This document shows, in pieces, positions 1-64,000 of a stretch of DNA of 64,000 nt. Position 1 is the first letter of the stretch; the number at the start of each line of letters is the position of its first letter. The notes beneath the pieces are model-generated. The model was not told the origin of the DNA and ran no database searches. It worked only from the letters and a program-made list of their open reading frames with translations. Origin of the DNA: Octopus sinensis. Its lineage: Eukaryota. A program made the translations under genes and the position numbers. Location of the stretch: contig NW_021833039.1 in NCBI RefSeq assembly GCF_006345805.1, positions 22,458 to 86,457 on the forward strand, in the 5' to 3' direction.

Positions 1-69
1 ATTGTGAGTTCATCATTGTTAATATTCTCGCTGTCGTTTTCATCAAGGATATTCTTAATACGTGAGATT

Positions 70-662
70 TTTGGACCTCATCATGAATGTCGAGGACATT
101 AACGTTGTTCATTTTAATCAAATGCAGAAAATAATTTTTTGATTTTTTGGCGGGAAGGTTTTAAGGACCTCATCATGTAAGTCGAGGACATCGTAGTTGT
201 TCATTTTAACCAAAATGCAGAAATTTTTTTTTGGGGGGAAGGTTTTAAGGACTTCATCATGTAAGTCGAGGACATCGTAGTTGTTCATTTTAACCAAAAT
301 GCAGAAAATTTTTTTTTAATTTTTTTTTGGGGGGGAAGGTTTTAAGGACTTCATCATGTAAGTCGAGGACATTGTAGTTGTTCATTTTAACCAAAATGCA
401 GAAAATTTTTTTTTATTTTTTTTGGGGGGGAAGGTTTTAAGGACTTTATCATGTAAGTCGAGGACATTGTAGTTGTTCATTTTAACCAAAATGCAGAAAA
501 TTTTTTTTTAATTTTTTTTTGGGGGGGAAGGTTTTAAGGACTTCATCATGTAAGTCGAGGACATTGTAGTTGTTCATTTTAACCAAAATGCAGAAAATTT
601 TTTTTTATTTTTTTTGGGGGGGAAGGTTTTAAGGACCTCATCATGTAAGTCGAGGACATCGT
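70..662. repeat. Minisatellite, 7 copies of an 84-97 bp unit
   Basis: Anchor GTCGAGGACAT recurs at 89, 181, 265, 362, 457, 554, 649; unit length differs mainly in the poly-T/poly-G tract. Confidence 0.95.
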
Positions 663-689
663 ATTGCCAATTTGAAGTTGGTGTGCACA

Positions 690-716
690 CACAGACAGAC
701 AGACAGACAGACAGAC
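690..716. repeat. (CAGA)n microsatellite
   Basis: acagacagacag... run read directly. Confidence 0.9.
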
Positions 717-844
717 ACACACCATACCATTTTATTATTAAGATAATAAAATTTAATATAATAAATTCTAATACAATTCTAATTTTGTTAATTTCAATCA
801 AACATGTTAATTTCCTCTGTCCTTCAATTGCTGGAAATAAGAAG

Positions 845-1097
845 TAATAGATGGGGCTTATTCGGTCAAGAATGGACAGGAAAACTCCTGCAAATCTCTC
901 AATGGAACACTACTACGCCCCCATCCGGGAACAAACTTCCGAGGAAGACCACGAATCACTCTACCAACCCTCCAGGACCTAACTTTGATTGGAAAAGGGC
1001 TGAAATCAGCAGACGATCTTGAGCACCTGAGGGAACTATCGAGAAACAGAGGGAAGCGATTAACAAAACGCATCCAGGAGAGGGTGGCACAAGCGAG
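845..1097 (+). mobile_element. RTE-like non-LTR retrotransposon 3' fragment inside the Helitron
   Basis: Translation ...FRGRPRITLPTLQDL...[14 protein letters not shown]...[10 protein letters not shown] resembles the GRPR-containing C-terminus of RTE ORFs. Confidence 0.5.
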
Positions 1098-1124
1098 ATA
1101 ACTTTACTAAAGTTATTTTGCGGT

Positions 1125-1625
1125 GTGCTTATTAATAATACAATTGCTGGATTCAACCGGATTGAATTTTCAAACTCCTTAGATCCCTATGGAATGCCGA
1201 ATCATCTTTTAAAGTTAAAGATAGGCGTTCCAGTGGTTTTATTACGAAATCTTGCGCCACCTAAATTATGCAATGGAACGAGGTTAGTTATCAAAAATTT
1301 GATGGCTAACGTAATAGAGGCGACGATATTAACAGGTAAGTATAGAGGTGAGGATGTTTATATTCCACGAATTCCGATAATTTCTGATGAATTACCATTT
1401 AGATTTAAAAGGCTGCAATTTCCTTTAAGGATGAGTTTTGCAATGACAATAAACAAGGCCCAGGGACAGTCATTAAAGGTAGTTGGGTTATTTTTAGAGA
1501 GTGAGTGCTTTTCACATGGACAGCTGTATGTGGGATGCTCGAGGGTAGGCAGAAGAGAAAATTTATTCATATATGCCAAGGAAGGACGGACGACAAACAT
1601 CGTTTATCAACAGGCGATAGAATAG
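1125..1625 (+). pseudogene. Helitron RepHel helicase (PIF1-like) C-terminal fragment
   Basis: [57 protein letters not shown] helicase motifs; no Rep domain upstream. Confidence 0.9.
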
Positions 1626-2017
1626 GGTTAAATAAACCAGTAGTTTTATACATCTACATAACTTATAGTTGTTTGATGAAACAGGCCCTCCGCAGGAGCT
1701 AGGTCGCGGTGAGCGAAGCGAGCTGCCGAGCTAGTATTCTATTAAAAATTTAAAAGTGTAAATAAAATATTTACTAGTTTCTGTTTGTGATAATGTGGAA
1801 ATTTGATGAGAAAGATTTGAATACAGCATTCGTAAAGAATTATTTTCTGGAACTTGAATTTGAACGTGATCGGTGTGAGTATTGCCACAGGATGTTGCGG
1901 AAAAAATCTGCAAGTACATATGTACTTGATGGACAGGTGCGTGGTCATATAAAATGTCTGGCCATCGTATTTGGAGATGACTGTTTTGAAAAGTTTGAAT
2001 CGATTAGTAGTGTGTAT

Positions 2018-2891
2018 TATGTCGCGAGCGCAGCGCGCGACCGAGCGCTAGACGCGACTTTGACAGCTAACAAGCCTGTCATCAACAAATAAGACGAGGC
2101 GATATGCCATCAAATTGGCAAATGGACTCCAGTTGGACCAACCCATCCCTCAAGTGATGGAAGACGCGACGGAAACGGTTGGAAGTGTTCTTGAGAGAGC
2201 CTTTTCTTCTCGAATTAAATTTTAAAAAAAAAAAAAAAAAAAGAGGGAAACAACGAAGAAGAGGCATACGTTGTCTCATTAACTTTCTCCCTCTTTTTTC
2301 GGCTTTTCCGTTAATAAAAATTCATTCATTCATTCATTCATTCATCAACAAATATATTTATTAAATTATTTAAAATTTTAACATGATTTAAAATTAAAAT
2401 TGAAATAACTTAAGTTTTCCATTGAATCCCATAAAATAATTTATAAGTAGACCTTAATAGAAAAAGTAAAATCAATGAATACTGAACGCTAATTGGTTTA
2501 GGTTGTGAGGGGGGTAATAATTTAACAGATCTCATTGCTATTTTTTCGTTTTAATCTCTAAAATTAGGTCTTCTAATCAAAATGAACTGTGCAGACAGGC
2601 TTGCTCCTTCAGAAGATTCTTGTTTTGACATTTTAATAAATTATGAAGCATTTAGATTTTTTTCTCATTATTCTAAAATATCCATTATAAATTTTAAAAT
2701 ATTATTTTTATTTATGAAATCGGTTTTAAAGCTCATTCTGCTTTGGCATCGATTTTAAATTTTGTTATCGAATATATTTAAACCCAAATACCAGCCTGGG
2801 TATTTGTCAATTTATAGATTTGTTGATTGGTCGGATCTAGAAATTGAGTGGTCGCTCGCTGCGCTCGGTCGCTCGCTGCGCTCGCGACATA
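2018..2891. mobile_element. Non-coding element bounded by ~31-bp inverted repeats (MITE-like)
   Basis: TATGTCGCGAGCGCAGCG(c/a)GCGACCGAGCGC at 2018 and its reverse complement ending at 2891; the outermost TA at each end may be the target duplication; contains a poly-A-tailed fragment (about 2090-2242). Confidence 0.55.
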
Positions 2892-3849
2892 TTATAATGA
2901 TTAATAATCGTTTGTGTTTCCTTATTTATTAGTTATTTTAAAGCATTTTTGGGGTGGCCTTGCGAGTCATGCGGAAGTGTGGAAGGAAATTGTTTTAAGG
3001 AATAAAAATCTTGTTTATTCACTTGAACTGGACCAAAAACGGATTTGATTATCCACCCACTTCATTTCTCACGGGTGAGTCATTAAAAACCACTTTCATC
3101 AAAAATCTCGATCTCTTCTTTAAAATGCTATTTTAAAACTATATTTCACGCGAAAATCGTTATCAGGTGGAAAAAGAGGGTTGGGTTGGGATAAACAAGA
3201 ATCATCGTGCCCACAATCTTCCATTGGGAAACAACCAAATCTCCTTCTCTGATATTAACATCTGAAGTACTTGTGATGCTAACACGACATTCTTTTAGGG
3301 GGTTATTAGTCTCCACAGGGACATCTTTCAGAGAATTGATTCTATGGACTTATAATATCATTTTTCTCGTCTTAGAGACAGGTACCTATTCAAGTTATAA
3401 ATTGACTAGTATGAATGTTTTTTAATCAAATGAATTTATTATTTTTTGATTTATAATTTGTTTTCTATCTAGATTGACGTCGAGAAAGCGTTCGAATCAA
3501 TCACGACTTTCTGTATCAGGTCCTTAAAAACTTTTCATAGAGAACCTTGTAACGAAGTAGATAATTAAGTTAACCGTGAACTATATTAGAAGATGTTGAA
3601 ACTAAATGCAGTCATTCAAAATAAAACAGTAGGATCAATAGCTACGAAATGTGGGACTACATTTTGTCATTTAATTTGGTCTCCTTGCTGCAATTTACTT
3701 GCAGACTCTTTCCTGAACAAACTACATACAAATTGCCATTTTATCAGACACTTTTCTACTCCGACTTGGGCCCAACCAAATTTGATTAATCTAAAAGATG
3801 AGATGTATTCACCATTGGATATGTCCTGGTCAATCAATATAAATATATA

Positions 3850-5360
3850 CACTCCTCGACAAAAAAATGATTCAAAATTCATATTTAGTTTTTCTTTGAA
3901 AATCTTATAAATATTCTAATTTCAAAAAACTTAGTAGATTAGTTGTAATTATTATTATTTAATTTTAATAAAATATTTGTTAATTACATTAATTTGGAAA
4001 AATTAAAAGCATGACACACAATATGTTAGTATATGTCAGTGACAAAAAAAATGATTCAAAATTAACCCATTCCTAATTAATATCTGGTATGCTTTCCTTT
4101 TGCCGTAAAAATTTCCCAGCATCGTTTTTTAACTGATAGAATAAGTTTTTCAATAAAATGTTTTGGAATATTTTTCCAAATATGGAGAAGTTCCTGCTTT
4201 AGTTCTTTGACATTTTTTACATCGACTTTGCGTAATTCAGCCTTCATATGAGCCCATATGTGCTCAATTGGGTTCAGATCATGTTTTCTTTTTCGAAATA
4301 ATCCATAATTAACTTAGCAGTATGACAAGGTGGATTGTCCTGCTGAAAAATGAAATCGCAAAGTCCCATTTTTGCAACAGATCTCTGTAGCTTGTTGGCT
4401 AAAAGGTTTAAATATTTCGCCGAATTTAATGTCCCGTCAACACAAACTAATTCTCCAACCCCGTTAAAAGAAAAACATCTCCATACCATGAGTTTCCCTA
4501 TTTTTTGTTCTGTAAAATTTCAGACCAAATCAACCTGTTCCAAATTTTACAGTTGTTGAAATATTTTTAGACTTAAATTGTTCACCGCTTTTCCTATAAA
4601 CTATTTTTCTTGTTTTGTTTGGAATCACGTGAAAAACGCATTCATCCGAAAAAATTCTACTTTTCCATTCGTCATAAGATATGGTTAAAAATTTTTTCGT
4701 TATTTTCAATCTTTTTTCAGTGTTTTTTTGTTCAAAAATGGTTTATATTTAGCGACACGCCCAAATATACCATTTTCGTTTAGATTTCTTATAATTGTTC
4801 TTGATGAAATTTTTTTATTTGTTAGTTTCCCGATTTCATTTGAGATCTCTTTCGATGTTTTTGTTGGATTTGCTTCAGAATATTTTATCAATTCTTTTAA
4901 ATCATTTTCATTAAGTATTTTTGGTCGTCCAGATCCTGGTTTTCGATGAATCGTGCCTGTCTTCTTGTATCGTTGGATAAAATTAGACAATGTTGCCTCA
5001 TGTACCCCGACTTTTGAAGAAATTGCCCAAAATGGCATTTTGGTTTCATATAAGGCAATAATTTTTCCTTTCGTGAAGTCATCCATATGATTTTTCCTAA
5101 AATACAGATATTAAAATCTTATAAAGAGATATTTGTTTGGATAATTTTTTTGAATCATTTTTTTTGTCACTGACATATACTAACACATTGTGTGTCGTGC
5201 TTTTAATTTTTCCAAATTAATGTAATTAACAAATATTTTATTAAAATTAAATAATAATAATTACAACTAATCTACTAAGTTTTTTGAAATTAGAATATTT
5301 ATAAGATTTTCAAAGAAAAACTAAATATGAATTTTGAATCATTTTTTTTGTCGAGGAGTG
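3850..5360 (-). mobile_element. Tc1-like DNA transposon with IR/DR ends, defective transposase
   Basis: About 212-bp TIRs starting CACTCCTCGAC, each with a GACAAAAAAATGATTCAAAA direct repeat at both ends; TA on both flanks; HTH (RKPGSGRPK), SDE, QQDN and DLNPIE motifs broken by a frameshift and a deletion before DLNPIE. Confidence 0.95.
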
Positions 5361-5628
5361 TAGTTTGAGGCATCCTGGGTTTCCGATAAGAATTACCTCA
5401 GCCACTTTACACCCAGAGAAAATCATCCCAAGTCGCAAGCTCCCGCTAAACAAAACCTGTAAGGCGGTGATCAACCACGGCGGGGTCTTCTTAAAGATGC
5501 CCATAGGGATTTGATCCAGACCCGCCGCGGTGTTCTTACTTCGGAAGATCGGTGTTCGAATCTCCGCATCGGAAATATCGCCTGCATCGTCCCTTGATAT
5601 GTCCAGCTGGCAGCGCTTGTCTCATGAC

Positions 5629-7200
5629 TAGGGCAATTTAAGTGCTAAAATGCTATTTTTACTTTTTATATTTTTTTAATATAAAATTGAATTTGGAATA
5701 ATTATTTTTTAATTTTGTTAAAAAAACATACATTATAAATGCTATAAATGCTATTTGTAATTTTAAATGCTAATTTTTTTTTAATGCTAATTTAAATTGC
5801 ATTTAAAATTTTTTTAATGCCACCCATATTAAATAAAATAATTTAGCACAGTGATGCCAAAACCCAAGTGTTCGTTGCTTAAGAAAGCCAAGCGTATAGT
5901 CTCAGAATTCAAAGATGAGTTTTGTATTGCTGACCATGGCCTTCTATTTTGTTCTCTTTGTTTATCCAAAGTCAACTGTGCAAAAAAATTTTCTGTCGAT
6001 TCTCATCGTTCTTCTTTAAACATCAGAACAATATGCGTATAAATGTAATACAATTGTAGGTCAATTCATGTGATTCAGTTCAAACAAGATTAACTGAATC
6101 AATCAAAGTAGATTCGGTTAAAGAAACGATCACGGAAGCTTTTGTACAAGCAAACATCCCGCTATACAAATTAAAAAATGATTCGATCAAAAAAATGTTT
6201 AAAACATTTAACATTAACACTCCGTCCGAATTTTCATGCAGAACTACGGTTAAATTTCTTGCACAAAAAAGATAAATGAGTTGACAAAATTATTAACGTA
6301 TTAAAGTTTATTTTTTAACTTTTAGAAACGAAAAGATTTTTATAATAATTGATGAAACAGATATCCGAAGGATGCAAACCACTAGAAAATCATGCCAATG
6401 CTGCTATCATCTGCCAAATAATAGATGACGTCATTAGTGAAATGAAGATTATTCGTGACAATTTTTATCTGTTAATCTCAGATGCCGCTCCTTATATGAT
6501 TTCTGGTGATATAAAAGTATCTAAATAAATAGGCGGTAAAACTTTAATGGTCATGTATAACAACATGCATCATGTGACTTGTGTTTCTCATTTGTTACAC
6601 AATACGGTTTTACGTATAAAGTCTGCATATCCGGAAATAGATGGCTTAATTGCAAGCATTAAAGCTGCCATAGTAAAAAACCGAAGACGTCGTAATTTGT
6701 TTAAGGATGTTGGATACCCACCTTGATGTCGTAATTACTAGGTATACTTTTTCTTAATTTATGCAGATGTGGAAGTTGGTTTAAAGCAGCGAAATATTAT
6801 TTCACGAATTTTGAAAAAATTTGTGAAATTGTTAACGCATTTCAGTCAGATGGAGTTTTAGTATCAAATGCTAAACATCATGTAAATCATCCCGATATTA
6901 AGTTGAAATTAACGGAGATAAAATTTAAATGTTATTTTTATTATTTTGCGCCTGGGGATCATATCGAACACAGAGAGAAGATGCGTAGTCTGATTGGGAA
7001 TGTCGTGATCACCTAATTAATCTTGTTTTCTGGCCTGACGGTGCTCTTGGTTTTTAAATAAATAAATTTTTACTATTTTAAGTTATAGATTTTACAATTT
7101 TAAATGCTAGATTTGATCATTTTAAGTGCTAATTTTTTAAATTATAAATGCTAGATTTAGCGTAAAAATTTTTTTTAAGTGCTAGAAAAAAATTGCCCTA
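5629..7200 (+). mobile_element. hAT DNA transposon (CGGBP1-like zinc finger type), decayed
   Basis: 11-bp TIR TAGGGCAATTT, perfect 8-bp TSD CTCATGAC (5621-5628 and 7201-7208); N-terminal LFCSLC...VDSH finger, then DET and HVTCVSHLLH remnants with stops and frameshifts. Confidence 0.9.
6945..7058 (+). mobile_element. Short 3' tail of the GIT-stop LINE family nested in the hAT
   Basis: EHREKMRSLIGNVVIT* plus about 45-nt UTR and TAAATAAATAAA, matching the 3' ends of the LINEs at 29.1, 34.9 and 55.2 kb. Confidence 0.7.
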
Positions 7201-7849
7201 CTCATGACAGTATCTGCTGGATAGTATCAAAGGACGGTGTATCCACGAACTGACTTCCGTCAGTTTCAGAGATGTCATTGAGGTGGGTTGAAAATATTTC
7301 AGCCACCTCAACCTGGTCCGAGAAGAGGGTTCGATAAGGCGCACTAAATTTGCCTCTGCTGTCCCCGACAGGCTCTTCAGCTGTTTCCAGAAGTCTGGGA
7401 AGCGGGCGTCAACTCGTCTGCAAGCCCGCTTTTCTGATCTTCTGATCTCCCTTTTAAGCCGGCTAATCCAGACACGAAACCAAAAACGGTTTACCTCGTA
7501 AACGTATTTGTCCCGTAGTCTGGACAGCCGGCGCTTGAACCTAATTTTATTTAACATCCGGTACGGGAGCGTGAGATGTGACTGCCCCTGCACTGAGTTC
7601 TGTTTGAAATTATTTCGCATATAATCAGTCAGGGCAGCATTGATCCCATTATCTAGCGCCTCCAACTCACGTATTTTGGCACAGGTATTCCCCACCAGAA
7701 GTGAGGGCAACCTGCTGGCCATGAACCTCTCCAGGTTGGCTCAAGAACCCAATCGGAAATCAAAGTATCTCGGAATCCTTTTAGGAACTGACTCCAGAGT
7801 TCGTGCAATGAAGGCAACTTATCCATGTGACTTTTAAAGAAAATTGAGA

Positions 7850-9297
7850 CAACTCCATGTCAAGACAATTAAAATAATCCTTAATTTTGCTTCATTGAGG
7901 ATTGACAGTTTGTTTGCAAGCAAATTTGTTTATTCACAGATGTCAAAATCAGGCAGCTCTATCTGCAAGATTTATCTTTCCCATTCTCAAATTTCATGGA
8001 TTTTGAAGAACTGGTTATTTTGGATAATTATTCAAATTTATTATTCAAATTATTTTACATGCGGAAATCCTTCCTTCCTTTTTCTTGGAGTTGTTTCTTA
8101 TCTCATCAGTGTTGTTGACATCTACCCTTTTGCCATTATGTCTTCTTTTTCTGTCTTTTTCTTCTCCGATTGCCTTATCAACTCCACAAGCTGATTTGAC
8201 TCCAATTTTCGTTTTTTTCTTGTCTGAAGCTACTGTCGGTTCTGAATGTGAACAATTCCTTTAGGTTTTCCGATTCTTCTCCCAATTTCCAAAAACCACA
8301 ACTAATTTTATTATATTTCTTTGTTTTTTGCCAATATTCATTTTGGTTAACAATATTCCATCGTCTTACAGCTCTCAGAAGTGTGAGATATGAGTTGAGA
8401 AGCAGCTCAACACTACGCAAAGTCGACAAGGAATTGTTTTCATTGATTAAAAATAATGCATTTCATCTAAATTGTAGAAAAGTTGTGTACTTTTCATTGT
8501 TTTCTAATTCTTTAAGATTGATAAAATGGATTATGTATTTTCTGTATGGAACACTTAAGGACATTCACAATAAACGAACAATCTGGCAAATAGACGTCCT
8601 CGAAATTATCGACATTTTAGTATGACAACAGTTTATAAGGTTAGATTTTCTCGAGCCAAGATACAACTTCCGATTCTAGTGCAAGGAATTTTCCGCAAGA
8701 TAGACGACTTTTCCCCCAAAAAATTGGATTAATAGAGGCTATTCCGCTTTTATTTATTTTTAGATCGTTTAGCCATCTTCTGGAAATTTTTTTCTTCAAA
8801 ATTGCTTTTTCTCAAAAGATAACCGAGTACACTTCCGCATGGTGAATAAATGTGGAAATTATTTTATTGTTTTAATTTAAACCATTTTCTCTTACCTTCC
8901 GGGCTTAGCGTGGCGTTACGGGGTCCACCATGTCAGTTGGAAATTCCTTCGGATATGGCAACGCTCAGGAGGCACTTAATGCCTACCGAAAAAGGACTCT
9001 TAGCTTCTCAGACCCTGGGACATCGTCGTCTCAGGCCGATCTTGCGGGAAGGATTGAACCTTTCAGAAGGATCTCCCTCGTTTGGATCGGTGATCACGAG
9101 AATAACTATAATTAACTGGCTTTGCTCGTGTTTGGTCTTTAAATAATAATTTCAAATTAAAAAATTAAAAATAGTGGCGAGTAACTGAAACTGGCGAGTA
9201 ACTGAATTCTTCCTATAAAATTTGATTTTTCGTTAAAAAAGTGGCGACTAACTGAGGTGGCGAGTAAGTGGGGTGGCGACTAACCGGGGTTTGAATG
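7850..9297 (-). mobile_element. pogo/Tigger-like transposon remnant
   Basis: End reads (minus) TA|CATTCAAACCCCGG with five subterminal GGCGA(G/C)TAA repeats (9174-9285); decayed FYNLDE DDE-like motif near 8460; second TIR not found. Confidence 0.5.
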
Positions 9298-10569
9298 TAT
9301 TAATAATTTTAAAAAAAATTATATATTTAATAACATTTACAAATAAAAAATTTTGTTCATTTTTTATATTGTTAAAATTCTATTTAGATATTTTTTTGAT
9401 TCGTTTCTTGGAAATTTTAGGAAAAATGTAGTGTTCGTTTTTTATTTTGGTTTACTGTAATTTACTATAAATTACCAAAATACGAATATATCTTCTGAAT
9501 TTAATTCCTTTAATTTATATCAATCAGTAAATAGCCGACGCTTATTTAAGCACCTATCTAGAGATATCTAGAGACGAGTTTTGTAGAAAACTAAACCTCT
9601 TTCTTGCTGTCGAGCACCAATGTACTTTGGAAAATATTGTTTAATTATTCATTTTACTTTAATTTTATTTTAATAAAAAAATATTTTTTTGCATTAAACT
9701 AAACTTGGATCATCGATAACTTTCAAAAATGATGCCGTTCATGGAAAGAGAGACGACTAATAATTTATAGATAAGATTAACTAAATATTGGTCCTCCCGT
9801 TTTTTTGTCAGATTTTTCAGCGTGTTTTATTGCTCCATTTGCTAATTTAATTATATCTTCTTTTGTGGAATGTTCGCTCGGGTAACTAAATTAATTGTAT
9901 ATGGAAACTTTTTGTGCATGCTTAAATGCCGGGCGAGATCCTGAACCAATCGTAGATATTTTTGTATGACATCTAGCAATCCTTTCACGGTCGATTATTG
10001 AAATAAAATCATTGTCCCGTCAAAACATACAAAAATGACTCGCTAAACATTCAGAAAACTTAAGTTTACAGTATATTTGCATTCCATTTTTATAGATTTC
10101 AAAAACTTGTGAATTCGCAGTTCTATCGTCAGGTGATCCACTCTTGAAGCATCTCTAAATGTTGAAAATATTAATAATTACGTGTACACATTTTTAATGT
10201 GTTCTACAAGATTTTTCGCGCCGTTTACTGATTCACTGTATGTTAATACTGAATTTATTGATAGCTGAAATATTTTTTTTCTGTGTCAAAGCCTATCATT
10301 TGTGATGCAATCTTTTCTAACTCTAATTTGAAACCATTGTAGCTGAACAAGCATTTTTTTGGTTATGCACGGGGGAATAAAACGTTCAGGAAATGATTTC
10401 GAATGTTTAAAGGCTAAAAGGGTCAGATACGATATTAAAGGAACGCTTCCGAAACATGAATTTACCTTCATCGATATACACTCTTATCAAAGTTCTTTCC
10501 TATTAAGTTGAAAAATATTTTTTTAAAAGACTAAAGAAAACTGGTCATTGGTAGATAGCCAGAGTATTG

Positions 10570-10990
10570 CCTTTGACTATGGATATTCGTTCTGTTGAAT
10601 ACCGTTTCAAATTCATGCGTCAAAATTGTGAATTTTATTCGAGGAAGAGCTTTGAATCATAGATTGTTCAAAGCATTATGTATTGATTATGATGCTGACA
10701 CCACTGTTCTTTTGTATCATACTGACTTTAGATGGAATTCAAGAGGTCGTGTTTTAACAAGATTCTCAGAGTTGAAATCAAGCAATTTCTATTTGAAAAA
10801 AACTCTGAACTACTTGATTCTATCAAATCTCCTGATTTTGTTATTTTGGTGGCATATTTGGCTGACAATTTCAATCACCTTAACGAGTTGAATCTTTCAA
10901 TTGAAGGGAAAGGGATAAGCATTATTAATGCTTCTGACAATCTAAATACCTTCAGGAATTGACTTTTGTTATGGACTCTACAATTAGTAA
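10570..10990 (+). pseudogene. Buster/ZBED5/FAM200-type hAT transposase fragment
   Basis: VKIVNFIRGRALNHRLFKALC..LLYHTDFRWNSRGRVLTRF and LAYLAD.F..LNELNLSIEG-like motifs; frameshifted. Confidence 0.8.
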
Positions 10991-11169
10991 AAGAGGACAT
11001 ATTTGCAGTTCAATTAATCTTGAATAAGTTGTATTTTAATGAATAGTTGCTCCGCGTAGGAGACGATGGAAAAAACAATTCTCTTGCTTGTTGGGATCAA
11101 GCGAGGTCCACATGGAACCAGAATTGATCAAAATAATAATACATTGACAAAGTAGAATTGCTTTTAACA

Positions 11170-12760
11170 CTTTTTATTGACCAAGATATAACTATTTTTC
11201 CAAATTAATCAATTAAATTCTAATTCATCCACGTTAATTCTTTGATTGAAAGGACGAGCAAATAGACAGGCAGTTTCCGCGCAATATCGCGAGCGAAATG
11301 CGCTGAAAAAACCAGCTAGACTCACGTCTCTCGTGACTCTTCCTCGAGGTCATCAAGCCGATCTCCGAAAGGAACTCCAGGTCTTTTGGACCGATTATCC
11401 CACTCGTCTCGAAAGCCGGGGGGACGAAAATGCAGGTGTTCTCCAATGAGACGTACTTTGCGATTTTTTTCGCTTTGGCATGTGCGGAGGGTGAGCCAGG
11501 GCGGGAGGCAGAGTCGATGAGAGATGACGAGGAAAACGAGTCGAGACAGGTGACGTCCCAAACGAGAGCGAGTCCCCCCTTGAACGGGAATAGCGTGGAC
11601 CCATCGGGACATTTTCCGTCACCACGGTCTAACCCAACCGGCTCCAGGACAGAAGGGAATCCAGCGGCGTTGAGCGCGCGCTTAACAATATCATTCAAGG
11701 CGGCATGTCTGGGTATTCGGCCGGCACTGAGGCGACAAGGGAATGGGTTTAGCCTTCTCCTGTCAATGACTTTTCCGCATTTGCACTGATGTGCCTGGCA
11801 AATCTCGATCCCAAGGCGTAGACACAAACCAATGCGGACGAATTCGTTGTCCAGGTACATTCCAGCAGAGGAAACCAGCAAAGCGTCAAGCCAATCGGGC
11901 GAGTGGGGTTGACAGGCACAATTAATGCTTGCACTACTCCTCTCGACGACATAGTGATTGCTTCAAGAAACAATTCCATCGACGCTGCAACAAACTCACT
12001 CCAAACTCATCTAGACTCTCTGACCAAATGGCTAGGATCTAACCATATGACACATCATTTCTACTCTGGCCGATCAATGTAGATGTCTTTCAAAAATACT
12101 CTCAACCAACAATGGGAAAACTGCGAATAAACTAATCCATGACTACATCTCCTCTCGTGCTATCAGGATGCTCAAAAACAACAAACTTCTCAACTCTCCC
12201 CCTCGTTGGTCCATTCCTCAGAGCAATCACTCGGCAGATACCTCCGTGTCCAGCTTGCTCAGATTCGCTCGGGACATCATCCACTCATTTTCGAAACATA
12301 CCGTTCCTTCACCCCTGAAGACCTCTTCCCCTGTCCTGGACCGCCTCACTTGTCTCCGCCTATTGGGATTCGGGATCTCTGGGAGCGCCCGATCTTCGCG
12401 TCTCGCTACCTGATTGCAGCCGGCTTCCTACGTGTTAGTGAAGCCGGGGTAACATAACTAACTAACTAATGCTTGCCAATTGAAACTGGTCAGCACGTAG
12501 GCGGATATCTTCGAGTACATGCGAACAATTAAATCATCCCAGTTCTTTTGAACTGAGGGGACGTCCGGGGTTTTGAGCCCATGAGAAATCCACATGTTGA
12601 CACCTGCCGCGTATTCCAACAACTCGAGGTGTTCAGAGAAAGAAAAGAGAACAGAGTTGACGAAATCAGCGGAAGCAGACAACGAGGAGAGGTAACATGG
12701 GAGGGATAAATCTCCACAAGAACGAATGCCGATGCTTCCCTAACGAATAGGTAGATTAAC
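11170..12760 (-). mobile_element. CRE-like RLE-type non-LTR retrotransposon, 5'-truncated, interrupted by a LINE
   Basis: Post-RT LPIR.G.IGIR motif, WLDAL..SS.G, RLG...CQAHQCKCG knuckle, RHAALND, PD-(D/E)xK endonuclease PDG...WDVT, FVP.AFETSG, FQRISLAILRGN. Confidence 0.85.
11933..12466 (+). mobile_element. 5'-truncated, internally deleted LINE with (TAAC)n tail
   Basis: 10-bp TSD TAATGCTTGC (11923-11932 and 12467-12476); RT remnant DDIVIASR..LQTHLDSL..WL and C-terminal LAQIRSGHHPL; 8-bp stem CCGGCTTC/GAAGCCGG just before the tail. Confidence 0.85.
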
Positions 12761-12767
12761 CCGTCGC

Positions 12768-13175
12768 ATGTCTGAAGGTTTGAATTTGATATTTACGAGT
12801 AGTTCAAGAGCTTTGGAGACCATGTTGTCGAGACGAGATAAATGATTTTGTTCGAGAAAGCAGGGCGATGAGCTCCAATCAAAACCATGTTAAGCCACCT
12901 CACCGAGTCCAACTTCTAAATTTTCTCATCGTTGAATACTTACAGTTCCACAACTACAATCACACTGCATTGACACTGGAAACCGGTATTAGGTCGACTG
13001 TAAGTCATAGAAACGGGGTCGCATTTCTTTATAAATCGTAGTGAAATGATGAGGCGGCTGACCCTCCAGGACAGTAACTGCACTGCCGCAATGTGATAAT
13101 GCTTCCACTAGATCATTTAGTTCTCTCTTGACGAACATTCTCTTTGATGAAACTGAGATCTCTGAACAACACTAA
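12768..13175 (+). CDS. CEP20: LisH-domain centrosomal protein, CEP20/FOPNL(FOR20)-like, 4 exons, about 109 aa
   Basis: Splicing introns 12778-12802, 12986-13010 and 13093-13120 gives an open frame with PPHRVQLLNFLIVEYLQFHNYNHTALTLETETG (LisH) and ISLLTNIL; absent from the ORF track. LisH family call is firmer than the orthology. Confidence 0.65.
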
Positions 13176-13320
13176 ATTATTTTTAAATACTGACTTTTTT
13201 ATGTGCGTCCATTTCGTAAAAATACACTTTCTTCAATAAGTCATCTTTCTTCTCAATTCATTTGGCACATTTGTTAATTTTTTTGATGGATCGTTCATAG
13301 AACTCATCTAAGGTCTAGAG

Positions 13321-13680
13321 CAGCGGTTCTCAAGAATTTTTAGCAGCACATTTTTTTAACTTAACAAAGATAAAGTATTTGTTATTTCAGTTTGAACGGA
13401 AGAAGATACATGTGATTTTTGTTTTACTGTGTACATCCAATTTAGAGTTGAGCGCTATCGCCGCACATTTTTTAAATAACTTTATAAACTACTTAGTCAT
13501 ATTTTCAAAATCTGGTACGATATTATATGTCGAGGTCCGCAACAATAAACTTAAATAAACATCTATATCTGTTCTTAATTTTTCTTTCCGAAATTCGAAA
13601 TTCCACATAATCTTAGCTATCTTGCTGAAAATGATTCGCTTACGTATATTTTGATCAGAAAATTGAAGCATTCATATATG
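13321..13680 (-). mobile_element. Buster/Charlie-type hAT 3' end remnant
   Basis: TIR CAGCGGTTCTCAA preceded by GTCTAGAG (typical NTCTAGAN target); LR..STYNIVPDFENM dimerisation-domain-like remnant. Confidence 0.65.
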
Positions 13681-13907
13681 CATTATTCACTAGATTCTTA
13701 AATTTTTCTTTAGGTAGACATTGGTAAAATTCCAAAAGGGAAGTATTATAAAATAAGGCACTCAACTCTAAATTTCTTGTCAAATCACTTAATTACATTT
13801 GGAATCGTACAGGACATTCTCCAATTTTGACATCGAAGAGTGTCGCAAATATTTTCATTAAGGGTAAGTTTTCTCTAAAATTTTACATTTTAGTATACAA
13901 TGGTAGT

Positions 13908-14923
13908 TCAAAATTTAGTATGACCCCCCTGAGCATTAATTGCGTCTAAAATTCTGTTCCGCATTGTTCCAACAAGGGATGTCGCATATTCTATTGAAAG
14001 ATCATTCCAAATATTTTTTAATTCCTCAAATAGGTCACTCTTTTTTTTAAATTCAGTCCCTTTTATTTTATGTTTCATGAAGGCCCACACGTGCTCGATT
14101 GGATTCAAATCGGGACTTTGAGGAGGCCATTGTAATAACTCAATTCGGTGTTCATTAAAAAAATCTTTAGCCACCTTGCATGTGTGCTTTGGATCATTAT
14201 CTTGCTGATAAATTGGAGACCGGATCCCGGTTTTCTCCAAAAAGGCAACAAATAGTCCGCCAAGATACTTACATACAAGTTCCCATTCATAATTCCCTTT
14301 ATCCAAACAAGTTCCGAAAAACATTCCGATGTAAATGCGCCCCAAACCATTACGTTCTCTTTTCCAAACTTGACTGTTGTAGTAACATTTTCGCTAAAAA
14401 GCCTTTGTCCCCTTTTTCTCCAGACAAATTTTCTTCCATCGGGATTAAATAGATTGAATTTCGATTCATCACTAAAGATAACTCGATTCCAGAACACATT
14501 CGGCAACATGTTCCACTTAATGCACTGAGAAAGTCTAGTCTTTTTGTGTTCTTTCGACAGATATGGCCTTTTCGTAGGCTGAAACGTCGATATGTTCAGT
14601 TTTTTCAAATAGTTCCTCACTGTCTGTGATGTGACAGCAGTTCCCGTTTCAGAACGTAAAATTTCCGAACATTTTACGGAATTGAAAACAACGTCAGTTT
14701 TTTGTTCACGTTGAATTATTCCGAGATCATCAGAGTTAAGTTTAAATCTTCGTCCTGAGCCTTTTTTTCTCTGGAAGGAATCATTCATGGTGAAGTTTCG
14801 AATGACTCTCGAGATGGCACTCAGAGATCTTCCGGTCAAATTTCTTATTTCCCGATATGACTTTCCGACTTTATAATACGTAATAATTTCTGCTTTTTCT
14901 TGTAATGTAAGTTGTAAAACCAT
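13908..14923 (-). mobile_element. Tc1 transposase DD34E, full-length but with one frameshift
   Basis: HTH, FSDESKF, QQDNDPKH-34 aa-DLNPIE, GGHTKF*; a single T loss in a T-run near 14240 joins the two ORFs; TIRs not identified. Confidence 0.92.
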
Positions 14924-15189
14924 GTAACAAGAATCAACACGTGTAATAAAGTAAAAAAATGGTTTAAAAAACTCTTTTGTTCTCTTTTTTATTTTGTTTT
15001 GTTCTCTTTTTTATTTTGTTTGAAAAAAAATTGGTTTAAATACATATTAAAATCTTTGACGTTTGGATTTTTATAAAAGGCAAAAGTTAAGATTATAGCT
15101 TGAAATTCGATTTTTTATTAAAATAAATCAATCATTCAATAGAAAAAAATCGAGAAAATGAGTGTTCCGTTTTTTATTTGTATCGCTGT

Positions 15190-15570
15190 ATTTGTAACTT
15201 AGCCCCAAAATGACACTCAAATTGAGAACTGGAAGGGATGGTCATTTTACCCAAAGAAAAGGGACTTCCATTCCGGGAAAATCTCTCAATCAGAAAACCC
15301 TGAGAGATTAGTTTACCCGGATACTTTACAAGTTCCTCGATTCCAACCCAATTCGGGAAGTTCCTAAGCATTATCACTGACGCACGTAGCTTTGTCTCCT
15401 CGATTTTGTGACCAATTGGCTCAAAAGGTTGGTTATTCGTACAGTAGTCGACAAAACCGGAAAGATCCTCTTTCATTTTGAAATCCAAAACGTAGTCCCC
15501 CAAGTGACGCAGAGGCCTGGGTAGTCGGAGATTTAAGATTCTTTTTGTATTTAGAATAATTCATCGTGAG
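15190..15570 (-). mobile_element. Possible LINE ORF1 (RRM-like) fragment
   Basis: VIMLRNFPNWV..EEL..YPGKLIS resembles RRM-like ORF1 of L1/Tx1 elements; frameshifted; weak. Confidence 0.3.
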
Positions 15571-15679
15571 TTTTTTATTTTTAATTTCTATTTTTTTGGT
15601 CACTAGAACACACGTCACGTCACTCGTTAAGATTATAAAGTGAAATATCATGGATTAGGTGGGACAATCCGATTTTTTT

Positions 15680-17050
15680 ACGATTTCGAACGACTTTTAG
15701 TAGTTGATCGCGCACTAATTTTGTTGGCTTGGCACCAGACGTTAATAGTGATCCGGGCGATATCGTGTTTTAGCGTCTAAAATCATAAGGGACCAATTTT
15801 GATTAGAAATCGCAACTAAATTAATATATTATATGATTTTTTAAAAAATTATATAATTATCAAAATATATTATCTGCAACGCTTTAACAGTATTTTGAAT
15901 TGATGTCTCGTGAAGGCCGTTGCATCGACTATAACCAAAATATGATTTGTTACTATTTGAATTGAATCACCGAGATTTTGTGGAAATAACAATGACCACG
16001 CAAGATCGGTCAATTGGTTGGCTCAATATCAGCTAATCAAAAATTCGATTATCTGTACGGATTATTGGCCAGCCTACAATAGAATCGAATTGCTAGGATA
16101 TGCCGATTTAAGAGTCAACCACAGCCGCAATTTTGTTGACCAGAACAATCGCTCCCACTACGCAGGGAATCGAGTCATTGTGTCTCACGCCAAGAAAAAG
16201 CTAAAAGGATGAATGGAACATCCCGTGTTCTTTTTAATTCTTATCGGCGGAATTTGAATAGCGGTGGAGAAATGATACGATCCCTGTGGAGGCGGGAATG
16301 CATTATTAAATGTTAATAACTATTAATTTCAGATCCTTTGTCTTAATAATTCGAGTTTTCACTGTTTTCTGTTTTTACTAAATTGCTGTAAAAAATGTAG
16401 TTTTAAAAAATTTAATTTAGGGTTGCCACAGTATTGTACATATAAATTTAATTATAATAATTTTTAAAAATATAATATATAATTTAATTTAGTTGCGATT
16501 TCTAATCAGAATTGGTCCCTTATGATTTTAAGACGCTAAAACACGATATCGCTAGTGATCCCGTTCATGTTGTCCGTCCAAAGGGTCCCGAATAAGTCAT
16601 CCTCATAAATTTGTGGCCACCTCCATTCTCACAGCTTTTTGCTCGTCGTGTTATGGCCGTCCTTACTGACGATGATGCACCAGAACCCGCCTTTCAATTT
16701 TCCGCTATTGCACCTCGTCAATGTGCGCAGAAGCCTTGAAGAGACAAATGTTACTCCGACACTGTTGAAAGCTCTAGCATGACTCCAAGCTTAGCTAACT
16801 GCCAATATTCCTCGACCCAGTCAAAAGTGCAGAGAGATTGCATTCGATCTTTGTAGTCAATGCGTGGATCTATTGACCAGAATGTCCAATCTATTGACCA
16901 GCTCATATTTAGTTTGTGCCCTTTGTTAAATCGCACTACCTGAATATTTAGCACAATCTGAGGATTCTGAAAAGTTACTCGCCTAGTTTTTCCCACTATT
17001 CTAATAAATCGTAGAATGCAGGGGAGAAGGAAGGTGATAATTATAGACAT
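15680..17050 (-). CDS. Hypothetical protein with hydrophobic N-terminus, last exon apparently split by Merlin
   Basis: 99-aa ORF with N-terminal hydrophobic stretch; GT-AG introns extend it to KWRWPQIYEDDLFGTLWTDNMNGIT|INVWCQAN across the Merlin TSD. Model speculative, no family recognised. Confidence 0.3.
15755..16552 (+). mobile_element. Merlin (IS1595/ISXO2-like) DNA transposon, internally deleted
   Basis: About 90-bp TIRs (GCGATATCGTGTTTTAGCGTC...), 9-bp TSD TAGTGATCC (15746-15754 and 16553-16561), IICTDYWPAY...VNHSRNFVD transposase motif. Confidence 0.9.
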
Positions 17051-17353
17051 CAGTTTTTGTACAAAGAAGTTCCCGCAAACATATACAATTAAAAAAATTC
17101 AAGTAACTAACATTAGGCAATAGGGCTGATCACATTTGTGTGTTAGAGGTCATTCACCGGGTTGGTGTCTATAATCCTGCAAATGTCGATCACGATAGAC
17201 AAATAGAAAATATTACTTCAATTTAAGTAAGAGTTCCGAATGAGGTCAGCTATTCGGGCAAATGTATTGAGAGAACAGCATGCATTAATTAGAATAATTG
17301 TCAGATGTTATTTAGTTTAGTAAAGATAAGTAATTGAAATTATTGATGACACG

Positions 17354-17693
17354 TTAACAAAGATTGCATGTCCTGCGACAGTTTTTTGCTATAAACACCG
17401 AAAAACCCTCAAATTTACAATTGTTTTGTATATCTTGACATAAAGATGAAGTATCCTTGCACACTTGAATGAAACTGTTTATTAAATGTGTACCTTTCTT
17501 GCACAACCCGCATGATTTTTTGCACATTTGCCGCATCTGTGAGCCCATCCAGTTCGGATACACACAGTACCCTCTCCTCGCATTCAAGTCGCAAAATTTT
17601 TTCTGATCAGTGCAGTCTATCAATAACTGTCCTAATTGACAAACCTTCAGTTGAATAGATGGCAAGACACAATGCAAAGAGGAATATAATCAT
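17354..17693 (-). CDS. Secreted tandem ShKT-domain micro-protein (about 92 aa)
   Basis: ATG 17693, signal peptide MIIFLFALCLAIYSTE, introns 17617-17644 (28 nt) and 17464-17493 (30 nt), two six-Cys ShKT domains ending CKKSCGLC and CRRTCNLC*. Confidence 0.85.
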
Positions 17694-17838
17694 CTAAAGT
17701 AGTGTGAGCATTGTGTATTTATATATAGAGTGAACATATGCTTTCGAATCAATCAGGACGCATCAAAAGTCACGCCTTCAAAATTAATTCCCAAGTTCGG
17801 TCTTTTTGCTGAGCTAACCAGAACATAAATAATCAGCT

Positions 17839-19197
17839 TTATTGAAATGTGTTAGATTGTCTGAATAATTCTAGATTGACAAAATCGACGATGGCTGAAA
17901 CCATCTGCAGTAAAAGAGAAAAAGTCACCTAGAACAAACTCAAGCTAATGTACATTAATCCAGGCAGGAGTGTCAGTGACCTTCTTCCAATTGTACTCGT
18001 CTCCAAACCCCTTGTTGAAACTGACGTTGGCAGTGCACCACTCAGACCATCTAAACATGCGCTGATCGAATGCATCTGACATGTTAATGATTATCTCTAC
18101 ATTTGTTGTTGTCGGTCAAAAACAACTGAATATCTTGGATGATGTCTCTGAACACTTGCCGCATGTTGCAGATCTTCCTAGTGCTGAGTCACCCAATTAC
18201 CTCGATTCTCTGCCTACTCGTTAGTCTGGTGATACTGCGCCCCGACTTATGATTCACTTCAACAAAGATACAACGAGTCGCGTTATAAGTCAAACTGATC
18301 ACGTGTCGTGGGTTTCTTTCGAAGGTGACCCCCTCACAAATGTAACTTCTACTTGATGACTGAAAAGTGTAAAACTTTGAATGCTCGGAACATTTGTTAC
18401 TCTGAGTAGTTATGATTGCTCCCACGGAATATTCATGTTTACTCCCCAAGACACGATTTCCGGTGACTGTGAACTGATTTATCGAAGGACAGGCAGTGAA
18501 AGCGCCTCCTTTCGACACTCCGAACTCCCAGTACTGGACGGAGCACCAATGATAATAATCTCTATTAAATATCGATTGCATACAAATGTGGAGATATCGC
18601 TCAAATATTTCATCCAGTCCTCGCACTAGTCATGAATCACTCCAAAAATACTCAGTTCCGAGTTGGTGGAACAAGTCGACTCGTGTAACTTGTTTTCTAA
18701 AATGAGGGATTAATTCAACCAATGAGCAGCCTCTCGCTTCTCTCGCATCGGTAGTGGTATGGGTTTATGCACATGTGAAGTTGCCCTTTCCGAAATCCGT
18801 TTTCGCACAAAGAAACCAACTCACAGATTTCCACATCCTCCACCCGGAAGAGACGAAAGATAATCACGTGCGGGTAGTGTTTTCTCCCGGCAATCTGAAT
18901 CAGTCGTGGAAAGTCAACCTGAATTCGTCCATCAACAGTGGACTCGATGCTCACACATCCTGTCGCTTGACGCCCTCCGTTGACAATTGCTTTAACAAAG
19001 TCTTGGATAACCTCGGAACTTTTGAATCTTCGGAGAAAGCCTTTGATCAAAGTTCTTGAATTCTCCTGTTTTGTCCCGTCTCTGGGAACTGTGCAGAAAA
19101 TTAGATCGTCTGTGATTTCGTTGTACTCCCCGTCTTTCCCAAACATTTCTGAGACAGACGCGTTTTGTCCATTTAAATATCGTGTTGGTCCGGACAT
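17839..19197 (-). CDS. SMAD: Divergent Smad (MH1 + MH2), 5' end uncertain
   Basis: MH1: GCVSI, DGRIQ|IAGRKHYPHV, LCENGF, CINPYHY (Zn ligands kept); MH2: WCSVQYWE, SFNKGFGDEY..VTDTPAWI; joined by 22-26 nt introns; no C-terminal SSXS. Confidence 0.9.
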
Positions 19198-19379
19198 TGA
19201 ATACGCCGTTCCAGTTTGTCGAAATACTCATTGTTTGAGTTTCTCAGGGGCATCGGGAAACCCCATTTGCTCCCTCTTTCATTCAAAAAGTTTACGAATC
19301 ATGAAAATTTTGCCAAATATAGACTATGATAATTATAATTTCCATTTAAATTATAATAAGTGGGATTAATCTCCCTAAA

Positions 19380-20640
19380 ATAGTACCATTTTATTGTTTC
19401 CTAGACTAATAAGCAAATCAATTATCAAATTGCATGCATCCTAATCTTCTCAATAAACTGGCTTCTCGATTCATTTTGCTTTTCCCTGCACATTCACAAT
19501 TGTCTATGCCTGTAAAATGAAATTAAACAGGCAAGGTTTCTATCTCTTCTGTTTTCTTCAATCCTCAGGGAGTTGGATATTCCATTATAAAAGCTTAAGT
19601 AAATACAGTATGAATAGCATCTCCACCCAAATATGGCTTGAGTATAAATTATAACAACAGTCTGAAATGAAGAGCACAATATAATGAAGTGAAGTAACTG
19701 TAACCAACTTCGGTGGCCGATGATTTTAAGCAATACTCAAATAATATGTATAATAATGAGTTAAATAGGCGTAACATCTCGAATGTGCATGTCATGATAA
19801 TTGTTAGTTATTTGATATTATATCAGCCTCAATTAAATCAGATTTGACGACCTTGAATGCAAGCAAACCTACAAACTGTAAAAGACTAAGCAGATTTCCC
19901 TTTTCGAAGTTAGATTTCTTATAATCTCTTGACTTGTAATAAATAAGGGATTAATCAAAGTTGTTTAGCCTGAAAGTACGACAAATGAGTCGATCAAAGA
20001 GAGTAAAATTCATAATTGGAAAGGGAAAGACTCGTTAATAACATGTATTGCGAATGACCTAATTCACTCTGGCTTTACTAAAACGACTATAATTCTATTA
20101 AACTCTTATGAGCAATGGTTTATGCTGAGACAAAAATTTTACTCGAGACTAAATTGACCCCATCGAGGTTAAATTATGGATTCTGATAATAAAGAAGCCC
20201 TAAATTACTTATTTGCAGTCATGTGATCAATTAGTCTATCAAATTAAAATCCAAACAAACTAAAGTCTAAAATTAAGAAATTTAATTTGAAGAGTGGGTG
20301 CCAAAAAATAAAAATCTCACTTCTGTAAATTAAAGCTGAAAAGTAAAGTCCGGATTATATTCATTGCTTGAATTGTATCAAAACATGGAATTTGGAGAAA
20401 CATAGAGAATGTAAATGCGAGGAGTCCCACTCTACTGAAAACAGAATCCCGAGGGGCCAAGCAAATTAATGGACTCAACGACAATGTGTATTTCATAAGG
20501 AAATTATTAACTTCTTGTTTACCTATTATTAGCAGGAAGCCAAAAATAATATAAAAATATTTTTTCTAGGAACTATATCTGATAATTCCGACTTGATCAA
20601 AACGCATCGTCAAACATCGGACACAAGGACTAACAAAACA
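19380..20640 (-). CDS. Possible multi-exon membrane-protein gene, not decoded
   Basis: Several hydrophobic in-frame stretches and GT-AG micro-intron-like segments on the minus strand; no consistent model obtained. Confidence 0.2.
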
Positions 20641-20918
20641 AGACTCAACTAACGAGTTTATTCATTTGTGGGAATATAACTTATGTGTCAATTTTTCATT
20701 TCACATCGACGAACGTAACAACCAAAGTTATAAAAATTCGTTTCAGTCACAAACAAAGCACAAAGGAATGACCGGATTGCGACGGAGACATTGCAACATC
20801 AAAATGATAAACACAGAAATTTACTTTGGTGAGTTTTCTAGGGAAATTAATTTAGCTTCGAAAATTTTTATTTGGAATGGAATGTGAAATTCATTAGAAA
20901 TTTTGATCATTCTGAAAA

Positions 20919-23180
20919 ATGAATACTCTAGAAGATTTTCCATCTCACCCTCTGATTCGTGCTCTCTATGATGTCTGGTTGAGAATCTGTGAAGTGTCGC
21001 GTAATTTGATTCGTATAATATTTTTAATGTTAATTAGCCAACCTGAGTCAAAAGTTCGGCAGATTAATTGAAAAATCTATAAATTAGCATAATCCTAAAA
21101 ATATATTGGAAATCGCCGTCGACGCCTCGATGTGCTGTTCAATTTGCAGGCTGAAGGAAATGTTCAGGGAATTTCCAAACAGTGGCAACCCAGGTGAATA
21201 TACTAACGATTACTCCAGTAGTTTGGCATGCGGGAATCCTCACGGGCTGGTTAGTTGAGGTCCAAATGGATTGGATCATGACCAGCTTACGATTTGAGGA
21301 CAATCTATTTTTTTCTGACTTTGATTTCCCCGACTCGCAGTACTTTCCGATTTTGATCTGTAGGGAAGTGTTGGATTTGGAGACACTCCAGAGACTGCTT
21401 AATCAGATTCTTGACAACTATGAGGGTGTGGGGACTAATCTGAACATCCAAACTCTATTCCGACATATTGAAAAATTTGTAGTTGAGGGAAAATGTTTAA
21501 ATGAGTTAGTAATTGTCGTATCATTACAGTCTCGATATGCCTGTTCCCCCAGCCAAGTCCATCAAATGTAGACTCTTTGACGTTCGAACGATTAAATAAC
21601 ACGTAGAATGGGATCGCGTTCGGGGAATGTAGCCAGGATCTCCAAGTTTGTAGAAGAATTTCTGGCTTTGTGTACGAGGACGAAATCGAGCTGATAAAAT
21701 GGATGCATGTCCGCAGCTTCGAAAATGTTCTTCCGGTTGGTTCGTTGTTTAACAGCCAGAGTTCTCGATTACTGCAAATGTCCGACACAAACTCGAATCT
21801 AGAAATGTCCTTCAACCAACAAGGAATCAACGTCTTTTTCGCGCTGCTCAAATTCCTGGAGGTCAGTCCATAATAAAATTTGCAGAACGAATACGACGTC
21901 GCAAATTATTTCCGAGTCATATCCCCGGCGTCGTCAAATTGGGATTTGTGGGATAGAATGGGCTATGGAAATGAGTTTGTGGGGACCTACGAAGTATAAT
22001 TGTAAAATTCTACTCTAGAACATGTTTCTCATCTGTCCTGCACGAGACAGAAAAACCTATCTAATAAATAAGAAAATTCCTTTTCATTGGTCCGCCAGTC
22101 CACTCATTTTGTAGTATCTACTTCAAACAGATGAGTCCCCACTCTTGGGACTTGCCTGTTAAATTGGTAGACTACGATCCCATCTTCTCAAACGCCGGTC
22201 AGCACTCTGACATGACATTCTTGAACAGTGTCTCCAATTACGACGATTCGTGCGTGTTCTGTTCCAGGGAAAAGGTCACTCCCGACTTGTCAATTCTAGT
22301 TGCAAGACGAACTCGTCGGCGTCCTTAATTTGTGCAAGTCGATTTATTCCGCGTTTGACCTCGACTTGTCGGCAAAATTCATTTCAAAGCCTTTGATGAA
22401 TTCAACAAGACACGAGGAGTGTGATTTGATTACCCAAGTTGACGGTGATTAATTTACCAGATAATTCGGAGTGCTCTCTCGGCGACGGGGATCACCTTCG
22501 AAGAGAGCGCTGGATATTCCCAACTGCCCTTTGTACTATTCCTGGCTAATGTACTAGGTAACTTTTAACGTCCGGACGTATGACGACTCCACTTACACGT
22601 GCGGGATCGTGGAGGTGGACCTCACTTCGGGGGAGAGATTTGATTTATTCTACGAATAGTCTCACCCTTGTGTCCAATGCCTAGTGATGGTTGCAGAAAG
22701 ACTCCCGCAATCATTCATCATCAAATCATTGGGTCCATTCAAGAATTCACCAAGATCTTACTTCACCACTACAAGGGATATTGGTTTGTTCACATTCCTG
22801 ACCTCAGGCCATTCTGGCTTTCCCCGATACAATGCACCGTCGTTTCTTTGCGAGAGGAGTTTTTGGAATATTCAAAGACGGTACTCTTGGTGGTTATAAC
22901 CCAGGTCTATCAAACTATCCGAAGACGGCACATTCGGGCAGTCATGTCTTGGAATTTCGACTGTTGCATCTCCGATCGACTCAATAACGCAAAAAAGAAT
23001 TCAAGCTTTACTCTGGGTAATATGTCACTCCAACTACGCCCAGTCATTGGACGGGAAGAGCTTATGCAAAATCAAGTTCACGTGATTGGGACCAACTTGG
23101 ATTTGGGACGTGTTTCCGTGGAGGTGGCAATCGACTTGATGAGTGAATTACTCAATACGAAAAGCCGACAAGTTTTTTAA
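20919..23180 (+). CDS. Threonyl-tRNA synthetase paralogue with degenerate catalytic and editing sites (pseudo-enzyme); 5' end uncertain (20919 or 21130)
   Basis: Splicing about 14 micro-introns gives colinear similarity to ThrRS: VVWHAG, RRISGF, NEY..ANY..VISP..LW...ENMF, PFHCIYF, LPVKLVDY, DDSCVFC, CGIVEVDL, PAIIHHQIIGSIQEF, YWPFWLSPIQ, VIGREE. Confidence 0.85.
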
Positions 23181-24074
23181 CATCTTTTTGAGAATAAATA
23201 TGGCTTCAATCAATTGATAATTACAAATTAAGAAAAAAATAAACAAAAGTGCTTATATGCCTTCAACCTAAAAATATGAATATGTCGAGGGTGAAATCGT
23301 GACAGATGTCATAACACTGACAGTCGTCTTAAGTCACCATAAAATAATAATCCACGACAAAATAATTACTTTATCCTAACAGGCTATGATGTTTGTCTAT
23401 GATGACGCAGAATACAACTGACTGAAATTATTCCTTGGAGAGCATTACGTGGATATTTCGAAAGTTAAAAAATTCCGACTGAAAAAGCCGAAAATTTCAT
23501 TCTTATTGACAGAAAGCTATATCTGGAAAATACTAATCAACTCCACAAGCTTCAACACTTACAGAAGGTGCATAATATTTCTGAATCAACAAAACAGACG
23601 GTAAAGACAGCCTCAAAACATATATTAATTACAAATTTGGTTTTTCTCGGGTAAATTTCCTAATTATAAATAAAACTATGGGGGTAAATCGATCGAAACA
23701 TAAATTTAGCATCAAAAAGTATTCAATTTATAATTACTTAAGCAGTTCGTATTCGGAAGGACTAATTCTTCACTAAAATCAATAACCTTTGTTTCTTTCG
23801 TTTTTTACTTTGTACTTTTGTATTTTGAGAAGTTTGAAAAACTCATATTCTTTCTCAACATTGATTAGAAGTTCATTAAAGTAAGCTACATATAGCGTAC
23901 ACAAACAAAAATTGGAAGACATCTGTTAATTAAATTTTTATTTTTAAGAAAATGTTGTGAAAAGGTGGCCGATTTAGAATTTGGCCACTTTTCGAAATTT
24001 TATTTTACTTTTAATTATTTCTTACAAAATTAACATTTTAAGTATATAAAAATAAATTAAATATTGTGTTGTTG

Positions 24075-24789
24075 ATGGCAGAGCAGCTCGCTTCGATTTA
24101 TGGGTCAGAAAAAGACAAGTATAGAGGGTATAGTCACAAGCAGAGTAAATTGTTCATTTTTCTTCAAAATCGGAGCATGCAGACACGGGGACCAGTGCAC
24201 GCGCATTCACAACAAACCCAACTTCAGCCAAACCGTGCTGATCACGAACATGTTCCCGGGGGCACAGGTGAGTCACCTCTACTCGGGGTCAGCTCCAAGT
24301 TGGTCTGCAGACTAACCGGCAGTGCCCACCAATTCGGAGGACCAGAGGAAGTTCGAGGAATTCTTCGAGGAGGTGTTTGTGGAAATGAACGACAAGGTGG
24401 TCATCCTCCTGACGTGTGTAGTACGGCCCCATCGAGGAAATGAACGTGTGCGAAAACGTGGGCGACCATCTGCTGGGGAATACTTATGTGAAGGTGGTGG
24501 CCTCCCCTCATCCCAGTTCTACGAGGAGGAGGACGCCGAGCGGGCACTCCATGCACTCAACGACCGGTGGTTCGGAGGCAGACCATTGTACGCAGACCTG
24601 TCCCCTGTCACCGAGTTCAGGGATGCCTGTTGTCGGCAGCACGAAGTGGGGTACTCCTCCCTCTCACCTCCCAGTGAGTGCACTCGGGCAGGCTTTTGTA
24701 ACTTCCTTCACATCCGGGCCATCTCCAACGAGTTGAAGACTTATCTCTACCAACGGGCACGCAGCACTCGCAGACGTCGTCGTCGTTGA
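24075..24789 (+). CDS. U2AF1: Splicing factor U2AF small subunit (U2AF35)
   Basis: MAEQLASIYGSEKDK|VNCSFFFKIGACRHGD, UHM ...GNTYVK|F..RWFGG, CCRQHEVG|ECTRAGFCNF; introns 24119-24143, 24397-24421, 24494-24516, 24651-24674. Confidence 0.97.
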
Positions 24790-24924
24790 TTTCTTTCCTC
24801 CTTTGTTTTTTCCTCCTTTTTAAATTTCAGTCTATTTTTTATTTAATTTTATTATACACTATTTATTTAATATGCGGTCAACCTGCTAAATATGCCGAAT
24901 AAATAGGAATGTTCTAGATCGATA

Positions 24925-25734
24925 ATGGGTCTCAGAAGTGCTCGTTGTTTGATTCTAACGGCCTCCCTTCTATTTGCAGTCAGTCCACTCTCCATTAACA
25001 TAATGCAGGGGATTGGTGCTCTAGCAATCTATTCGACCGTGTTGAGTGCAGAGAAATTCTTCCCGATTGTCCACAAATTTGATTTGAAAACCTTCCCAAT
25101 CTCACTGATCCCCTTCTCAATGTCCCTCACGTTCTCCATAATATTCGTGTTCGCTGCCACATTCGGCCTGTGTGCTCTCCGGAATAACATAAGAATGCGG
25201 AAAACAGTACGAGTGTTTGTGTATTGCCAGTACTTCATCCTCGTCATGATCATTGGGGGAATAACCCTGGCCGTCCTCGTGCTGTGCTTCATCAACCACC
25301 AGAAAGTACTCCCCGCCCTCACGCCCAGCTGCCTCTCCGTGCAGTGGACTACCTCCGCACTGCCATCACCAACTACAACACCACCGCCGACAAAGTTGAC
25401 TTTATTCAGCGACTGGTGAGTGCCTGCATAACCCCCAGTTTTCCTGCTGTGGAGTGGACGGTCCCGGGGACTGGAGTGCCCTCAACATGTCTATCCCCCT
25501 CAGTTGCTGTCCTCATAGTAATGACACTGTGTGCGACCACCCTGTCTCTGTTGGGTGTGAGTCTGAGATCACCTCCCTCGACTCCAAATACTTTGTGTTG
25601 TCTGTTTCCGTGGGAATCGTCTTTCTGCTATTCACGGTATGTTTTCTTGGTCACCGCAGTTGATCTCGGGGGTTGCCACTTGCTACCTCCTCAAGACACA
25701 ACCACACTTTTACGGAACATACTACCCCATTTGA
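24925..25734 (+). CDS. Tetraspanin
   Basis: Four hydrophobic segments, large loop with CCG (FSCCGVDGPGDW), SCC and GC motifs across micro-introns. Confidence 0.85.
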
Positions 25735-25977
25735 ATTAGTTAGCCTATAATCTAATTAATTTGAATAATGCTATATCCAGGACATTTATTCCCTTCAAAC
25801 GGCTGTAGGCAAACCCAACCAGTCCACCTTCATTCCAACACAAAGTGGAATCGGGTAGAACGAGAGTAATATACATTTTCTATCATAAACAAAACCATGG
25901 AATGCAGCAAATAACTAAAAAATAGATAACCCGAAAACTAAATTGAATAAAAATAATGTTAGCAATCACAACAATAA

Positions 25978-26992
25978 TCACAATTGCTTTGAAAGCGGCG
26001 GTTTAATGGTTGAAGGCCGGGAAGTGGTGGCTGCGGGATTCGAAAAGGTATCTCTGTCTGGGCAGAGGCAGGTTTGGAAAGGGTATTTCTGTCTGGGAGG
26101 TGAGAGTGTTGGCATGGTGGAGACGAGCATAGGCACAGAAGGGTGTTTCCGTGAATTGGGGATTGAGAATTTCACTGCTCAACTGACGGGGCAATCTACG
26201 GACGGTACAACAGGGGTACCAACGAATAAAGACTGGACAGCACTCGAGGATTAGGCCGACTGCTCGACCCTGCAATGGTGAGAGACGTGGGAACCCGAAT
26301 TGGGGGGGACGGGAGTCTTGTCCACCTTTTTAGTATTCATTTGAATGACTCGGTCGATGGAGGCACTACAAATGTCTCACAAACTCACCGTTTTTTGAAT
26401 CGTTTACTTCGATTGACCGCCCTCTCCCGATCAGCCTTGTACTCCCCTCCAATCAAGTTCACGGCCTGCTCTATGAAATTGTCCACCACGAGTGAGGGAC
26501 AGCAGCACGTGATTGGGGAACGACAGATGGGACATGATCCATGTAGATTGTAGGCATTGGCAGTGCGAGTCCACTTTTCCAGACAGAGCAGACAGAATGA
26601 ATGTGAGCAGTTGAGTGCCACACTCTGGAGTAAAGGCCAACACAACCTGCTTCAGTAGAGAGTAGCAAATGTGGCAGGTTAGTTCTGCCTCGATGGTGTT
26701 AATCAGTTCTTGTTCGTTTACTCTGTGGACACTTTCAGTCTCACGCCTTTTGATTGGGGTGAGCCCGAATTTGGAGATAAGGTCATGTTGGAGTTCTTGT
26801 TTCTAAGTGTTGATTAGTGATCCAATAATTGATAAATATTATGTGGGCTGACCGCATTACAGTAAATAGGGAAATGGCTACCTTGCGACGCCCATTGAAG
26901 CCGTGTCGCTTGCATATAGTCCGGAGTTGGTTGTAGGTCAGTTTCAAGACTTGTTGGGTGCTGTCTAATTGGTCGGGTGAATCGATCGACAT
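25978..26992 (-). CDS. SAP-like domain + C3HC4 RING E3 ligase (RNF8/CHFR-like RING region)
   Basis: LTYNQLRTICKRHGFNGRRK|KQELQHDL (SAP-like); CHIC...LNCSHSFCLLC...CPIC; SLVVDNFIEQAV post-RING helix; Pro/Ser-rich tail after a 23-nt intron. Confidence 0.75.
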
Positions 26993-27387
26993 TGGGCTAA
27001 ATGAATTATTTTCCAGTCAAGTAGGGGAATATATACTCACGCAAATGTGGTGATAGTAATTGGCTGATAATATTTACGCAATATACTTACTCGCAAGTTC
27101 AAAATAAATTGGCAAATCAAGTGTTGATTAAATATCCGACGCTTTCCGCTCGAGTAATATAAATTAATATATTATCATAAATAATAATAACACCTATTTC
27201 AGGTCAAGGAAAACAGTCGAGTGGACGGAATACAGAGAGAGACGCCTTGTTTTATTCTGCATATTCCCACGGCAATAATTAACGACCGTCACGTTTTAGA
27301 GTGAACAGGCATTCTAGGAAATTATATAATTAAATAAATTATTTAAACATTATTTCAAATACAAAAAATGTGATACAAGTCTAACCA

Positions 27388-28936
27388 ATGCTGAGACTCT
27401 GTTTTAGTGTACTCATTTCGTGTTATAATCGTAGCACTCGGCCAAGCTCACTGCCAGCAGGGATTTGTCTAAGGGTATTCTCTGCCATTATTCCAGCTCC
27501 CCGTCTGTGCCTCAGTCCAGCACTCCCCCCCTCAGGGTAACCACTATACATGACTGGCATCAAGATCGTGGACTGTTCGTCAATTGAGGACTACTCCTCC
27601 AGCTCTGAGTTAGCACAACTAATAATGCAGAACAAATAATAATTAAGACGCCCAACTTTGCCGAGTCGATAAGTGAGGGAGACATAAAGTGGCACAAATG
27701 TAGGAGTACGACTAATTGACAGGCCTCGGGGACGTCGTCAATGTGGGGGATGTCCTGGGAGAAATAGAGACAGATAAGGTATCCACCACCCACCAACAGA
27801 CCTCCCTCGCTGTCATCGCCTCCTCCTCTGGCAAGATTACCGAATTCATTGCCTCCGACGAGTCCAGTGTCACTCCCGGCACTGACCTCGTCCGCATTGA
27901 CACATCATTCCACCCTACTGACCAATCGACTGCTCCTTCTACTCCCCCTACTGCACCCAGCACTGCCCCTACTCCACCCAGCACTGCCCCTACTGCACCC
28001 AGCACTGCCCCTACTGCACCCAGGACTCCCCCTACTGCACCCACCACTGCCCCTACTGCACCCAGCACTGCCCCTACTGCACCCACCACTGCCCCTACTG
28101 CACCCAGGACTCCCCCTACTCCACCCAGCACTGCCCCTACTGCACCCAGGACTCCCCCTACTGCACCGAGTGAGGGGGATGTGGAGAGCAGAGAAGGAGA
28201 GACGAGGGTGAGGGGGATTGTGTGATTGCAGATTAAAATGTCTCGGATGAGGAAGAGGATCGGGGAGAGACTGGGGGAGGCTCAGTCGACGTACGTGATG
28301 CTGACGACGTTCAACCAAGTGGACATGAGGTAGGTGGTGGTCACTCCCAGCAATGTCATCGCCATGCGCAAAAAGTACAATGATGTGGCCCAGAAGGAGA
28401 GGAATGTGCGCCTGGGGTTCCTCTCCGCCTTCATTGTGGCGGCCGCACGGGCATTGAGGGACACTCCCGTGGTGAACGCGGTGGTGGAGGGGGATTCCAT
28501 CATCTACCGGGACTACGTCGACATCTCCATTGCCATCTCCACCCCCAAGGGACTCGTCGTCCCCGTCCTCAGAAATATCCTCGGACTCAACTTTTTGGAG
28601 GTCGAACAGAAACTTGGGGAACTGTCGAGGAAAGCGAGGGAAGGGACACTGACTGTCGAGGAAATGGACGGAGGGACCTTCACAATCAGCAATGGGGGGG
28701 TCTTCGGGTCGCTCATGTCCACGCCCATCATCAATCCCCCCCAGTCCGCCATTTTGGGACTCCACGCCATCGAGGACAGACCTGTGGCCGTGGACGGACG
28801 GGTGGAGATTCGGCCGATGATGTACCTCGCCCTCACATATGACCATCGCCTCATCGACGGTCGCGAGTCCGTCACCTTCCTAAAGTCCATTAAAGAGGCC
28901 GTGGAGGATCCCGTCCGCATGATGGTGGGCATATGA
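27388..28936 (+). CDS. DLST: Dihydrolipoamide succinyltransferase (2-oxoglutarate dehydrogenase E2)
   Basis: Lipoyl domain [12 protein letters not shown]...IETDK; catalytic domain [38 protein letters not shown]. Confidence 0.97.
27950..28168 (+). repeat. Coding 21-bp tandem repeat (about 10 copies) forming a [14 protein letters not shown] linker in DLST
   Basis: Units actgcacccagcactgcccct, actccacccagcactgcccct, actgcacccaggactccccct read directly. Confidence 0.95.
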
Positions 28937-29089
28937 GCGAATACTAATGTGCACTAATTTGTCATTTCACATTCTTTCTACTCACGCCTTTGAAACATTT
29001 CAGTTATAGGGGGATGGAGGCATTCTGTTCGCAGGTGTGCATTATACGCACTCGATTGTTGTCCAGCACAACAAATTGTGGTTGAGTCA

Positions 29090-30205
29090 CATTTATTAAA
29101 TCACCAAGACCACGCTAAAAACCGAACAAATGTCACGTGATCCCGATGCACTCAACCAGGGACCTCATCCTCGCTCGGTGGTCTTTCCACGAGCCCACAC
29201 AAGATCGCACTGGGCGGCAGGCCGTTTTTGGCGGAGCAGTCGCTGACGGGCCCAGGTTCAGCTTGATGAGGTCTTCCAGAGAGGCTGGACCGGGGCGTTG
29301 GCTATCAAGTGACCAACGATCGGTTAATCTGAGGGCCCTTTGTTGGGCCTCCTCGATTCGCCTCCTGTTGGACCACGATAGCCGCGGACCCCATGATCCG
29401 CAAGCGTACGCAACACAAGGTTCGAAGTACTGGCGATAGATATTCGCCAGTACTGGGTGCGACCCGTTTTTCCGAATACCAGATAGAGTTCGCAGAATAT
29501 TCAGTTTATGTTCGCATTTGCGAAGGACGAAGGAGGTTGTCCACATGAGGGGAGAAACAGAGGTGCATGTCGAGGGTTACCCCTAGGACCGTCTGACTCC
29601 TGCAGAAGGGAACGGATATATTATTCAGCTTTAAGTCGACAGACGTCCTTCCCAATCTTTTATCCGAGGTGAAGAGGGACGTGGCGGACTTCGCCGCGTT
29701 TACTACGAGCCGGTTGTCCGTCAGCCATAGGTTCAGCCGATCCAAGTTAGCTTGGAGCCTTTCAGAGGCCTTCTGGATGTCCCGGTCCCGTGAGGCTAGC
29801 ACGATGTCGTCCGCGTATGAGAGAACAATGTCATTGTTGTCGAGGGGGCGAGGGAGGTCTTCCAAAAATAGGTTGAAGAGAGCCGGGGATAAGGGGGATC
29901 CCTGAGGTACTCCGTTGGGTAGAAGACGAGATTTGGACTTCAGACCACCGAGGCACACTCTTCTTCTTCGTCCACTTAGGAAGTTGGTAATCCATATTTT
30001 TAGCTTCGGAGGAAAGTCGGATTGGAATATCTTCCTTGAGAGGAGCTTCCTCGAGACGGAATCGAAGGCTTTATGGATGTCGACGGAGCAGAGCACGGTC
30101 TTTTGGTGCCTCGGTTTGCTGGCAAAACCGGTACAGATGAAGTTTGACAAGGATTGGAGGTACGAAGACGTGGACTTGGCCTTCTTAAAACCATGTTGAA
30201 AATGT
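29090..30205 (-). mobile_element. 5'-truncated LINE (RT), GIT-stop family
   Basis: VDIHKAFDSV, GVPQGSPLSP.LFN, SYADD; one frameshift near 29550; ORF ends GIT* then short UTR and AATAAA. Confidence 0.93.
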
Positions 30206-30288
30206 CATTCATTAAAAATAGTTATAAAGGTCATTAAAAATAGTTAATTTATTGTATTGACTATACAAATAGAGTTATAGTAGAGCAG

Positions 30289-33200
30289 ATGGACGAAACC
30301 CAGTCGGAATTGCTATTCAAATTATTCTTCCCCCAAGCTGACATTTCACTCGTCCCGCTCGTCCGCCAAGTCTTTGCTACCGATGACTCCATTTCCATTC
30401 AAAACTTCATTTCCGTATTTTCAGAGTGGAGGCAGGAAGACAGTGCTTGCTCGACAGGGAACCCAGGACTGGACAATCCACCACTCTACGGGGAGGACAA
30501 ACTGGTGATGGACTACTTTGTCATATTGGTGATCCTGGCCGTGATGTACATTCGGATGGACAAATGTGTCCTCCTCTTTGTATTTAAGTGAGCGAGGGCA
30601 TGCTCTACGTCGACAAACTCGTCTCCCACTTGGAGGAGGAGAGTATTCCCCATTTGGTAGACTGTCTGAAGAATCAGCATTATGTCCTGATAAATCAAAG
30701 TAGAGGGACTAGACCATGCTTAGTCATGTCGGAGGGGGATCCCACCATCCACTCCACTCAGCAGCAAAGTGTTCGTCGACTACAACTCGAAAGTAGGGCA
30801 CTCCTCCTGATGTAGACTACCCACCCATTACTAGTCTGCTCGATGAGACAGTCACTTGGATTTGCCTGCTTGGTCATCAGACTGAGTGTTTGTGTCGACT
30901 CGGGAGTGTGCTCATGTCCTCTGCCACTGTTTGTCTTGTTAAGTAAAGTAGTTGGAGGATGTGTTTGCCAGCATGGCCGTCGCCCTCCCCTGCGTCCCCC
31001 TCTGCGATATACAACCCATCACTCACTTTGCCACTACAAACATGTCCTTGAAATTACTGGAGAACGTGGGAGCAATGTCGAGAGAGTGCTGTCTCCGATT
31101 TGTTTCGTACTTCCACTCTGTGTTGGGGACTGTCGGGCAAACTGACATTTGGACAAACTCACTGGTGTGGGCACTCATCAACCTGATAACCCTCATCGAC
31201 CACTTCGAGAGTGCCGCCCTCTTCTTCCTCTCTCTCGAGCACAAGGAGGGATATTACATTCCCCTCCTGACACATCTCCAGGGTATCCTTCTCTCCATTC
31301 CACAGAACACGGAGATTATCACCTCTTTCACTCCTTTCCCAACAATCCCCACATCTTCTTCTCCACGCCCGTCTTCCACTCTCTCGACACATACCTATTC
31401 TTGTTCGACAAGACTCTCCTCCAATATCCCCTCCCCCACGACGTGTTCCTCCAATCCGCGGGTGTTGTGTCCACTGTTATTGAGGGACTCCTTTCTCCAA
31501 AGGCAAGTTCATTCGACTATTCATAGAAACAACAATCGACCCCCCTTTATCGACATTGGGCCTTCCTTCTGCTTAACGCCTCCAAATTTGGTTACTTCGA
31601 ACTGGTCCCCCCCACTAACCCCCGCGTCCTCCACGATTTGCTGGCTATCAAGTTGTGTGGAGAGGAGGCTGGGCGCTCCTGCCCTTTTTGGATGGAAATG
31701 ATAACCAGCTTGTATTTGGATATAAACATAATTCTGGCACAGGTTGGCTGCCCGTTTGAGTTGCAGTCCATTCTCCGAGTGTCCCCCTCCTCCTTCATCG
31801 ACAACCTGTTGAGGGAAGACAAGTCACTCGACATATTCCTGACCGGCAATTTGAGAACATGCGGAAGTGGCCGACTCATGTCTCTTCTGGGGTTCATTGC
31901 CAACGCCACGGTTCTGCATTACGGTTCAGTCCCCGTGTTGCCACAGCAGACGCCATTTCCGACCGAGACATGCTTGAAAAACAACTTTCTGTGTTCCTCC
32001 TCAGAAAAGCCTCCACTTACATTAACATCGCCAAGTATTTCAGGGTCTGGAATCGTGTCTACAACGTCTCCGTCGAGCCCTCCACAATGCTCGAGGACAT
32101 TGCTGACTACCGCGAACCATACTTTTGTCGCCACGTTGGGGAAACTGTCTCCGGACATTATTCTCTCAAAGGCAAATGGGCATTGTCTCACATTAAGGAG
32201 AGTTGGCCCTCAAATTATTCGACGGGGAATATTCGTGCCGAACAGAGATCAGTTCAGAGATGTACAACACAATGTACCACGAATATCAACTCAGGTGGTC
32301 CCTTCCTCTATTCGTAGAGTCAAGAAAATGTCCAAAACTGTTCACGACGTCCAGATTTGGCTGTCCTTTCCCTTCAACCCAGACAAAACGAACTTTGAGG
32401 CAATCAACTCGCCCCACTGGTTCAGCCTCATTCTGTCCAGTCTTGTGGTTGGGCCACTCCCCCATTTTCAGTTGATTGATCGGAACATGCTCACCGACGT
32501 GTGTTCTGACCTCCCTCTCCAGTTGATTGTACACTTTTTGTTTTGCTCGGCTTATTTCTGGGCCCATCGACCCCCCCAGTCCACCTGTGTGGCCGAGGAT
32601 GTGATTGTCCCCTCCTCCAAGTTTAGTGAAGCCGTGACCGCCTCCTTCGAGTTCGAATCCACCAAATACAGCATTCTCCAACTTGTCCTGCACAACTATC
32701 AAGCGTACGGGGGCCTGTGTGAGGACATTTCCCCGGGCAAGCCCAGTTGTGAGGCACTGGAGGGGGCAACCCCGCGCAAACACGTTCTGCGTCTCCTCAA
32801 TGCTGTATGCCTGCTGCTTCATTCAGATGTACTATGTCCTCCACGACGTGTCTCACTCCCCTCTCCCCTGGCCGAAGCCTCACTTCTCGAATGTCTCCCG
32901 TCGCACCAAAGATCGAATTTTCGAGGAATTCAGTGTCCGTCGGACCAAATGTCTGCAAAGTCGATTTGTGGAAGGATTGTCCGCCAAAGTGAGCAAATCG
33001 GACGACCTGCTGCCTCGGTGTGTCATCTGCCGTGAAACTGGGGACTCGTGGCAGAACAGGCTGTGCCACACTTTCTCGGTCAAGTCGTGGGATGGTTGGC
33101 TGTGATTGTAATGCAGTGCTCGGGTTCACTCGGACGGGGGAGGACGGGGTGCCCGCCAACATTTCCATGGCCCGCCAGATCGAATGTTTATACAAAAACT

Positions 33201-34817
33201 ACCGAATTGTACTCCTCAACCTCACCACTGCAGAGTCTGGTCAATTTGGTGATTAACCTGTCGTTGTGTGATGGAGTGTTGGTGACGTCCTGCGAACATG
33301 TCATTCACAAAAAGTGCATGTCTCGAATTAAAGCCACCCCCAAGTGCTGTCCTCTGTGCTCCACCACCTTCAACTGGGCTACCCCACTCACTAAGAAAAG
33401 GAAACCCGCCTCGAATGCTGACACGCGGAGTGTCCGTGAATGTTTGGAGGACACTTTTGGTGCCGACCTCCGCGACCATCGGGTAGTGCCCTCAATAATG
33501 TCCCAGCTCAAATTGAACAACCTTACCGAGTTTTTTGACGTGGTCACAAACCAACTGCCGGAGAAAGCATACCCTCTCGTCCTCCCCACCTCCGAGGATA
33601 CCATTTCCTGCGTGTTCTCCTCCACCATTCGGTAGTTCTGTGCCCCCTCTATTAAGACAAATATTGGAGTACAGACTGATTTGCCTCAAGACGGATTCCA
33701 CTATCCGGGCATCGGCGAGTTTCCGTTGGTGTCCCCCAACCACGTGCTAGTCGAGTTGTGGTCATTCATGGGAGTGGTTCAGCAGAAGTACACCCACGTG
33801 GAGGACATTCTCCATTTCTTTGACTGTCTGACCATCAACCCGAATGCCTGCGAACTGCCCATTGTGTTTGTCGACCCCATCACCCTCCTACTCGCATTCT
33901 CCCTCAGCATCCCCCTCCATTTACTCGAAAGTAGGTCCTGTGAAATAATCAGAACACTTTCCTCAATTGGTGACCACGTGCTGTCGACTGGCATTCTTCA
34001 AACATGTCGTGTCGGAGGGTCTCTCTCCTAAGGATGTACTCACGTCTTCCCTGGTTTCCGAATCCAACCTGCTAACCCACTTCCTCAAAATCTCCGCCAT
34101 TCTGCAAGCCCTCTTGTTCGGAGTGGAAGCAAACCCTTCCACAACTGACTCGATTGGCGATATTTGTGACATTCTGGGTATTTCCATTTCTGAGGTGAGA
34201 CGGGACACTGCTCGACTGTTTGCGGAATGCACACATTCGGAGGTATTGCTTTATTTGGTCATTCGGTCAGCAGGCTAGTCTCCTCAATGTCGTCCCGGAT
34301 CCTGCTCTCGTTTCTTTGCCGACCCACCTCGTGGACTTGTATGACCTCATTGCAGACAGGGTGTGCTGGCATGACTCCTAGTAGACAGAATAACTCGAGT
34401 TATCCTTTGAGCGGCCTCTGTCTTTTGTGCGGAAGTGTGATGCGTGGTCCTGTGATGAATACTGCATGTGGATGTGTGCATAAGGTATGGACTATGTGGC
34501 AGTGTCCAGCACTTTAAAGTATGCGGACGAGGACGAGGACTGTTTATGCACAACGGAGAGTGCGTGTTCTACGTCAAGAACTACCAGGCAGTAGAATTCC
34601 TCACACTTTACTACGACTCCCATGGTACACTTGTAACTTGGTATACTATCCACTCATTTCGACAGCCATGACCCTAATATATCAGATGGTCAACTTGTTC
34701 AGAGTTTATACGCGACTGTGGTCAAGTATTGGGAAAGAGGGGAACTTGATTTTCTATTCAAATTATCGGGATAACACATTTCTTAAAAAATATGTTTTTG
34801 ATATCCTTCCTATATGA
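30289..34817 (+). CDS. UBR1/2/3-family RING-H2 E3 ubiquitin ligase (no UBR box seen)
   Basis: LEDIADYREP..GHYSLK, split RING-H2 (CVIC...TSCEHVIHKKC...CPLC), C-terminal LCLLCG...CGRGRGLF...LYYDSHG; many micro-introns; exon structure only partly resolved. Confidence 0.8.
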
Positions 34818-34904
34818 TCGTGAGTTTGGTCACTTAGTGTACGTAGGTCATCCAATACGGACAACTGCCCCTTTAAATGGGCATCAATGCAGATAAATCA
34901 ATCA

Positions 34905-36275
34905 AATCAAAATTTATTCCAAAGACCACCGTTAACCAAAAGAAAAACTAACTAGGTGATCCCGACGAATTTGATCATTGCTCTCAGCTTCGCTCTGTGC
35001 TGCTCTCTTGAGCCCACACAAGATCGTTGAGGGCGGATCGTTCCTTTATACCATTGATGCTCTTTTATATTCTTCTCAATGAGAGTTTCGAAAGAGATTG
35101 GTGGTTTGATAGCTTCACCTGTATACCACCTTTCGGTAAGTTGAAAGCTCTTTTCTGGGTTGCGGAGATTTTACGAATGTTTGTATTCGAAATCAGTGGC
35201 CCCCATGAGGCACAAACATATGAGATACATGGTTCGATATACTGTGAGTAGAGTGTTTTAAGTATAGGGTGATTTCCCATTTTCCATAGACCAGTTAGGC
35301 ATTTCAGGAGGTTGATTTTCTTTTCACATTTGTTCAACACATTTGTGACATGTTTAGAGAAGTTCATGTGCGTGTCATAAGTTAATCCCAATATCTTTTG
35401 CCATTTGCTGAAAGGTAATACTCTTCCCTCCACAACAACTTCGATTGAAGTTTTCGATAGTCTTTTGGCTGAGGAGTAGAGAGTTGTGACAGATTTTTCT
35501 GTGTTGATCGACATCCGGTTTACGTTAAACCACTCAACTAGGTGATCCAGGTTTTGTTGTAATCTTCCTTTTGCTGTTTGGATGTTCTGGTCCCGTGATG
35601 CCAATACAATGTCATCTGCATAGGCCAGCAGCAGATCGTCATGCCATTAGGCTTCGGAATATCGGCCGTAAACAAATTGAATAGGAAAGGTGATAATGGT
35701 GAGCCCTGGGGTACACCATTTGGGAATAGACGGGAAATGGAACGAATGTTTCCAAAGCATACTCTTCCTCTTCGACCGCTGAGGAAGTTAGTCAACCAGA
35801 GTTTGAGGTCTTCAGGGATGTTTGATTGGTAGATTTTCTATGCTAGGTTTTTTCTAGGCACAGCGTCGAAGGCTTTGTGGATCTCCAGCGAACAAAGTAC
35901 AGTTTTCTGATGTCTTGGCTTACACGAAATGCCAGAATGGATAAAGTTAGTCAAGGAGCTAAGGAAGCTTGCAGTGGAACAATCTTTTTTGAATCCATGT
36001 TGGAAAGCCTTGTTGGGAATGCTGTTAATGATTTTTGTGAGGATGAGTTTTTCCAGAGTTTTTGACATGGAACATAATAGGGAAATTGGCCTGAAGGAGG
36101 CCGGCTCTTGTTTTGGTTTTCCACTCTTCAAAATTGGGCGGATGTTTTCCAATTTCCAAATCGTTAGGATTGAGTTGTAGTTAATCGACCAATTGTAGAT
36201 TTTTATGAGAACACTGATTCCCTCATTCCCTATGTTTTTCAGGAGAATTATAGGAATGCCGTCGGGACCATGTGA
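34905..36275 (-). mobile_element. 5'-truncated LINE (RT), GIT-stop family, decayed
   Basis: GPDGIP, SFRPISLL, HGFKK, KAFDAV, PQGSPLSP, AYADD; stops and frameshifts; ends VGIT*. Confidence 0.93.
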
Positions 36276-36968
36276 ATATCAGACCATTATTTCGAGAATG
36301 CAATGAAATAATGATATTTAACAAATAAAATCCTATTAAACCAAAATTTGCTTAGTTTTTTTGAACTATCTAATTCAATCCTTTAATCCAAATTGTTGTA
36401 TAAAGTGTTTAAAGTGTCCTTTGGTTAATAAAGTGTTTAAAGTGTTTGTGACCTCTCTTTTTTTTCTAAAATACTTTCTTACATATCTTCATTAAAGGGT
36501 TCTTCAGCATATTTTTTTAGGGTTCATTGGGATATCTTCGCGAGATCAGTAACAGAGGCGTTTCATTTGTACTTTTGTTGTCTTCGAAAATGTATGGTCT
36601 GCTGAACTTAAACCTTCGATACAGTCGACGTATCTACTTGGTTTTCAACATTTGGTGTAACTGACTGAAGAGAATCTCTAATTTTCTTTTTTCATTCACA
36701 GGCACATACAGTCTACTATTTCATTGTGTCTTGGAGGCAATTTTTGTTTAACATTTTACCATATTGAGCGGCAACCGTTTTTTTGCTTCTCTTAAATTAT
36801 ACATCTAAAGCAAGTAAATTTTATCAGATTTTTGAATGCGGTGATGATGCAATTATTTAAAGTATTTATCACATTCTTAAAGTTCGAGAATTGAAATGGA
36901 TAGAAAGCATTAAAAGAAATAGACATAAATTAAATATCGAACGAGAAATTATTCATTAAAACAGATCA

Positions 36969-38735
36969 TTAGGGGGCCCTTTGATCAGAAGATTGTGAAA
37001 CATGAAAGTGGACTGCGAGCCAATTGCCTTCGACGCGTTGCCACACAATAGTCTGGACAAATCGAACACAACTCACTCCGTACAACACCGACCTAACACT
37101 TTGAGCAATTATCCAACTCATCCTGTCGACGCAGAATGGAGACGAGTGTTATGACCGCGCTGTTGTCTGACAGAATGCGCACGTTGGGGAGCTCCACCGA
37201 CGACACCATGGGGATTGTGGCTGTCCGTTAAGACAAATAAAACTGAGTTTAAACTGCGATTGATAGTATTCGCGAGCACACACGAGAATACCCCCAGTGT
37301 GCATGTCCAGCAGTGTCGCGTCCTTGGAAACGAGTTTACTGAAATGTAAAATAGAAAGACCACCGAAAAGTGTCACTGTCGCTCTCAGCAATGCAATTTA
37401 CCAACTGATTAGACAATCTGATTATTTCGTCCGGGGGAGGCGCAGGATGCACTTTCTTGTCACCAGAATTGTTAGTCAGCTTATCTAGGAATACTCAACA
37501 GCAAGGTACTGAGGGTGACGCTCTTGGTCGCGAAAAGTGTCGACAGAATGGCAACCTGGGACTAGAAAGGTCTCCCTCTCACCTTTAGTTTCCGCCTGGC
37601 GTTGAATTTTTTGAGTTGGTTGAGAGTGGCCTGGCGGTGGAAAGCGGGGATGATGTTATCCGCATTCTGGCCGAATTAGGCGAGGACAAACAGCAATCCA
37701 GGGCAGTTTGAGGACATCGGCTGCTGTGAACCGTTCTTTGGCGTCAACGTTGAGCAAATTCTTGATGATGTACTTTGCTTCCTCGGAAACCAAATCCCAC
37801 TCGGGGGAAGGGAACTGGAATAAGGGAGGTGGCTACATTGACAATCCCCGACTTGATCTGTCTGAACAGCCCCTTGGACGTGTCGTCCCAGAAGGGAGGA
37901 TACCCAGCCAGGAGAATGTACATGACCACTCCCGCCGCCCAGTTGTCCACGGGGAAGGAGTAGGGCACCTTGGACACCACCTCGGGGGACAGGTAGCCGG
38001 GAGTGCCAGCCAGACCAGGAATGAGTGGACAAGACAACCATGCCAGGCGGGAGCACCCGTGGACTCGACGGCCAGCCCAAAGTCGGCAATCTTGAGGACA
38101 GCGTCGCGGTCTTTGGAGGAGAGGAGGAGGTTTTCGGGCTGTGGTTAAGTGAGGGCGTGCCTTGAGGTCTCGGTGGACTATTTTCATGGAGTGGAAGTAG
38201 GCGATGCCGGAGAGGAGTTGTTTCATGCAGCGACTGAGGGTGAGTGTGGGACATACCTCGCGTCGGCCTCGCTGTAAAAGTCCCTGGCGACAATGTCATC
38301 GAACAACTCGCCTCCACTCACCCTGGGAATGAGGACTGGACGTACAGTTCGAGGATGATGTAGAACATTCTCTTGGACATGATTGCGTCACACAACTCGA
38401 CTGTGCGTGAGGGGGAGGACTCACCAATGTTCTCGTGCTTCAGTTTCCGACATATCCGCACTTCCCGCTCTATTTTCTGGAAGTCTGCAATGTCCCACAT
38501 CACTTACCGCGCAGGGGCAACTTTTCCGTGTTGAATATTTTGGCGGCCATGTTTTTTCTGGTGGCAATGTGAACGCAGTTCTTGACCACCGAGAAGGCCC
38601 CTCTAACGTTGACAGAGCGCAGTACTTTCCGATTTGGCTGCCCAGTTGGTAGCGACTCTCGAACTCGTCATCAGACTTGGACAAACAGGTAGAGGTGAAC
38701 ATTCTAGAATGTTTAGGAATATCGTCGTAGGCCAT
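36969..38735 (-). CDS. CAMK2: Calcium/calmodulin-dependent protein kinase II
   Basis: GK|GAFSVV, HRDLK|PEN, DFG, AGTPGYLSPEV, regulatory HRQATLNQLKKFNARRKLK|VAILST, hub domain ending W..VHFH. Confidence 0.95.
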
Positions 38736-38950
38736 TTATGCTCATGACCTGCGCAGTGACGCAGTTTAGAATTATGAGAACAAGAAAAAGGCCGAACCGA
38801 AAATGGAATCTATTGGTTTATGCATAAATTATTCCTTTTATTGGATCGTTCTGACATAAACAATTATAATCAAAACCAATCCAATTTCAACATTGACAAT
38901 ATGCCACAGTTTATCGATTGGAATGCAGAAAATGAATTCACAAAACAGAG

Positions 38951-41440
38951 TTAGTGATCATACAGTCGGGAGTATCGGGCGAGTGTCCACAGAGGGAACA
39001 CATTCCGGTAACTGTTGTAGGAAATGGCACAATTCTCGTTGAACACTCCCGACACGTTTTCCTACACTATTTGCCCCACTCCACCTGCGGCCAATCCCCG
39101 TTCGGGAGTTGTCGACTCTTCAGGAGGGACACGCCCCTTTCGATGACGGACACATTGGGGAACCTACAATGTGGACAACTCCTACTTGACAGCCATCAGT
39201 CCCAGCAGGACGAAGGACGTGTTGACGACCTGCGAGGTGGAGGACGACACGTACTTCCTCAACTCACAACTCTCGAATTCCTCCCCCCACCCTCCGTCGG
39301 CCAACTGTCTCTCCAACATGAAGACAACTCCCTTGGTCAACTCCAGCAGGGGGGCACTGCAATGGTCGGCCTACACTCACCCGTCCACACACGTCCTCCC
39401 GTACTCCCCAAAGAACTCCATGGCGAACCAGAAGGCGTAGGTGAAGCACACTCCCCACGACCTACGATGAGGGAGGACACCCACCCAATCCACGACCCGT
39501 CCGGCCTCTGCTTCTTTCGGATAAAGTCAAAGCCGGCATCGACCACCCTCCTGACAGGTGAGTGCCACACACAACTTGATGTCCTCTCCTCGGTAGTCGG
39601 GGAACTCCCTGTGGAACTTGAGGAGTCCTCTGAGGGCAGCACTCGTGCACTCCACGAAGGTGTAGTCGATCATTATATTCCCAAACACCTCCGAAGGGTT
39701 GAACAACTCCAGCAGGCGTCCCCCTCGCTGTCTCTCGTAGGAGGCGAATCCCCCGTCCCCACAAACCATGTCCATAATCTGTCGTCGAGTGAGGGGAGTA
39801 CACAGTCCACGCAGTCTCTCAGTCTCCCCAATCCCGCCTGAGGGAGGCAACTATATTTCCTGCACAGAACAAGAAGAGCCAGTCCCTCCCCAGTGCAGTC
39901 ACTGATTATGTACGAGTAGTCGTTAGTCGAGAAGGGAAACCCCCCTTTATTCCGCTGGCGATAGAACTTGGCATAGTCGGGGGGGTTGTCCTCGATTTGC
40001 GAGTCAATCACCCACTCCACTCCTCTTCTCACACTCTCCACTATTTCCGGGTGGTCCTCCATGTCCTTCATCTACCAAACACACGGCCTCCTCAACCTCC
40101 AACATGGCCAGACATGCAAACACGGTGTCCCAGAACTGAGACCCGTTCGTCCCCTGCGAGTGAGCCCGACCAGTACCCCCATTTTCATGCCGTCCACCCC
40201 CAGCCACAAAAAGTCGTCCAGTCGGTCGACGTGTCTCTGAAAGGCCAGCATGTCCCCCCTGTGCCACCGGACGAGCATGTTCATGCACTTGGATATCTGC
40301 CAGTCAACACACAACCCCACCGGCCCCACTCCGATGTAGTCCGTGAACGTGTCCTCCGCACAGATATGCTCGTATATCACTTCCAAACTCCTCTTCCGGA
40401 TGGACGGCCAGTGGAGTGCCTCGTACAGGTTGGCCAGTCCGTGGAAGCAGCGAAGGGGGAGGGAGTGAGGAGTGTACAGGTCACTCTCGGCCACGTTCAT
40501 TCGATTGGCAGTCCACTGAATTGGCTCGAATGGGCCATCGGGGAATAACTCCTGGAATAGGAGAGGAAGGCAACCGATCGGAGTTGGAGGATGAGGTCGT
40601 CGAGGGGGGCAGTGATCCTGAGGGCATAGCAGTAGCTCATAGCAATGTAGATGACTCGACAGTGACACCACATCTTGGACGGGTGGAATGGCAACCACTC
40701 GGGGAGGAGCCTTCCTTTACTCGAATAGGCCAACCACAACTCGGGGAGGACTGCGTTGAATCCATCCCAATCATAGCAATTGAGCACTCCCAACCAAAAC
40801 TTGCCCCAACTGGGAATTCCCAGAGTGCCCCCCAGTCGAGCCACAACAGCTCTGCCTCTGCACATGATGTCCTCCCCACTCTCCACTCCCAGCAGACGGA
40901 GGGACACGTAGTTCAGCACAGTCCCCAGCACTGTGGGCGGGGAACAGATGTGTCTACTCTTAATTGGAGGAATCGTACAGTCCCCACCCACCCGACGGAC
41001 ACTCGACTGACCGCAGATATCGAATCATCTCCGCCTTCTTCTCCGCACACAGTTCGACCTTTGTGATGTAGCACACAATGAGCATTCCTTCCGTGTGGGG
41101 GGAGACCAACCAGCCATCAGGAAGAGTGGCCCGCCGTAGTCGTACGCCCAATGTCCATCAGTCGCCTGAATGGCTCGCATGAAGAGTGCTGCGTGTTCGG
41201 CATGTTCTCCCGCTGTCGTGGGGTGTCTCGCTGTCGTCATGTCTTGGATGCTCAGCCCCACCGAGTGTCTCTCCAAAATGCTCTGCTGTTCGACATTGTC
41301 CTGTGGGTAGTAGAACCACCGCTGTCGTCCTTCCAATTATATCCTCCCCACCTACCGCGCTCGCAAAGCAGTCTCCACCGAGTCAGGTCAGTCGCCGGCT
41401 CCGTTTTGTGCGGCCCTCCGTAATTTCGTTCTCTCGACAT
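38951..41440 (-). CDS. LSS: Oxidosqualene cyclase (lanosterol synthase family)
   Basis: [44 protein letters not shown]|[29 protein letters not shown] repeats, YRNVFPLW. Confidence 0.96.
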
Positions 41441-41965
41441 CACGCTAAGAGACTATTTGTCTATTTTAGATAGTATTGTTTTTATCACTAATTTATTTTC
41501 GTTTAAACAAAATTTAATGATTAATACTTTAACGAATCTTTTCGCCAAACAGGAAAGACTACTAGTCAAACTGAAATTCTGAAGATTTCCGTGAACCAAA
41601 CCCCCTTAAACGAATACGGCCTGGGAACATATTAGTGAGGAATGAGTCCTTTGATTGCATAAACACATTTCGCGGCTCTCTGTCTCCCATGTTTTGTAGC
41701 TGTTGTCAGAAATGTCCGAGAATACGATAATATTTTACTTCTTAACGTGTCTCAGTAATATGTCCTCTCTCAATTATTAGGAAAGCTATGCTTGGCGAAG
41801 ACATAAACTGTATGAGCTAATATATCGCATCCTTGTCCTATCTGAGGACTCTGGCGTGCAGTTAATGACCCACAGAGGCTCTTAGTAAATACCCGATAAA
41901 TACTTTTTACTGACCCAACAAACCCATCCTAATTAATTTTGTCGACTCCCCACACTAAGAGGCGA

Positions 41966-42453
41966 CTAATTGTAAGAATTGAGGCTGTTATTAGAAATAA
42001 TGCCCAAAATAATGTTCAGGCTTATAGTCTGGCCAATATTCCCACATCTCGGTCGACGAGTAGTCGTAGGTGGACTGATATTCTGTCGGAGTGGAATGAA
42101 GTGTATCTCCGTAGTACCCACTGTCCCCAGACACATCCGCATATTCCGCGAATTTGAGGTTGCCGTGTTGAGCCGCCGCCTTTTTGCTTTTCCTGTCCTT
42201 GGCCCGCCTGTTCTGGAACCAGACCTACCGACATGTTCACAAGTCAAACCTGGATCCTCCCTTCAGAGAGGTTAATGAACTGGGAAAGACGTTCTCTGAC
42301 GAATATGTCGGGGTACTGTGTTTCCGTGTATGATTTTTCCAGCTCCTCAAGCTGATGTTGACTGAAGGCAGTTCGATGTCTCCGACGTCCCAGGAGAGCA
42401 GGACGGGGTTTGGTGTGTGGAATGGAATGAGAGTCATTACTGGTTGGTTCCAT
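41966..42453 (-). CDS. PRD-class Q50 homeobox protein (Prop-like)
   Basis: [46 protein letters not shown]|[12 protein letters not shown]; 25-nt intron 42225-42249. Confidence 0.92.
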
Positions 42454-43471
42454 TGGGAGTCATCAGAGTGCTAATATTATATACTAAATTGAATTAGTTA
42501 ATCAATGTGCCGCCTCCTTTGATCAGTGTGACAATAAAAAACTGACAAAAGTAATGTTCGTAACTCACATTCTAATATAACTTTTCATTAATTGGCAGTC
42601 AGTCCAGCCAAATGCATCAACTCACTATTATACTAACACACGAAAACAATAAGCCACTAATTGTCCAAATATAACATTTCTTTGATCAAAGACATACGTG
42701 ACTTTATTTTCCTCTCATGATCCTCGCTTTTTGAGATGACGTGGAAAAATACTATAAACTACTGCATTTTTAATTTTTTTAGAAACATATTTTCTTTCAC
42801 CGAGTGCGACTTTTTCAGCTGAGAATTCCTGAATGTTGGCAATCTTTAGAACAGCACTGTCAAAACAAACTAATTCGAGAAGCACGAGGTGAGCGTCAAA
42901 TTGACCATACAAGTGAAGCAAAATTATAATAAATAATTTCATCACTTTGGTCTTTATTTGAAACTCAATTTCTCATGTTGATATAACTTGTGAATGTACT
43001 GACCAACTATCTTTGAATGAACGGAGAGTCATTATTGAAGATTCTTGCTTGACGTCTTTACTCACAAACTTTTTTCTATCCCTACCGAAGTATCCGGAGT
43101 GCACACTGTAGGGGACAACAGAAAACAGGATAAAGAATATCCTCAAGCACGTCTATGTGCTCTTTTAACTTAACAATCCTGTCCAAAGGACTGAAAGTGT
43201 TTATCCCCTGCGCGTGTCTGGACAAATTCGTAGCCTTCTACAATAACTCGTTCACAGTACTTTGCATGGTAGACTGAACTCCGAGTATCAGTGGCATTTT
43301 AAAACAAAACACTAACTGTTTGCAGCGAAAACAAAAAAATATTTCGTCTGTATAATGAAGACTCCTCGAGGCAGTACTGATGAAAATCATAGTGAGATGG
43401 GCATACTCCTTTGACTAAAGGGATTATTGTTTAACTAAAAAAGTATAAAAAATTAAATTAAAAATCGTGTC

Positions 43472-44145
43472 ATGTTAGTGCGACCAAATGTATTCCTCAA
43501 ACGGGCTGTCCGCGACTTTAATTTACTAAGTTCGGTCGTGTATAGCAGTCCCCTGTCGGTGGTGTTCAATCCTTCCTGGAAGTACAGAAAGTCGGTATTG
43601 CTCAATGTGAGAGGCAGGTCATCAAGCCGGCGGCCATCACACTCTACACGCACACTCTCTGTGCAGTCAACAAAGAATACTTACGGAAGGGTACTCCCTT
43701 CGCCGTGTTTAGGCCTGCGAATGCCGGAGACCTTCTCCTCCTGGTTCAAACTCATGGTCCTGTTCACGTGGTTTGTGTGTGTTCTCCATGCAGGATTGTC
43801 ACTCGCCGAATGAGGGAGGAAGGAGTGCGGGGGCGCATGTTCAACCACTTTTACTGCAACACCTTCTGGTTCGACGTGGCCAACATTCTCAAGTCCTTTC
43901 CTGTACGATTGCCTGTGTATTCAGGACACTCCCCACACACACGTCAGGGATGTCACCAAACAGTGCAAGGCAGAGTTTCACGAAAGTATGCTCGCCTACC
44001 AATCGGTCGCCTTTTTTATCATTTTCAGAGCTTTTTCGATTCTGACATATTCTACAACTATTTGAGCAAATACTTACTCGAATATGCCCAAAAGGACAGC
44101 CTGGACAAGAGGACTGTCCTCGCATATGTCTCCCACCAAGTTTAG
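43472..44145 (+). CDS. UQCC1: Ubiquinol-cytochrome c reductase chaperone (CBP3/UQCC1)
   Basis: FSSWFKLMVLFTW..RRMREEGVRG....FWFDV resembles the UQCC1 core; basic N-terminus compatible with mitochondrial targeting. Confidence 0.65.
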
Positions 44146-44388
44146 AACATTTTCCATTCGATAGGCTGACCGGATTGGTGGAGTGTCCCCTACTTGTTTG
44201 CTGGGGTCGGGTCGTTTTGAGTTTTCTGACATGATCACTAAACGTTGATGTGTTGCTGTCTTTTTAAATCTAAGTTGTCAATAAATGCAGGTGTTGTGAT
44301 CGAAGAAGTAATATCTAAATTATTATTAATACTAAACTATTGTCTGGCAAACCCATTATTTCAATTATGACAATAAAATCTTGTTTCA

Positions 44389-45860
44389 ATGCAACTTTTT
44401 GTTTTTATTTTGGCTACAGTTCGGGGCTGGTCTCAGAATATCCAAGAATTACAAGTAGAGTATGAGACGAGGTGGTTCGAGACGATGGTCGTGTTTCCCT
44501 TTTAATGAAGAACAGGTGGACCATTATGGCTACTACAACAACGACTCGTTCAATTTGAAATATCTGTACTCGGATAAATACTACAAGCCCGGTGGTCCCG
44601 TGTTGTTCTATCCGGGGAATGAAGGAGCAGTGGAGACATTTGCCCAAAATACTGTAATGCTTATGTTCCACTCCCGAGGGGTTCATTTGGGAGTACGCCC
44701 CAGTCTTGAACGCCACCGTGGTCTTCGCAGAACACCGTTATTACGGAGAGTCGGTGCCCTACGGCAACCTCTCGACACTGGACTACCTGACCATCGAACA
44801 GGCCTTGTCCGACTATGTGCATCTCCTCTCCAGTCTGTTCCCGGTGGACACCAAAATAATCGCAATCGGTGGGTCGTACGGGGGACTGTTGAGTGCGTGG
44901 CTGAGGATGAAGTACCCCCAGTACATAGCCGGGTAGGGTGTGTGCACTACTCAGGGCCATTGCGTCATCCGCGCCTTTATACTTGTCCAACGAACTCGGC
45001 GACTGTTCCCGTCCCTACGAGACCATCACCAACAGTTTCCGTCAGGCTAACAAACACTCCCCGCAAAACATCAAAAGGCTGTGGAAACTGCTGGAGGAGG
45101 CGGGTAGGGCCGGCAGTTCGATTATAGACACCGCATACTTGTTGGGGAGATTAAACTTGTGCAACAATACTGATAACCATTTACTGTACAATGTGCTCAA
45201 TATATTCTTCTACTCGGCAATGTTCAACTACCCGACCACATCCACATTCGTGACTGCCCTGCCCCCCAACCCAGTCAATGTACGCTCGTAATCATTTCCA
45301 GTTGATTGGAGGATTCTTTTCGAAGCCGGACTTGGAGGAGGACGAGCTAATCGACGCCCTCGCATCGACAATCAATTTGTATTTCAATTACTCAGGAAAT
45401 AGCTTGGAGTGCATTAATCCTGACGTGGACGAAAACGTGGTGTGGATTTATCAGGTTGGCAATGTGGAGGGACGAGTAGGTCTGCACTCAACTGACAGAA
45501 CACATTTGCTCGGTCGAAAGTGACACGAACATGTTTCCGACTCTGAATTATAACTTGTCTTTTATTAACACAATCTGTCATGAGAAGTACGGCGTTACTC
45601 CCCGGATAAAATGGCTGGCGAGGGAATACAACCTGCACGACATGACAGCTTACAGCAACATTGTATTCAGCAATGGAGAATTGGATCCGTGGTATGGAAT
45701 GGGAGTGTTGGAGGACATCAACGAGAGTGTCATCTCCGTTTTGATCGAGGGGGGAGCTCACCACTCTGACTTGATGCAGTCCTCACCCTCCGACTCGCAG
45801 AGTGTGATCGAGGCCAGGAGAAAGGAAATGGAAATGATGCAGAAATGGATTACAAACTGA
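44389..45860 (+). CDS. PRCP: Lysosomal Pro-X carboxypeptidase (peptidase S28)
   Basis: Signal peptide, VDHY, FY.GNEG, FAEHRYYGES.P, GGSYGG nucleophile, NGELDPW, GAHHSDL. DPP7 not excluded. Confidence 0.92.
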
Positions 45861-45891
45861 ACTAACCAACTCAATAAACATATTTAACAGG

Positions 45892-47827
45892 TCACTCCTG
45901 CAAAAGACTAACAAGTGCGTCAAAGAATCTACTCTTGTCCTCGTCGAAAACCTCGACGACTACTCATAAGGGAGAGACCTCACCATTGGAGTCAAAGTAG
46001 TCGGGAATAAAGCGGGCATTGCTTTGCACGGCCGCCTGCTCGAATGCCTTGCCAAACAGACTATACTAAGGAGAGTGGACTGACTTGTTGGAATCGTCGG
46101 AGGAGTCGTAGGGGGGAATGCCCACAATCATAATAGTCTGGTCAGCCCTCCTGGCCGGCACACTCAACACCAACGGGAGAGTCCTGGCCCGTCGATGGCG
46201 ACTCTACTCTGGGGAAGTGAATGCCAACCACGGACACGAATGCGTGGAGCAGATGCCGGGCAAAGAGCTGAATACTGACAGGACTGGAGTAACTATAGAG
46301 GGAGGAATCCTCCTTTTAATAAAAACAACAACTTCCTGGGAGCAGTAGAGCAAGTTCCCCGTGGAAATGACGTGTCTCATGTCGAGGAGACTCTGCAACT
46401 GAAGGAAGGCAGCCTTGTACTTCTGACACACCACGTCAATGGGCGACCGGAGTTTGGCGATGTCGAAGCTGTGAATGAGGACAACACTCACCAGCCCACA
46501 TAATCCATCGCCTCCGCAAAGTAGGACGACCCCGACACCCCCTCCTCCTACCCTTCACCCAAACCAGTACCGATTGACTCAACACACTGGACAGGATGTG
46601 GACATGGTCGGAGGCAGCGAAGGCAGACCCGTAGCCTTGTCGGATGGTGAAGGAGGACATGAACAGACCACAGTTCTCCAGTCTGTACTCGGGCATGTGC
46701 GTCTCCATCAGTGTCTCCAGTTTGGACTTGAAGTGCACGTCCATCGAGGCGTACTTCTGCTTGCACTGCTCCAACGGAATCCTGCCAGTCGACAACTCCT
46801 CCCAACCCCAACTGGGCAAAGAACTCGTAGAAACGTTTCCTTCCGTTAATTTTCCATATCCCGAAGACGGAGGCGGGGACGAGTGTGTGCCACAGACTCT
46901 CGAACAGTGACCAATGTCGGTAGAGAACAATGTTCATTTCCCTCCTGAATGTGACCGTGAGGGGCGTCTCCGAGGCTCTGCCACTAACTTGGGGAGGAGA
47001 CCGATTATTAAGGCGGAGGGCGTGTGACTGGAGGGCAATCACCGCCTCCATGTATTTGTCCTCCACCACTTTGTTGGTCAGGAATTGCTCAGTGCAGCCC
47101 ACCACTGCGTACCACAACAACAGTTTGCTGTCCTTGGATAGTTTCCACGACAGTTCGAACATGAGGAGAGCAGTCTGCGTGTCAGTGCACATCATTACAC
47201 TCGAAACTGACCAACTGAACTTGGAGTACTCAAACAGCAGGGAATCCCTATGTTAGTGACACACACCACACCGATTGGCAGTCCACTCCCAAGTGTCCTC
47301 CTCACTCTCCTGGTCGCGGAACACGGACTCGTAGGGAGGCACGTGCCCAACTTGGTCCTCCTTCGAGCAGATGACCACTTGGAGGGAGTTGTACACGTTC
47401 GCCACGTCCAAAGGGCGGTGACTGGCAGTGTCAGGCAGGACTACACAGACTTGTCCAGAATGTAGAATCTCCCATGTTCGGGCTGTTCCAGCAGCTCGCA
47501 AATGTCCAAAGTGGCCCCAAAATTTATTAGAACTGCCACGACGTTCTGCACATTCCGAATGACGGGCAACCTCTTCCCAGGTCTGCTGATTGTATTTTTC
47601 GCAGAATTCATTCCAGCCAGAGACGGGGATGAAGGTGTAGGTGAGTTGGTCACTCTCCAGCATGTGCTAGACATACCCCGGGAGGACTACCTGCAGACAG
47701 GCCCATGCACACACCGCGTCCACGTCGCAGGCCGCGAAGACGATGACTCTCTACAAATAGCCCGCAGACCGACCTTCCCGAGTAGTTTGACATAAAAATC
47801 GGTTCTTAGGTCATGCACCACAACCAT
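45892..47827 (-). CDS. CDC45: Cell division control protein 45
   Basis: CDVDAVCA, LINFGATLD, HRPLDVANVY, LYRHWSLFESL, FSTDIGH, EDKSRFFDALVSLL-like C-terminus. Confidence 0.95.
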
Positions 47828-47957
47828 CCAGTTGTTCGCTCCCGGCCAATAATTAGAATTACAATCATTTGCTAATTTTTAACCAATCTTAATCTCTTCT
47901 ACATTCCCGAGCTTTATTCATTCACTTAGAGGAGGGAATTGAGGATATAACATTGTC

Positions 47958-49175
47958 TCAATTCACATCGCAAGAAATACAAAGGAGCACGGATCTAGTT
48001 CCCATCGCCACCACACGACACTCGGTGAGGGGTTTATTTGTAGCTTCGTCTGAAATAAGTAATGATAGCTGCACTCCATCCATCCAAATGGGGACTACAC
48101 AAAGAGGTTTAATTTCCTCGGAGGTGTACAAGACATCAAAATATTTTCTGGAGATGTTCTCTCCCAAAAACTCATCAGATACCAATAAAGGGACAGATCT
48201 TTTATTTCCTTCTGGAATCGAGAGAGATTCCCGCATAATTCACTACGCCCTACCCATTTCAAAGACTCGACAAATATCCAAAGAAATCAGTTTTCTAACT
48301 AACCTGCGACGGGACGCACAGTTCGCTGGAAGTGACCAAGATGTCAAAATATTTTTTATAGACGATGAAGTCCATTATTCCTTAAGGAATACCCCCAGGA
48401 CTATCCAGTTATCAAAAGGGGGATCTTTTCTGACATTCGAAAAGTGGACTGGGAAATATCCGGACATCAATTGAGTCCTGCCAAATCACCTGTGAAGAAA
48501 CTTGACGTTCAAGTAGTGGCGAGGAAATGTGCTGAGAGTGTTAGGAATTAGTACGAGATAGCGTCTAATCATTTCGAATGTCGTCATCAACGATGCGGGA
48601 CGTATACTTTGTGGACTTCGAGGCTTACAGCCCTGATCTTGTTAAGTTCCAATTCTGTGGTCCGTAACAGTCCACGTGCCACGAAAAAGGGTTTCAAACG
48701 GACATCGGCAATACAAAAACAGATCCTATGCAGAAGAGGAGGCAGGAAGTGGGAAAAAGGGAACTTCTATAACATCGCCGAGAAACGTTTTGCTAGTTTT
48801 CCCAGAACACGTAGTAAAATCTGTCACAATATTTGCAAGACCGTTTTGGATTATGAAAGTTGGAGAGATCACATTTGAACGAGTTTTGTCAGTAGGCATA
48901 GACAAAAAATAGCCTGGCGAATCACATTTATGTAGAAGGATATATTCATTCAGTTTACAAAAGAGATGCATTCCTCGAACTTGTTCTGCATTCTTTATTT
49001 TGGTAATTACGTTTCCGCTTTTATATTTTTTCAAAACCCCTCTTGAGACCTCCCGTACTTTGCTTAACTGTTTATTAATATACATGCACTTTTTATTCTT
49101 GAGGTGATCAGGACTGCCAGGTTGAATAGCCTGCACCTCCAAAAAAGAGGTGCATGCCAGCAACGTAATTATCAT
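47958..49175 (-). CDS. Hypothetical protein with N-terminal signal/anchor
   Basis: 149-aa ORF starting MIITLLACTSFL plus downstream open segments separated by GT-AG micro-introns; family not recognised. Confidence 0.35.
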
Positions 49176-49477
49176 CGTTCCATATGCTCAACTACCATAC
49201 TCTCCAATATTTCTGATTACACTGTAATCTTCCTGACAGCTACCAGTTTTTTTACGTGTCGTTAACAACTTGCAAAACTTGGTATTATATAAACGTGTTA
49301 TGTAATGACAGAAAAGCAAAGAGAGCCAATCCGAGAAGAAACCCCCGTTTAATTCCACATTAGCTTACTTCGGCGAGAATGTTCCGGATGAAGGAAGTAC
49401 ATTGCGACGTCTGAAAAATAATGATGAAATATTAACATGGTAATTCGATTAAGATTAATTGTCGTAAATAAATATTA

Positions 49478-50161
49478 ATGGCTGAGGTGGCCTACTGGAT
49501 ACTTCAGGAGGGCACTCCTCTCCGGTTTGTCAGAGGTAATCGAATTATTGTAATTTGTGATAGAAAACCTGTTCGAGTGCAAAGCAACCATTTCCCTCAT
49601 CCAGGCTGATTACAACATAGTAGTCGACACAGGGTCGCCCTGGGATAGAGACCGACTAATTGAGGGTATCAGCCGACTCTAATGACAGAGCTGGGCAGAC
49701 ATGACCTGACTCCTCGGGACATTGACTACTGCATATGCACACACGGACACCTCGATCACGTGGGGAACATTGGACTCTTCACCTGGTCGACCGTGATTGT
49801 GTCCGAGGATGTTTGCAATAACGATTTATACGACATGGGATGTTCGGGGAGGGTGACTTGAGTGGAGGTGTATTGTCAGTACAGCATTGGGAAACATGTC
49901 GAAGTACTGTCCACGCCGGGTCACGACGCCCGGGACATTTCCGTGTTGTTGAGGGACACTCCGGAGGGGACAGTCGTATTCTGTGGTCTCTTTAGGAGTA
50001 TAACGTAAGGGGACACATTCGAGTGTAAGGATGACGATGAGTTATGGAAAGGACACAGCTTTGACCAAGAACGGCAACTAATCAGCAGGAATGAGCTTTT
50101 GGGATTAGCCGACGTGATAGTGCCCGGACATGGCCCTCCATTTAGTGTGAGGGATAAGTGA
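49478..50161 (+). CDS. MBLAC1: Metallo-beta-lactamase domain protein 1
   Basis: IVVDTGSPW, THGHLDHVGN (HxHxDH), TPGH, DVIVPGHG. Confidence 0.9.
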
Positions 50162-50183
50162 CACTCATTGATTAATATGTTAC

Positions 50184-51805
50184 TCATATTCGTGACACAA
50201 CTCTGAGACAGTCGACGGGGACGTAGCCCTGTTCCTCCTTCCCCCGACATCGACTGACGTAGTGCCACCCAATCCTCGACCCCTCGCACAATATCTCCAA
50301 CTTCTCCCCCGCCGCCACCGACATGGCCCGGTCGCAAGTCGCTGCACTAACACACAACACCAACAGTGATAGTCCGTCTTCACCAACGCGTACAGGGGTT
50401 CGTAGACTGACGAGAATTCTCTGCTTTGCCTACAAATCAACTCGCAACGTAAACCGAACGGCTGGACTGCACACACCGCCCCTGCTCATAGTCAGCCATA
50501 CCTAACCTGAGAACACTTTCTGCCTCCAGTATTTTGCCCACGAGTGTCGTGCAGGTCTGAATCACTCGAAAGTATACCCTTTCATCCGACACTTTTTTCA
50601 ACGCATTTTTGATGTTCTTGTCCACTTTGGAAAGAAGGGACTCCAGTCGGCACATGTTTCCCAGTCTGGGGTTGGACTCGTACACATTTCGGAGAGCCCC
50701 CAGTTTCAGCCTAACCTCCACTGCCCTCCTCACCTTTGGTTGGCCAACTTGTGAATGTGGAGACCAAATGTTCGACAGTCTTGTCCTGTTTGGTGTTCTG
50801 TTCGTAGTCCGGCGGCACGACGGGGGCAGGCAACTCCCTTTTGATGGACGTCTGACACATTTCCTCGACCACCTAAACGGGATTACACTTCGAGGCTTCC
50901 TTGGAATAACTCAACTTGTCCACCAAACTGGGCAACTGGCCGATTCTCCCAAACACAAGCTCGAATTGGCTGTGGAGAACGGAGGAGAAGTGGCTGAGCA
51001 CATCCCGTTCCCCCTCCACCCGCCGTTCGGTCTGCGAGGCCAAGTCCTGCGCGTGAAGGGTGGGGGAAACCTTGACCAACGCGTCGACTTGTACGAGAAT
51101 GCAGTTGTGTCGGAGGGTGTTGAACTTGGTGGCCTCGTCCTTGCACAGAGTGTCCACGCGGGAGAAGATCTCATTCCGCAGGTCCTCGTTCTTCCTCGAC
51201 TTGTCTTGCTCTTCCTCGGACTTGTCGGACTCCACTGTCCGCCGATGGGCCTTCGAGGCGTCGAGGAAGGCTCGTCGATGTGCCTCGAAATGCTGAATTG
51301 GTCATTTTATCAGACCTGTGCCAATACTCCTTGTTCCTTCGATATCTTGGAGAATGTCGAGTCGTAGGCTTTCTCTGCCTGGGAGTGACACAAGCACATT
51401 GCCTTCTTGTTGTTCGTTCTGAAGGAGTTTATGTTCATTTTGAATATTTCGTCGTTCTGGCTGTAATTCTCGAACACCTTCTCAAACAACTGCCCCACCT
51501 CCCTCGTCCAGTCGAGCACGGAAGAGAAGACCAGTCTGTCGTCACTGGGTAACACATCCCACCAACTTGCAGTACTCCCGCAGCTTTATTTGGTAGTACT
51601 TGTCCGACAGTTTCCTACCGTTGGAATACGCCCATACTTCAGCGTGGACCCGTAGTTCCTGGTGGCTGCCGCAAAGTCCTTGCAGAACTCGTTCACTTGC
51701 GCGTAAAAGTCGATGCCCTTCGCGTCAAAGTCAGTCAAGTCCCCAAAGTTGTTCTGAGGGAGGAGGCAGAGGAATTACCCAAAAAGTGTAGTCCCAAGCA
51801 GTCAT
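50184..51805 (-). CDS. F-BAR/HR1/SH3 protein (CIP4/FNBP1/Toca-1 family)
   Basis: N-terminal FCH (W....W.NF..L...GIDF), coiled F-BAR, HR1-like VYESNPRLGN, SH3 end EEQGYVP. Confidence 0.8.
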
Positions 51806-52825
51806 GGAAATTACTATTGCGAAGAATCAATACCGCTTTCGATTATTTCAAGTATAACAACTAATAAATTATATTTATAAATATTACTTTATACACTCGA
51901 CGGCGATGACTCTGTCAATCCAATAATCAATGCAGATACGAATAGTCCGCAGGGAATATATGTTCTCCACAAATAACAATCAGTATAGCCGGTGTTCTAA
52001 TCAGTCGAAATTAGGAGTTCATTATTGAACTATCATAAAGTTCCCACATAGGCAACACATGGATCACATTTATCCGCAGCTGTGTGCTATACCCCTGCTG
52101 TCTTTTACTGCGTTGAAAGTATTTTGAGATAACAGTAAATTGTTCGTGGATGTCCTTTGTCGTCTTTGTGATTTAATTCCAATGCCCAGTTAGCACATGT
52201 GCCCAAATAAACGCCAAGGAGCTTTGGTCGTGTCCATAGTTAAGTGTCTACTGTTGCAGGTATAATGAGTTTAAAAATTACAATTAGTTGTATCTTATTT
52301 TAGTTCAATAAACATTTTGTAATTTTATCGAGGTAAACCCTAATAAATGTATGAAATAGACTTGAATAAAGTAATACGTTGCGTCTAAATATGGATAATG
52401 TGTGCTGTTACGAATCACTCATGTCTCGACTCGTCCGAACTGTGAATCCTTGAATTCCTTAAATTCTTTAGTTGAGGTCTCAAGAGGGAGCTCAGGATGG
52501 TAATTATTTGTCGACATTTGATATGTGTAGTTGACAAAAATGTACTGACAACAGGAATCACAGTACTAATTATCATATTCTGCATTTTCGCACTGTTCCG
52601 AACAATCTCTCGGACATCCGGCAAATCCTCATCTGTATCGTAACTGATGTTATTTTAGCGGAGGGACGGTCCCTCGGAGGACGGACTGGCTCTGTAGATA
52701 ACAAATAACCGGACACTAACCCAATTAATAATTATGTCTCTCTCTTCTTGTTTGACCGAGCTGTTAGTCGATAATCAATATGCTATGTTTGCCCTCACAC
52801 TAAACTGAGAGGACTGTCCAATAAG

Positions 52826-53136
52826 TCACCATCCTCCGACAGTCCTATAGTGGTGTGAATAATATTAAATATAGTAATGAGCATAAAGTATGTGCTATTT
52901 ATTACGACGGAAATCACTTTTGAAGGACACATTCAATGTCTTACCCTCTGAGGCACCCATCAAATGGAAGGTGAGTACATCCTCCGTGTCCTCGGCAGTC
53001 CTATGTGAATAATAATAAATATGGCAATAGTAATAAGCATAACGATCAATGTAAAAGGTAATATATGTGCTATTTATTACGACGGAAATCACTTTTGAAG
53101 GACACATTCAATGTCTTACCCTCTGAGGCACCCATC
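52826..53136. repeat. Tandem duplication of the ELAV-like gene 3' end
   Basis: 73 bp identical at 52889-52961 and 53064-53136; flanking parts (about 52826-52888 vs 52975-53063) similar but with indels. Confidence 0.9.
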
Positions 53137-54079
53137 TTGGACATGTTCAGGGCGGCCACGGCAGCACAGGCCTCCTCGTATTTCACAAAGTTGACAAAAC
53201 CAATACTACTCGCCCAGGTGGTGTTGCCTGGGAGGGAATTGACCGAGGCAATGGCCCCGAACCGAGAAAAGAGTTGGTACAAGTGGAGATTAGTAGATCC
53301 TGGGATTAGGTTGGACACATAGACACAGTGGTGTTGCACAGGGGGCACATTCCGGGCAACAGGACTATACCGAAAGTAGTCATAGTGGGAGTAGGGGAGG
53401 AAGCCAGTGGTCACTTTGACGGAGGACTGTCGGGCATATCGCACAATTATGTGTTTGTCAGTGCCTGGGAGTACTTGTTTGCAGTTGAGCACGGCAATGG
53501 CCGACTCTGCACACACAGGGTGGTAGAACATGACCATTCCACTGCACTTGGACATGCCGTGGGCGTCCACCAACAGTTTGAGGGACTGCACAGGCCCGAA
53601 TGTCTCGAAAAGCATCTTCAAATTGTTTTCCATGAACGAGGGCGGCAGGTTCTGCACGTACAAATTCCGCAGTTCAGTCTTGCCCGTCTGACAGCGAGAG
53701 AAGCTGACGTGGATGGCCTTTTGGTCGACGACATGCCCGTCGAGTGTGTCGATGGCCTTCTGGGACTGTTCCTGTGTGCCGTAGGAAATGAATCCGTAGC
53801 AGAGGGAGGTGCCACACGACTGGTCCATCATCAGTCGACAGTTGGTGACCTGAGTGAGGGGGAGGCCGTACATTGGGGACTGTCGTGAAGAGGGAGAATA
53901 ACGATTCGGGGGTGATTGAGGGGGCCAGGTTGCTGACAATCAGTTCGCACTTGTCCACTACGAGTGTGTGGGGGAAATGCCCAATGGACTGCTGAGGGGG
54001 GAGAGGGGGATTCATGTACCCGTTTCTCGCATTTGTTTCTACATTGTAGGGCTGGATAACAACAACCAACAAAACTCAT
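53070..54079 (-). CDS. ELAV/Hu-like three-RRM RNA-binding protein
   Basis: LIVSNL...CRLMMD...SLCYGFISY...AIDTLDG, NLYVQNLP, RRM3 VYVSNL...GFVNF...LNVSFK. Confidence 0.88.
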
Positions 54080-54118
54080 GTCAATTATATAATTAATTCA
54101 ATTTATTTAAACAACTGA

Positions 54119-54964
54119 TTACAACTCAAAACCTGCACAATAAAAAGTATTACAGTCCTCCGATATATAACTCTCCTTCGACCTGACTGGCCCACTCAGA
54201 ATAGAACTGGACCTGACATAGTCCTGTCTGTCAATCCCCACTTCCTTCCTCACCACTCCGCCCCTCAGCCTGCCAATAAACAGACTGGCACAACCGGGCA
54301 TACTCCCTCTGATTGAGCACCACACATTTCTTCCCGAATTTGTCCAGACTAATGTCCATGTCCTCTCCTGTGGCCAGCAGCCACCCTTCTCGACAGTCCT
54401 TATACTTGAGGACGGTCACCATCCACCGGCCATACTCGTCCAGCCAGAACCCCACGACATGCACAACCTCCCCCTCCCCACAACTGAAAGTGTCATTCGA
54501 GGCCAATTCGACGGGACTGTCCCCCGCTGACCGAACTCGACTGAACCAGACATCCCGGGCAACCTCCCGACCGGACTGCAATACAACCAGGAATGAGTAC
54601 TGCGAGGACACATCGGAAGGGGGCTCCCTTGTGCACGCCCACCCACGTATGAGTTGGGATTACATTCGGAGGGTCTGTCCGTTCACCACACACAATACTC
54701 GCTGGACGGATTACCACCGTCGTGTTCGTCGTCGGTTTCGCTTTCTTTGAGGGGACAGTCCGATCCAGCACTGTTGATTGCAGTCCTTCTTTTCCTGGTC
54801 TTTTTCGCTTCTCTGAGGATTTCGCGTGGGTCTTCTTTGTGGGAGGACCAGTCTCCTTGGTCGACGTTGGTTGTTCTCTGATGGACGCATCTCCCACTTG
54901 GACGACAACTGATGTCTTGAGTGGAGTGGACTAGGGGGATATTGGGTGGTCATACTGATTTCAT
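54119..54964 (-). CDS. BAH-domain chromatin protein (BAHD1/BAHCC1-like)
   Basis: VVGFWLDEYGRWMVTVLKY...LLATGED...CVVLNQREYARL...FYCAG resembles the BAH consensus; basic N-terminus; 25-nt first intron. Confidence 0.55.
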
Positions 54965-55184
54965 TTGTGTGATTTCGAGTGGTTTATCTACCATTTGTGC
55001 ACAATTGGGGAACCATTTATATAAATTGATTTTAGAGGACGAGTCGAGTACACATTGGAGAGAGTAACAGTCCCGTTCTCCTGGTAGTTGATTGATACTT
55101 TATTTATCTTAATCTTTTTAACGACTGTTCGCATGTTGGACAACAAGACGCAACCAAAAACAACAATTTATAACACGTAATTTA

Positions 55185-55870
55185 TTTATTAGGAACAAAA
55201 ACAACGTCATAACCATAATTAACTATTTCAGGTGATCCCAGCCTCTTTTAAAAACCTTCGCATCTTTTCTGTGTGTTCTACAGCGCATTGTCTAAGAGGG
55301 CGGGGATCCCGAACTTTTTTCCTGAGGTCTCCACCGTTTTCTTTCACGATTTCTTCTAGTCCATTTGGTTGAATTTTGTTCCCTGTGACATTCGCTAGGA
55401 GGTTTACAATCTCCATTTGAATATTGTCGATTTTTTCGACATTTGAATATGCTAGATTGCTTCCCCATACTGTACATCCGTAACCAATTGTCGGTTTAAT
55501 GTATTGGGTGTATAGAGACTCTAATCCGTAAGTTCCTTTGGCGTCTTCCAAGTTTCCAAGAAATGCTTTAAAAGGTTTAATTTCGTCAACACGTTTTCGG
55601 TATGGGGAGTAAAGGTTAGAAAGGTGTCAAAGGTGATCCCAGTATCTTTAGAGTTTTATTTGGAGGAATTGATTTCCCTTCCATGGTCACATTTATCGAC
55701 TAATTCCTCAGTCTTTTGTTAGTTGTGAAAAAGGTTAGCTCAGACTTTTCCGGGCTTGCTTTCAACAGATTGGCATTGAGCCATATACACAGGTTATTTA
55801 TATTTTTCTGTAATCTTCTTGTAGCTTCGCTGACACATATATCCCTCGAACAAGAATCCTCGGGATCCAG
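55185..55870 (-). mobile_element. LINE 3' fragment, GIT-stop family
   Basis: RLQKNINNL..WL, LYTQYIKP..YGCTVWG, ends EAGIT* then TAATAAATAAA. Confidence 0.85.
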
Positions 55871-55929
55871 GTTCTTTCCGACCCATCTCTCTGCTTTGTG
55901 TCGCTTCGAAAGTTTGGGAGATTCATTTT

Positions 55930-56900
55930 GGATCACATATATCCGCACACCAACCTGGTTTCGCCCATCTCACTCCACCTCTACGCACCTAACAAAACTA
56001 ACGGACTTTATTGCGGATGGTTTTAATGACAACAAACCTCCACTTCGCACAATTCTGGCCACGATCGACATTGCAGAAGCCTTCGACAAGACTTCCCGTC
56101 ATGTTCTTTCAAACAATATTACAGCGACGAACATTCCCCCAATGATTCAAAAATGGCTCAAGTCGTTCATATCCGGCAGACTGGGTCGCACTTTGTTCAT
56201 GTCGATACTTACCGAATGGAGTCCCGCAAGGATCGGCTCTCTCCCCGGTCTCGTTTAACCTCCACCTGAGCAGTTTGCCTAAGCTGGAAGACACTTTGAT
56301 CCTGTCTTATGCTGCTGATTTGATCTTGGCGGCTAGAAACAAGAACATTTCAACTGCTTCCACAGGCCTACAAACTCATCTGGATTTATTGAAGTCTTGG
56401 CTTGTAACCAACCACCCTCTCCTTCCAAGTCCAGTGTTACGTTCTTCACCAGTGACCGTCGCCAGCTAGACCAGCATCCAGAGTTGAAAATCTTTGGAGA
56501 ACGCCTCCCCATCTCAAAAACTGATCTACGACCAACCTCTTACCTTCTCCCCTCATGTTGACCACATAATCAAAAAAGTAAACAAAAAGAGGAATGCCTT
56601 CCGTGCAGTGGCCGGATCCTCCTTCGGTCAAGACAAAGAAACGCTAAGAATAATCTACAAACAATATGTCAGGACCTCCCTTAACTACGCTAGCCTCACT
56701 TGGGGCTCCTCTCTTTCATCCAGCAACATTCAAAAACTCCAAAGGATCCAAAATGGTGCTTTCCGATCAATTGCCGGATGCATGTTATTCACTCCTTCCG
56801 ACCATCTCCACTGGAAACCACCATTCTCCCTGTGGAAGATCACCTTCGCATCCGGAACCTGCAATTCCTCAGTGCGGTCATGGAATCAGACCATGTCATT
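55930..56900 (+). mobile_element. Decayed LINE RT of a different subfamily, head-to-head with the previous one
   Basis: TIDIAEAFDK, QGSALSP, SYAADL (YADD mutated), YKQYVRTSLNYAS..W; frameshifts. Confidence 0.85.
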
Positions 56901-56973
56901 TCCTCACCCATACAAAAACAGCCGTTTCAGTCATTGCAAACCATTTCAGTCCACAGAGAACTATGAAAATGTC

Positions 56974-57594
56974 TTAGAAAAATATATTATCAAAATAAAG
57001 GTCAGTCAAATCAGGCTTTGGCATGTCTGGTTGGCTGTAGAAAGTGTCGTCGGCCATGCGCATTTTATTGGTTTGGATGGAGTAGTCCAACTGGAATGTG
57101 AATGAGCACACACCTTGTCCTTCTCTCTGTCGAGGAGCACTCTGCACTCGTGCGGCCCCATGTCCTGGTTCTTGAACAGCACATCCGAGACGACGGTCTG
57201 GTTGGCCAGCAAGTAGTGGTGGTTCTGCATGGTGTCCCACAAAGACGTCAACTGCCCCAACTGCTCACTCAACACAGAGTGGTTGAAGGACATGAGGTTG
57301 TCCTTATACCGCCTCTTCTCCCGGGACTTCCTGGCAGCCTGGTTGGGCAGGGGGGAGTACTTCGTTGTTCTTCATCCTCTTCTCCCGGTAGTCCCTGTCT
57401 GTGTGTTCGGGCACGTCCTCCTGTTTGCAGAAGGTGTCACTCGAGTCGAGGAAATAGGGCCATTCGGGGAGTTGTGGGTACTGCAGAAAGTGACTGTCGT
57501 GTGGCCAAAGGGGGTAGTCCTCGGTCTCCTGTGTGATGGGGAAGTAGAAGGAGTCGTCAAAGGAATAACGGGAATTGATTCCGTCATCTTCCAT
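56974..57594 (-). CDS. bZIP transcription factor (PAR/E4BP4/C-EBP-like basic region)
   Basis: DYREKRMKNNE|AARKSREKRR after a 22-nt intron; weak leucine zipper. Confidence 0.8.
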
Positions 57595-57752
57595 GACCTA
57601 AACATATTCGAATAACAGTCATCACTACTAAATGAACATTAATAATAATAAAACTACTCTGTGGTGGAGTGGACGACACTACGGCTATATATATGACAGA
57701 GTTATGCAATTATCGATCACACACGCCACATGACACACCCAACAAACACACT

Positions 57753-58255
57753 TTATTGGCAATAGTAACCCAGTCGGGACTCGTAGAAGGAGATGACCGT
57801 CTGCGGACACCGAGCATTCGCCACCGACACAGGAATCAGGTCGTAGAGGGGAGTACTCGACTTCCTGCACAATCGACAGGGTTGGATACCACTTCATCAG
57901 GAACATTGGCCTTCCCTCTATTTTCTGCAGTTCGACAATCCTCTCGGGGAGAAGGCCTCGATTAAAACCCGTCTCCCCCTCCAGTCCAGTGGGACTCACT
58001 TCCACAAGTCTCCTCACACTTGAACTGGCCGACTTTGCTTTTTTGGCCCGCTTAATCTGTTTGCATTTATTTTCATATTTTTTGATGAGGTTAGGGGAGA
58101 ACATGCCACATTCCGCCTCCCACGTGTTTTTGTCGCTGAAATGACATTGCGGAATACCTGGGGAGCCCCTTCCACTTGACCAAATAGTGGGTGATGCCGT
58201 TGACCACCTTCTTATCCTTAATGCTTTCCACCTCAAAAGTGTCTGTCGGCGACAT
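57753..58255 (-). CDS. CBX: Heterochromatin protein 1 (chromo + chromoshadow)
   Basis: FEVESIKDKKVVNGITHYLVKWKGLPS|DKNTWE; GFNRGLLPERIV...FLMKW; CPQTVISFYE. Confidence 0.93.
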
Positions 58256-58381
58256 GATTTATACGAATATATTAACAACAATACAAGTCAGTTTGAATAA
58301 CTTGTACTATTAAAAATATTAATTTTGATTTATCTTAAATTAATTAGTTTAATAAACAAAGACTGATTATTTTGCTCGAAC
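58256..58381. promoter_or_regulatory. 126-bp AT-rich putative bidirectional promoter between HP1 and MCEE
   Basis: Divergent ATGs at 58255 and 58382 with only AT-rich DNA between them; function inferred from geometry. Confidence 0.55.
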
Positions 58382-58889
58382 ATGTTTACCTGTGTCATTT
58401 CCCGCACTCTGTCCTCCACAGGAATCACTCAACTTAAACACGTGGCCATTGCAGTGCCCTCCCCCCAACAAATCGGGAGTATTCTCCACCACCTCCTCTC
58501 ACTGACCACCCCCCTCTTCACTGTAATATTCCACTCCCTCACCCCAGCCAGTCACTTCGCAGAGAGTAAAAGTCTGCTTTAACAACTCGTTAAACACACA
58601 AGTCGAGGTTGGTTTGCCCACTGATTCCAGTTCATTTGTCCACTGGGCGACGACAGTCCAATATCTCGGTTTGTCCAGCAGAAAAAGGGACTCCATCACA
58701 TTTGCCTGGGCGTATTTCTCTCTTGGTGACTCGAAGGTTCCCAGTCTGGACGAGTTTGTCACCAGACTGAGAAATAATGGCGTGAGGACGATATCACGGA
58801 AGCCCTTCATTGGGGCTCACGGAAGTAGAGTTATTTTCCTCCACCCAAAGGATTGCCACGGTGTTCTCATAGAACTGGAAGAAAATTAA
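58382..58889 (+). CDS. MCEE: Methylmalonyl-CoA epimerase
   Basis: LKHVAIAVP, GLHHICLG|V, IGAHGSRVIFLHPKDCHGVLIELEE. Confidence 0.95.
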
Positions 58890-58951
58890 AAATAATTAAT
58901 ATTTTAATTATATTTATTCAAATAATATTTCTTTATCACGTGCACAACCAG

Positions 58952-61419
58952 ATGATTCACCTTAATCAACTTTTTGCGGGATTGCCTCCCACAGAGAGCA
59001 CAGTGGAGGAAATAGAGGAACACATCAAATCATTTATTGCACTCAACCAGAGCACGTACTCTCTTGTGGTATTCGTAGAGACCTCGTCGAGGCAGTAAAG
59101 GAATGTGTCTGTGAGTTCATCACACATAACTATTCCACCAGGCCTAAAGAGGCACCCCCATTCCCCATCAAAGTAAAAGACCACATTTATAGCCCAGATT
59201 GACTCACATTCAATGGAAGCCCTCCTATGTTCAAACGGAGAGAACCTCACTCCAGGATATAATTTTCCCGCCCTCTCAGTGGCCTATTTGTTGGTGAACC
59301 AGCCATCCCAGTCGACTGTAATGCACATCCCTAAGAGTAGAGAATGATGTTGTGGAGACTGCGAGTGCTCGTTCTCCTCCAAAGCACTCTCTCTGAACTG
59401 TCCCCCCTCTTGAAGGACAAATGCCTCCACTTGGTCGACTCAAGTGAGTGTCTGTGTAATGCCCAGTCACCCACTCCCCCGAATATCCCTGTTTCATGTC
59501 CCAGGAGGGCACCACTGAGTTGGACTTTTTGTTGGAGATTGGATATATTTACGAGGAATACTTCGAATGGGACAAACTGAACAAAGTTCTCCAAACCATC
59601 CACCAAAAGAAGGAGATCACGGTCGAGTCGACTGGTCGGGTGTTGTGGTGACCCTCAGGTGTGCCTGGGCGGACTACTCTCCACCAAACATTCGACGTGA
59701 CCCAGCTGGTGGTGCTCATTCGTCGATCTGCCGACACAGTCCCTCCATTCCCCCCACATTCCCCCTCCCCCATTCAGGATATTCCCCTCAATGACGACGT
59801 TCTCCTGGAGAAAATGAAGCCTTCAGTGGAGATGCCCCCAGTCCCCTCTCTGTCCCCCTCCGAAGTGGCCCTCGTCCTCTTCGAAGCGTATGTGCCTGAT
59901 TAACATCCAGTCGACATGAACTGAGTCGGCGAGCTCGGGATGCCACTCAGGACATGATTGTGTCTGCATATTGCCAAGTATTGTGTCCTCTCACCCACAG
60001 ACCCTCCTGAGTCTCGATTTGAACGTGTTTGCCCACGCGGCAGTCCTCTTCACTCGGTGTCTGGTCGAACTGTCCTCCCCCAACAGAATTCAGAGAGCAT
60101 TGATGCAACTGGAGGTGGCCTGTGCTCACATTGGCAGGAGTTGGTCAAACCTCGAAGTACAGCATTCACCCTGGCACACTTCTTTTCGATTCGTCCACCC
60201 TCCCTCTACTGCATTAGAGTACGCGGGGGTCTGACTGTAGTGCAAATTATGTCGTGTTTATATGAGTGGAGGACTGTACTCCTCCGCCCTCGAGTTGTTG
60301 GAGAGTCTGGAGAAGTGGGATGACCTCATCGAGTGTTATGGACACCTCGAGCAGAGAGCGAAGGTCGGGCAGTCCTTTATTGTAGGCAGAGGAGTTGATA
60401 AGACGGCGGATTGCAGAAAAGGAGACGCCTGCTCTGTTGTGCTACTTGGGGTGTGTGACCAAGGAGGCTGAGCACTACCACCGAGCCTGGGAACTGTCGG
60501 GGCACAAGTCCGGGGCGGCTCAGCGAGGACTGGCATTTCTGCACTTCCACCGGACACAAACCAAGGAGTCCATTCCCTACTTCCGTCGAGCAGTGGAAAT
60601 TAATTCGTTGATGGTTGGTGGTGTTAGTAATGCAGTACTATGTCTGGTTTTCCTATGGCTGTGCCTGCATGGCCGAGTCCTCTTCAAAGAGGCCGCCAAA
60701 TGCTTCCTGGCCTGCATTCGAATAGAGAACGAGGTCTGTCTGTCAATATTGTAGAGTTCCAAAGCGTGGACCAATTTGTCAGTGTGTGTAATGCAGTACG
60801 ACACCGAGTATTTGTGTCTGTCTACTCGTAGTAAGAAGAGGTGCATTCGAATGGCCCAGGAGGCAGCCCGTCTGGACTACGACAACCCCAAAGTGTGGGA
60901 GAATGTGTTATATGTACTCCCCTCGTCTCAGTATTCCAGCTCACTGTCGACACCACTCAGGTCAGTCTGGCCATTCAAGCATATCAACGACTCCTTGATA
61001 TAAACCACAAATTCAGAGATCTCGAAATCTTGTTGTCCTTGGCCTCCCTCCCGAGTGGAGACCACACAGCCAAATTGATGGAGTTGTGTGTTCGTCACGA
61101 AAAGACGTGTGTGGAGGACGGAAAGGACGGTCTCCTCCTCTATGCCACACTGTCCACTCTGCAGAGGAAAGTGGTGGATGGCTCTTGTTTTTGTGCAGAG
61201 GAGTATTTATTGGTGGTGGGGTGGTGGCTGATTATAGTTGTTGGAATATATGAGCAAGTGTTTGAACCATCAACTCCACATCCAAGGGTGGACTGCCTGT
61301 GTCAGCACTGTCCAGTCCGTCGAGGAGAGATGCTGTGACTTGTTGGAGTGTATGAGTTCTCTTATAACTGCCAGGCTGCAAGTATTATGCTGAAAGGGTT
61401 ACTGCTAATTATTCTCTGA
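58952..61419 (+). CDS. TTC27: Tetratricopeptide repeat protein 27
   Basis: SALELLESLEKWDDLIECY, EKETPALLCYLG...YHRAWELS..KSGAAQR, DNPKVWEN TPR array. Confidence 0.88.
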
Positions 61420-63049
61420 GGAATTTTCTCTCTTCCACTCAGTCAATAATTGAGAGGCTTAGTAGAATGTTGAGAAATGAGTTTGATGAGGTATTGTCTT
61501 CTCCTCATAATAGTCGGCTATTGGCAATCACTCACTTGTTCATCGCTTGGTTTGCTCCTTTCGTGATTTGATTGACAGTCTTTCTTGATTTTATATTACT
61601 TTTTACATATATTTATTGTCTCTTTTCTTTAAGGATCCTTTTTAACCTGTTTTGTTTTGGAATATTTATCAATAAATAGCCAATATTATTCTAAGATAAT
61701 TTGAAACAACATTTGACTATGAATAAAATGTGAATGAATGAATTGATGAATCAAACGATATTAAAAATGCAGATGGCAATATTTAACTTTTGAACGATTT
61801 GTGGAATAATTTGTTTTCTATTCTTTTTAACAGATATCAAAATAAGCATTTTTGCAAGTCAAGCCTATTCTGGTTTAAATAATTGCTGAAAAATTGTTTG
61901 GAGGCATTGTAGTAGCTAACAATTGCTTTGATGTCATTAAATTTATTTATTTACGTCTCATATGTTGTGCAACTTTTTTAATCATTGCTGGTTTCAAGAC
62001 TGTGGATCTTTGCTACATGATTTTCATTTACACATTTGTCGCAAGTTCTGAATAAAACAATTAAAAAAGTAAAAAATACTATTCAATCGATTGTGCCTAA
62101 TACTCATACTTTATAAGAGACCTGGCATTTAGGTAAATAACAAATGCAGTCTGATTTCGTCGAGATATTCCTATAAAACAAGGACCAATTGTATTAAAAC
62201 TACAAAGAAAAACGTAGAATATAGAGAAACCATGCAAGAAATAGTTAAAAGTTCCCAGACTTGTGTATCTGTAAATCCACTGGAATAGAAATTTATATTC
62301 CAAAAGGCGACACCTTATCGTCTGTATTATTTGTTATCTATCTGGGCGCTGCTCAAAATGCTAGGCAGTCCGAGTGATAAATCTCCTACAGTGAATAATA
62401 GATGATCTGAAAGTGTTTTCTGAAAAAAATAAACAGATGATTAGAATGATGAGTTAAGTTGGTGCTTTATTAAACTGGTGAAATAAAACGGAATCTAAAA
62501 AAATTGATGCAGAATCAGTGTTTTTAGATTGAAAAACATGCCTCTTTGGCATTAACATTAAGATTAGAAAAGCTTATAATTTAATTTTTTAAGTTTTTTT
62601 ACAAACTTCCGCAATTTTTCTTTTCGTTGACATTTATTTATTTATTTCGTTGACATAAATACATTTTCTGGCTATCCATTCGGTATTGACTCCAATATTG
62701 CAAATTATTAATTTTCAAATATTTCAACTTTTTCGGCGAATTTTTAATACCGATCAAAAATTTTTTATCTCTCATGTATTTTGTCACTACTCGGGAAGTT
62801 AGACTAGGTTATCCAATTAAGTCGACTTATTCCCGTTTTAAGACTAAGTATCCCCTTAATTAATCCTTTAACGTTCCACGTCGGGAACTTGTGCGATTCT
62901 GTGTAATGAAGACTTCGTGATTTGATTATGTCGCGACCCACGATGGCGAATAATCAGTTTGACAGGTTATGACTTCAGGTTTGACAGGTGATTATTTGAT
63001 ATTCACGGAAAAAAAAAAAAAAAAAAAACTGCACGTTGTTGTGTTGTGG

Positions 63050-64000
63050 TGACTTTTTTCTTTTCTTTTCTTGTTATTTGCTATCCATAATCCATTGTTG
63101 CTTCCCTTTCTCTTTTTTGTTTTCTTTTCCTCTTCTATTTCTTTCTATCTCACCAATAATCCATTTTTTGCTAATTCTAATTTTCCATATCTATGTCTGT
63201 CTGTTCTGTTTGCAATATCCGTAAAATCGAAAAAGACCATTCCGTTGGGACCGTTGTTATGCCTTTTTCCATTTATCCTGCATCAAGCTTCTAAGAAATC
63301 TGCCCCTTCCCTTCCCGATGGTTTGCTCTGCTTGCTCTTCTTTCCCCCGTCATATTTCGCTCTGCCATCTGTACCGGGTCCTCTGATTTTACTAATCCTA
63401 TCCCTTCGCCGGAACCTTCCTGCTTAATCCAGAGTCTGTCTTAAGACTCGCTCGTGATTACCGGGCGTCCTATCGTATTCCTATAGAATTCCTCGTTCTG
63501 CCCGTTTTTCGCGGCGAAGCTCTGTCTGCTTTGATCGAGTCAGTCATTTGTGTTCAGTCCATTCCGAATTGGAACGGTTGTTTTGCTTTGCCATATTTGC
63601 CCTGGGCTCCCCAGTTCAAGGCTTGGGCTCGGTAAAATCCCTTTCCTCTTCCATCAAGGAAAATATTAATAAGTTCATGGAGGATTCCTTCATTCTGCCT
63701 CCTCTTCTGGGCAAGTCCCATGACCCAACTACTCTTAAGATATCGTATTCGTTTACGCCAAACGGTCAATTCCTGCCTTATGGGCGCATGATGTCGGCTC
63801 GCGGTCCGTATTCTTTCGTCTTCCGATTCCGTCCGTTCGATAACCCGGATGTCCTCAAAATTCTCAGCGCCAAGCACCCGGCTGGCGATGTCCCTGCCTT
63901 TTGTGCCCGGACCCTGAGGAGGTCTCGATCGCCTCTTCATCTGTCCAACAACTTTGTTTGCTTGAAATCTTTCAGGGGGAACAGTAGTGGTGGGTTGACG
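63050..64000 (-). mobile_element. Degenerate non-LTR retrotransposon fragment (pre-RT region, R4/RLE-like)
   Basis: Basic ORF with ...RIRYLK...FYR and a downstream GPGTDG (KAPGxDG-like) motif; stops and frameshifts. Confidence 0.4.

What the first reader, a model, noticed from the sequence alone, without database searches (positions are those of the whole stretch)
12768..61419. Genome-wide 20-30 nt spliceosomal micro-introns in a metazoan
Seen: frame-restoring GT-AG introns of 22-28 nt in almost every gene, e.g. U2AF1 25/25/23/24, homeobox 25, OSC 23, HP1 22, bZIP 22, CEP20-like 25/25/28. Many lack a polypyrimidine tract, and some carry a CTAAC branch-like motif. Established: introns this short are near the lower limit known for spliceosomes and have been reported in dicyemids. 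Inference: the window comes from such a lineage, and standard gene finders will miss genes here (two were recovered by hand).
Basis: partly seen in the sequence, partly recalled or inferred. Interest (0 to 1): 0.7.

Follow-up and report, generated by a model that had tools for sequence, protein, structure and literature searches.

The report
Ultra-short 22-25 nt animal introns
Nearly every gene in this stretch of a fast-evolving animal genome is interrupted by tiny 22-25-base GT-AG introns; the pattern is real but is already described for dicyemid parasites (and, since 2026, myxobolid cnidarians).

Summary
Aligning homologues and Pfam profiles to the DNA verified 56 GT-AG segments in 14 genes. 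They are 21-29 nt long (mean 23.8, SD 1.4, mode 23). Removing them restores gapless, full-length matches. No verified gene has an intron longer than 31 nt.

In a codon-based chaining test, GT-AG ranked first of all 256 terminal dinucleotide pairs (58 uses against 18 +/- 6).

The signals are minimal: G|GT(a), a YAG acceptor, and no pyrimidine tract after the branch site. A branch-like YTNAY occurs in 23 of 56 introns (5.9 +/- 2.2 in shuffles). Its A lies 16-17 nt from the 5' end whatever the intron length.

Two further CaMKII segments that must be removed have GC-AG and GT-TG ends.

The genome belongs to a fast-evolving protostome: CDC45 matches molluscs best, at 37-38%. No myxozoan and no same-species protein is in the database. 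A dicyemid is the most likely source but is not proven. The mean length is about 2.5 nt below the published Dicyema figures of 26-27 nt.

Micro-introns of this kind are already described (Dicyema 2007-2019; Myxobolidae 2026), so this is a correct but known finding. No RNA data were available.

The parts
12768..13175 (+). CEP20/FOPNL-like gene (LisH), 108 aa after splicing. Introns 12778-12802 (25), 12986-13010 (25), 13093-13120 (28).
   Evidence: Hand splicing. LisH 27.2 bits, above the curated cut-off. FOP_dimer match spans the second junction but is below cut-off. The first and third introns are supported only by frame and by my recollection of the human sequence.
17972..19146 (-). SMAD gene (MH1 + MH2). 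Verified introns 18076-18100 (25) and 18174-18200 (27). Predicted introns 18626-18651 (26) and 18697-18719 (23).
   Evidence: Gene-chaining model. The MH2 profile match at residues 183-358 spans the junctions at aa 299 and 323.
21670..22398 (+). Unidentified gene with five predicted micro-introns: 21736-21759, 21862-21885 (24 each); 21994-22018, 22090-22114, 22275-22299 (25 each).
   Evidence: Gene-chaining model only. Not verified by homology.
24119..24143 (+). U2AF1 intron 1, 25 nt
   Evidence: Spliced alignment to P0079. Junction DK|VNCSF is gapless.
24299..24322 (+). U2AF1 intron 2, 24 nt, contains CTAAC
   Evidence: Needed for the frame; contains an in-frame stop.
24397..24421 (+). U2AF1 intron 3, 25 nt
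   Evidence: Junction NDK|YGPIEEMNVC is gapless.
24494..24516 (+). U2AF1 intron 4, 23 nt
   Evidence: Junction YVK|FYEEEDAE is gapless.
24651..24674 (+). U2AF1 intron 5, 24 nt, stop-free 3n
   Evidence: Removal restores the spacing of zinc finger 2 (CRQHEVG|ECTRAGFC).
25306..25328 (+). Tetraspanin intron, 23 nt
   Evidence: The Tetraspanin profile match rises from 35.5 to 67.3 bits and covers positions 26-224 of 225 after splicing.
25416..25438 (+). Tetraspanin intron, 23 nt
   Evidence: Restores the CCG motif (IQRLFSCCGVDGPGDW).
25637..25659 (+). Tetraspanin intron, 23 nt
   Evidence: The profile match spans the junction at aa 222.
26625..26646 (-). RING-finger gene intron, 22 nt. Two further predicted introns: 26366-26388 (23) and 26270-26294 (25).
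   Evidence: zf-C3HC4 matches positions 1-40 of 40 across the junction at aa 44.
27700..27722 (+). DLST lipoyl-domain intron, 23 nt
   Evidence: Biotin_lipoyl matches positions 3-73 of 73 across the junction.
28208..28231 (+). DLST catalytic-domain intron, 24 nt
   Evidence: 2-oxoacid_dh matches positions 2-232 of 232, 271 bits, across the junction.
28330..28350 (+). DLST catalytic-domain intron, 21 nt (the shortest verified)
   Evidence: Junction TTFNQVDMS|NVIAM lies inside the full-length 2-oxoacid_dh match.
30289..34378 (+). Large unidentified gene with a RING-like Cys cluster. About 15 predicted micro-introns of 22-28 nt, e.g. 30566-30588, 30812-30834, 30929-30951, 31283-31305, 31924-31949, 32295-32317, 32448-32471, 32719-32746, 33095-33116, 33209-33233, 33612-33635, 33931-33952, 34218-34242.
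   Evidence: Gene-chaining model only. No Pfam hit. The 51-59 nt links in this model are probably wrong.
37132..37582 (-). CaMKII association-domain exons. Predicted introns 37562-37582 (21), 37485-37509 (25), 37339-37363 (25), 37221-37243 (23).
   Evidence: Gene-chaining model. The spliced product aligns to the human CaMKII hub up to aa 435.
37667..37691 (-). CaMKII intron, 25 nt
   Evidence: Spliced alignment to 2bdw, gapless.
37815..37836 (-). CaMKII intron, 22 nt
38016..38038 (-). CaMKII segment that must be removed, 23 nt, GT...TG (non-canonical 3' end). Has CTCAT with its A at -7.
   Evidence: There is no AG anywhere in the interval. Removal gives AWHG|LAGTPGYLSPEV, gapless to 2bdw. The score rises from 315 bits in two pieces to 417 bits in one.
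38139..38160 (-). CaMKII intron, 22 nt, GC...AG
   Evidence: There is no GT in the interval. Removal gives HRDLK|PENLLL.
38234..38256 (-). CaMKII intron, 23 nt
38323..38345 (-). CaMKII intron, 23 nt
38401..38424 (-). CaMKII intron, 24 nt, stop-free 3n
   Evidence: If retained it adds 8 aa that the homologue lacks.
38485..38507 (-). CaMKII intron, 23 nt
38603..38625 (-). CaMKII intron, 23 nt
38951..41440 (-). Oxidosqualene cyclase (lanosterol synthase) gene, 718 aa, 14 introns: 39062-39084 (23), 39164-39185 (22), 39357-39380 (24), 39462-39484 (23), 39551-39575 (25), 39779-39801 (23), 40072-40096 (25; the alternative donor gives 31), 40154-40176 (23), 40297-40320 (24), 40552-40574 (23), 40711-40734 (24), 40954-40978 (25), 41088-41110 (23), 41330-41355 (26).
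   Evidence: Spliced alignment to human LSS 1w6k, score 1800, essentially gapless at the junctions. The N-terminal intron was placed by hand. The spliced product covers 99-100% of 730-aa animal LSS proteins at 52-55% identity.
42225..42249 (-). PRD-class homeobox gene (CDS 41991-42453) intron, 25 nt, between homeodomain codons 46 and 47
   Evidence: Homeodomain profile matches positions 1-57 of 57, 78.6 bits, across the junction.
43493..44133 (+). Unidentified gene. Predicted introns 43595-43617, 43691-43712, 43771-43793, 43903-43924, 44006-44028 (22-23 nt).
   Evidence: Gene-chaining model only.
44654..44678 (+). Prolylcarboxypeptidase (S28) intron, 25 nt
   Evidence: The spliced product aligns to human PRCP 3n2z residues 12-441. 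The junction is gapless.
44933..44954 (+). PRCP intron, 22 nt
45280..45301 (+). PRCP intron, 22 nt
45455..45479 (+). PRCP intron, 25 nt
45898..47839 (-). CDC45 gene, 12 introns: 45960-45983 (24), 46061-46084 (24), 46204-46228 (25), 46313-46332 (20) or 46310-46332 (23), 46469-46491 (23), 46548-46570 (23), 46782-46806 (25), 47248-47271 (24, CACTAAC), 47422-47450 (29) or 47422-47444 (23), 47546-47570 (25), 47667-47690 (24), 47751-47773 (23).
   Evidence: Spliced alignment to 10 homologues. Eight introns were chosen by 8-10 of the 10. Four junctions lie in variable regions and were resolved by inspection.
49557..49957 (+). Metallo-beta-lactamase-fold gene. Predicted intron 49666-49688 (23).
   Evidence: Gene-chaining model. 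Lactamase_B hit.
50211..51774 (-). Unidentified coiled-coil/SH3-like gene. Predicted introns 51615-51637, 51545-51566, 51293-51315, 51047-51070, 50721-50748, 50419-50441, 50342-50364 (22-28 nt).
   Evidence: Gene-chaining model only. No Pfam hit.
53850..53871 (-). ELAV-like three-RRM gene (53070-54057) intron, 22 nt
   Evidence: RRM_1 matches positions 1-70 of 70 at residues 39-109, across the junction at aa 62.
57339..57360 (-). bZIP gene intron, 22 nt. Predicted second intron 57091-57113 (23).
   Evidence: The bZIP_2 basic region (KNNE|AARKSREKRR) spans the junction.
57865..57889 (-). HP1 gene (CDS 57753-58255) intron, 25 nt, in the chromoshadow domain
   Evidence: Chromo_shadow matches positions 1-50 of 52 across the junction. 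Restores FLMKWK.
58136..58157 (-). HP1 intron, 22 nt, in the chromodomain
   Evidence: Gapless alignment to CBX5. Chromo matches positions 1-53 of 53.
59177..61419 (+). TPR-rich gene (my guess from reading the sequence: TTC27-like). 11 predicted introns of 21-26 nt: 59318-59340, 59444-59466, 59635-59658, 59888-59910, 59978-60000, 60115-60137, 60219-60240, 60364-60385, 60734-60754, 60914-60939, 61216-61237.
   Evidence: Gene-chaining model only. No Pfam hit.

Best explanation
These are ordinary U2-type spliceosomal introns shrunk to a nearly fixed 22-25 nt. They sit in the compact, gene-dense part of the genome of a fast-evolving protostome animal, most probably a dicyemid.

Inferred mechanism. 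The intron is recognised as a unit, with minimal signals:
- an exonic G followed by GT, with a weak preference for A at +3 and G at +4/+5;
- a branch-like YTNAY whose adenosine lies 16-17 nt from the 5' end whatever the intron length;
- the next YAG 6-10 nt further on as acceptor.

There is no room for a polypyrimidine tract between branch and acceptor. Where a C/T-rich run exists, it lies upstream of the branch A. A fixed distance from 5' splice site to branch, plus a short scanning distance to the acceptor, would explain the very narrow length distribution (SD 1.4 nt). It could also explain why a GC donor and a TG acceptor are tolerated in CaMKII.

Shown here: the segments exist, they have these ends and motifs, and removing them restores conserved proteins.

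Inferred: that they are removed from RNA by the spliceosome, that the YTNAY adenosine is the branch point, and that the organism is a dicyemid.
For: - 56 GT-AG segments in 14 genes were verified by homologue-guided spliced alignment or by full-length Pfam matches across the junctions. Their lengths are 21-29 nt, mean 23.8, median 24, SD 1.4.
- No intron above 31 nt was chosen although up to 400 nt was allowed.
- GT-AG ranks first of 256 dinucleotide pairs. There is an excess only at 22-28 nt compared with decoys.
- Exon position -1 is G in 37 of 56. Intron position -3 is C or T in 51 of 56. A is enriched at -8/-7.
- YTNAY with its A at -12..-6 occurs in 23 of 56, against 5.9 +/- 2.2 in shuffles (maximum 14 in 2000). 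On the first 41 verified introns it was 18, against about 3.8 expected from other GT..AG 22-25-mers of the same region.
- The motif's A is at position 16 or 17 from the 5' end in 20 of 23. The same trend was reported for myxobolids and D. japonicum (PMC13644364).
- The spliced OSC covers 99-100% of animal lanosterol synthases. The spliced CaMKII aligns in one piece at 417 bits.
- Transposon ORFs in the same window carry no such segments.
- An intact U2AF1 gene is present.
- Lineage: all top named CDC45 hits are molluscs at 35-38%. The window sits on a long branch inside protostomes. There is no myxozoan hit.
- Literature: Dicyema introns are 26.2 +/- 1.9 nt (PMC2222250), median 27 nt (PMC6543705). 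The D. japonicum genome is compact and rich in LINEs (PMC6736024).
Against: - No RNA evidence was available, so splicing itself is inferred.
- Fewer than half of the introns (23 of 56) carry a recognisable branch motif.
- The mean length of 23.8 nt is about 2.5 nt shorter than the values published for three Dicyema species. The organism may therefore be another species or lineage.
- No dicyemid sequence could be compared directly.
- Four junctions in CDC45 and one in OSC lie in variable regions, so their donor or acceptor is ambiguous by 3-9 nt.
- Four stop-free 24-nt segments could formally be 8-residue insertions rather than introns. They do fall inside conserved motifs, have the typical ends and have the typical length.
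Confidence: 0.9

Rival explanations
1. The micro-introns are real, but the genome is not a dicyemid. It belongs to another fast-evolving bilaterian whose micro-introns have not been described, or to a dicyemid genus with distinctly shorter introns.
For: - The mean of 23.8 +/- 1.4 nt (n=56) is below 26.2 +/- 1.9 nt (n=16, D. acuticephalum, PMC2222250) and below the median of 27 nt (Dicyema sp., PMC6543705).
- No dicyemid or same-species protein appeared in three database searches.
- The NJ placement is only 'long branch inside protostomes'.
Against: - Among 51 surveyed animal genomes, only myxobolids and D. japonicum have such introns (PMC13644364).
- The high TE load, the LINE reverse-transcriptase fragments and the compact gene islands fit the D. 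japonicum description (PMC6736024).
- The genome-wide length mode of D. japonicum was not available to me and may well be 23-25 nt.
Confidence: 0.25
2. The window comes from a myxobolid myxozoan (a parasitic cnidarian). Its introns have medians of 22-27 nt.
For: The length mode of 23 nt is closer to the 22-nt median of Thelohanellus kitauei and Myxobolus rasmusseni than to the published Dicyema values. The reduced 'GTa ... AG' signals are shared (PMC13644364).
Against: - No myxozoan or any cnidarian protein is among the 77 CDC45 hits. Among the top 120 U2AF1 hits, no named hit is a myxozoan, although T. kitauei proteins are, as far as I recall, in the public set.
- CDC45 is closest to molluscs and falls inside protostomes.
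- U2AF1 is 65% and LSS 53-55% identical to bilaterian proteins. From my own knowledge, that is much less divergent than is typical of myxozoans.
- Exons are 45-55% GC, while H. salminicola is 29% GC overall.
Confidence: 0.04
3. The segments are not removed by the spliceosome. Either the frames are restored by DNA elimination (IES-like excision), RNA editing or programmed frameshifting, or the genes are decaying pseudogenes or assembly artefacts.
For: No RNA data were examined. One segment lacks an AG and one lacks a GT. From my own recollection, not checked here, developmentally regulated DNA elimination has been reported in dicyemids.
Against: - 56 of 58 segments have GT...AG, and GT-AG is unique among 256 end pairs.
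- The YAG acceptor, the exonic G and a positioned branch-like motif are spliceosomal hallmarks.
- Ciliate-type IESs end in TA, not GT...AG.
- About 100 indels all of 22-25 nt cannot be random decay.
- cDNA-genomic comparisons in Dicyema showed such segments to be introns (PMC2222250).
Confidence: 0.02

Closest known systems
Dicyemid micro-introns (Dicyema acuticephalum, Dicyema sp., D. japonicum; PMC2222250, PMC6543705, PMC6736024)
   Same: - Bilaterian parasite genomes with uniform sub-30-nt GT-AG introns at about 5-6 per gene.
- Reduced 'GTa' and 'AG' signals.
- Conserved intron positions. Here the PRD homeodomain 46/47 position is, from my own knowledge, a conserved one.
- Divergent proteins and a TE-rich but locally compact genome.
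- A-rich presumptive branch site whose distance to the AG grows with intron length.
   Different: The mean here is 23.8 nt, against the published 26-27 nt. Identity with any dicyemid sequence could not be tested. GC-AG and GT-TG micro-introns are not mentioned in the papers I read.
Myxobolid myxozoan micro-introns (Henneguya salminicola 27 nt; Thelohanellus kitauei and Myxobolus rasmusseni 22 nt; PMC13644364)
   Same: Median length is 22-27 nt. Splice signals are reduced, with no polypyrimidine tract. Weak A residues lie upstream of the AG. U2AF1 is retained.
   Different: Those are cnidarians with very AT-rich genomes. The window's proteins group with protostomes and find no myxozoan relative.
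Ciliate micro-introns (Paramecium about 25 nt; Stentor 15-16 nt) and the Bigelowiella nucleomorph (18-21 nt)
   Same: These are spliceosomal GT-AG introns with an extremely narrow length distribution, which implies measurement of distances inside the spliceosome.
   Different: They are protists with different gene content. Ciliates such as Paramecium also reassign stop codons (my own knowledge). Here the genes use standard stops (TGA, TAA) and are typical animal genes.
Orthonectid short introns (Intoshia linei, median 57 nt; PMC6543705)
   Same: A simplified spiralian parasite with shortened introns.
   Different: Most orthonectid introns exceed 30 nt. None of the verified introns here does.

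Membership tests
U2-type (GT-AG) spliceosomal introns | GT at the 5' end and AG at the 3' end | tested here: met
   56 of 58 verified segments have GT...AG. GT-AG ranks first of 256 end pairs. The two exceptions are GC-AG, a known U2-type variant, and GT-TG.
U2-type (GT-AG) spliceosomal introns | Removal restores the reading frame and colinearity with orthologous proteins | tested here: met
   Gapless spliced alignments for OSC, U2AF1, CaMKII, PRCP, CDC45 and HP1, and full-length Pfam domains across junctions.
U2-type (GT-AG) spliceosomal introns | Branch-point sequence (yUnAy) upstream of the 3' splice site | tested here: inconclusive
   YTNAY with its A at -12..-6 occurs in 23 of 56, against 5.9 +/- 2.2 by chance. 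The A is at position 16-17 from the 5' end in 20 of 23. The other 33 have at most an A at -8/-7. Branch use itself was not measured.
U2-type (GT-AG) spliceosomal introns | Polypyrimidine tract between branch point and AG | tested here: not met
   Only 4-8 nt separate the branch-like A from the AG. The pyrimidine fraction at -8..-3 is 0.59. Where C/T runs exist, they lie upstream of the A. The same is reported for dicyemid and myxobolid introns (PMC13644364).
U2-type (GT-AG) spliceosomal introns | Absence from mature mRNA | not testable with these tools
   No transcript data were available. No same-species protein is in the database.
Dicyemid micro-introns | Uniform length near 26-27 nt | tested here: inconclusive
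   The length is uniform (SD 1.4 nt) but the mean is 23.8 nt and the median 24 nt. Published figures are 26.2 +/- 1.9 and a median of 27.
Dicyemid micro-introns | Host genome is a dicyemid (a fast-evolving spiralian) | tested here: inconclusive
   CDC45 matches molluscs best, at 37-38%. It sits on a long branch inside protostomes. This is consistent with a dicyemid, but no dicyemid sequence was available.
Dicyemid micro-introns | Reduced splice-site logos (GTa ... AG), with A residues that move away from the AG as length grows | tested here: met
   compared with the description in PMC13644364.
Myxobolid micro-introns | Host genome is a myxozoan cnidarian | tested here: not met
   No myxozoan or any cnidarian appears among the CDC45 hits, and no named myxozoan among the top U2AF1 hits. 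The protein places among protostomes.
U12-type introns | Conserved /RTATCCTT 5' site and TCCTTAAC branch site | tested here: not met
   None of the 56 intron sequences listed has these motifs.

The most novel reading that the evidence does not exclude
The window belongs to a species or lineage whose micro-introns have not been characterised. At a mean of 23.8 nt they would be the shortest known in Bilateria. Its spliceosome would place the branch adenosine at a fixed 16-17 nt from the 5' splice site and choose the acceptor mainly by distance, which would let it tolerate a non-AG (TG) 3' end.
Probability: 0.2. Interest if true: 0.55.

Novelty: already known. Interest (0 to 1): 0.3.

Why it matters
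Introns of 22-25 nt are well below the roughly 30 nt once considered the minimum for animals. They therefore bear on how little RNA a spliceosome needs between its three reactive sites.

This window gives a clean, homology-verified sample of 56 canonical and 2 non-canonical introns. It shows a fixed distance from the 5' splice site to the branch-like A. That is a concrete constraint for structural or biochemical work.

The practical point also stands. Default gene finders and spliced aligners, which usually set a minimum intron of 20-50 nt, will fragment almost every gene here. Stop-free 3n introns will be silently translated.

The phenomenon itself has been published for dicyemids since 2007-2010 and genome-wide since 2019. 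It was reviewed alongside myxobolids in 2026.

Tried and rejected
- A naive ORF-bridging count (any GT..AG joining two open frames of at least 30-50 codons) was too noisy. In GC-rich DNA, overlapping open frames are common and all dinucleotide pairs scored alike. I replaced it with codon-scored chaining and decoys.
- The first chaining runs without a splice-site or length model linked neighbouring genes through spurious 50-150 nt 'introns'. Those long links occur equally with decoy ends and were discarded.
25-mer in U2AF1 was rejected. Removing it breaks the frame, and read-through fits the homologue.
- Homologue-guided alignment sometimes picked 15-19 nt introns in variable regions of CDC45. 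Inspection showed 24-25 nt alternatives with equal or better fit.
- Looking up the spliced U2AF1 product or a raw exon ORF in public assemblies gave nothing.
- Rfam and tRNA scans of the window found nothing, so there is no snRNA gene to examine.
- Three protein database searches found no same-species or dicyemid protein, so the organism could not be named. LSS and U2AF1 identities do not discriminate between phyla.
- Supplements of the two key papers held no usable intron-length tables.
- Pfam on unrefined models of the large 30-34 kb gene, the 50-51.7 kb gene and the 59-61 kb gene gave no hits. Their introns remain predictions.

Full report
**What the window is**

The 64-kb window is eukaryotic and has two parts.
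- Bases 1-24,000 are 31-40% GC and hold transposon ORFs: a Pif1/Helitron-like helicase, a Tc1/mariner transposase and reverse-transcriptase fragments. They also hold a 97-bp satellite.
- Bases 24,000-62,000 are 42-55% GC and densely packed with animal genes. These include U2AF1, a tetraspanin, a RING protein, DLST, CaMKII, oxidosqualene cyclase, a PRD-class homeobox gene, prolylcarboxypeptidase, CDC45, an ELAV-like protein, a bZIP protein and HP1.

In every one of these genes the reading frame is broken every few hundred bases.

**Checking the observation by homology**

I wrote a protein-to-DNA spliced aligner (BLOSUM62) that allows GT-AG introns of 15-400 nt with one fixed penalty and no length preference. 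I ran it with real homologues obtained from tool outputs.
- CDC45 against ten animal homologues gave 12 introns.
- OSC against human lanosterol synthase 1w6k gave 13, plus one at the N-terminus placed by hand.
- U2AF1 against an insect homologue gave five.
- CaMKII against C. elegans 2bdw gave seven canonical introns.
- The prolylcarboxypeptidase model, with four introns, aligns to human PRCP residues 12-441.
- HP1, with two introns, aligns to CBX5.

Every intron chosen was 31 nt or shorter. Most junctions lie in gapless, strongly conserved alignment.

Pfam scans of spliced models gave full-length domain matches running across further junctions:
- Homeodomain, positions 1-57 of 57
- zf-C3HC4, 1-40 of 40
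- Tetraspanin, 26-224 of 225
- 2-oxoacid_dh, 2-232 of 232
- Biotin_lipoyl, RRM_1, bZIP_2, Chromo, Chromo_shadow and MH2

The spliced OSC (718 aa) covers 99-100% of 730-aa animal lanosterol synthases at 52-55% identity.

In total, 56 GT-AG introns in 14 genes are verified. Their lengths are 21 (1), 22 (8), 23 (18), 24 (11), 25 (15), 26, 27 and 29 (1 each). The mean is 23.8, the median 24 and the SD 1.4.

A trained chaining model predicts about 126 introns in the window. Of these, 102 are 22-25 nt. The longer ones are links between genes or obvious errors.

**Is it more than chance?**

- A codon-usage chaining program with no splice-site model and no length preference used GT-AG introns of 22-28 nt 22 times. 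Five decoy end pairs were used 4-8 times. At all other lengths, real and decoy ends behaved alike.
- I repeated the test for all 256 pairs of terminal dinucleotides at 21-26 nt. GT-AG ranked first with 58 uses, against a mean of 18.1 and SD of 5.9. The runners-up (TG-GT, GG-CA) are one-base shifts of true GT-AG boundaries.
- Transposon ORFs in the same window show no such interruptions.

- U2AF1 has five introns (25/24/25/23/24), not four. The 'GTGAGTCACC...' 25-mer that looks like a perfect donor is exonic.
- OSC has 14 micro-introns and HP1 has two.
- The claims for the homeobox gene (25 nt) and the bZIP gene (22 nt) are right.

**Anatomy of the introns**

- The 5' site is only G|GT, with A at +3 in 28 of 56 and G at +4/+5 in 25 and 32 of 56.
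- The 3' site is YAG (C 34, T 17 of 56), with G favoured at -4.
- A is enriched at -8 and -7 (26 and 22 of 56).
- A branch-like YTNAY, mostly CTCAC or CTCAT, with its A at -12..-6 occurs in 23 of 56. Shuffled interiors give 5.9 +/- 2.2, with a maximum of 14 in 2000 shuffles. On the first 41 verified introns the count was 18, against about 3.8 expected from other GT..AG 22-25-mers in the same region.
- The motif's A is at position 16 or 17 from the 5' end in 20 of 23 cases, whatever the intron length. Its distance to the AG therefore grows from 6-7 nt in 22-nt introns to 9-10 nt in 25-nt introns. Hadjez et al. 2026 describe the same behaviour for myxobolids and D. japonicum (PMC13644364).
- There is no space for a pyrimidine tract after the branch site. 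C/T runs of 8 or more occur in about a quarter of the introns, and they lie upstream of the A.
- CTAAC itself is rare: 2 of the first 41.
- Thirteen of the 56 are multiples of three. Of ten 24-nt introns checked, six carry an in-frame stop. The other four are stop-free and detectable only because they would insert 8 residues into conserved motifs, such as U2AF1 zinc finger 2.

**Non-canonical cases**

In CaMKII, two further segments must be removed to restore HRDLK|PENLLL and AWHG|LAGTPGYLSPEV.
- The first, 38139-38160 (22 nt), is GC...AG.
- The second, 38016-38038 (23 nt), is GT...TG. No AG exists anywhere in that interval.

With both removed, the protein aligns to 2bdw in one gapless stretch of 417 bits. 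Before removal it aligned in two pieces totalling 315 bits. The TG acceptor follows a CTCAT at the usual distance. It may be a true distance-selected 3' site or a single-base assembly error.

**Most likely mechanism**

These are U2-type introns recognised across the intron with minimal signals. They have a fixed 16-17-nt distance from 5' splice site to branch and a short 6-10-nt distance to the first suitable YAG. That explains the narrow length distribution.

An intact U2AF1 is encoded in the window. It has both CCCH fingers and the UHM-type RRM (Pfam PF00642 and PF00076 in its homologues), and a very short RS tail.

Removal from RNA and use of the A as branch point are inferred, not shown.

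**Which organism?**

- All top named CDC45 hits are molluscs (35-38%), followed by arthropods and amphibians (32%). There are no cnidarians or myxozoans among the 77 hits, and nothing above 38%.
- On a trimmed alignment, the window is 41% identical to Haliotis, while Haliotis and a frog are 53% identical to each other. In an NJ tree the window is a long branch inside protostomes.
- U2AF1 is about 65% identical to arthropod and mollusc proteins. LSS is 52-55% identical to everything from molluscs to mammals.
- So the source is a fast-evolving protostome whose proteins are not in the public protein set.

Among 51 surveyed animal genomes, only Dicyema japonicum and myxobolid myxozoans have sub-30-nt introns (PMC13644364). 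The D. japonicum genome is compact, 49% repeats and rich in LINEs (PMC6736024). A dicyemid is therefore the best guess, at about 0.65-0.7.

The mean length here is about 2.5 nt below the 26.2 +/- 1.9 nt of D. acuticephalum (PMC2222250) and the 27-nt median of Dicyema sp. (PMC6543705). I could not find the D. japonicum distribution. Another species or an undescribed lineage remains possible. A myxozoan origin is unlikely.

**Comparison with what is known, and verdict**

The finding is correct in both observation and interpretation. It describes a phenomenon that is already published:
- Dicyema gene samples in 2007 and 2010
- Two genome papers in 2019
- A 2026 comparative paper that includes splice-site logos and the moving-A observation

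The points that go slightly beyond what I found in the literature are:
- the tight 16-17-nt position of the branch-like A
- the GC-AG and GT-TG micro-introns in one gene
- the shorter mean length

All three need RNA data and an identified organism before they mean anything. I score interest at 0.3 and novelty as 'already known'.

Noticed in passing
window 38016-38038 and 38139-38160 (- strand): Two CaMKII micro-introns have non-canonical ends: GT...TG (23 nt) and GC...AG (22 nt). Both are required for a gapless kinase-domain alignment. The TG case could be a real distance-selected acceptor or a base error in the assembly.
   Followed up: partly
window 24651-24674, 38401-38424, 40297-40320, 40711-40734: Four 24-nt introns have no in-frame stop. 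If retained they would add 8 residues without breaking the frame, so frame-based gene finding cannot see them.
   Followed up: yes
window 47422-47450 (- strand): CDC45 has two in-frame GT donors 6 nt apart that share one acceptor, giving a 29-nt or a 23-nt intron. Homology favours 29 and the length rule favours 23. This may be alternative 5' splice-site use.
   Followed up: partly
window 24075-24789 (+): The U2AF1 protein is only 197 aa. It ends in a six-arginine tail instead of a long RS/Gly domain. In zinc finger 1 it has Thr where the insect homologue has Ser (C-T-R-I-H against C-S-R-I-H). From my own recollection, not checked here, this residue influences recognition of the -3 position in human U2AF1.
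   Followed up: no
window 27941-28167 (+): The Ala/Pro-rich linker between the DLST lipoyl and catalytic domains is encoded by a 21-nt tandem repeat of 10.8 copies at 90% identity.
   Followed up: partly
window 143-663: A 97-bp satellite of about 5.6 copies, up to 96% identical. It creates repeated spurious ORFs on the minus strand.
   Followed up: no
window 1023-1622 (+), 13911-15010 (-), 29136-30204 (-), 35841-36278 (-), 55231-57102 (both strands): Transposon-derived ORFs: a Pif1/Helitron-like helicase, a Tc1/mariner transposase with a frameshift, and LINE-type reverse-transcriptase fragments. None is interrupted by micro-introns. One reverse-transcriptase fragment sits between DLST and the next gene.
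   Followed up: no
window 1-24000 versus 24000-62000: There is a sharp compositional split. One side is an AT-rich, TE-rich region with a few lower-GC genes (CEP20-like, SMAD). The other is a GC-rich gene island where neighbouring genes lie only about 60-220 bp apart. Examples: U2AF1 stop at 24789 and tetraspanin start at 24925; OSC stop at 38951 and CaMKII start at 38735.
   Followed up: partly
window 42225-42249 (- strand): The single intron of the PRD-class homeobox gene lies between homeodomain codons 46 and 47. From my own knowledge, this is the classical conserved intron position of paired-class genes, which would mean the position was kept while the length collapsed.
   Followed up: partly

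Follow-up and report, generated by a model that had tools for sequence, protein, structure and literature searches.

A candidate dicyemid gene for a predicted non-catalytic paralogue of threonyl-tRNA synthetase within the Octopus sinensis assembly

Introduction

Can a gene for a threonyl-tRNA synthetase (ThrRS) lose the catalytic residues of the enzyme and nevertheless code for a protein under selection? SLIMP, HisZ, POLG2 and mL39 are textbook cases of translation enzymes recruited to new roles. All four are catalytically dead paralogues of aminoacyl-tRNA synthetases (aaRS). Review PMC9437257 and the other literature searched contain no description of a near-full-length dead ThrRS. The question is raised by a locus on contig VCDQ01011561.1 of GCA_006345805.1, which is an assembly of O. 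sinensis (PMC10700109). We analysed a stretch of 64,000 nucleotides of this contig, hereafter called the window, in which a first-pass annotation had proposed a spliced, intact ThrRS paralogue with a stripped active site.

Results

Structure of the gene

The gene was modelled by a shortest-path search that allowed only GT-AG introns of 20-38 nt, and in-frame introns were then added on the basis of homology. The resulting model (Table 1) bears out the existence of a spliced gene on the + strand with the coordinates proposed earlier, and its 15 introns match the previous description of about 14 GT-AG introns of 23-35 nt within one open frame. It extends from an ATG at 20919 to a TAA stop codon at 23178-23180, both read from the sequence. 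From 5' to 3', the introns measure 34, 25, 24, 25, 25, 24, 25, 25, 25, 23, 25, 26, 24, 24 and 27 nt; thus, 14 of them are 23-27 nt long and the remaining one has 34 nt. Thirteen of the 15 are GT-AG introns of 23-27 nt found exactly where the homology with ThrRS changes frame or is interrupted by an insertion of 8-9 residues. The frame-shifting junctions (12/12) are all repaired by GT-AG introns, 11 of which have 23-26 nt, and intron removal yields a gap-free alignment with ThrRS across the catalytic core and the anticodon-binding domain.

The spliced coding sequence of 1881 nt is devoid of in-frame stops over 626 codons, its other two frames contain 32 and 37 stops, and shuffled versions contain about 36 (minimum 18). 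The GC contents at codon positions 1, 2 and 3 (0.45, 0.34 and 0.52, respectively) follow a coding-type pattern. The placement of the 34-nt first intron and that of the true start codon are ambiguous, as are two or three exon joins, and translation may alternatively start at an ATG near 21129, inside exon 2. The 3' boundary of exon 4 is uncertain, being followed either by a 25-nt intron (21505-21529) or by the 35-nt intron of the first-pass annotation (21495-21529). A path with the minimum number of introns (10, with 20-60 nt allowed) is also open; it was rejected because its introns are 34-59 nt long and homologous segments are deleted. An upstream exon starting at an ATG at 20768 and coding for an Arg-rich N-terminus was dropped, as no GT-AG intron joins it to the gene in frame.

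Table 1. Features of the ThrRS-like gene (positions in the window)
Feature	Position	Strand	Description
ThrRS-like gene, start to stop codon	20919-23180	+	16 exons, 15 mini-introns, 626 aa (preferred model)
Exon 1 (uncertain)	20919-21053	+	MNTLEDFPSHPLIRALYDVWLRICEVSRNLIRIIFLMLISQPESK; no Pfam match, no TGS similarity
Intron after exon 1	21054-21087	+	34 nt, atypical length
Exon 2	21088-21193	+	N-terminal region with no significant match; next intron 25 nt (21194-21218)
Exon 3	21219-21339	+	Degenerate N2-like domain begins here; the next intron (21340-21363) is in frame and 24 nt long
Exon 4	21364-21504	+	N2-like helical part, EVLDLETLQRLLNQILDNYEG...EGKCLN
Exon 5 (frame uncertain)	21530-21581	+	DLDMPVPPAKSIKCRLF under the model with 25 + 25-nt introns
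Exon 5, first-pass alternative	21530-21602	+	Reads SICLFPQPSPSNVDSLTFERLNN
Exon 6	21607-21861	+	N2-core linker (RRISGFVYEDEIELIKW, resembling RIYGxxF...) and start of the catalytic domain (QQGINVFFALLKFLE)
Exon 7	21886-21993	+	Motif 1 region, NEYDVANYFRVISPASSNWDLWDRMGYGNEF
Exon 8	22019-22089	+	NMF...NKKIPFH; zinc/threonine ligand Cys (E. coli C334) replaced by Ile
Exon 9	22115-22274	+	Entire motif 2, contiguous: DYDPIFSNAGQHSDMTFLNSVSNYDDSCVFCSREK
Exon 10	22300-22437	+	LQDELVGVLNLCKSIYSAFDLDL...; helix and strands that form a conserved structural part of the core
Exon 11	22461-22532	+	IIRSALSATGITFEESAGYSQLPF; degenerate GAFYGPK loop (Y462 to Q, K465 to F)
Exon 12	22558-22658	+	VTFNVRTYDDSTYTCGIVEVDLTSGERFDLFYE; Q479 to T, T482 to I, Q484 to E
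Exon 13	22685-22783	+	Motif 3, PAIIHHQIIGSIQEFTKILLHHYKGYW; H511 kept, R512 to H, R520 to E
Exons 14 and 15	22808-22880, 22905-23016	+	First half of the anticodon-binding domain (PFWLSPIQCTVVSL...); in-frame 24-nt intron between them
Exon 16	23044-23180	+	End of the anticodon-binding domain (VIGREELMQNQVHVIGT...) and TAA; preceded by an in-frame 27-nt intron (23017-23043)
AATAAA polyadenylation-type signal	23193-23198	+	Starts 13 nt past the stop codon; read directly

Source organism

Among animals, introns shorter than 30 nt are found only in dicyemids and myxobolids (PMC13644364; PMC6543705). Those of Dicyema sp. have a median length of 27 nt, those of Dicyema japonicum are similarly short (PMC13644364; PMC6543705), and the host of D. 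japonicum is O. sinensis (PMC6736024). The introns of the ThrRS-like gene resemble those of dicyemid nuclear genes, which are mostly <30 nt with minimal GT...AG signals. In addition, the neighbouring animal genes in the window, coding for DLST and a SMAD MH1 domain and located on both sides of the gene, have the same mini-introns. Given that this intron size is typical of dicyemids, the gene is probably part of the DNA of a dicyemid kidney parasite co-assembled with the octopus genome. The source organism had been described earlier simply as an animal; by its mini-introns, the contig very probably belongs to a dicyemid parasite and lies within the octopus assembly. The half of the window that contains the gene is rich in AT and in transposons. 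Scanning the window against Rfam and for tRNA genes gave no matches.

Relationship with ThrRS enzymes

By sequence comparison, the protein is clearly descended from a threonyl-tRNA synthetase. The thrS profile of NCBIfam (TIGR00418) matches residues 238-598 over profile positions 180-544 of 565 (E=4.5e-44), and the best match in the structural database is human TARS1 (4hwt; E=4.1e-29). Homology with the ThrRS superfamily is thus significant and colinear over the core and the anticodon-binding domain. The thrS score of 151.3 bits is below the equivalog cut-off of 383.65, i.e. the threshold of the functional-enzyme family, and the matches to Pfam tRNA-synt_2b and HGTP_anticodon are both under the gathering scores. 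The protein is 21-26% identical to eight diverse ThrRS, compared with 35-62% among those eight. The neighbouring DLST shares 64% identity with an animal DLST, versus about 23% identity of the ThrRS-like protein to ThrRS; thus, the housekeeping enzymes of this contig are not hyper-divergent.

The colinearity proposed earlier also included the N2 editing domain, for which the signal is faint, in contrast with the thrS and TARS1 matches of the core and anticodon-binding domain. The N-terminal ~240 residues gave no significant match with phmmer against the PDB, or with Pfam and NCBIfam, and no TGS domain was found in the gene or upstream of it by tblastn over the whole window. In the N2-like domain, the first half alone aligns in register above shuffled sequences, with z-scores of 5.5 and 3.8 against two ThrRS and about 1.7 or less against three others. 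Alignment of the N2 region with a five-sequence profile by hhalign gave P=0.02, over the linker only, and the predicted structure of a contiguous N2-like piece of 94 residues has a pLDDT of 37.6, too low to be informative. In a MAFFT alignment, exon 3 has VVWHAGIL at the position of the HxxxH motif and EDNLFFSDFDF at that of ENGFYYDF. The second His is absent from WHAGIL, which fits the loss of HxxxH proposed earlier, but in a domain that is itself only weakly detectable. The reading of DLCRGPH as SICLFPQ did not hold up: it needs atypical introns of 35 and 30 nt, and its z-score of 0.8 is like that of a shuffled sequence. These joins were set aside in favour of the model with two 25-nt introns, by which this part is read in another frame, on intron length alone. 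Both splice variants around exon 5 score like shuffles against the editing motif, and an equivalent of DLCRGPH is absent from both splice models of this region.

Changes at the active site

All the catalytic substitutions reported in the first-pass annotation are present (C334I, R363S, E365A, H385C, K465F and R520E, E. coli numbering), H511 is kept as described, and we found a further loss, H309Y. The conserved sequences NCPGHC, HRNE, DDAH, GAFYGPK and HRAILGSVER read KIPFHC, FSNA, DDSC, GYSQLPF and HHQIIGSIQE, respectively. The threonine-selecting zinc site C334/H385/H511 is replaced by Ile/Cys/His, and the two class II ATP-binding arginines by Ser (R363, motif 2) and Glu (R520, motif 3). Exon 7 retains the Pro of motif 1 and has GYG for GHW, the His being H309. 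R375 is also changed to Ser in exon 9, together with the substitutions at R363, E365 and H385. Upstream of motif 2, removal of the 25-nt intron at 22090-22114 restores PFHCIYF...SW, which corresponds to PGHCLMF...SW. In exon 16, GDKE retains its conserved Glu, and Ile replaces the invariant Arg in the V.VR strand. As each of the catalytic substitutions reported earlier sits within a single exon, alternative splicing cannot restore the motifs, and this refutation of the pseudo-enzyme reading, envisaged earlier, is excluded.

An Arg occupies the R520 position in 48 of the 51 sequences matched in the word-indexed and exhaustive protein searches, taking the first H....GS... pattern match in each sequence. 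Of the other three, P0021 has a Gln, P0008 is a spurious repeat protein, and the match in P0052 is a chance one lying upstream. No ThrRS is known to carry out class II aminoacylation when the motif 2 and motif 3 arginines, the Cys zinc ligand and K465 are all missing. Among 69 invariant columns, 28 are retained, mostly Gly and Pro, and 41 are replaced; 14/20 invariant Gly/Pro residues are kept, versus 8/30 invariant polar residues (Fisher p=0.004).

Searches for relatives

An exhaustive phmmer search with the C-terminal 164 residues found no orthologue among 1.84 billion representative proteins; it returned canonical ThrRS only, plus two spurious repeat proteins. A word-indexed protein search yielded three distant bacterial ThrRS and no orthologue, and an exact look-up of the C-terminal ORF gave no record. 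With tblastn, no second ThrRS was detected elsewhere in the window. The supplements of two published dicyemid genomes contain no aaRS lists. One ThrRS fragment (P0015), of another eukaryote with short introns, harbours an in-frame insertion at the same site as the intron that separates ...GxW from PFWLSP; its source is a JGI metagenome, not the O. sinensis assembly.

Discussion

We consider it likely that this locus is a dicyemid gene coding for a selected, non-catalytic paralogue of eukaryote-type ThrRS, as judged by its sequence. A selected protein is the best reading because 41 of the 69 invariant positions have been replaced and yet there is no stop codon where dozens are expected, and selection is further indicated by a much higher retention of fold-determining Gly and Pro than of polar or catalytic residues. 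An ablated active site in an intact frame is the signature of a pseudo-enzyme, with frame integrity and residue-class bias pointing to selection. That a non-enzyme of 626 codons is retained in an extremely reduced genome also argues for a real function. The proposal of a non-catalytic role under selection, already made in the first-pass annotation, therefore finds support in the descent, the residue losses, the intact frame and the Gly/Pro bias, but little in the details of the editing domain.

The protein retains the class II fold, the dimer-interface proline of motif 1, the junction between motif 3 and the anticodon-binding domain, and that domain itself. It no longer has the zinc/threonine site, the motif 2 and motif 3 arginines that bind ATP, the histidine of the transfer step or the residues of the editing site. 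Because of these losses, it is predicted to be a pseudo-enzyme that neither activates threonine nor charges tRNA. It probably serves as a non-catalytic subunit or as an RNA- or protein-binding scaffold, with the retained dimer interface pairing it with an active ThrRS or with itself. Such a mode of action would resemble that of SLIMP, which forms a heterodimer with mitochondrial SerRS2. A simple tRNA-binding model is weakened by the loss of one invariant arginine in the anticodon-binding domain. If the ThrRS-like protein is inactive, a canonical ThrRS must exist elsewhere in the genome.

The protein possibly began as a mitochondrial synthetase, TARS2, that was later released from catalysis. 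Dicyemid mitochondria have a minicircle genome with aberrant, arm-less tRNAs. No trnT is listed among the mitochondrial tRNAs published for Dicyema sp. (PMC6543705). A more specific and rather doubtful proposal is that dicyemids have an obligate pair made of an active ThrRS and its dead paralogue, perhaps mitochondrial and evolved independently of SerRS2/SLIMP, in which binding to tRNA or RNA, or else a new surface for interactions, would be contributed by the dead subunit. If so, ThrRS would be the second animal class II synthetase known to work with a catalytically ablated paralogue.

The gene might instead be a relic, i.e. a duplicated or former mitochondrial ThrRS gene that decays as a pseudogene still without stop or frameshift. 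We regard this as unlikely, although the missing catalytic residues, the low-GC, transposon-rich surroundings, the lack of an orthologue among the representatives searched and the three atypical or ambiguous exon joins are in keeping with it, and a mitochondrial ThrRS could be dispensable in view of the absence of trnT from the Dicyema sp. set (PMC6543705). However, decay that erased the active site should also have wrecked the frame, and an unconstrained sequence of this composition would have about 36 stops in 626 codons rather than none after so many replacements of invariant residues. Moreover, GT-AG introns mend all 12 frame-shifting junctions, the composition of the codon positions is coding-like, and structural Gly and Pro are selectively retained. 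The conserved frame and fold-determining residues also fit with a neofunctionalized enzyme with a remodelled pocket (Ile/Cys/His for the Cys/His/His zinc site) that accommodates another ligand or chemistry, in the manner of AsnA, HisZ, EpmA or the amino acid:carrier-protein ligases; co-option of aaRS scaffolds is a recurrent event (PMC9437257), H511 is kept, and the Cys at position 385 is another potential metal ligand. Nevertheless, this is improbable, as the changes of R363, R520 and the flanking acidic or amide residues to S, A and E leave the site unable to hold ATP.

Far less credible is an artefact, namely an assembly chimera or a frame opened by the free choice of GT-AG pairs. Path-finding can always hide some stops inside 'introns', a 10-intron path with introns of 34-59 nt is equally open, and the contig carries parasite-type genes in a host assembly. 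Against this, the introns are concentrated at 23-27 nt, the mode published for dicyemids (PMC13644364; PMC6543705), they coincide with breaks in the homology so that their removal leaves a gap-free alignment over the core and anticodon domain, and the genes on both flanks have mini-introns of the same type. Least plausible of all is that the protein, for all its unusual active site, still works as the ThrRS of the organism in the cytosol or the mitochondria. The window indeed holds no other ThrRS gene, but the arginines of motifs 2 and 3, the Cys zinc ligand and K465 are missing, a combination with which no ThrRS is known to act, and of the true ThrRS matches examined, only one lacks the motif 3 Arg. 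The neighbouring DLST also argues against it, being 64% identical to its animal homologue versus about 23% for the ThrRS-like protein.

Returning to the reading as a non-catalytic paralogue, the precedents cited earlier, POLG2 and mL39, did not include the closest one, SLIMP. The animal protein mL39 (MRPL39) is derived from ThrRS and has lost the synthetase function; nothing but the TGS and N2-like parts of the N-terminus remains in it. The ThrRS-like protein keeps the opposite end, with a well-preserved core and anticodon domain, a degenerate N2-like region and no TGS. In POLG2 and HisZ, the class II core and/or the anticodon-binding fold are reused in a non-catalytic regulatory or processivity subunit. 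They differ from the ThrRS-like protein by their ancestors (GlyRS/ProRS-like and HisRS) and their defined partners, Pol gamma A and HisG, respectively; HisZ is covered in the literature on aaRS-like proteins (PMC9437257). SLIMP is a catalytically dead mitochondrial SerRS paralogue of animals and a non-catalytic partner of an active synthetase (PMC10570016; PMC9437257), and it offers the best functional analogy. Both are animal class II aaRS paralogues with an ablated active site that retain the fold and a tRNA-binding appendage. Unlike the ThrRS-like protein, SLIMP is derived from SerRS and has clear orthologues across a wide range of animals, and experiments have demonstrated both its heterodimer and its binding to LON. 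TARS1/TARS2 and TARSL2/TARS3 are homologous to the ThrRS-like protein, with a colinear core and anticodon-binding domain. They are all active synthetases, and ThrRS-L keeps aminoacylation (PMC9437257), in contrast with the ThrRS-like protein, which has neither TGS nor the editing residues and is also devoid of the Cys zinc ligand, H309, K465 and the arginines of motifs 2 and 3.

Should the gene prove to be expressed and conserved in dicyemids, it would represent a second, independent case of class II active-site ablation in animals. The analysis further draws attention to parasite contigs in an octopus reference assembly that is in wide use.

Structure of the ThrRS-like gene

Six-frame translation of the ThrRS-like locus yields short open pieces that switch frame. 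A shortest-path search that allowed only GT-AG introns of 20-38 nt joined the ATG at 20919 to the TAA at 23178-23180 through 11 introns, ten of 22-26 nt and one of 34 nt. After comparison with ThrRS structures and sequences, the intron at 22114-22135 was shifted to 22090-22114 (25 nt). The search was blind to in-frame introns because they contain no stop codon, and four of these were added by homology (21340-21363, 22784-22807, 22881-22904 and 23017-23043). All four are GT-AG introns of 24-27 nt, and each exactly bounds an insertion of 8-9 residues relative to every ThrRS. The preferred model has 16 exons and 15 introns (34, 25, 24, 25, 25, 24, 25, 25, 25, 23, 25, 26, 24, 24 and 27 nt, in order) and codes for 626 residues, with an uncertain 5' end (34-nt first intron and start codon). 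The spliced sequence is devoid of in-frame stops, the other two frames containing 32 and 37, and shuffled versions contain about 36 (minimum 18). The GC content at codon positions 1, 2 and 3 is 0.45, 0.34 and 0.52, with an excess of G at position 1 that is typical of genuine coding sequences. The first-pass annotation, which had described a gene with GT-AG mini-introns whose removal leaves one open frame, is borne out by this model.

Similarity to ThrRS

In phmmer searches of the PDB, residues ~262-554 are colinear with human cytoplasmic ThrRS (4hwt; E=4.1e-29), and the ThrRS of E. coli (about 1e-23), yeast mitochondria and S. aureus were also matched. The NCBIfam profile thrS (TIGR00418) aligns with residues 238-598 over positions 180-544 of 565 (E=4.5e-44), with a score of 151 bits, below the curated cut-off of 384; the Pfam matches to tRNA-synt_2b and HGTP_anticodon are similarly under their gathering scores. 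A MAFFT alignment gave 21-26% identity with eight diverse canonical ThrRS in the core and the anticodon domain, those eight sharing 35-62% identity among themselves. The colinearity initially proposed thus holds for these two regions, but not for residues 1 to ~240, for which searches of PDB, Pfam and NCBIfam gave nothing significant. No TGS domain was found in the protein by Pfam or in the window.

The N2 editing domain that had been ascribed to this N-terminal part is weakly recognisable. In local alignments, VVWHAGIL...EDNLFFSDFDF...DLETLQRLLNQIL is in register with the N-terminal half of the N2 domain of ThrRS. The similarity is clear with two ThrRS (z=5.5, 0/1000 shuffles, and z=3.8) and marginal with another two (z about 1.7), and a fifth shows none; a degenerate N2-like domain is therefore plausible. 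The predicted structure of the contiguous fragment is uninformative (pLDDT 37.6). The proposed replacement of the editing motif DLCRGPH by SICLFPQ was not upheld, as this reading requires atypical introns of 35 and 30 nt. An alternative join with 25-nt introns (21505-21529 and 21582-21606) produces a different frame, DLDMPVPPAKSIKCRLF. Shuffled sequences score as well as either frame, and the motif is absent in both.

Loss of the catalytic residues

Structural and biochemical studies of the E. coli enzyme have established the functions of the residues that are substituted in the ThrRS-like protein.

Substitutions at catalytic positions of the ThrRS-like protein (E. coli numbering)
Canonical	ThrRS-like	Substitutions	Function or region
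GHW	GYG	H309Y	transfer-step histidine
NCPGH	KIPFH	C334I	zinc and threonine ligand
HRNE	FSNA	R363S, E365A	motif 2
RVR	SVS	R375S	motif 2 region
DDAH	DDSC	H385C	zinc ligand
GAFYGPK	GYSQLPF	Y462Q, K465F	active-site loop
QCGTVQ	TCGIVE	Q479T, T482I, Q484E	active site
HRAILGSMER	HHQIIGSIQE	R512H, R520E (H511 kept)	motif 3

Numbering was anchored at P464, the Pro of GYSQLPF, and, by C-terminal alignment, at H511, the first His of HHQ. All the catalytic changes noted in the first-pass annotation (zinc site, motif 2, H385, GAFYGPK loop and motif 3, with H511 kept) are present. Each substituted stretch sits inside one exon, and alternative splicing could thus not restore the motifs. Arg occupies the R520 position in 48 of the 51 retrieved ThrRS matches, as scored at the first motif 3 pattern match; of the other three, one is a fragment that has Gln there, one belongs to a spurious repeat protein, and one is a chance match upstream of the true, canonical motif 3 in the retrieved sequence P0052. 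The ThrRS-like protein is unable to act as a catalytic ThrRS. By the features tested the gene falls outside functional ThrRS, and by those that could be tested it fits an aaRS-derived pseudo-enzyme.

Selection, decay and possible function

The ThrRS-like protein retains 28 of the 69 columns that are invariant in the eight canonical ThrRS. The losses are uneven, with 14 of 20 invariant Gly/Pro kept versus 8 of 30 invariant polar or charged residues (Fisher p=0.004). Conservation is highest in HHYKGYWPFWLSPIQ, which comprises the motif 3 helix and the point where it joins the anticodon domain, and the motif 1 proline is retained. Together with the stop-free frame, these features argue, from one sequence, that the fold has been kept by selection while catalysis was given up. 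The low identity (~23%) does not reflect general divergence of the lineage, since the neighbouring DLST is 64% identical to its animal homologue. We infer that the protein is translated and selected. A selected, non-catalytic ThrRS-derived pseudo-enzyme is thus the probable interpretation, and a relic pseudogene appears unlikely.

By analogy, such a pseudo-enzyme would most likely serve as a class II subunit without catalytic activity, relying on its retained dimer interface and its anticodon-type domain, possibly as a partner of the active ThrRS or as an RNA- or protein-binding scaffold. SLIMP, the dead SerRS paralogue of animals, acts in this way with mitochondrial SerRS2 (PMC10570016). One invariant arginine of the anticodon domain is lost, which cautions against assuming normal recognition of tRNA-Thr. 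The published, admittedly incomplete set of mitochondrial tRNAs of Dicyema sp. (H, I, K, L1, N, P, Q, R, S2, Y) is without trnT; speculatively, its absence could have lifted the catalytic constraint on a mitochondrial ThrRS.

Relatives

A word-indexed protein search returned only three distant ThrRS. An exhaustive phmmer search of 1.84 billion representatives with the C-terminal 164 contiguous residues gave 49 matches. Apart from spurious repeat proteins these are all canonical ThrRS, and the substitutions recur in none of them; the set searched apparently includes no dicyemid gene calls, so that a missing orthologue is not evidence of absence. If this protein is catalytically inactive, the organism must also have a canonical ThrRS. 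Nothing relevant on a ThrRS pseudo-enzyme or catalytically inactive paralogue was found in the literature, and the ThrRS duplicates given in a review of duplicated aaRSs, T2 and ThrRS-L, are active (PMC9437257). This agrees with the earlier statement that no near-full-length dead ThrRS is known in animals, and the gene is apparently unreported. The case is clean, yet it is a single sequence on a contaminant contig.

A canonical ThrRS of another short-intron eukaryote (L002; JGI metagenome 3300047123, contig Ga0499899_2501, 3460-4375) has a 45-nt in-frame insertion after ...GGKW, at the position of the 24-nt intron 22784-22807, suggesting that this intron position is old and conserved.

Origin of the DNA and genomic surroundings

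The DLST ORF is recorded in VCDQ01011561.1, an 86,457-bp contig of GCA_006345805.1, an Octopus sinensis assembly (PMC10700109). However, introns as short as ~25 nt are out of keeping with an octopus gene. A survey of 51 genomes found them, among animals, in myxobolid myxozoans and in Dicyema only (PMC13644364). The median intron of Dicyema sp. is 27 nt, about two thirds being under 30 nt (PMC6543705), and D. japonicum was collected from O. sinensis kidneys (PMC6736024). Genes of the window have dicyemid-typical introns of ~21-27 nt, and the same in-frame mini-introns are found in the SMAD MH1 and DLST genes that flank the ThrRS-like gene. Because these animal genes carry them, the best reading of the whole window, from the AT-rich left 24 kb with its transposons to the GC-richer, gene-dense right part, is dicyemid DNA assembled together with that of the host, and the 86-kb contig is probably Dicyema kidney-parasite DNA left in the host assembly.

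A sharp GC step separates an AT-rich part with many transposon remnants (1-24000, 0.31-0.40) from a gene-dense part (24000-62000, 0.42-0.55). As animal genes with mini-introns lie on both sides of the step, an assembly chimera seems unlikely.

Features of the window
Feature	Position	Strand	Remarks
97-nt tandem repeat	143-663		left edge; about 5.6 copies, inner copies 96% matches
Mobile-element remnant	1023-1622	+	
Mobile-element remnant	4709-5110	-	
Mobile-element remnant	13911-15010	-	Tc1/mariner-type transposase 14108-15010 (Pfam)
ShK-like ORF	17357-17689	-	two Cys-rich repeats, C..C......C...C..SCGLC / C..C......C...CRRTCNLC (by eye)
SMAD MH1 domain ORF	18718-19227	-	Pfam E=3.7e-16; apparent in-frame 24-nt intron DGRIQV[DFPRLIQI]AGRKHYPHVI
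ThrRS-like gene	20919-23180	+	
AATAAA signal	begins 13 nt past ThrRS-like stop codon	+	from sequence
DLST (dihydrolipoamide succinyltransferase) gene	about 27716-28936	+	in-frame ~21-nt mini-intron
21-nt tandem repeat in DLST	27941-28167		10.8 copies; encodes Pro/Ala/Thr-rich linker
Mobile-element remnant	29136-30204	-	reverse transcriptase ORF 29509-30204 (Pfam)
Mobile-element remnant	35068-36278	-	
Animal-type gene	37679-38317	-	
Animal-type gene	39676-40716	-	
Animal-type gene	46551-47252	-	
Animal-type gene	53073-53939	-	
Mobile-element remnant	55231-57102		
Animal-type gene	58527-58886	+	

A Pif1-type (Helitron-like) helicase fragment was also confirmed by Pfam among the mobile-element remnants, the remaining transposase and LINE-like ORFs being read by eye; these remnants fit D. 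japonicum, whose reported repeat content is ~49%. The other animal-type genes include a protein kinase, CDC45 and a three-RRM RNA-binding protein, all confirmed by Pfam. By eye, the kinase looks CaMK-like, and lanosterol synthase-like and methylmalonyl-CoA epimerase-like ORFs are present as well.

What the first reader, a model, noticed from the sequence alone, without database searches (positions are those of the whole stretch)
39860..40200. Oxidosqualene cyclase with an unusual T/Y/I product-determining triad
Seen: GMKMG|GTNGSQ gives Thr at the human LSS 381 position (lanosterol-type). [16 protein letters not shown] gives Tyr at 449 (normally C/Q in lanosterol synthases, H in cycloartenol synthases), Tyr for the conserved Trp451, Ile at 453 (cycloartenol/parkeol-type; V in lanosterol synthases), and DCTGE instead of DCTAE. 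Established: mutagenesis of AtCAS1 (Y410/H477/I481) and yeast Erg7 shows these positions set the deprotonation site. Inference: the product may be parkeol, a lanostadienol isomer or a mixture. Retention of de novo cyclisation in a reduced (probably parasitic) genome is itself notable.
Basis: partly seen in the sequence, partly recalled or inferred. Interest (0 to 1): 0.7.

Follow-up and report, generated by a model that had tools for sequence, protein, structure and literature searches.

The report
Parasite lanosterol-synthase gene, odd active-site residues
The window carries an intact animal-type oxidosqualene cyclase (sterol ring-forming enzyme) gene, cut by fourteen 22-26-base introns typical of a dicyemid or myxozoan parasite; its catalytic machinery is fully kept, but the three residues used to predict the product read T/Y/I, a combination not seen in about 200-270 other cyclases, so it probably still makes lanosterol but this needs an assay.

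Summary
On the minus strand, 41440..38951, lies a 15-exon, 717/718-aa oxidosqualene cyclase (OSC) gene with no stop codons. It aligns end to end with human lanosterol synthase 1W6K (E 3e-264, about 54% identity).

Mapped to human numbering:
- T381 is kept.
- The changes are C449Y, G450S, W451Y, V453I and A458G.
- Every landmark catalytic or cavity residue I checked is conserved, including D455, C456, C533, H232, Y503, W387, F444, W581 and F696.

How unusual each change is:
- Tyr449 occurs in 0 of 270 sampled OSCs.
- Thr381 together with Ile453 occurs in 0 of 207.
- Tyr451 is common outside animals (46 of 150, typically in Q-G-Y-T-V-type motifs, as in the rust fungus Melampsora).
- DCTGE is ordinary outside animals (21 of 150).

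The gene is native and vertically inherited. It falls inside Metazoa with 100% bootstrap, and 12-13 of its 14 mini-introns sit at Lingula LSS intron positions. The lineage evolves fast: 50 of 285 near-invariant animal columns are changed. The cluster of changes in the motif is not significant against that background (P about 0.08).

My best reading is a functional LSS orthologue that makes mainly lanosterol. An altered product (parkeol or a delta-7 isomer) remains possible, at about 20-25%, and was not tested. Interest is moderate.

The parts
38951..41440 (-). Whole OSC (lanosterol-synthase orthologue) gene: ATG at 41440, stop codon at 38953-38951; 15 exons, 14 GT-AG introns of 22-26 nt; 718 aa (717 aa with the alternative 28-nt intron 8)
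   Evidence: Homology-guided spliced alignment. End-to-end match to 1W6K. TIGR01787 638 bits against a cutoff of 322.7, and Pfam PF13249 + PF13243.
41356..41440 (-). exon 1 ([29 protein letters not shown])
41111..41329 (-). exon 2
   Evidence: the intron after it is at a Lingula LSS intron position
40979..41087 (-). exon 3
40735..40953 (-). exon 4; it is followed by an in-frame-length 24-nt intron (40734-40711) that is hidden inside a longer ORF
40575..40710 (-). exon 5; holds [10 protein letters not shown] (40670-40641) with the H232/C233/Y237 equivalents kept and Q235V, V236I, L238I, P239A changed
40321..40551 (-). exon 6; followed by a hidden in-frame 24-nt intron (40320-40297)
40177..40296 (-). 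exon 7, ending in GMKMG (40191-40177)
40154..40176 (-). 23-nt intron 7 between GMKMG and GTNGSQ, at the same protein position as a Lingula LSS intron
40097..40153 (-). exon 8, starting GTNGSQ (40153-40136); the T381-equivalent codon ACG is at 40150-40148. In the alternative model the exon runs to 40085.
39802..40071 (-). exon 9. It carries [16 protein letters not shown] (39933-39886): F444 eq 39933-39931, Y449 eq 39918-39916, S450 eq 39915-39913, Y451 eq 39912-39910, I453 eq 39906-39904, catalytic D455/C456 eq 39900-39895, G458 eq 39891-39889.
39576..39778 (-). exon 10
39485..39550 (-). exon 11
39381..39461 (-). exon 12
39186..39356 (-). exon 13
39085..39163 (-). exon 14
38951..39061 (-). exon 15, including the stop codon (...ARYSRLYDH*)

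Best explanation
This is the native, vertically inherited orthologue of animal lanosterol synthase (LSS/ERG7, an oxidosqualene cyclase). The genome's 22-26-nt introns mark it as a dicyemid (Dicyema-like; my preferred guess) or a myxobolid myxozoan parasite. The gene is intact and under purifying selection.

Inferred mechanism, from homology to 1W6K:
- The Asp of SDCTGE (D455 equivalent), polarised by the C456 and C533 equivalents, protonates the epoxide of 2,3-oxidosqualene.
- The conserved aromatic cage (W387, F444, W581, F696, Y98, Y704 equivalents) guides chair-boat-chair cyclisation to the protosteryl cation and the 1,2-shifts that follow.
- The H232/Y503 dyad removes the final proton.

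The substitutions C449Y, G450S, W451Y and V453I lie in the strand that backs the deprotonation region. V453I is the only landmark first-shell change besides T502S. Residue 449 is second shell: it contacts 453 and pairs with the Y503 equivalent in plant enzymes.

I take these substitutions to be co-adapted packing changes in a fast-evolving lineage. I predict lanosterol as the main product, possibly with minor parkeol or 9beta-lanosta-7,24-dienol.

Shown here: gene structure, orthology, residue identities, rarity of the triad. Inferred: enzymatic activity and product.
For: Gene integrity and family:
- Intact 718-aa ORF over 15 exons.
- E 3e-264 to human LSS over residues 8-724.
- Best database hits are all animal LSS at 52-55% identity.
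- TIGR01787 and Pfam cyclase N and C domains score above their thresholds.

Conservation:
- 21 of the 23 landmark cavity/catalytic residues I checked are identical. The exceptions are V453I and T502S, and S502 also occurs in 6/120 animals.
- 82.5% of near-invariant columns are kept, against 53% identity overall, which indicates purifying selection.

Origin:
- The protein falls inside Metazoa with 100% bootstrap, and Capsaspora falls outside.
- 12 of its 14 introns sit at Lingula LSS intron positions, or 13 with the 25-nt alternative intron 8.
- GC3 is 0.72, within the range of the neighbouring genes (0.58-0.77).
- F444, the residue switched in sea-cucumber parkeol and lanostadienol synthases, is kept (PMC9236903).

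Why lanosterol is the likelier product:
- T381 is the lanosterol-type residue.
- His at 449, which cycloartenol formation needs, is absent (bioRxiv 10.64898/2026.05.26.727834).
- Triads that depart from the canon still give lanosterol in kinetoplastids, Methylococcus and Saprolegnia (PMC2817430, PMC5101207).
- The changes around the motif are not in excess of the lineage-wide rate.
Against: - Ile453 is absent from 120/120 animal LSS, and in my sample it never co-occurs with Thr381 (0/207).
- Desmond & Gribaldo (PMC2817430) regard position 453 as the only reliable lanosterol/cycloartenol indicator.
- Tyr at 449 has no precedent (0/270). It sits where N, Q and H give very different product ratios in Arabidopsis CAS1.
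- From my own memory of Matsuda-lab papers, not checked here: CAS1 variants with T/H/I or Y/N/I give lanosterol plus 12-35% parkeol or delta-7 isomer.
- No expression, splicing or enzymatic data are available.
- No transcript-derived copy of this protein was found in the protein collection. The organism seems to be absent from that collection altogether.
Confidence: 0.6

Rival explanations
1. A neofunctionalised OSC whose main product is not lanosterol. It would make parkeol (delta-9(11)), 9beta-lanosta-7,24-dienol, or a substantial mixture, because Y449/Y451/I453 reposition the Y503/H232 proton-acceptor pair. This would parallel the sea-cucumber enzymes, but by a different residue route.
For: - The T/Y/I triad is unprecedented.
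- V453 and C449 are invariant in 119-120 of 120 animal LSS.
- Residue 449 is a second-shell residue that contacts 453 and partners the Y503 equivalent. Single changes there or at 453 shift the products of AtCAS1 (bioRxiv 10.64898/2026.05.26.727834; PMC5101207).
- Animals can evolve such enzymes (PMC9236903).
- A second cluster of changes (Q235V, V236I, L238I, P239A) flanks the H232 base.
Against: - F444, the proven switch in holothurians, is kept.
- The H232/Y503 dyad and T381 are kept.
- The excess of changes near the motif is not significant.
- Triads are poor predictors across lineages (PMC2817430).
- In my recollection (unverified) yeast Erg7 V454I still makes only lanosterol.
- If this is the organism's only OSC, a non-lanosterol product would need an adapted downstream pathway. 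The window holds one copy.
Confidence: 0.23
2. A cycloartenol-type cyclase, as the 'position 453 rule' (Ile = cycloartenol route) would predict.
For: I453. PMC2817430 states that only position 453 is indicative of lanosterol versus cycloartenol.
Against: - Cycloartenol synthases invariably carry Y381/H449/I453 (PMC5101207; 27/27 in my sample).
- H477N abolishes cycloartenol formation (bioRxiv 10.64898/2026.05.26.727834).
- Here 381 is Thr and 449 is Tyr.
- The protein is phylogenetically an animal LSS.
Confidence: 0.03
3. A relic: a gene in early decay, or one retained without cyclase activity, in a parasite that takes sterols from its host.
For: - Parasitic lineages commonly lose sterol synthesis.
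- Four invariant positions next to the catalytic Asp are changed.
- There is no expression evidence, and no transcript-derived protein was found.
Against: - No stop or frameshift in 2.15 kb spread over 15 exons in a fast-evolving genome.
- All 14 introns keep GT-AG ends and the reading frame.
- The catalytic residues are intact.
- Constraint is site-specific (82.5% of invariant columns kept against 53% overall).
- Codon bias (GC3 0.72) is like that of neighbouring genes.
Confidence: 0.07
4. An artefact: sequencing errors, host contamination (cephalopod or fish LSS), or horizontal transfer.
For: None specific.
Against: - At least 7 nucleotide changes underlie the 5 replacements.
- The 22-26-nt introns and GC3 match the neighbouring genes of the same contig, and no host genome has such introns (PMC13644364).
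- Intron positions are those of animal LSS, and the protein lies inside Metazoa.
- Identity to mollusc and vertebrate LSS is only 53-55%.
Confidence: 0.02

Closest known systems
Animal lanosterol synthase (human LSS, PDB 1W6K; EC 5.4.99.7)
   Same: - Full-length collinear alignment at about 54% identity.
- Same N-terminal [15 protein letters not shown] motif.
- Identical D455/C456/C533, H232/Y503, W387/F444/W581/F696, Y98/Y704/Y707 and T381.
- Shared intron positions with the Lingula LSS gene.
- Placement inside the metazoan clade.
   Different: - C449Y, G450S, W451Y, V453I, A458G and K462A in the catalytic-acid strand.
- Q235V, V236I, L238I and P239A next to H232.
- A branch roughly 3-4 times longer than the other animal LSS branches.
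- Introns of 22-26 nt.
Plant/protist cycloartenol synthase (Arabidopsis CAS1; triad Y410/H477/I481)
   Same: Ile at the 453/481 position. A bulky ring side chain (Tyr here, His there) at 449/477, which stacks above residue 453/481.
   Different: It lacks Tyr410 and His477, both of which cycloartenol formation needs. It has I452 rather than Pro. It is only 33-40% identical to the plant and heterolobosean OSCs sampled.
Sea-cucumber parkeol synthase and lanostadienol synthase (PMC9236903)
   Same: Animal LSS-derived enzymes with altered active-site residues. They are a precedent for non-lanosterol OSCs in Metazoa.
   Different: Their switch is F444L or F444Q with the triad unchanged. Here F444 is kept and the triad is changed. 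They arose by tandem duplication, whereas only one copy is seen in this window.
Fungal-type lanosterol synthases (ERG7-like; motif Q-G/S-Y-T-V-S-D-C-T-A/G-E)
   Same: Tyr at the W451 position, Ser at 450 in some, and DCTGE in many. The named examples are Melampsora and Trichoderma. T381 is shared.
   Different: They have Q449 and V453. They are 39-40% identical and fall outside Metazoa in the tree.

Membership tests
Squalene/oxidosqualene cyclase superfamily (terpene cyclase/mutase) | Full-length match to the family HMMs (TIGR01787; Pfam SQHop_cyclase_N + _C) | tested here: met
   TIGR01787 638.1 bits against a cutoff of 322.7. PF13249 130 bits and PF13243 158 bits.
Oxidosqualene cyclase (protosteryl type) | Catalytic acid motif D-C-T-A/G/S-E, with Asp455 and its Cys456/Cys533 partners | tested here: met
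   SDCTGE at 39903-39886. D455, C456 and C533 equivalents are present. The Gly variant is found in 21/150 representatives.
Oxidosqualene cyclase (protosteryl type) | Deprotonation dyad H232/Y503 and the cation-stabilising aromatics (W387, F444, W581, F696, Y98, Y704) | tested here: met
   All are identical to human LSS in the 121-sequence alignment.
Animal LSS orthologue | Phylogenetic placement within Metazoa and a shared gene structure | tested here: met
   NJ tree with 100% bootstrap for Metazoa including the window protein. 12-13 of 14 introns sit at Lingula LSS intron positions.
Lanosterol synthase by sequence signature | Triad 381/449/453 = T or Y / C, Q, H or N / V (Summons et al. 2006, as cited in PMC5101207 and PMC2817430) | tested here: not met
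   The triad here is T/Y/I. Position 381 fits, but 449 (Tyr) and 453 (Ile) do not. I therefore file the gene as an LSS orthologue whose product is unproven, not as a proven lanosterol synthase.
Lanosterol synthase by function | Converts (S)-2,3-oxidosqualene to lanosterol | not testable with these tools
   This needs heterologous expression and GC-MS.
Cycloartenol synthase | Triad Y381/H449/I453 | tested here: not met
   Only I453 matches.
Holothurian-type parkeol/lanostadienol synthase | Leu or Gln in place of F444 | tested here: not met
   The F444 equivalent is Phe (TTC, 39933-39931).

The most novel reading that the evidence does not exclude
The sole OSC of a dicyemid (or myxobolid) parasite has shifted its final deprotonation through a previously unseen Thr381/Tyr449/Ile453 arrangement. 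On this reading it makes parkeol, a delta-7 lanostadienol or a mixture as its main product. That would be a second, mechanistically independent origin of a non-lanosterol OSC in animals, after sea cucumbers. It would imply a non-canonical sterol or triterpenoid metabolism in a roughly 30-cell parasite.
Probability: 0.2. Interest if true: 0.65.

Novelty: new member of a known kind. Interest (0 to 1): 0.4.

Why it matters
There are three reasons.

1. **Enzymology.** Positions 381/449/453 are the textbook sequence predictor of lanosterol versus cycloartenol or parkeol. This is a natural enzyme with Thr/Tyr/Ile in an otherwise canonical animal LSS scaffold. It is a clean test of how far that predictor holds, and of what a Tyr at the second-shell position does.

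2. **Parasite biology.** Parasitic flatworms, nematodes and arthropods are sterol auxotrophs. An intact, constrained OSC in a genome as reduced as a dicyemid's or a myxobolid's suggests that at least this oxygen-dependent step is still needed. It gives a concrete entry point: look for SQLE and CYP51, and measure the parasite's sterols.

3. **Annotation.** The gene shows how 22-26-nt introns, several of them in frame and invisible to ORF scanning, must be modelled before active-site residues can be read off.

If the product turns out to be plain lanosterol, this is an ordinary housekeeping orthologue with lineage-specific drift.

Tried and rejected
- I used the single exon 40056-39802 for the representative search instead. 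I made no structural model and did not try to get around the restriction.

- **Exact look-ups.** Two window ORFs are not on record.

- **Organism identification through a repeat.** A search with a LINE reverse-transcriptase ORF gave at best 44% identity, so the source genome is not in the protein collection.

- **Motif-only search.** A 30-aa query was too short. The 41-aa query found no candidate sharing three 5-residue words. That is a limit of the word index, not evidence that the motif is absent elsewhere.

- **Literature.** The Dicyema genome paper and its supplements have no usable statement on sterol genes. No supplements are held for the myxozoan intron paper. The M. honghuensis paper says nothing about OSC. 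No open paper gives the yeast Erg7 T384Y or V454I data, so those figures stay marked as my own recollection.

- **RNA genes.** Rfam and tRNA scans of the window found nothing.

- **Ideas considered and rejected.** Sequencing error, host contamination and horizontal transfer are dealt with under the rivals. A hidden mini-intron inside the [16 protein letters not shown] exon is excluded, because the exon is collinear with human LSS without gaps from residue 419 to 464.

- **Intron 8.** I replaced it with the 25-nt alternative (40096-40072), which falls exactly on the conserved Lingula intron position. The choice changes only four or five residues in a variable loop.
Full report
**1. What is in the sequence**

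The region 38.9-41.5 kb holds many overlapping ORF fragments on the minus strand that resemble an oxidosqualene cyclase. I ran a homology-guided spliced alignment, a dynamic programme that allows GT..AG introns of 18-69 nt. It joins the fragments into one gene with ATG at 41440 and the stop codon at 38953-38951. The gene has 15 exons and 14 introns.

All the introns are 22-28 nt long. Several have lengths divisible by three and contain no stop codon, so they lie hidden inside ORFs. Examples are 40734-40711 and 40320-40297.

The product has no internal stop. It aligns over its whole length with human lanosterol synthase: 1W6K, E = 3.2e-264, query 5-716 against chain 8-724. It passes TIGR01787 with 638 bits against a cutoff of 322.7, and it matches both Pfam cyclase domains. 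Only one copy is present in the window.

**2. Check of the observation**

| Feature | Window coordinates (minus strand) |
|---|---|
| GMKMG | 40191-40177 |
| 23-nt intron | 40176-40154 |
| GTNGSQ | 40153-40136 |
| [16 protein letters not shown] | 39933-39886 |

The HMMER alignment fixes the numbering:

- T381 = Thr
- F444 = Phe
- C449 -> Tyr
- G450 -> Ser
- W451 -> Tyr
- I452 = Ile
- V453 -> Ile
- D455 and C456 are kept
- A458 -> Gly

The codons are TAC, TCG, TAC, ATA, ATC and GGG. They need at least seven base changes from the animal consensus, so a single sequencing error cannot be the cause.

**3. How unusual it is**

I used two samples. The first is the 120 best hits, all animal LSS at 52-55% identity. 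The second is 150 representatives of 50%-identity clusters, found with the exon that carries the motif.

| Position (human numbering) | Window | 120 animal LSS | 150 representatives |
|---|---|---|---|
| 381 | T | T 120 | not counted separately |
| 449 | Y | C 119, N 1 | H 68, Q 51, C 17, N 10, I 3, E 1 (no Tyr) |
| 451 | Y | W 120 | W 103, Y 46 |
| 453 | I | V 120 | V 88, I 58 |
| 458 | G | A 118 | A 101, S 27, G 21 |

Tyr at 451 typically occurs in Q-G-Y-T-V-type motifs. The named example with exactly that motif is the rust fungus Melampsora; Trichoderma LSS has the related QGYGV.

Among the 207 sequences that cover all three triad positions, the triads are T/C/V 123, T/Q/V 39, Y/H/I 27 and Y/Q/V 6, plus a few rare ones. 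Ile453 occurs only with Y/H, apart from one pair of ascomycete OSCs (Periconia) with S/Q/I. It never occurs with Thr381.

The published catalogues list the same triads (PMC5101207, PMC2817430). So Tyr449 and the T/Y/I combination are unprecedented as far as I could sample. Tyr451 and DCTGE are ordinary outside animals.

**4. Is it more than lineage-wide drift?**

The protein sits on a long branch. It is 53-55% identical to every bilaterian LSS, while those LSS are 65-78% identical to one another.

Of 285 columns that are identical in at least 117 of 120 animal LSS, 50 (17.5%) are changed here. In 444-462, 5 of 14 such columns are changed (P = 0.078). The densest 12-column window is 449-491, with 7 changed. 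Its count is reached by 679 of 5000 shuffles. The cluster is therefore not statistically exceptional.

The catalytic cavity is much better conserved than the rest of the protein. I checked 23 landmark residues, chosen from my own knowledge of the 1W6K literature. Of these, 21 are identical. V453I and T502S are the exceptions, and S502 also occurs in 6/120 animals.

A second group of changes flanks the H232 base: [10 protein letters not shown] at 40670-40641, with Q235V, V236I, L238I and P239A. It is not significant either (P = 0.11).

**5. Origin of the gene**

A neighbour-joining tree on 687 ungapped columns, with Kimura distances and 200 bootstraps, puts the protein inside Metazoa at 100%. 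Capsaspora, fungi, Willaertia and a plant OSC fall outside.

I fetched the Lingula anatina LSS gene (L001) and mapped its 19 introns. Twelve of the 14 mini-introns lie at the same protein positions. A thirteenth coincides exactly if intron 8 is the 25-nt GTTGAGG...GGTAG (40096-40072) rather than the 28-nt alternative. I prefer that model, which gives 718 aa. Only intron 1 has no Lingula counterpart.

The CDS has GC 0.57 and GC3 0.72, within the range of the neighbouring genes (GC3 0.58-0.77), in a window of 0.43 GC. The gene is therefore native and vertically inherited. It is not a contaminant and not a transfer.

**6. Which organism?**

Introns under 30 nt are reported among animals only for Dicyema and for myxobolid myxozoans. 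The reported median lengths are:

| Lineage | Median intron length | Source |
|---|---|---|
| Dicyema sp. | 27 nt | PMC6543705 |
| Thelohanellus kitauei, Myxobolus rasmusseni | 22 nt | PMC13644364 |
| Henneguya salminicola | 27 nt | PMC13644364 |
| OSC gene in this window | about 23-24 nt | |

The source genome is not in the protein collection, so I could not identify it directly. I lean towards a dicyemid, for three reasons:

- The window carries several LINE reverse-transcriptase copies, and the D. japonicum genome is 49% repeats with many LINE-1 copies (PMC6736024). M. honghuensis repeats are mostly DNA transposons (PMC8855578).
- No Thelohanellus protein appeared among the OSC hits. This argument assumes that the Thelohanellus proteome is in NCBI, which I recall but did not check.
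- The conservative exon-intron structure fits what is reported for dicyemids (Ogino et al. 2010, as cited in PMC6543705).

This is an inference, with roughly two-to-one odds.

**7. Mechanism and product**

By homology the enzyme should work as LSS does:

- The D455 equivalent, assisted by the C456 and C533 equivalents, protonates the epoxide.
- The aromatic cage steers cyclisation to the protosteryl cation and the migrations that follow.
- H232/Y503 remove the final proton.

The literature shows three relevant things.

- 381/449/453 influence the last step. In AtCAS1, H477 is a second-shell residue that contacts I481 and pairs with the Y503 equivalent. H477N converts the enzyme to a lanosterol synthase, and I481V does so partly (bioRxiv 10.64898/2026.05.26.727834; PMC5101207).
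- The triad does not transfer reliably between lineages. Kinetoplastids with Y381, and Methylococcus and Gemmata with H449, make lanosterol. Desmond & Gribaldo keep only position 453 as indicative (PMC2817430).
- In sea cucumbers the switch to parkeol or lanostadienol lies at F444 (PMC9236903), which is unchanged here.

With Thr381 and no His449, cycloartenol is very unlikely. Ile453 with a bulky Tyr449 could loosen or shift deprotonation. In my recollection of Matsuda-lab work, which I could not verify in the open library, CAS1 variants with T/H/I or Y/N/I give mostly lanosterol with 12-35% side products, and yeast Erg7 V454I stays accurate.

I therefore rate the outcomes as follows:

| Outcome | Probability |
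|---|---|
| Mainly lanosterol | about 0.6 |
| Altered main product | about 0.2-0.25 |
| Inactive relic | about 0.07 |

One speculative note. The summed side-chain volumes at 449 + 451 are similar for C+W and Q+Y. They are larger, and similar to each other, for H+W (cycloartenol synthases) and Y+Y (this enzyme). That suggests compensated packing rather than random damage. I did not test this.

**8. Retention in a parasite**

The window alone cannot show whether SQLE, CYP51 and the rest of the pathway are present. The Dicyema and myxozoan genome papers I could read say nothing on the point. The integrity and the site-specific conservation of the gene argue that the cyclisation step is still used.

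**9. Verdict**

- This is a new member of a known family, an animal LSS orthologue. Its product-determining triad is unprecedented, and the functional meaning of that triad is open.
- Interest is moderate (0.4). It would rise to about 0.65 if an assay showed a non-lanosterol product.

Noticed in passing
window 38951-41440 (all 14 introns, e.g. 40734-40711, 40320-40297, 40176-40154): The introns are only 22-26 nt long, with GT-AG ends, about 54% GC and no polypyrimidine tract. Several are in frame and invisible to ORF scanning. Among animals this is reported only for Dicyema and myxobolid myxozoans, so the window probably comes from one of these parasites.
   Followed up: partly
window 27941-28167 (+), upstream of ORF 28334-28936: A 21-bp tandem repeat of 10.8 copies (ACTGCCCCTACTGCACCCAGC) reads in frame as (TAPTAPS)n. 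It lies between a lipoyl-domain-like end (...[12 protein letters not shown]) and the 2-oxoacid dehydrogenase E2 catalytic domain (PF00198, E 1e-69). So the Ala/Pro/Thr-rich interdomain linker of a DLST-like gene is encoded by a young DNA tandem repeat.
   Followed up: partly
window 40641-40670 (-): Next to the proton-accepting His232 equivalent, four columns that are near-invariant in animals are changed (Q235V, V236I, L238I, P239A; [10 protein letters not shown]). The group is not significant on its own (P = 0.11).
   Followed up: partly
window 42244-42453 (-) and about 37650-38735 (-): The OSC is flanked on the same strand by two genes. About 0.8 kb upstream is a paired-class homeobox gene (PF00046; [34 protein letters not shown]...). 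About 0.2 kb downstream is a CaMK-like protein kinase, itself split by mini-introns.
   Followed up: partly
window 29506-30150 (-), 35065-36152 (-), 55716-57105 (+), 11234-11881 (-), 14105-14923 (-): There are several LINE-type reverse-transcriptase fragments. The closest database proteins are only 44% identical. There is also one Tc1/mariner-type transposase ORF (PF01498). The left third of the window (1-24 kb) is AT-rich (31-40% GC) and has few genes.
   Followed up: partly
window 143-663: A 97-bp tandem repeat of about 5.6 copies (96% matches over the core copies) lies at the left edge of the window. Its function is unknown.
   Followed up: no
window 46548-47195 (-), 44462-45127 (+), 53070-53939 (-), 33048-33635 (+): Other gene fragments were recognised by Pfam: CDC45, serine carboxypeptidase S28, a protein with three RRM domains (an apparently intron-less 289-aa ORF) and a RING-finger protein. 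All are ordinary animal nuclear genes, with GC3 of 0.58-0.77 where measured.
   Followed up: no
window 38954-39841 (+), 39997-40548 (+), 40416-41066 (+): Long ORFs of 183-295 aa run antisense to the OSC exons. They are by-products of the GC3-rich codon usage of the sense strand and are not genes.
   Followed up: no
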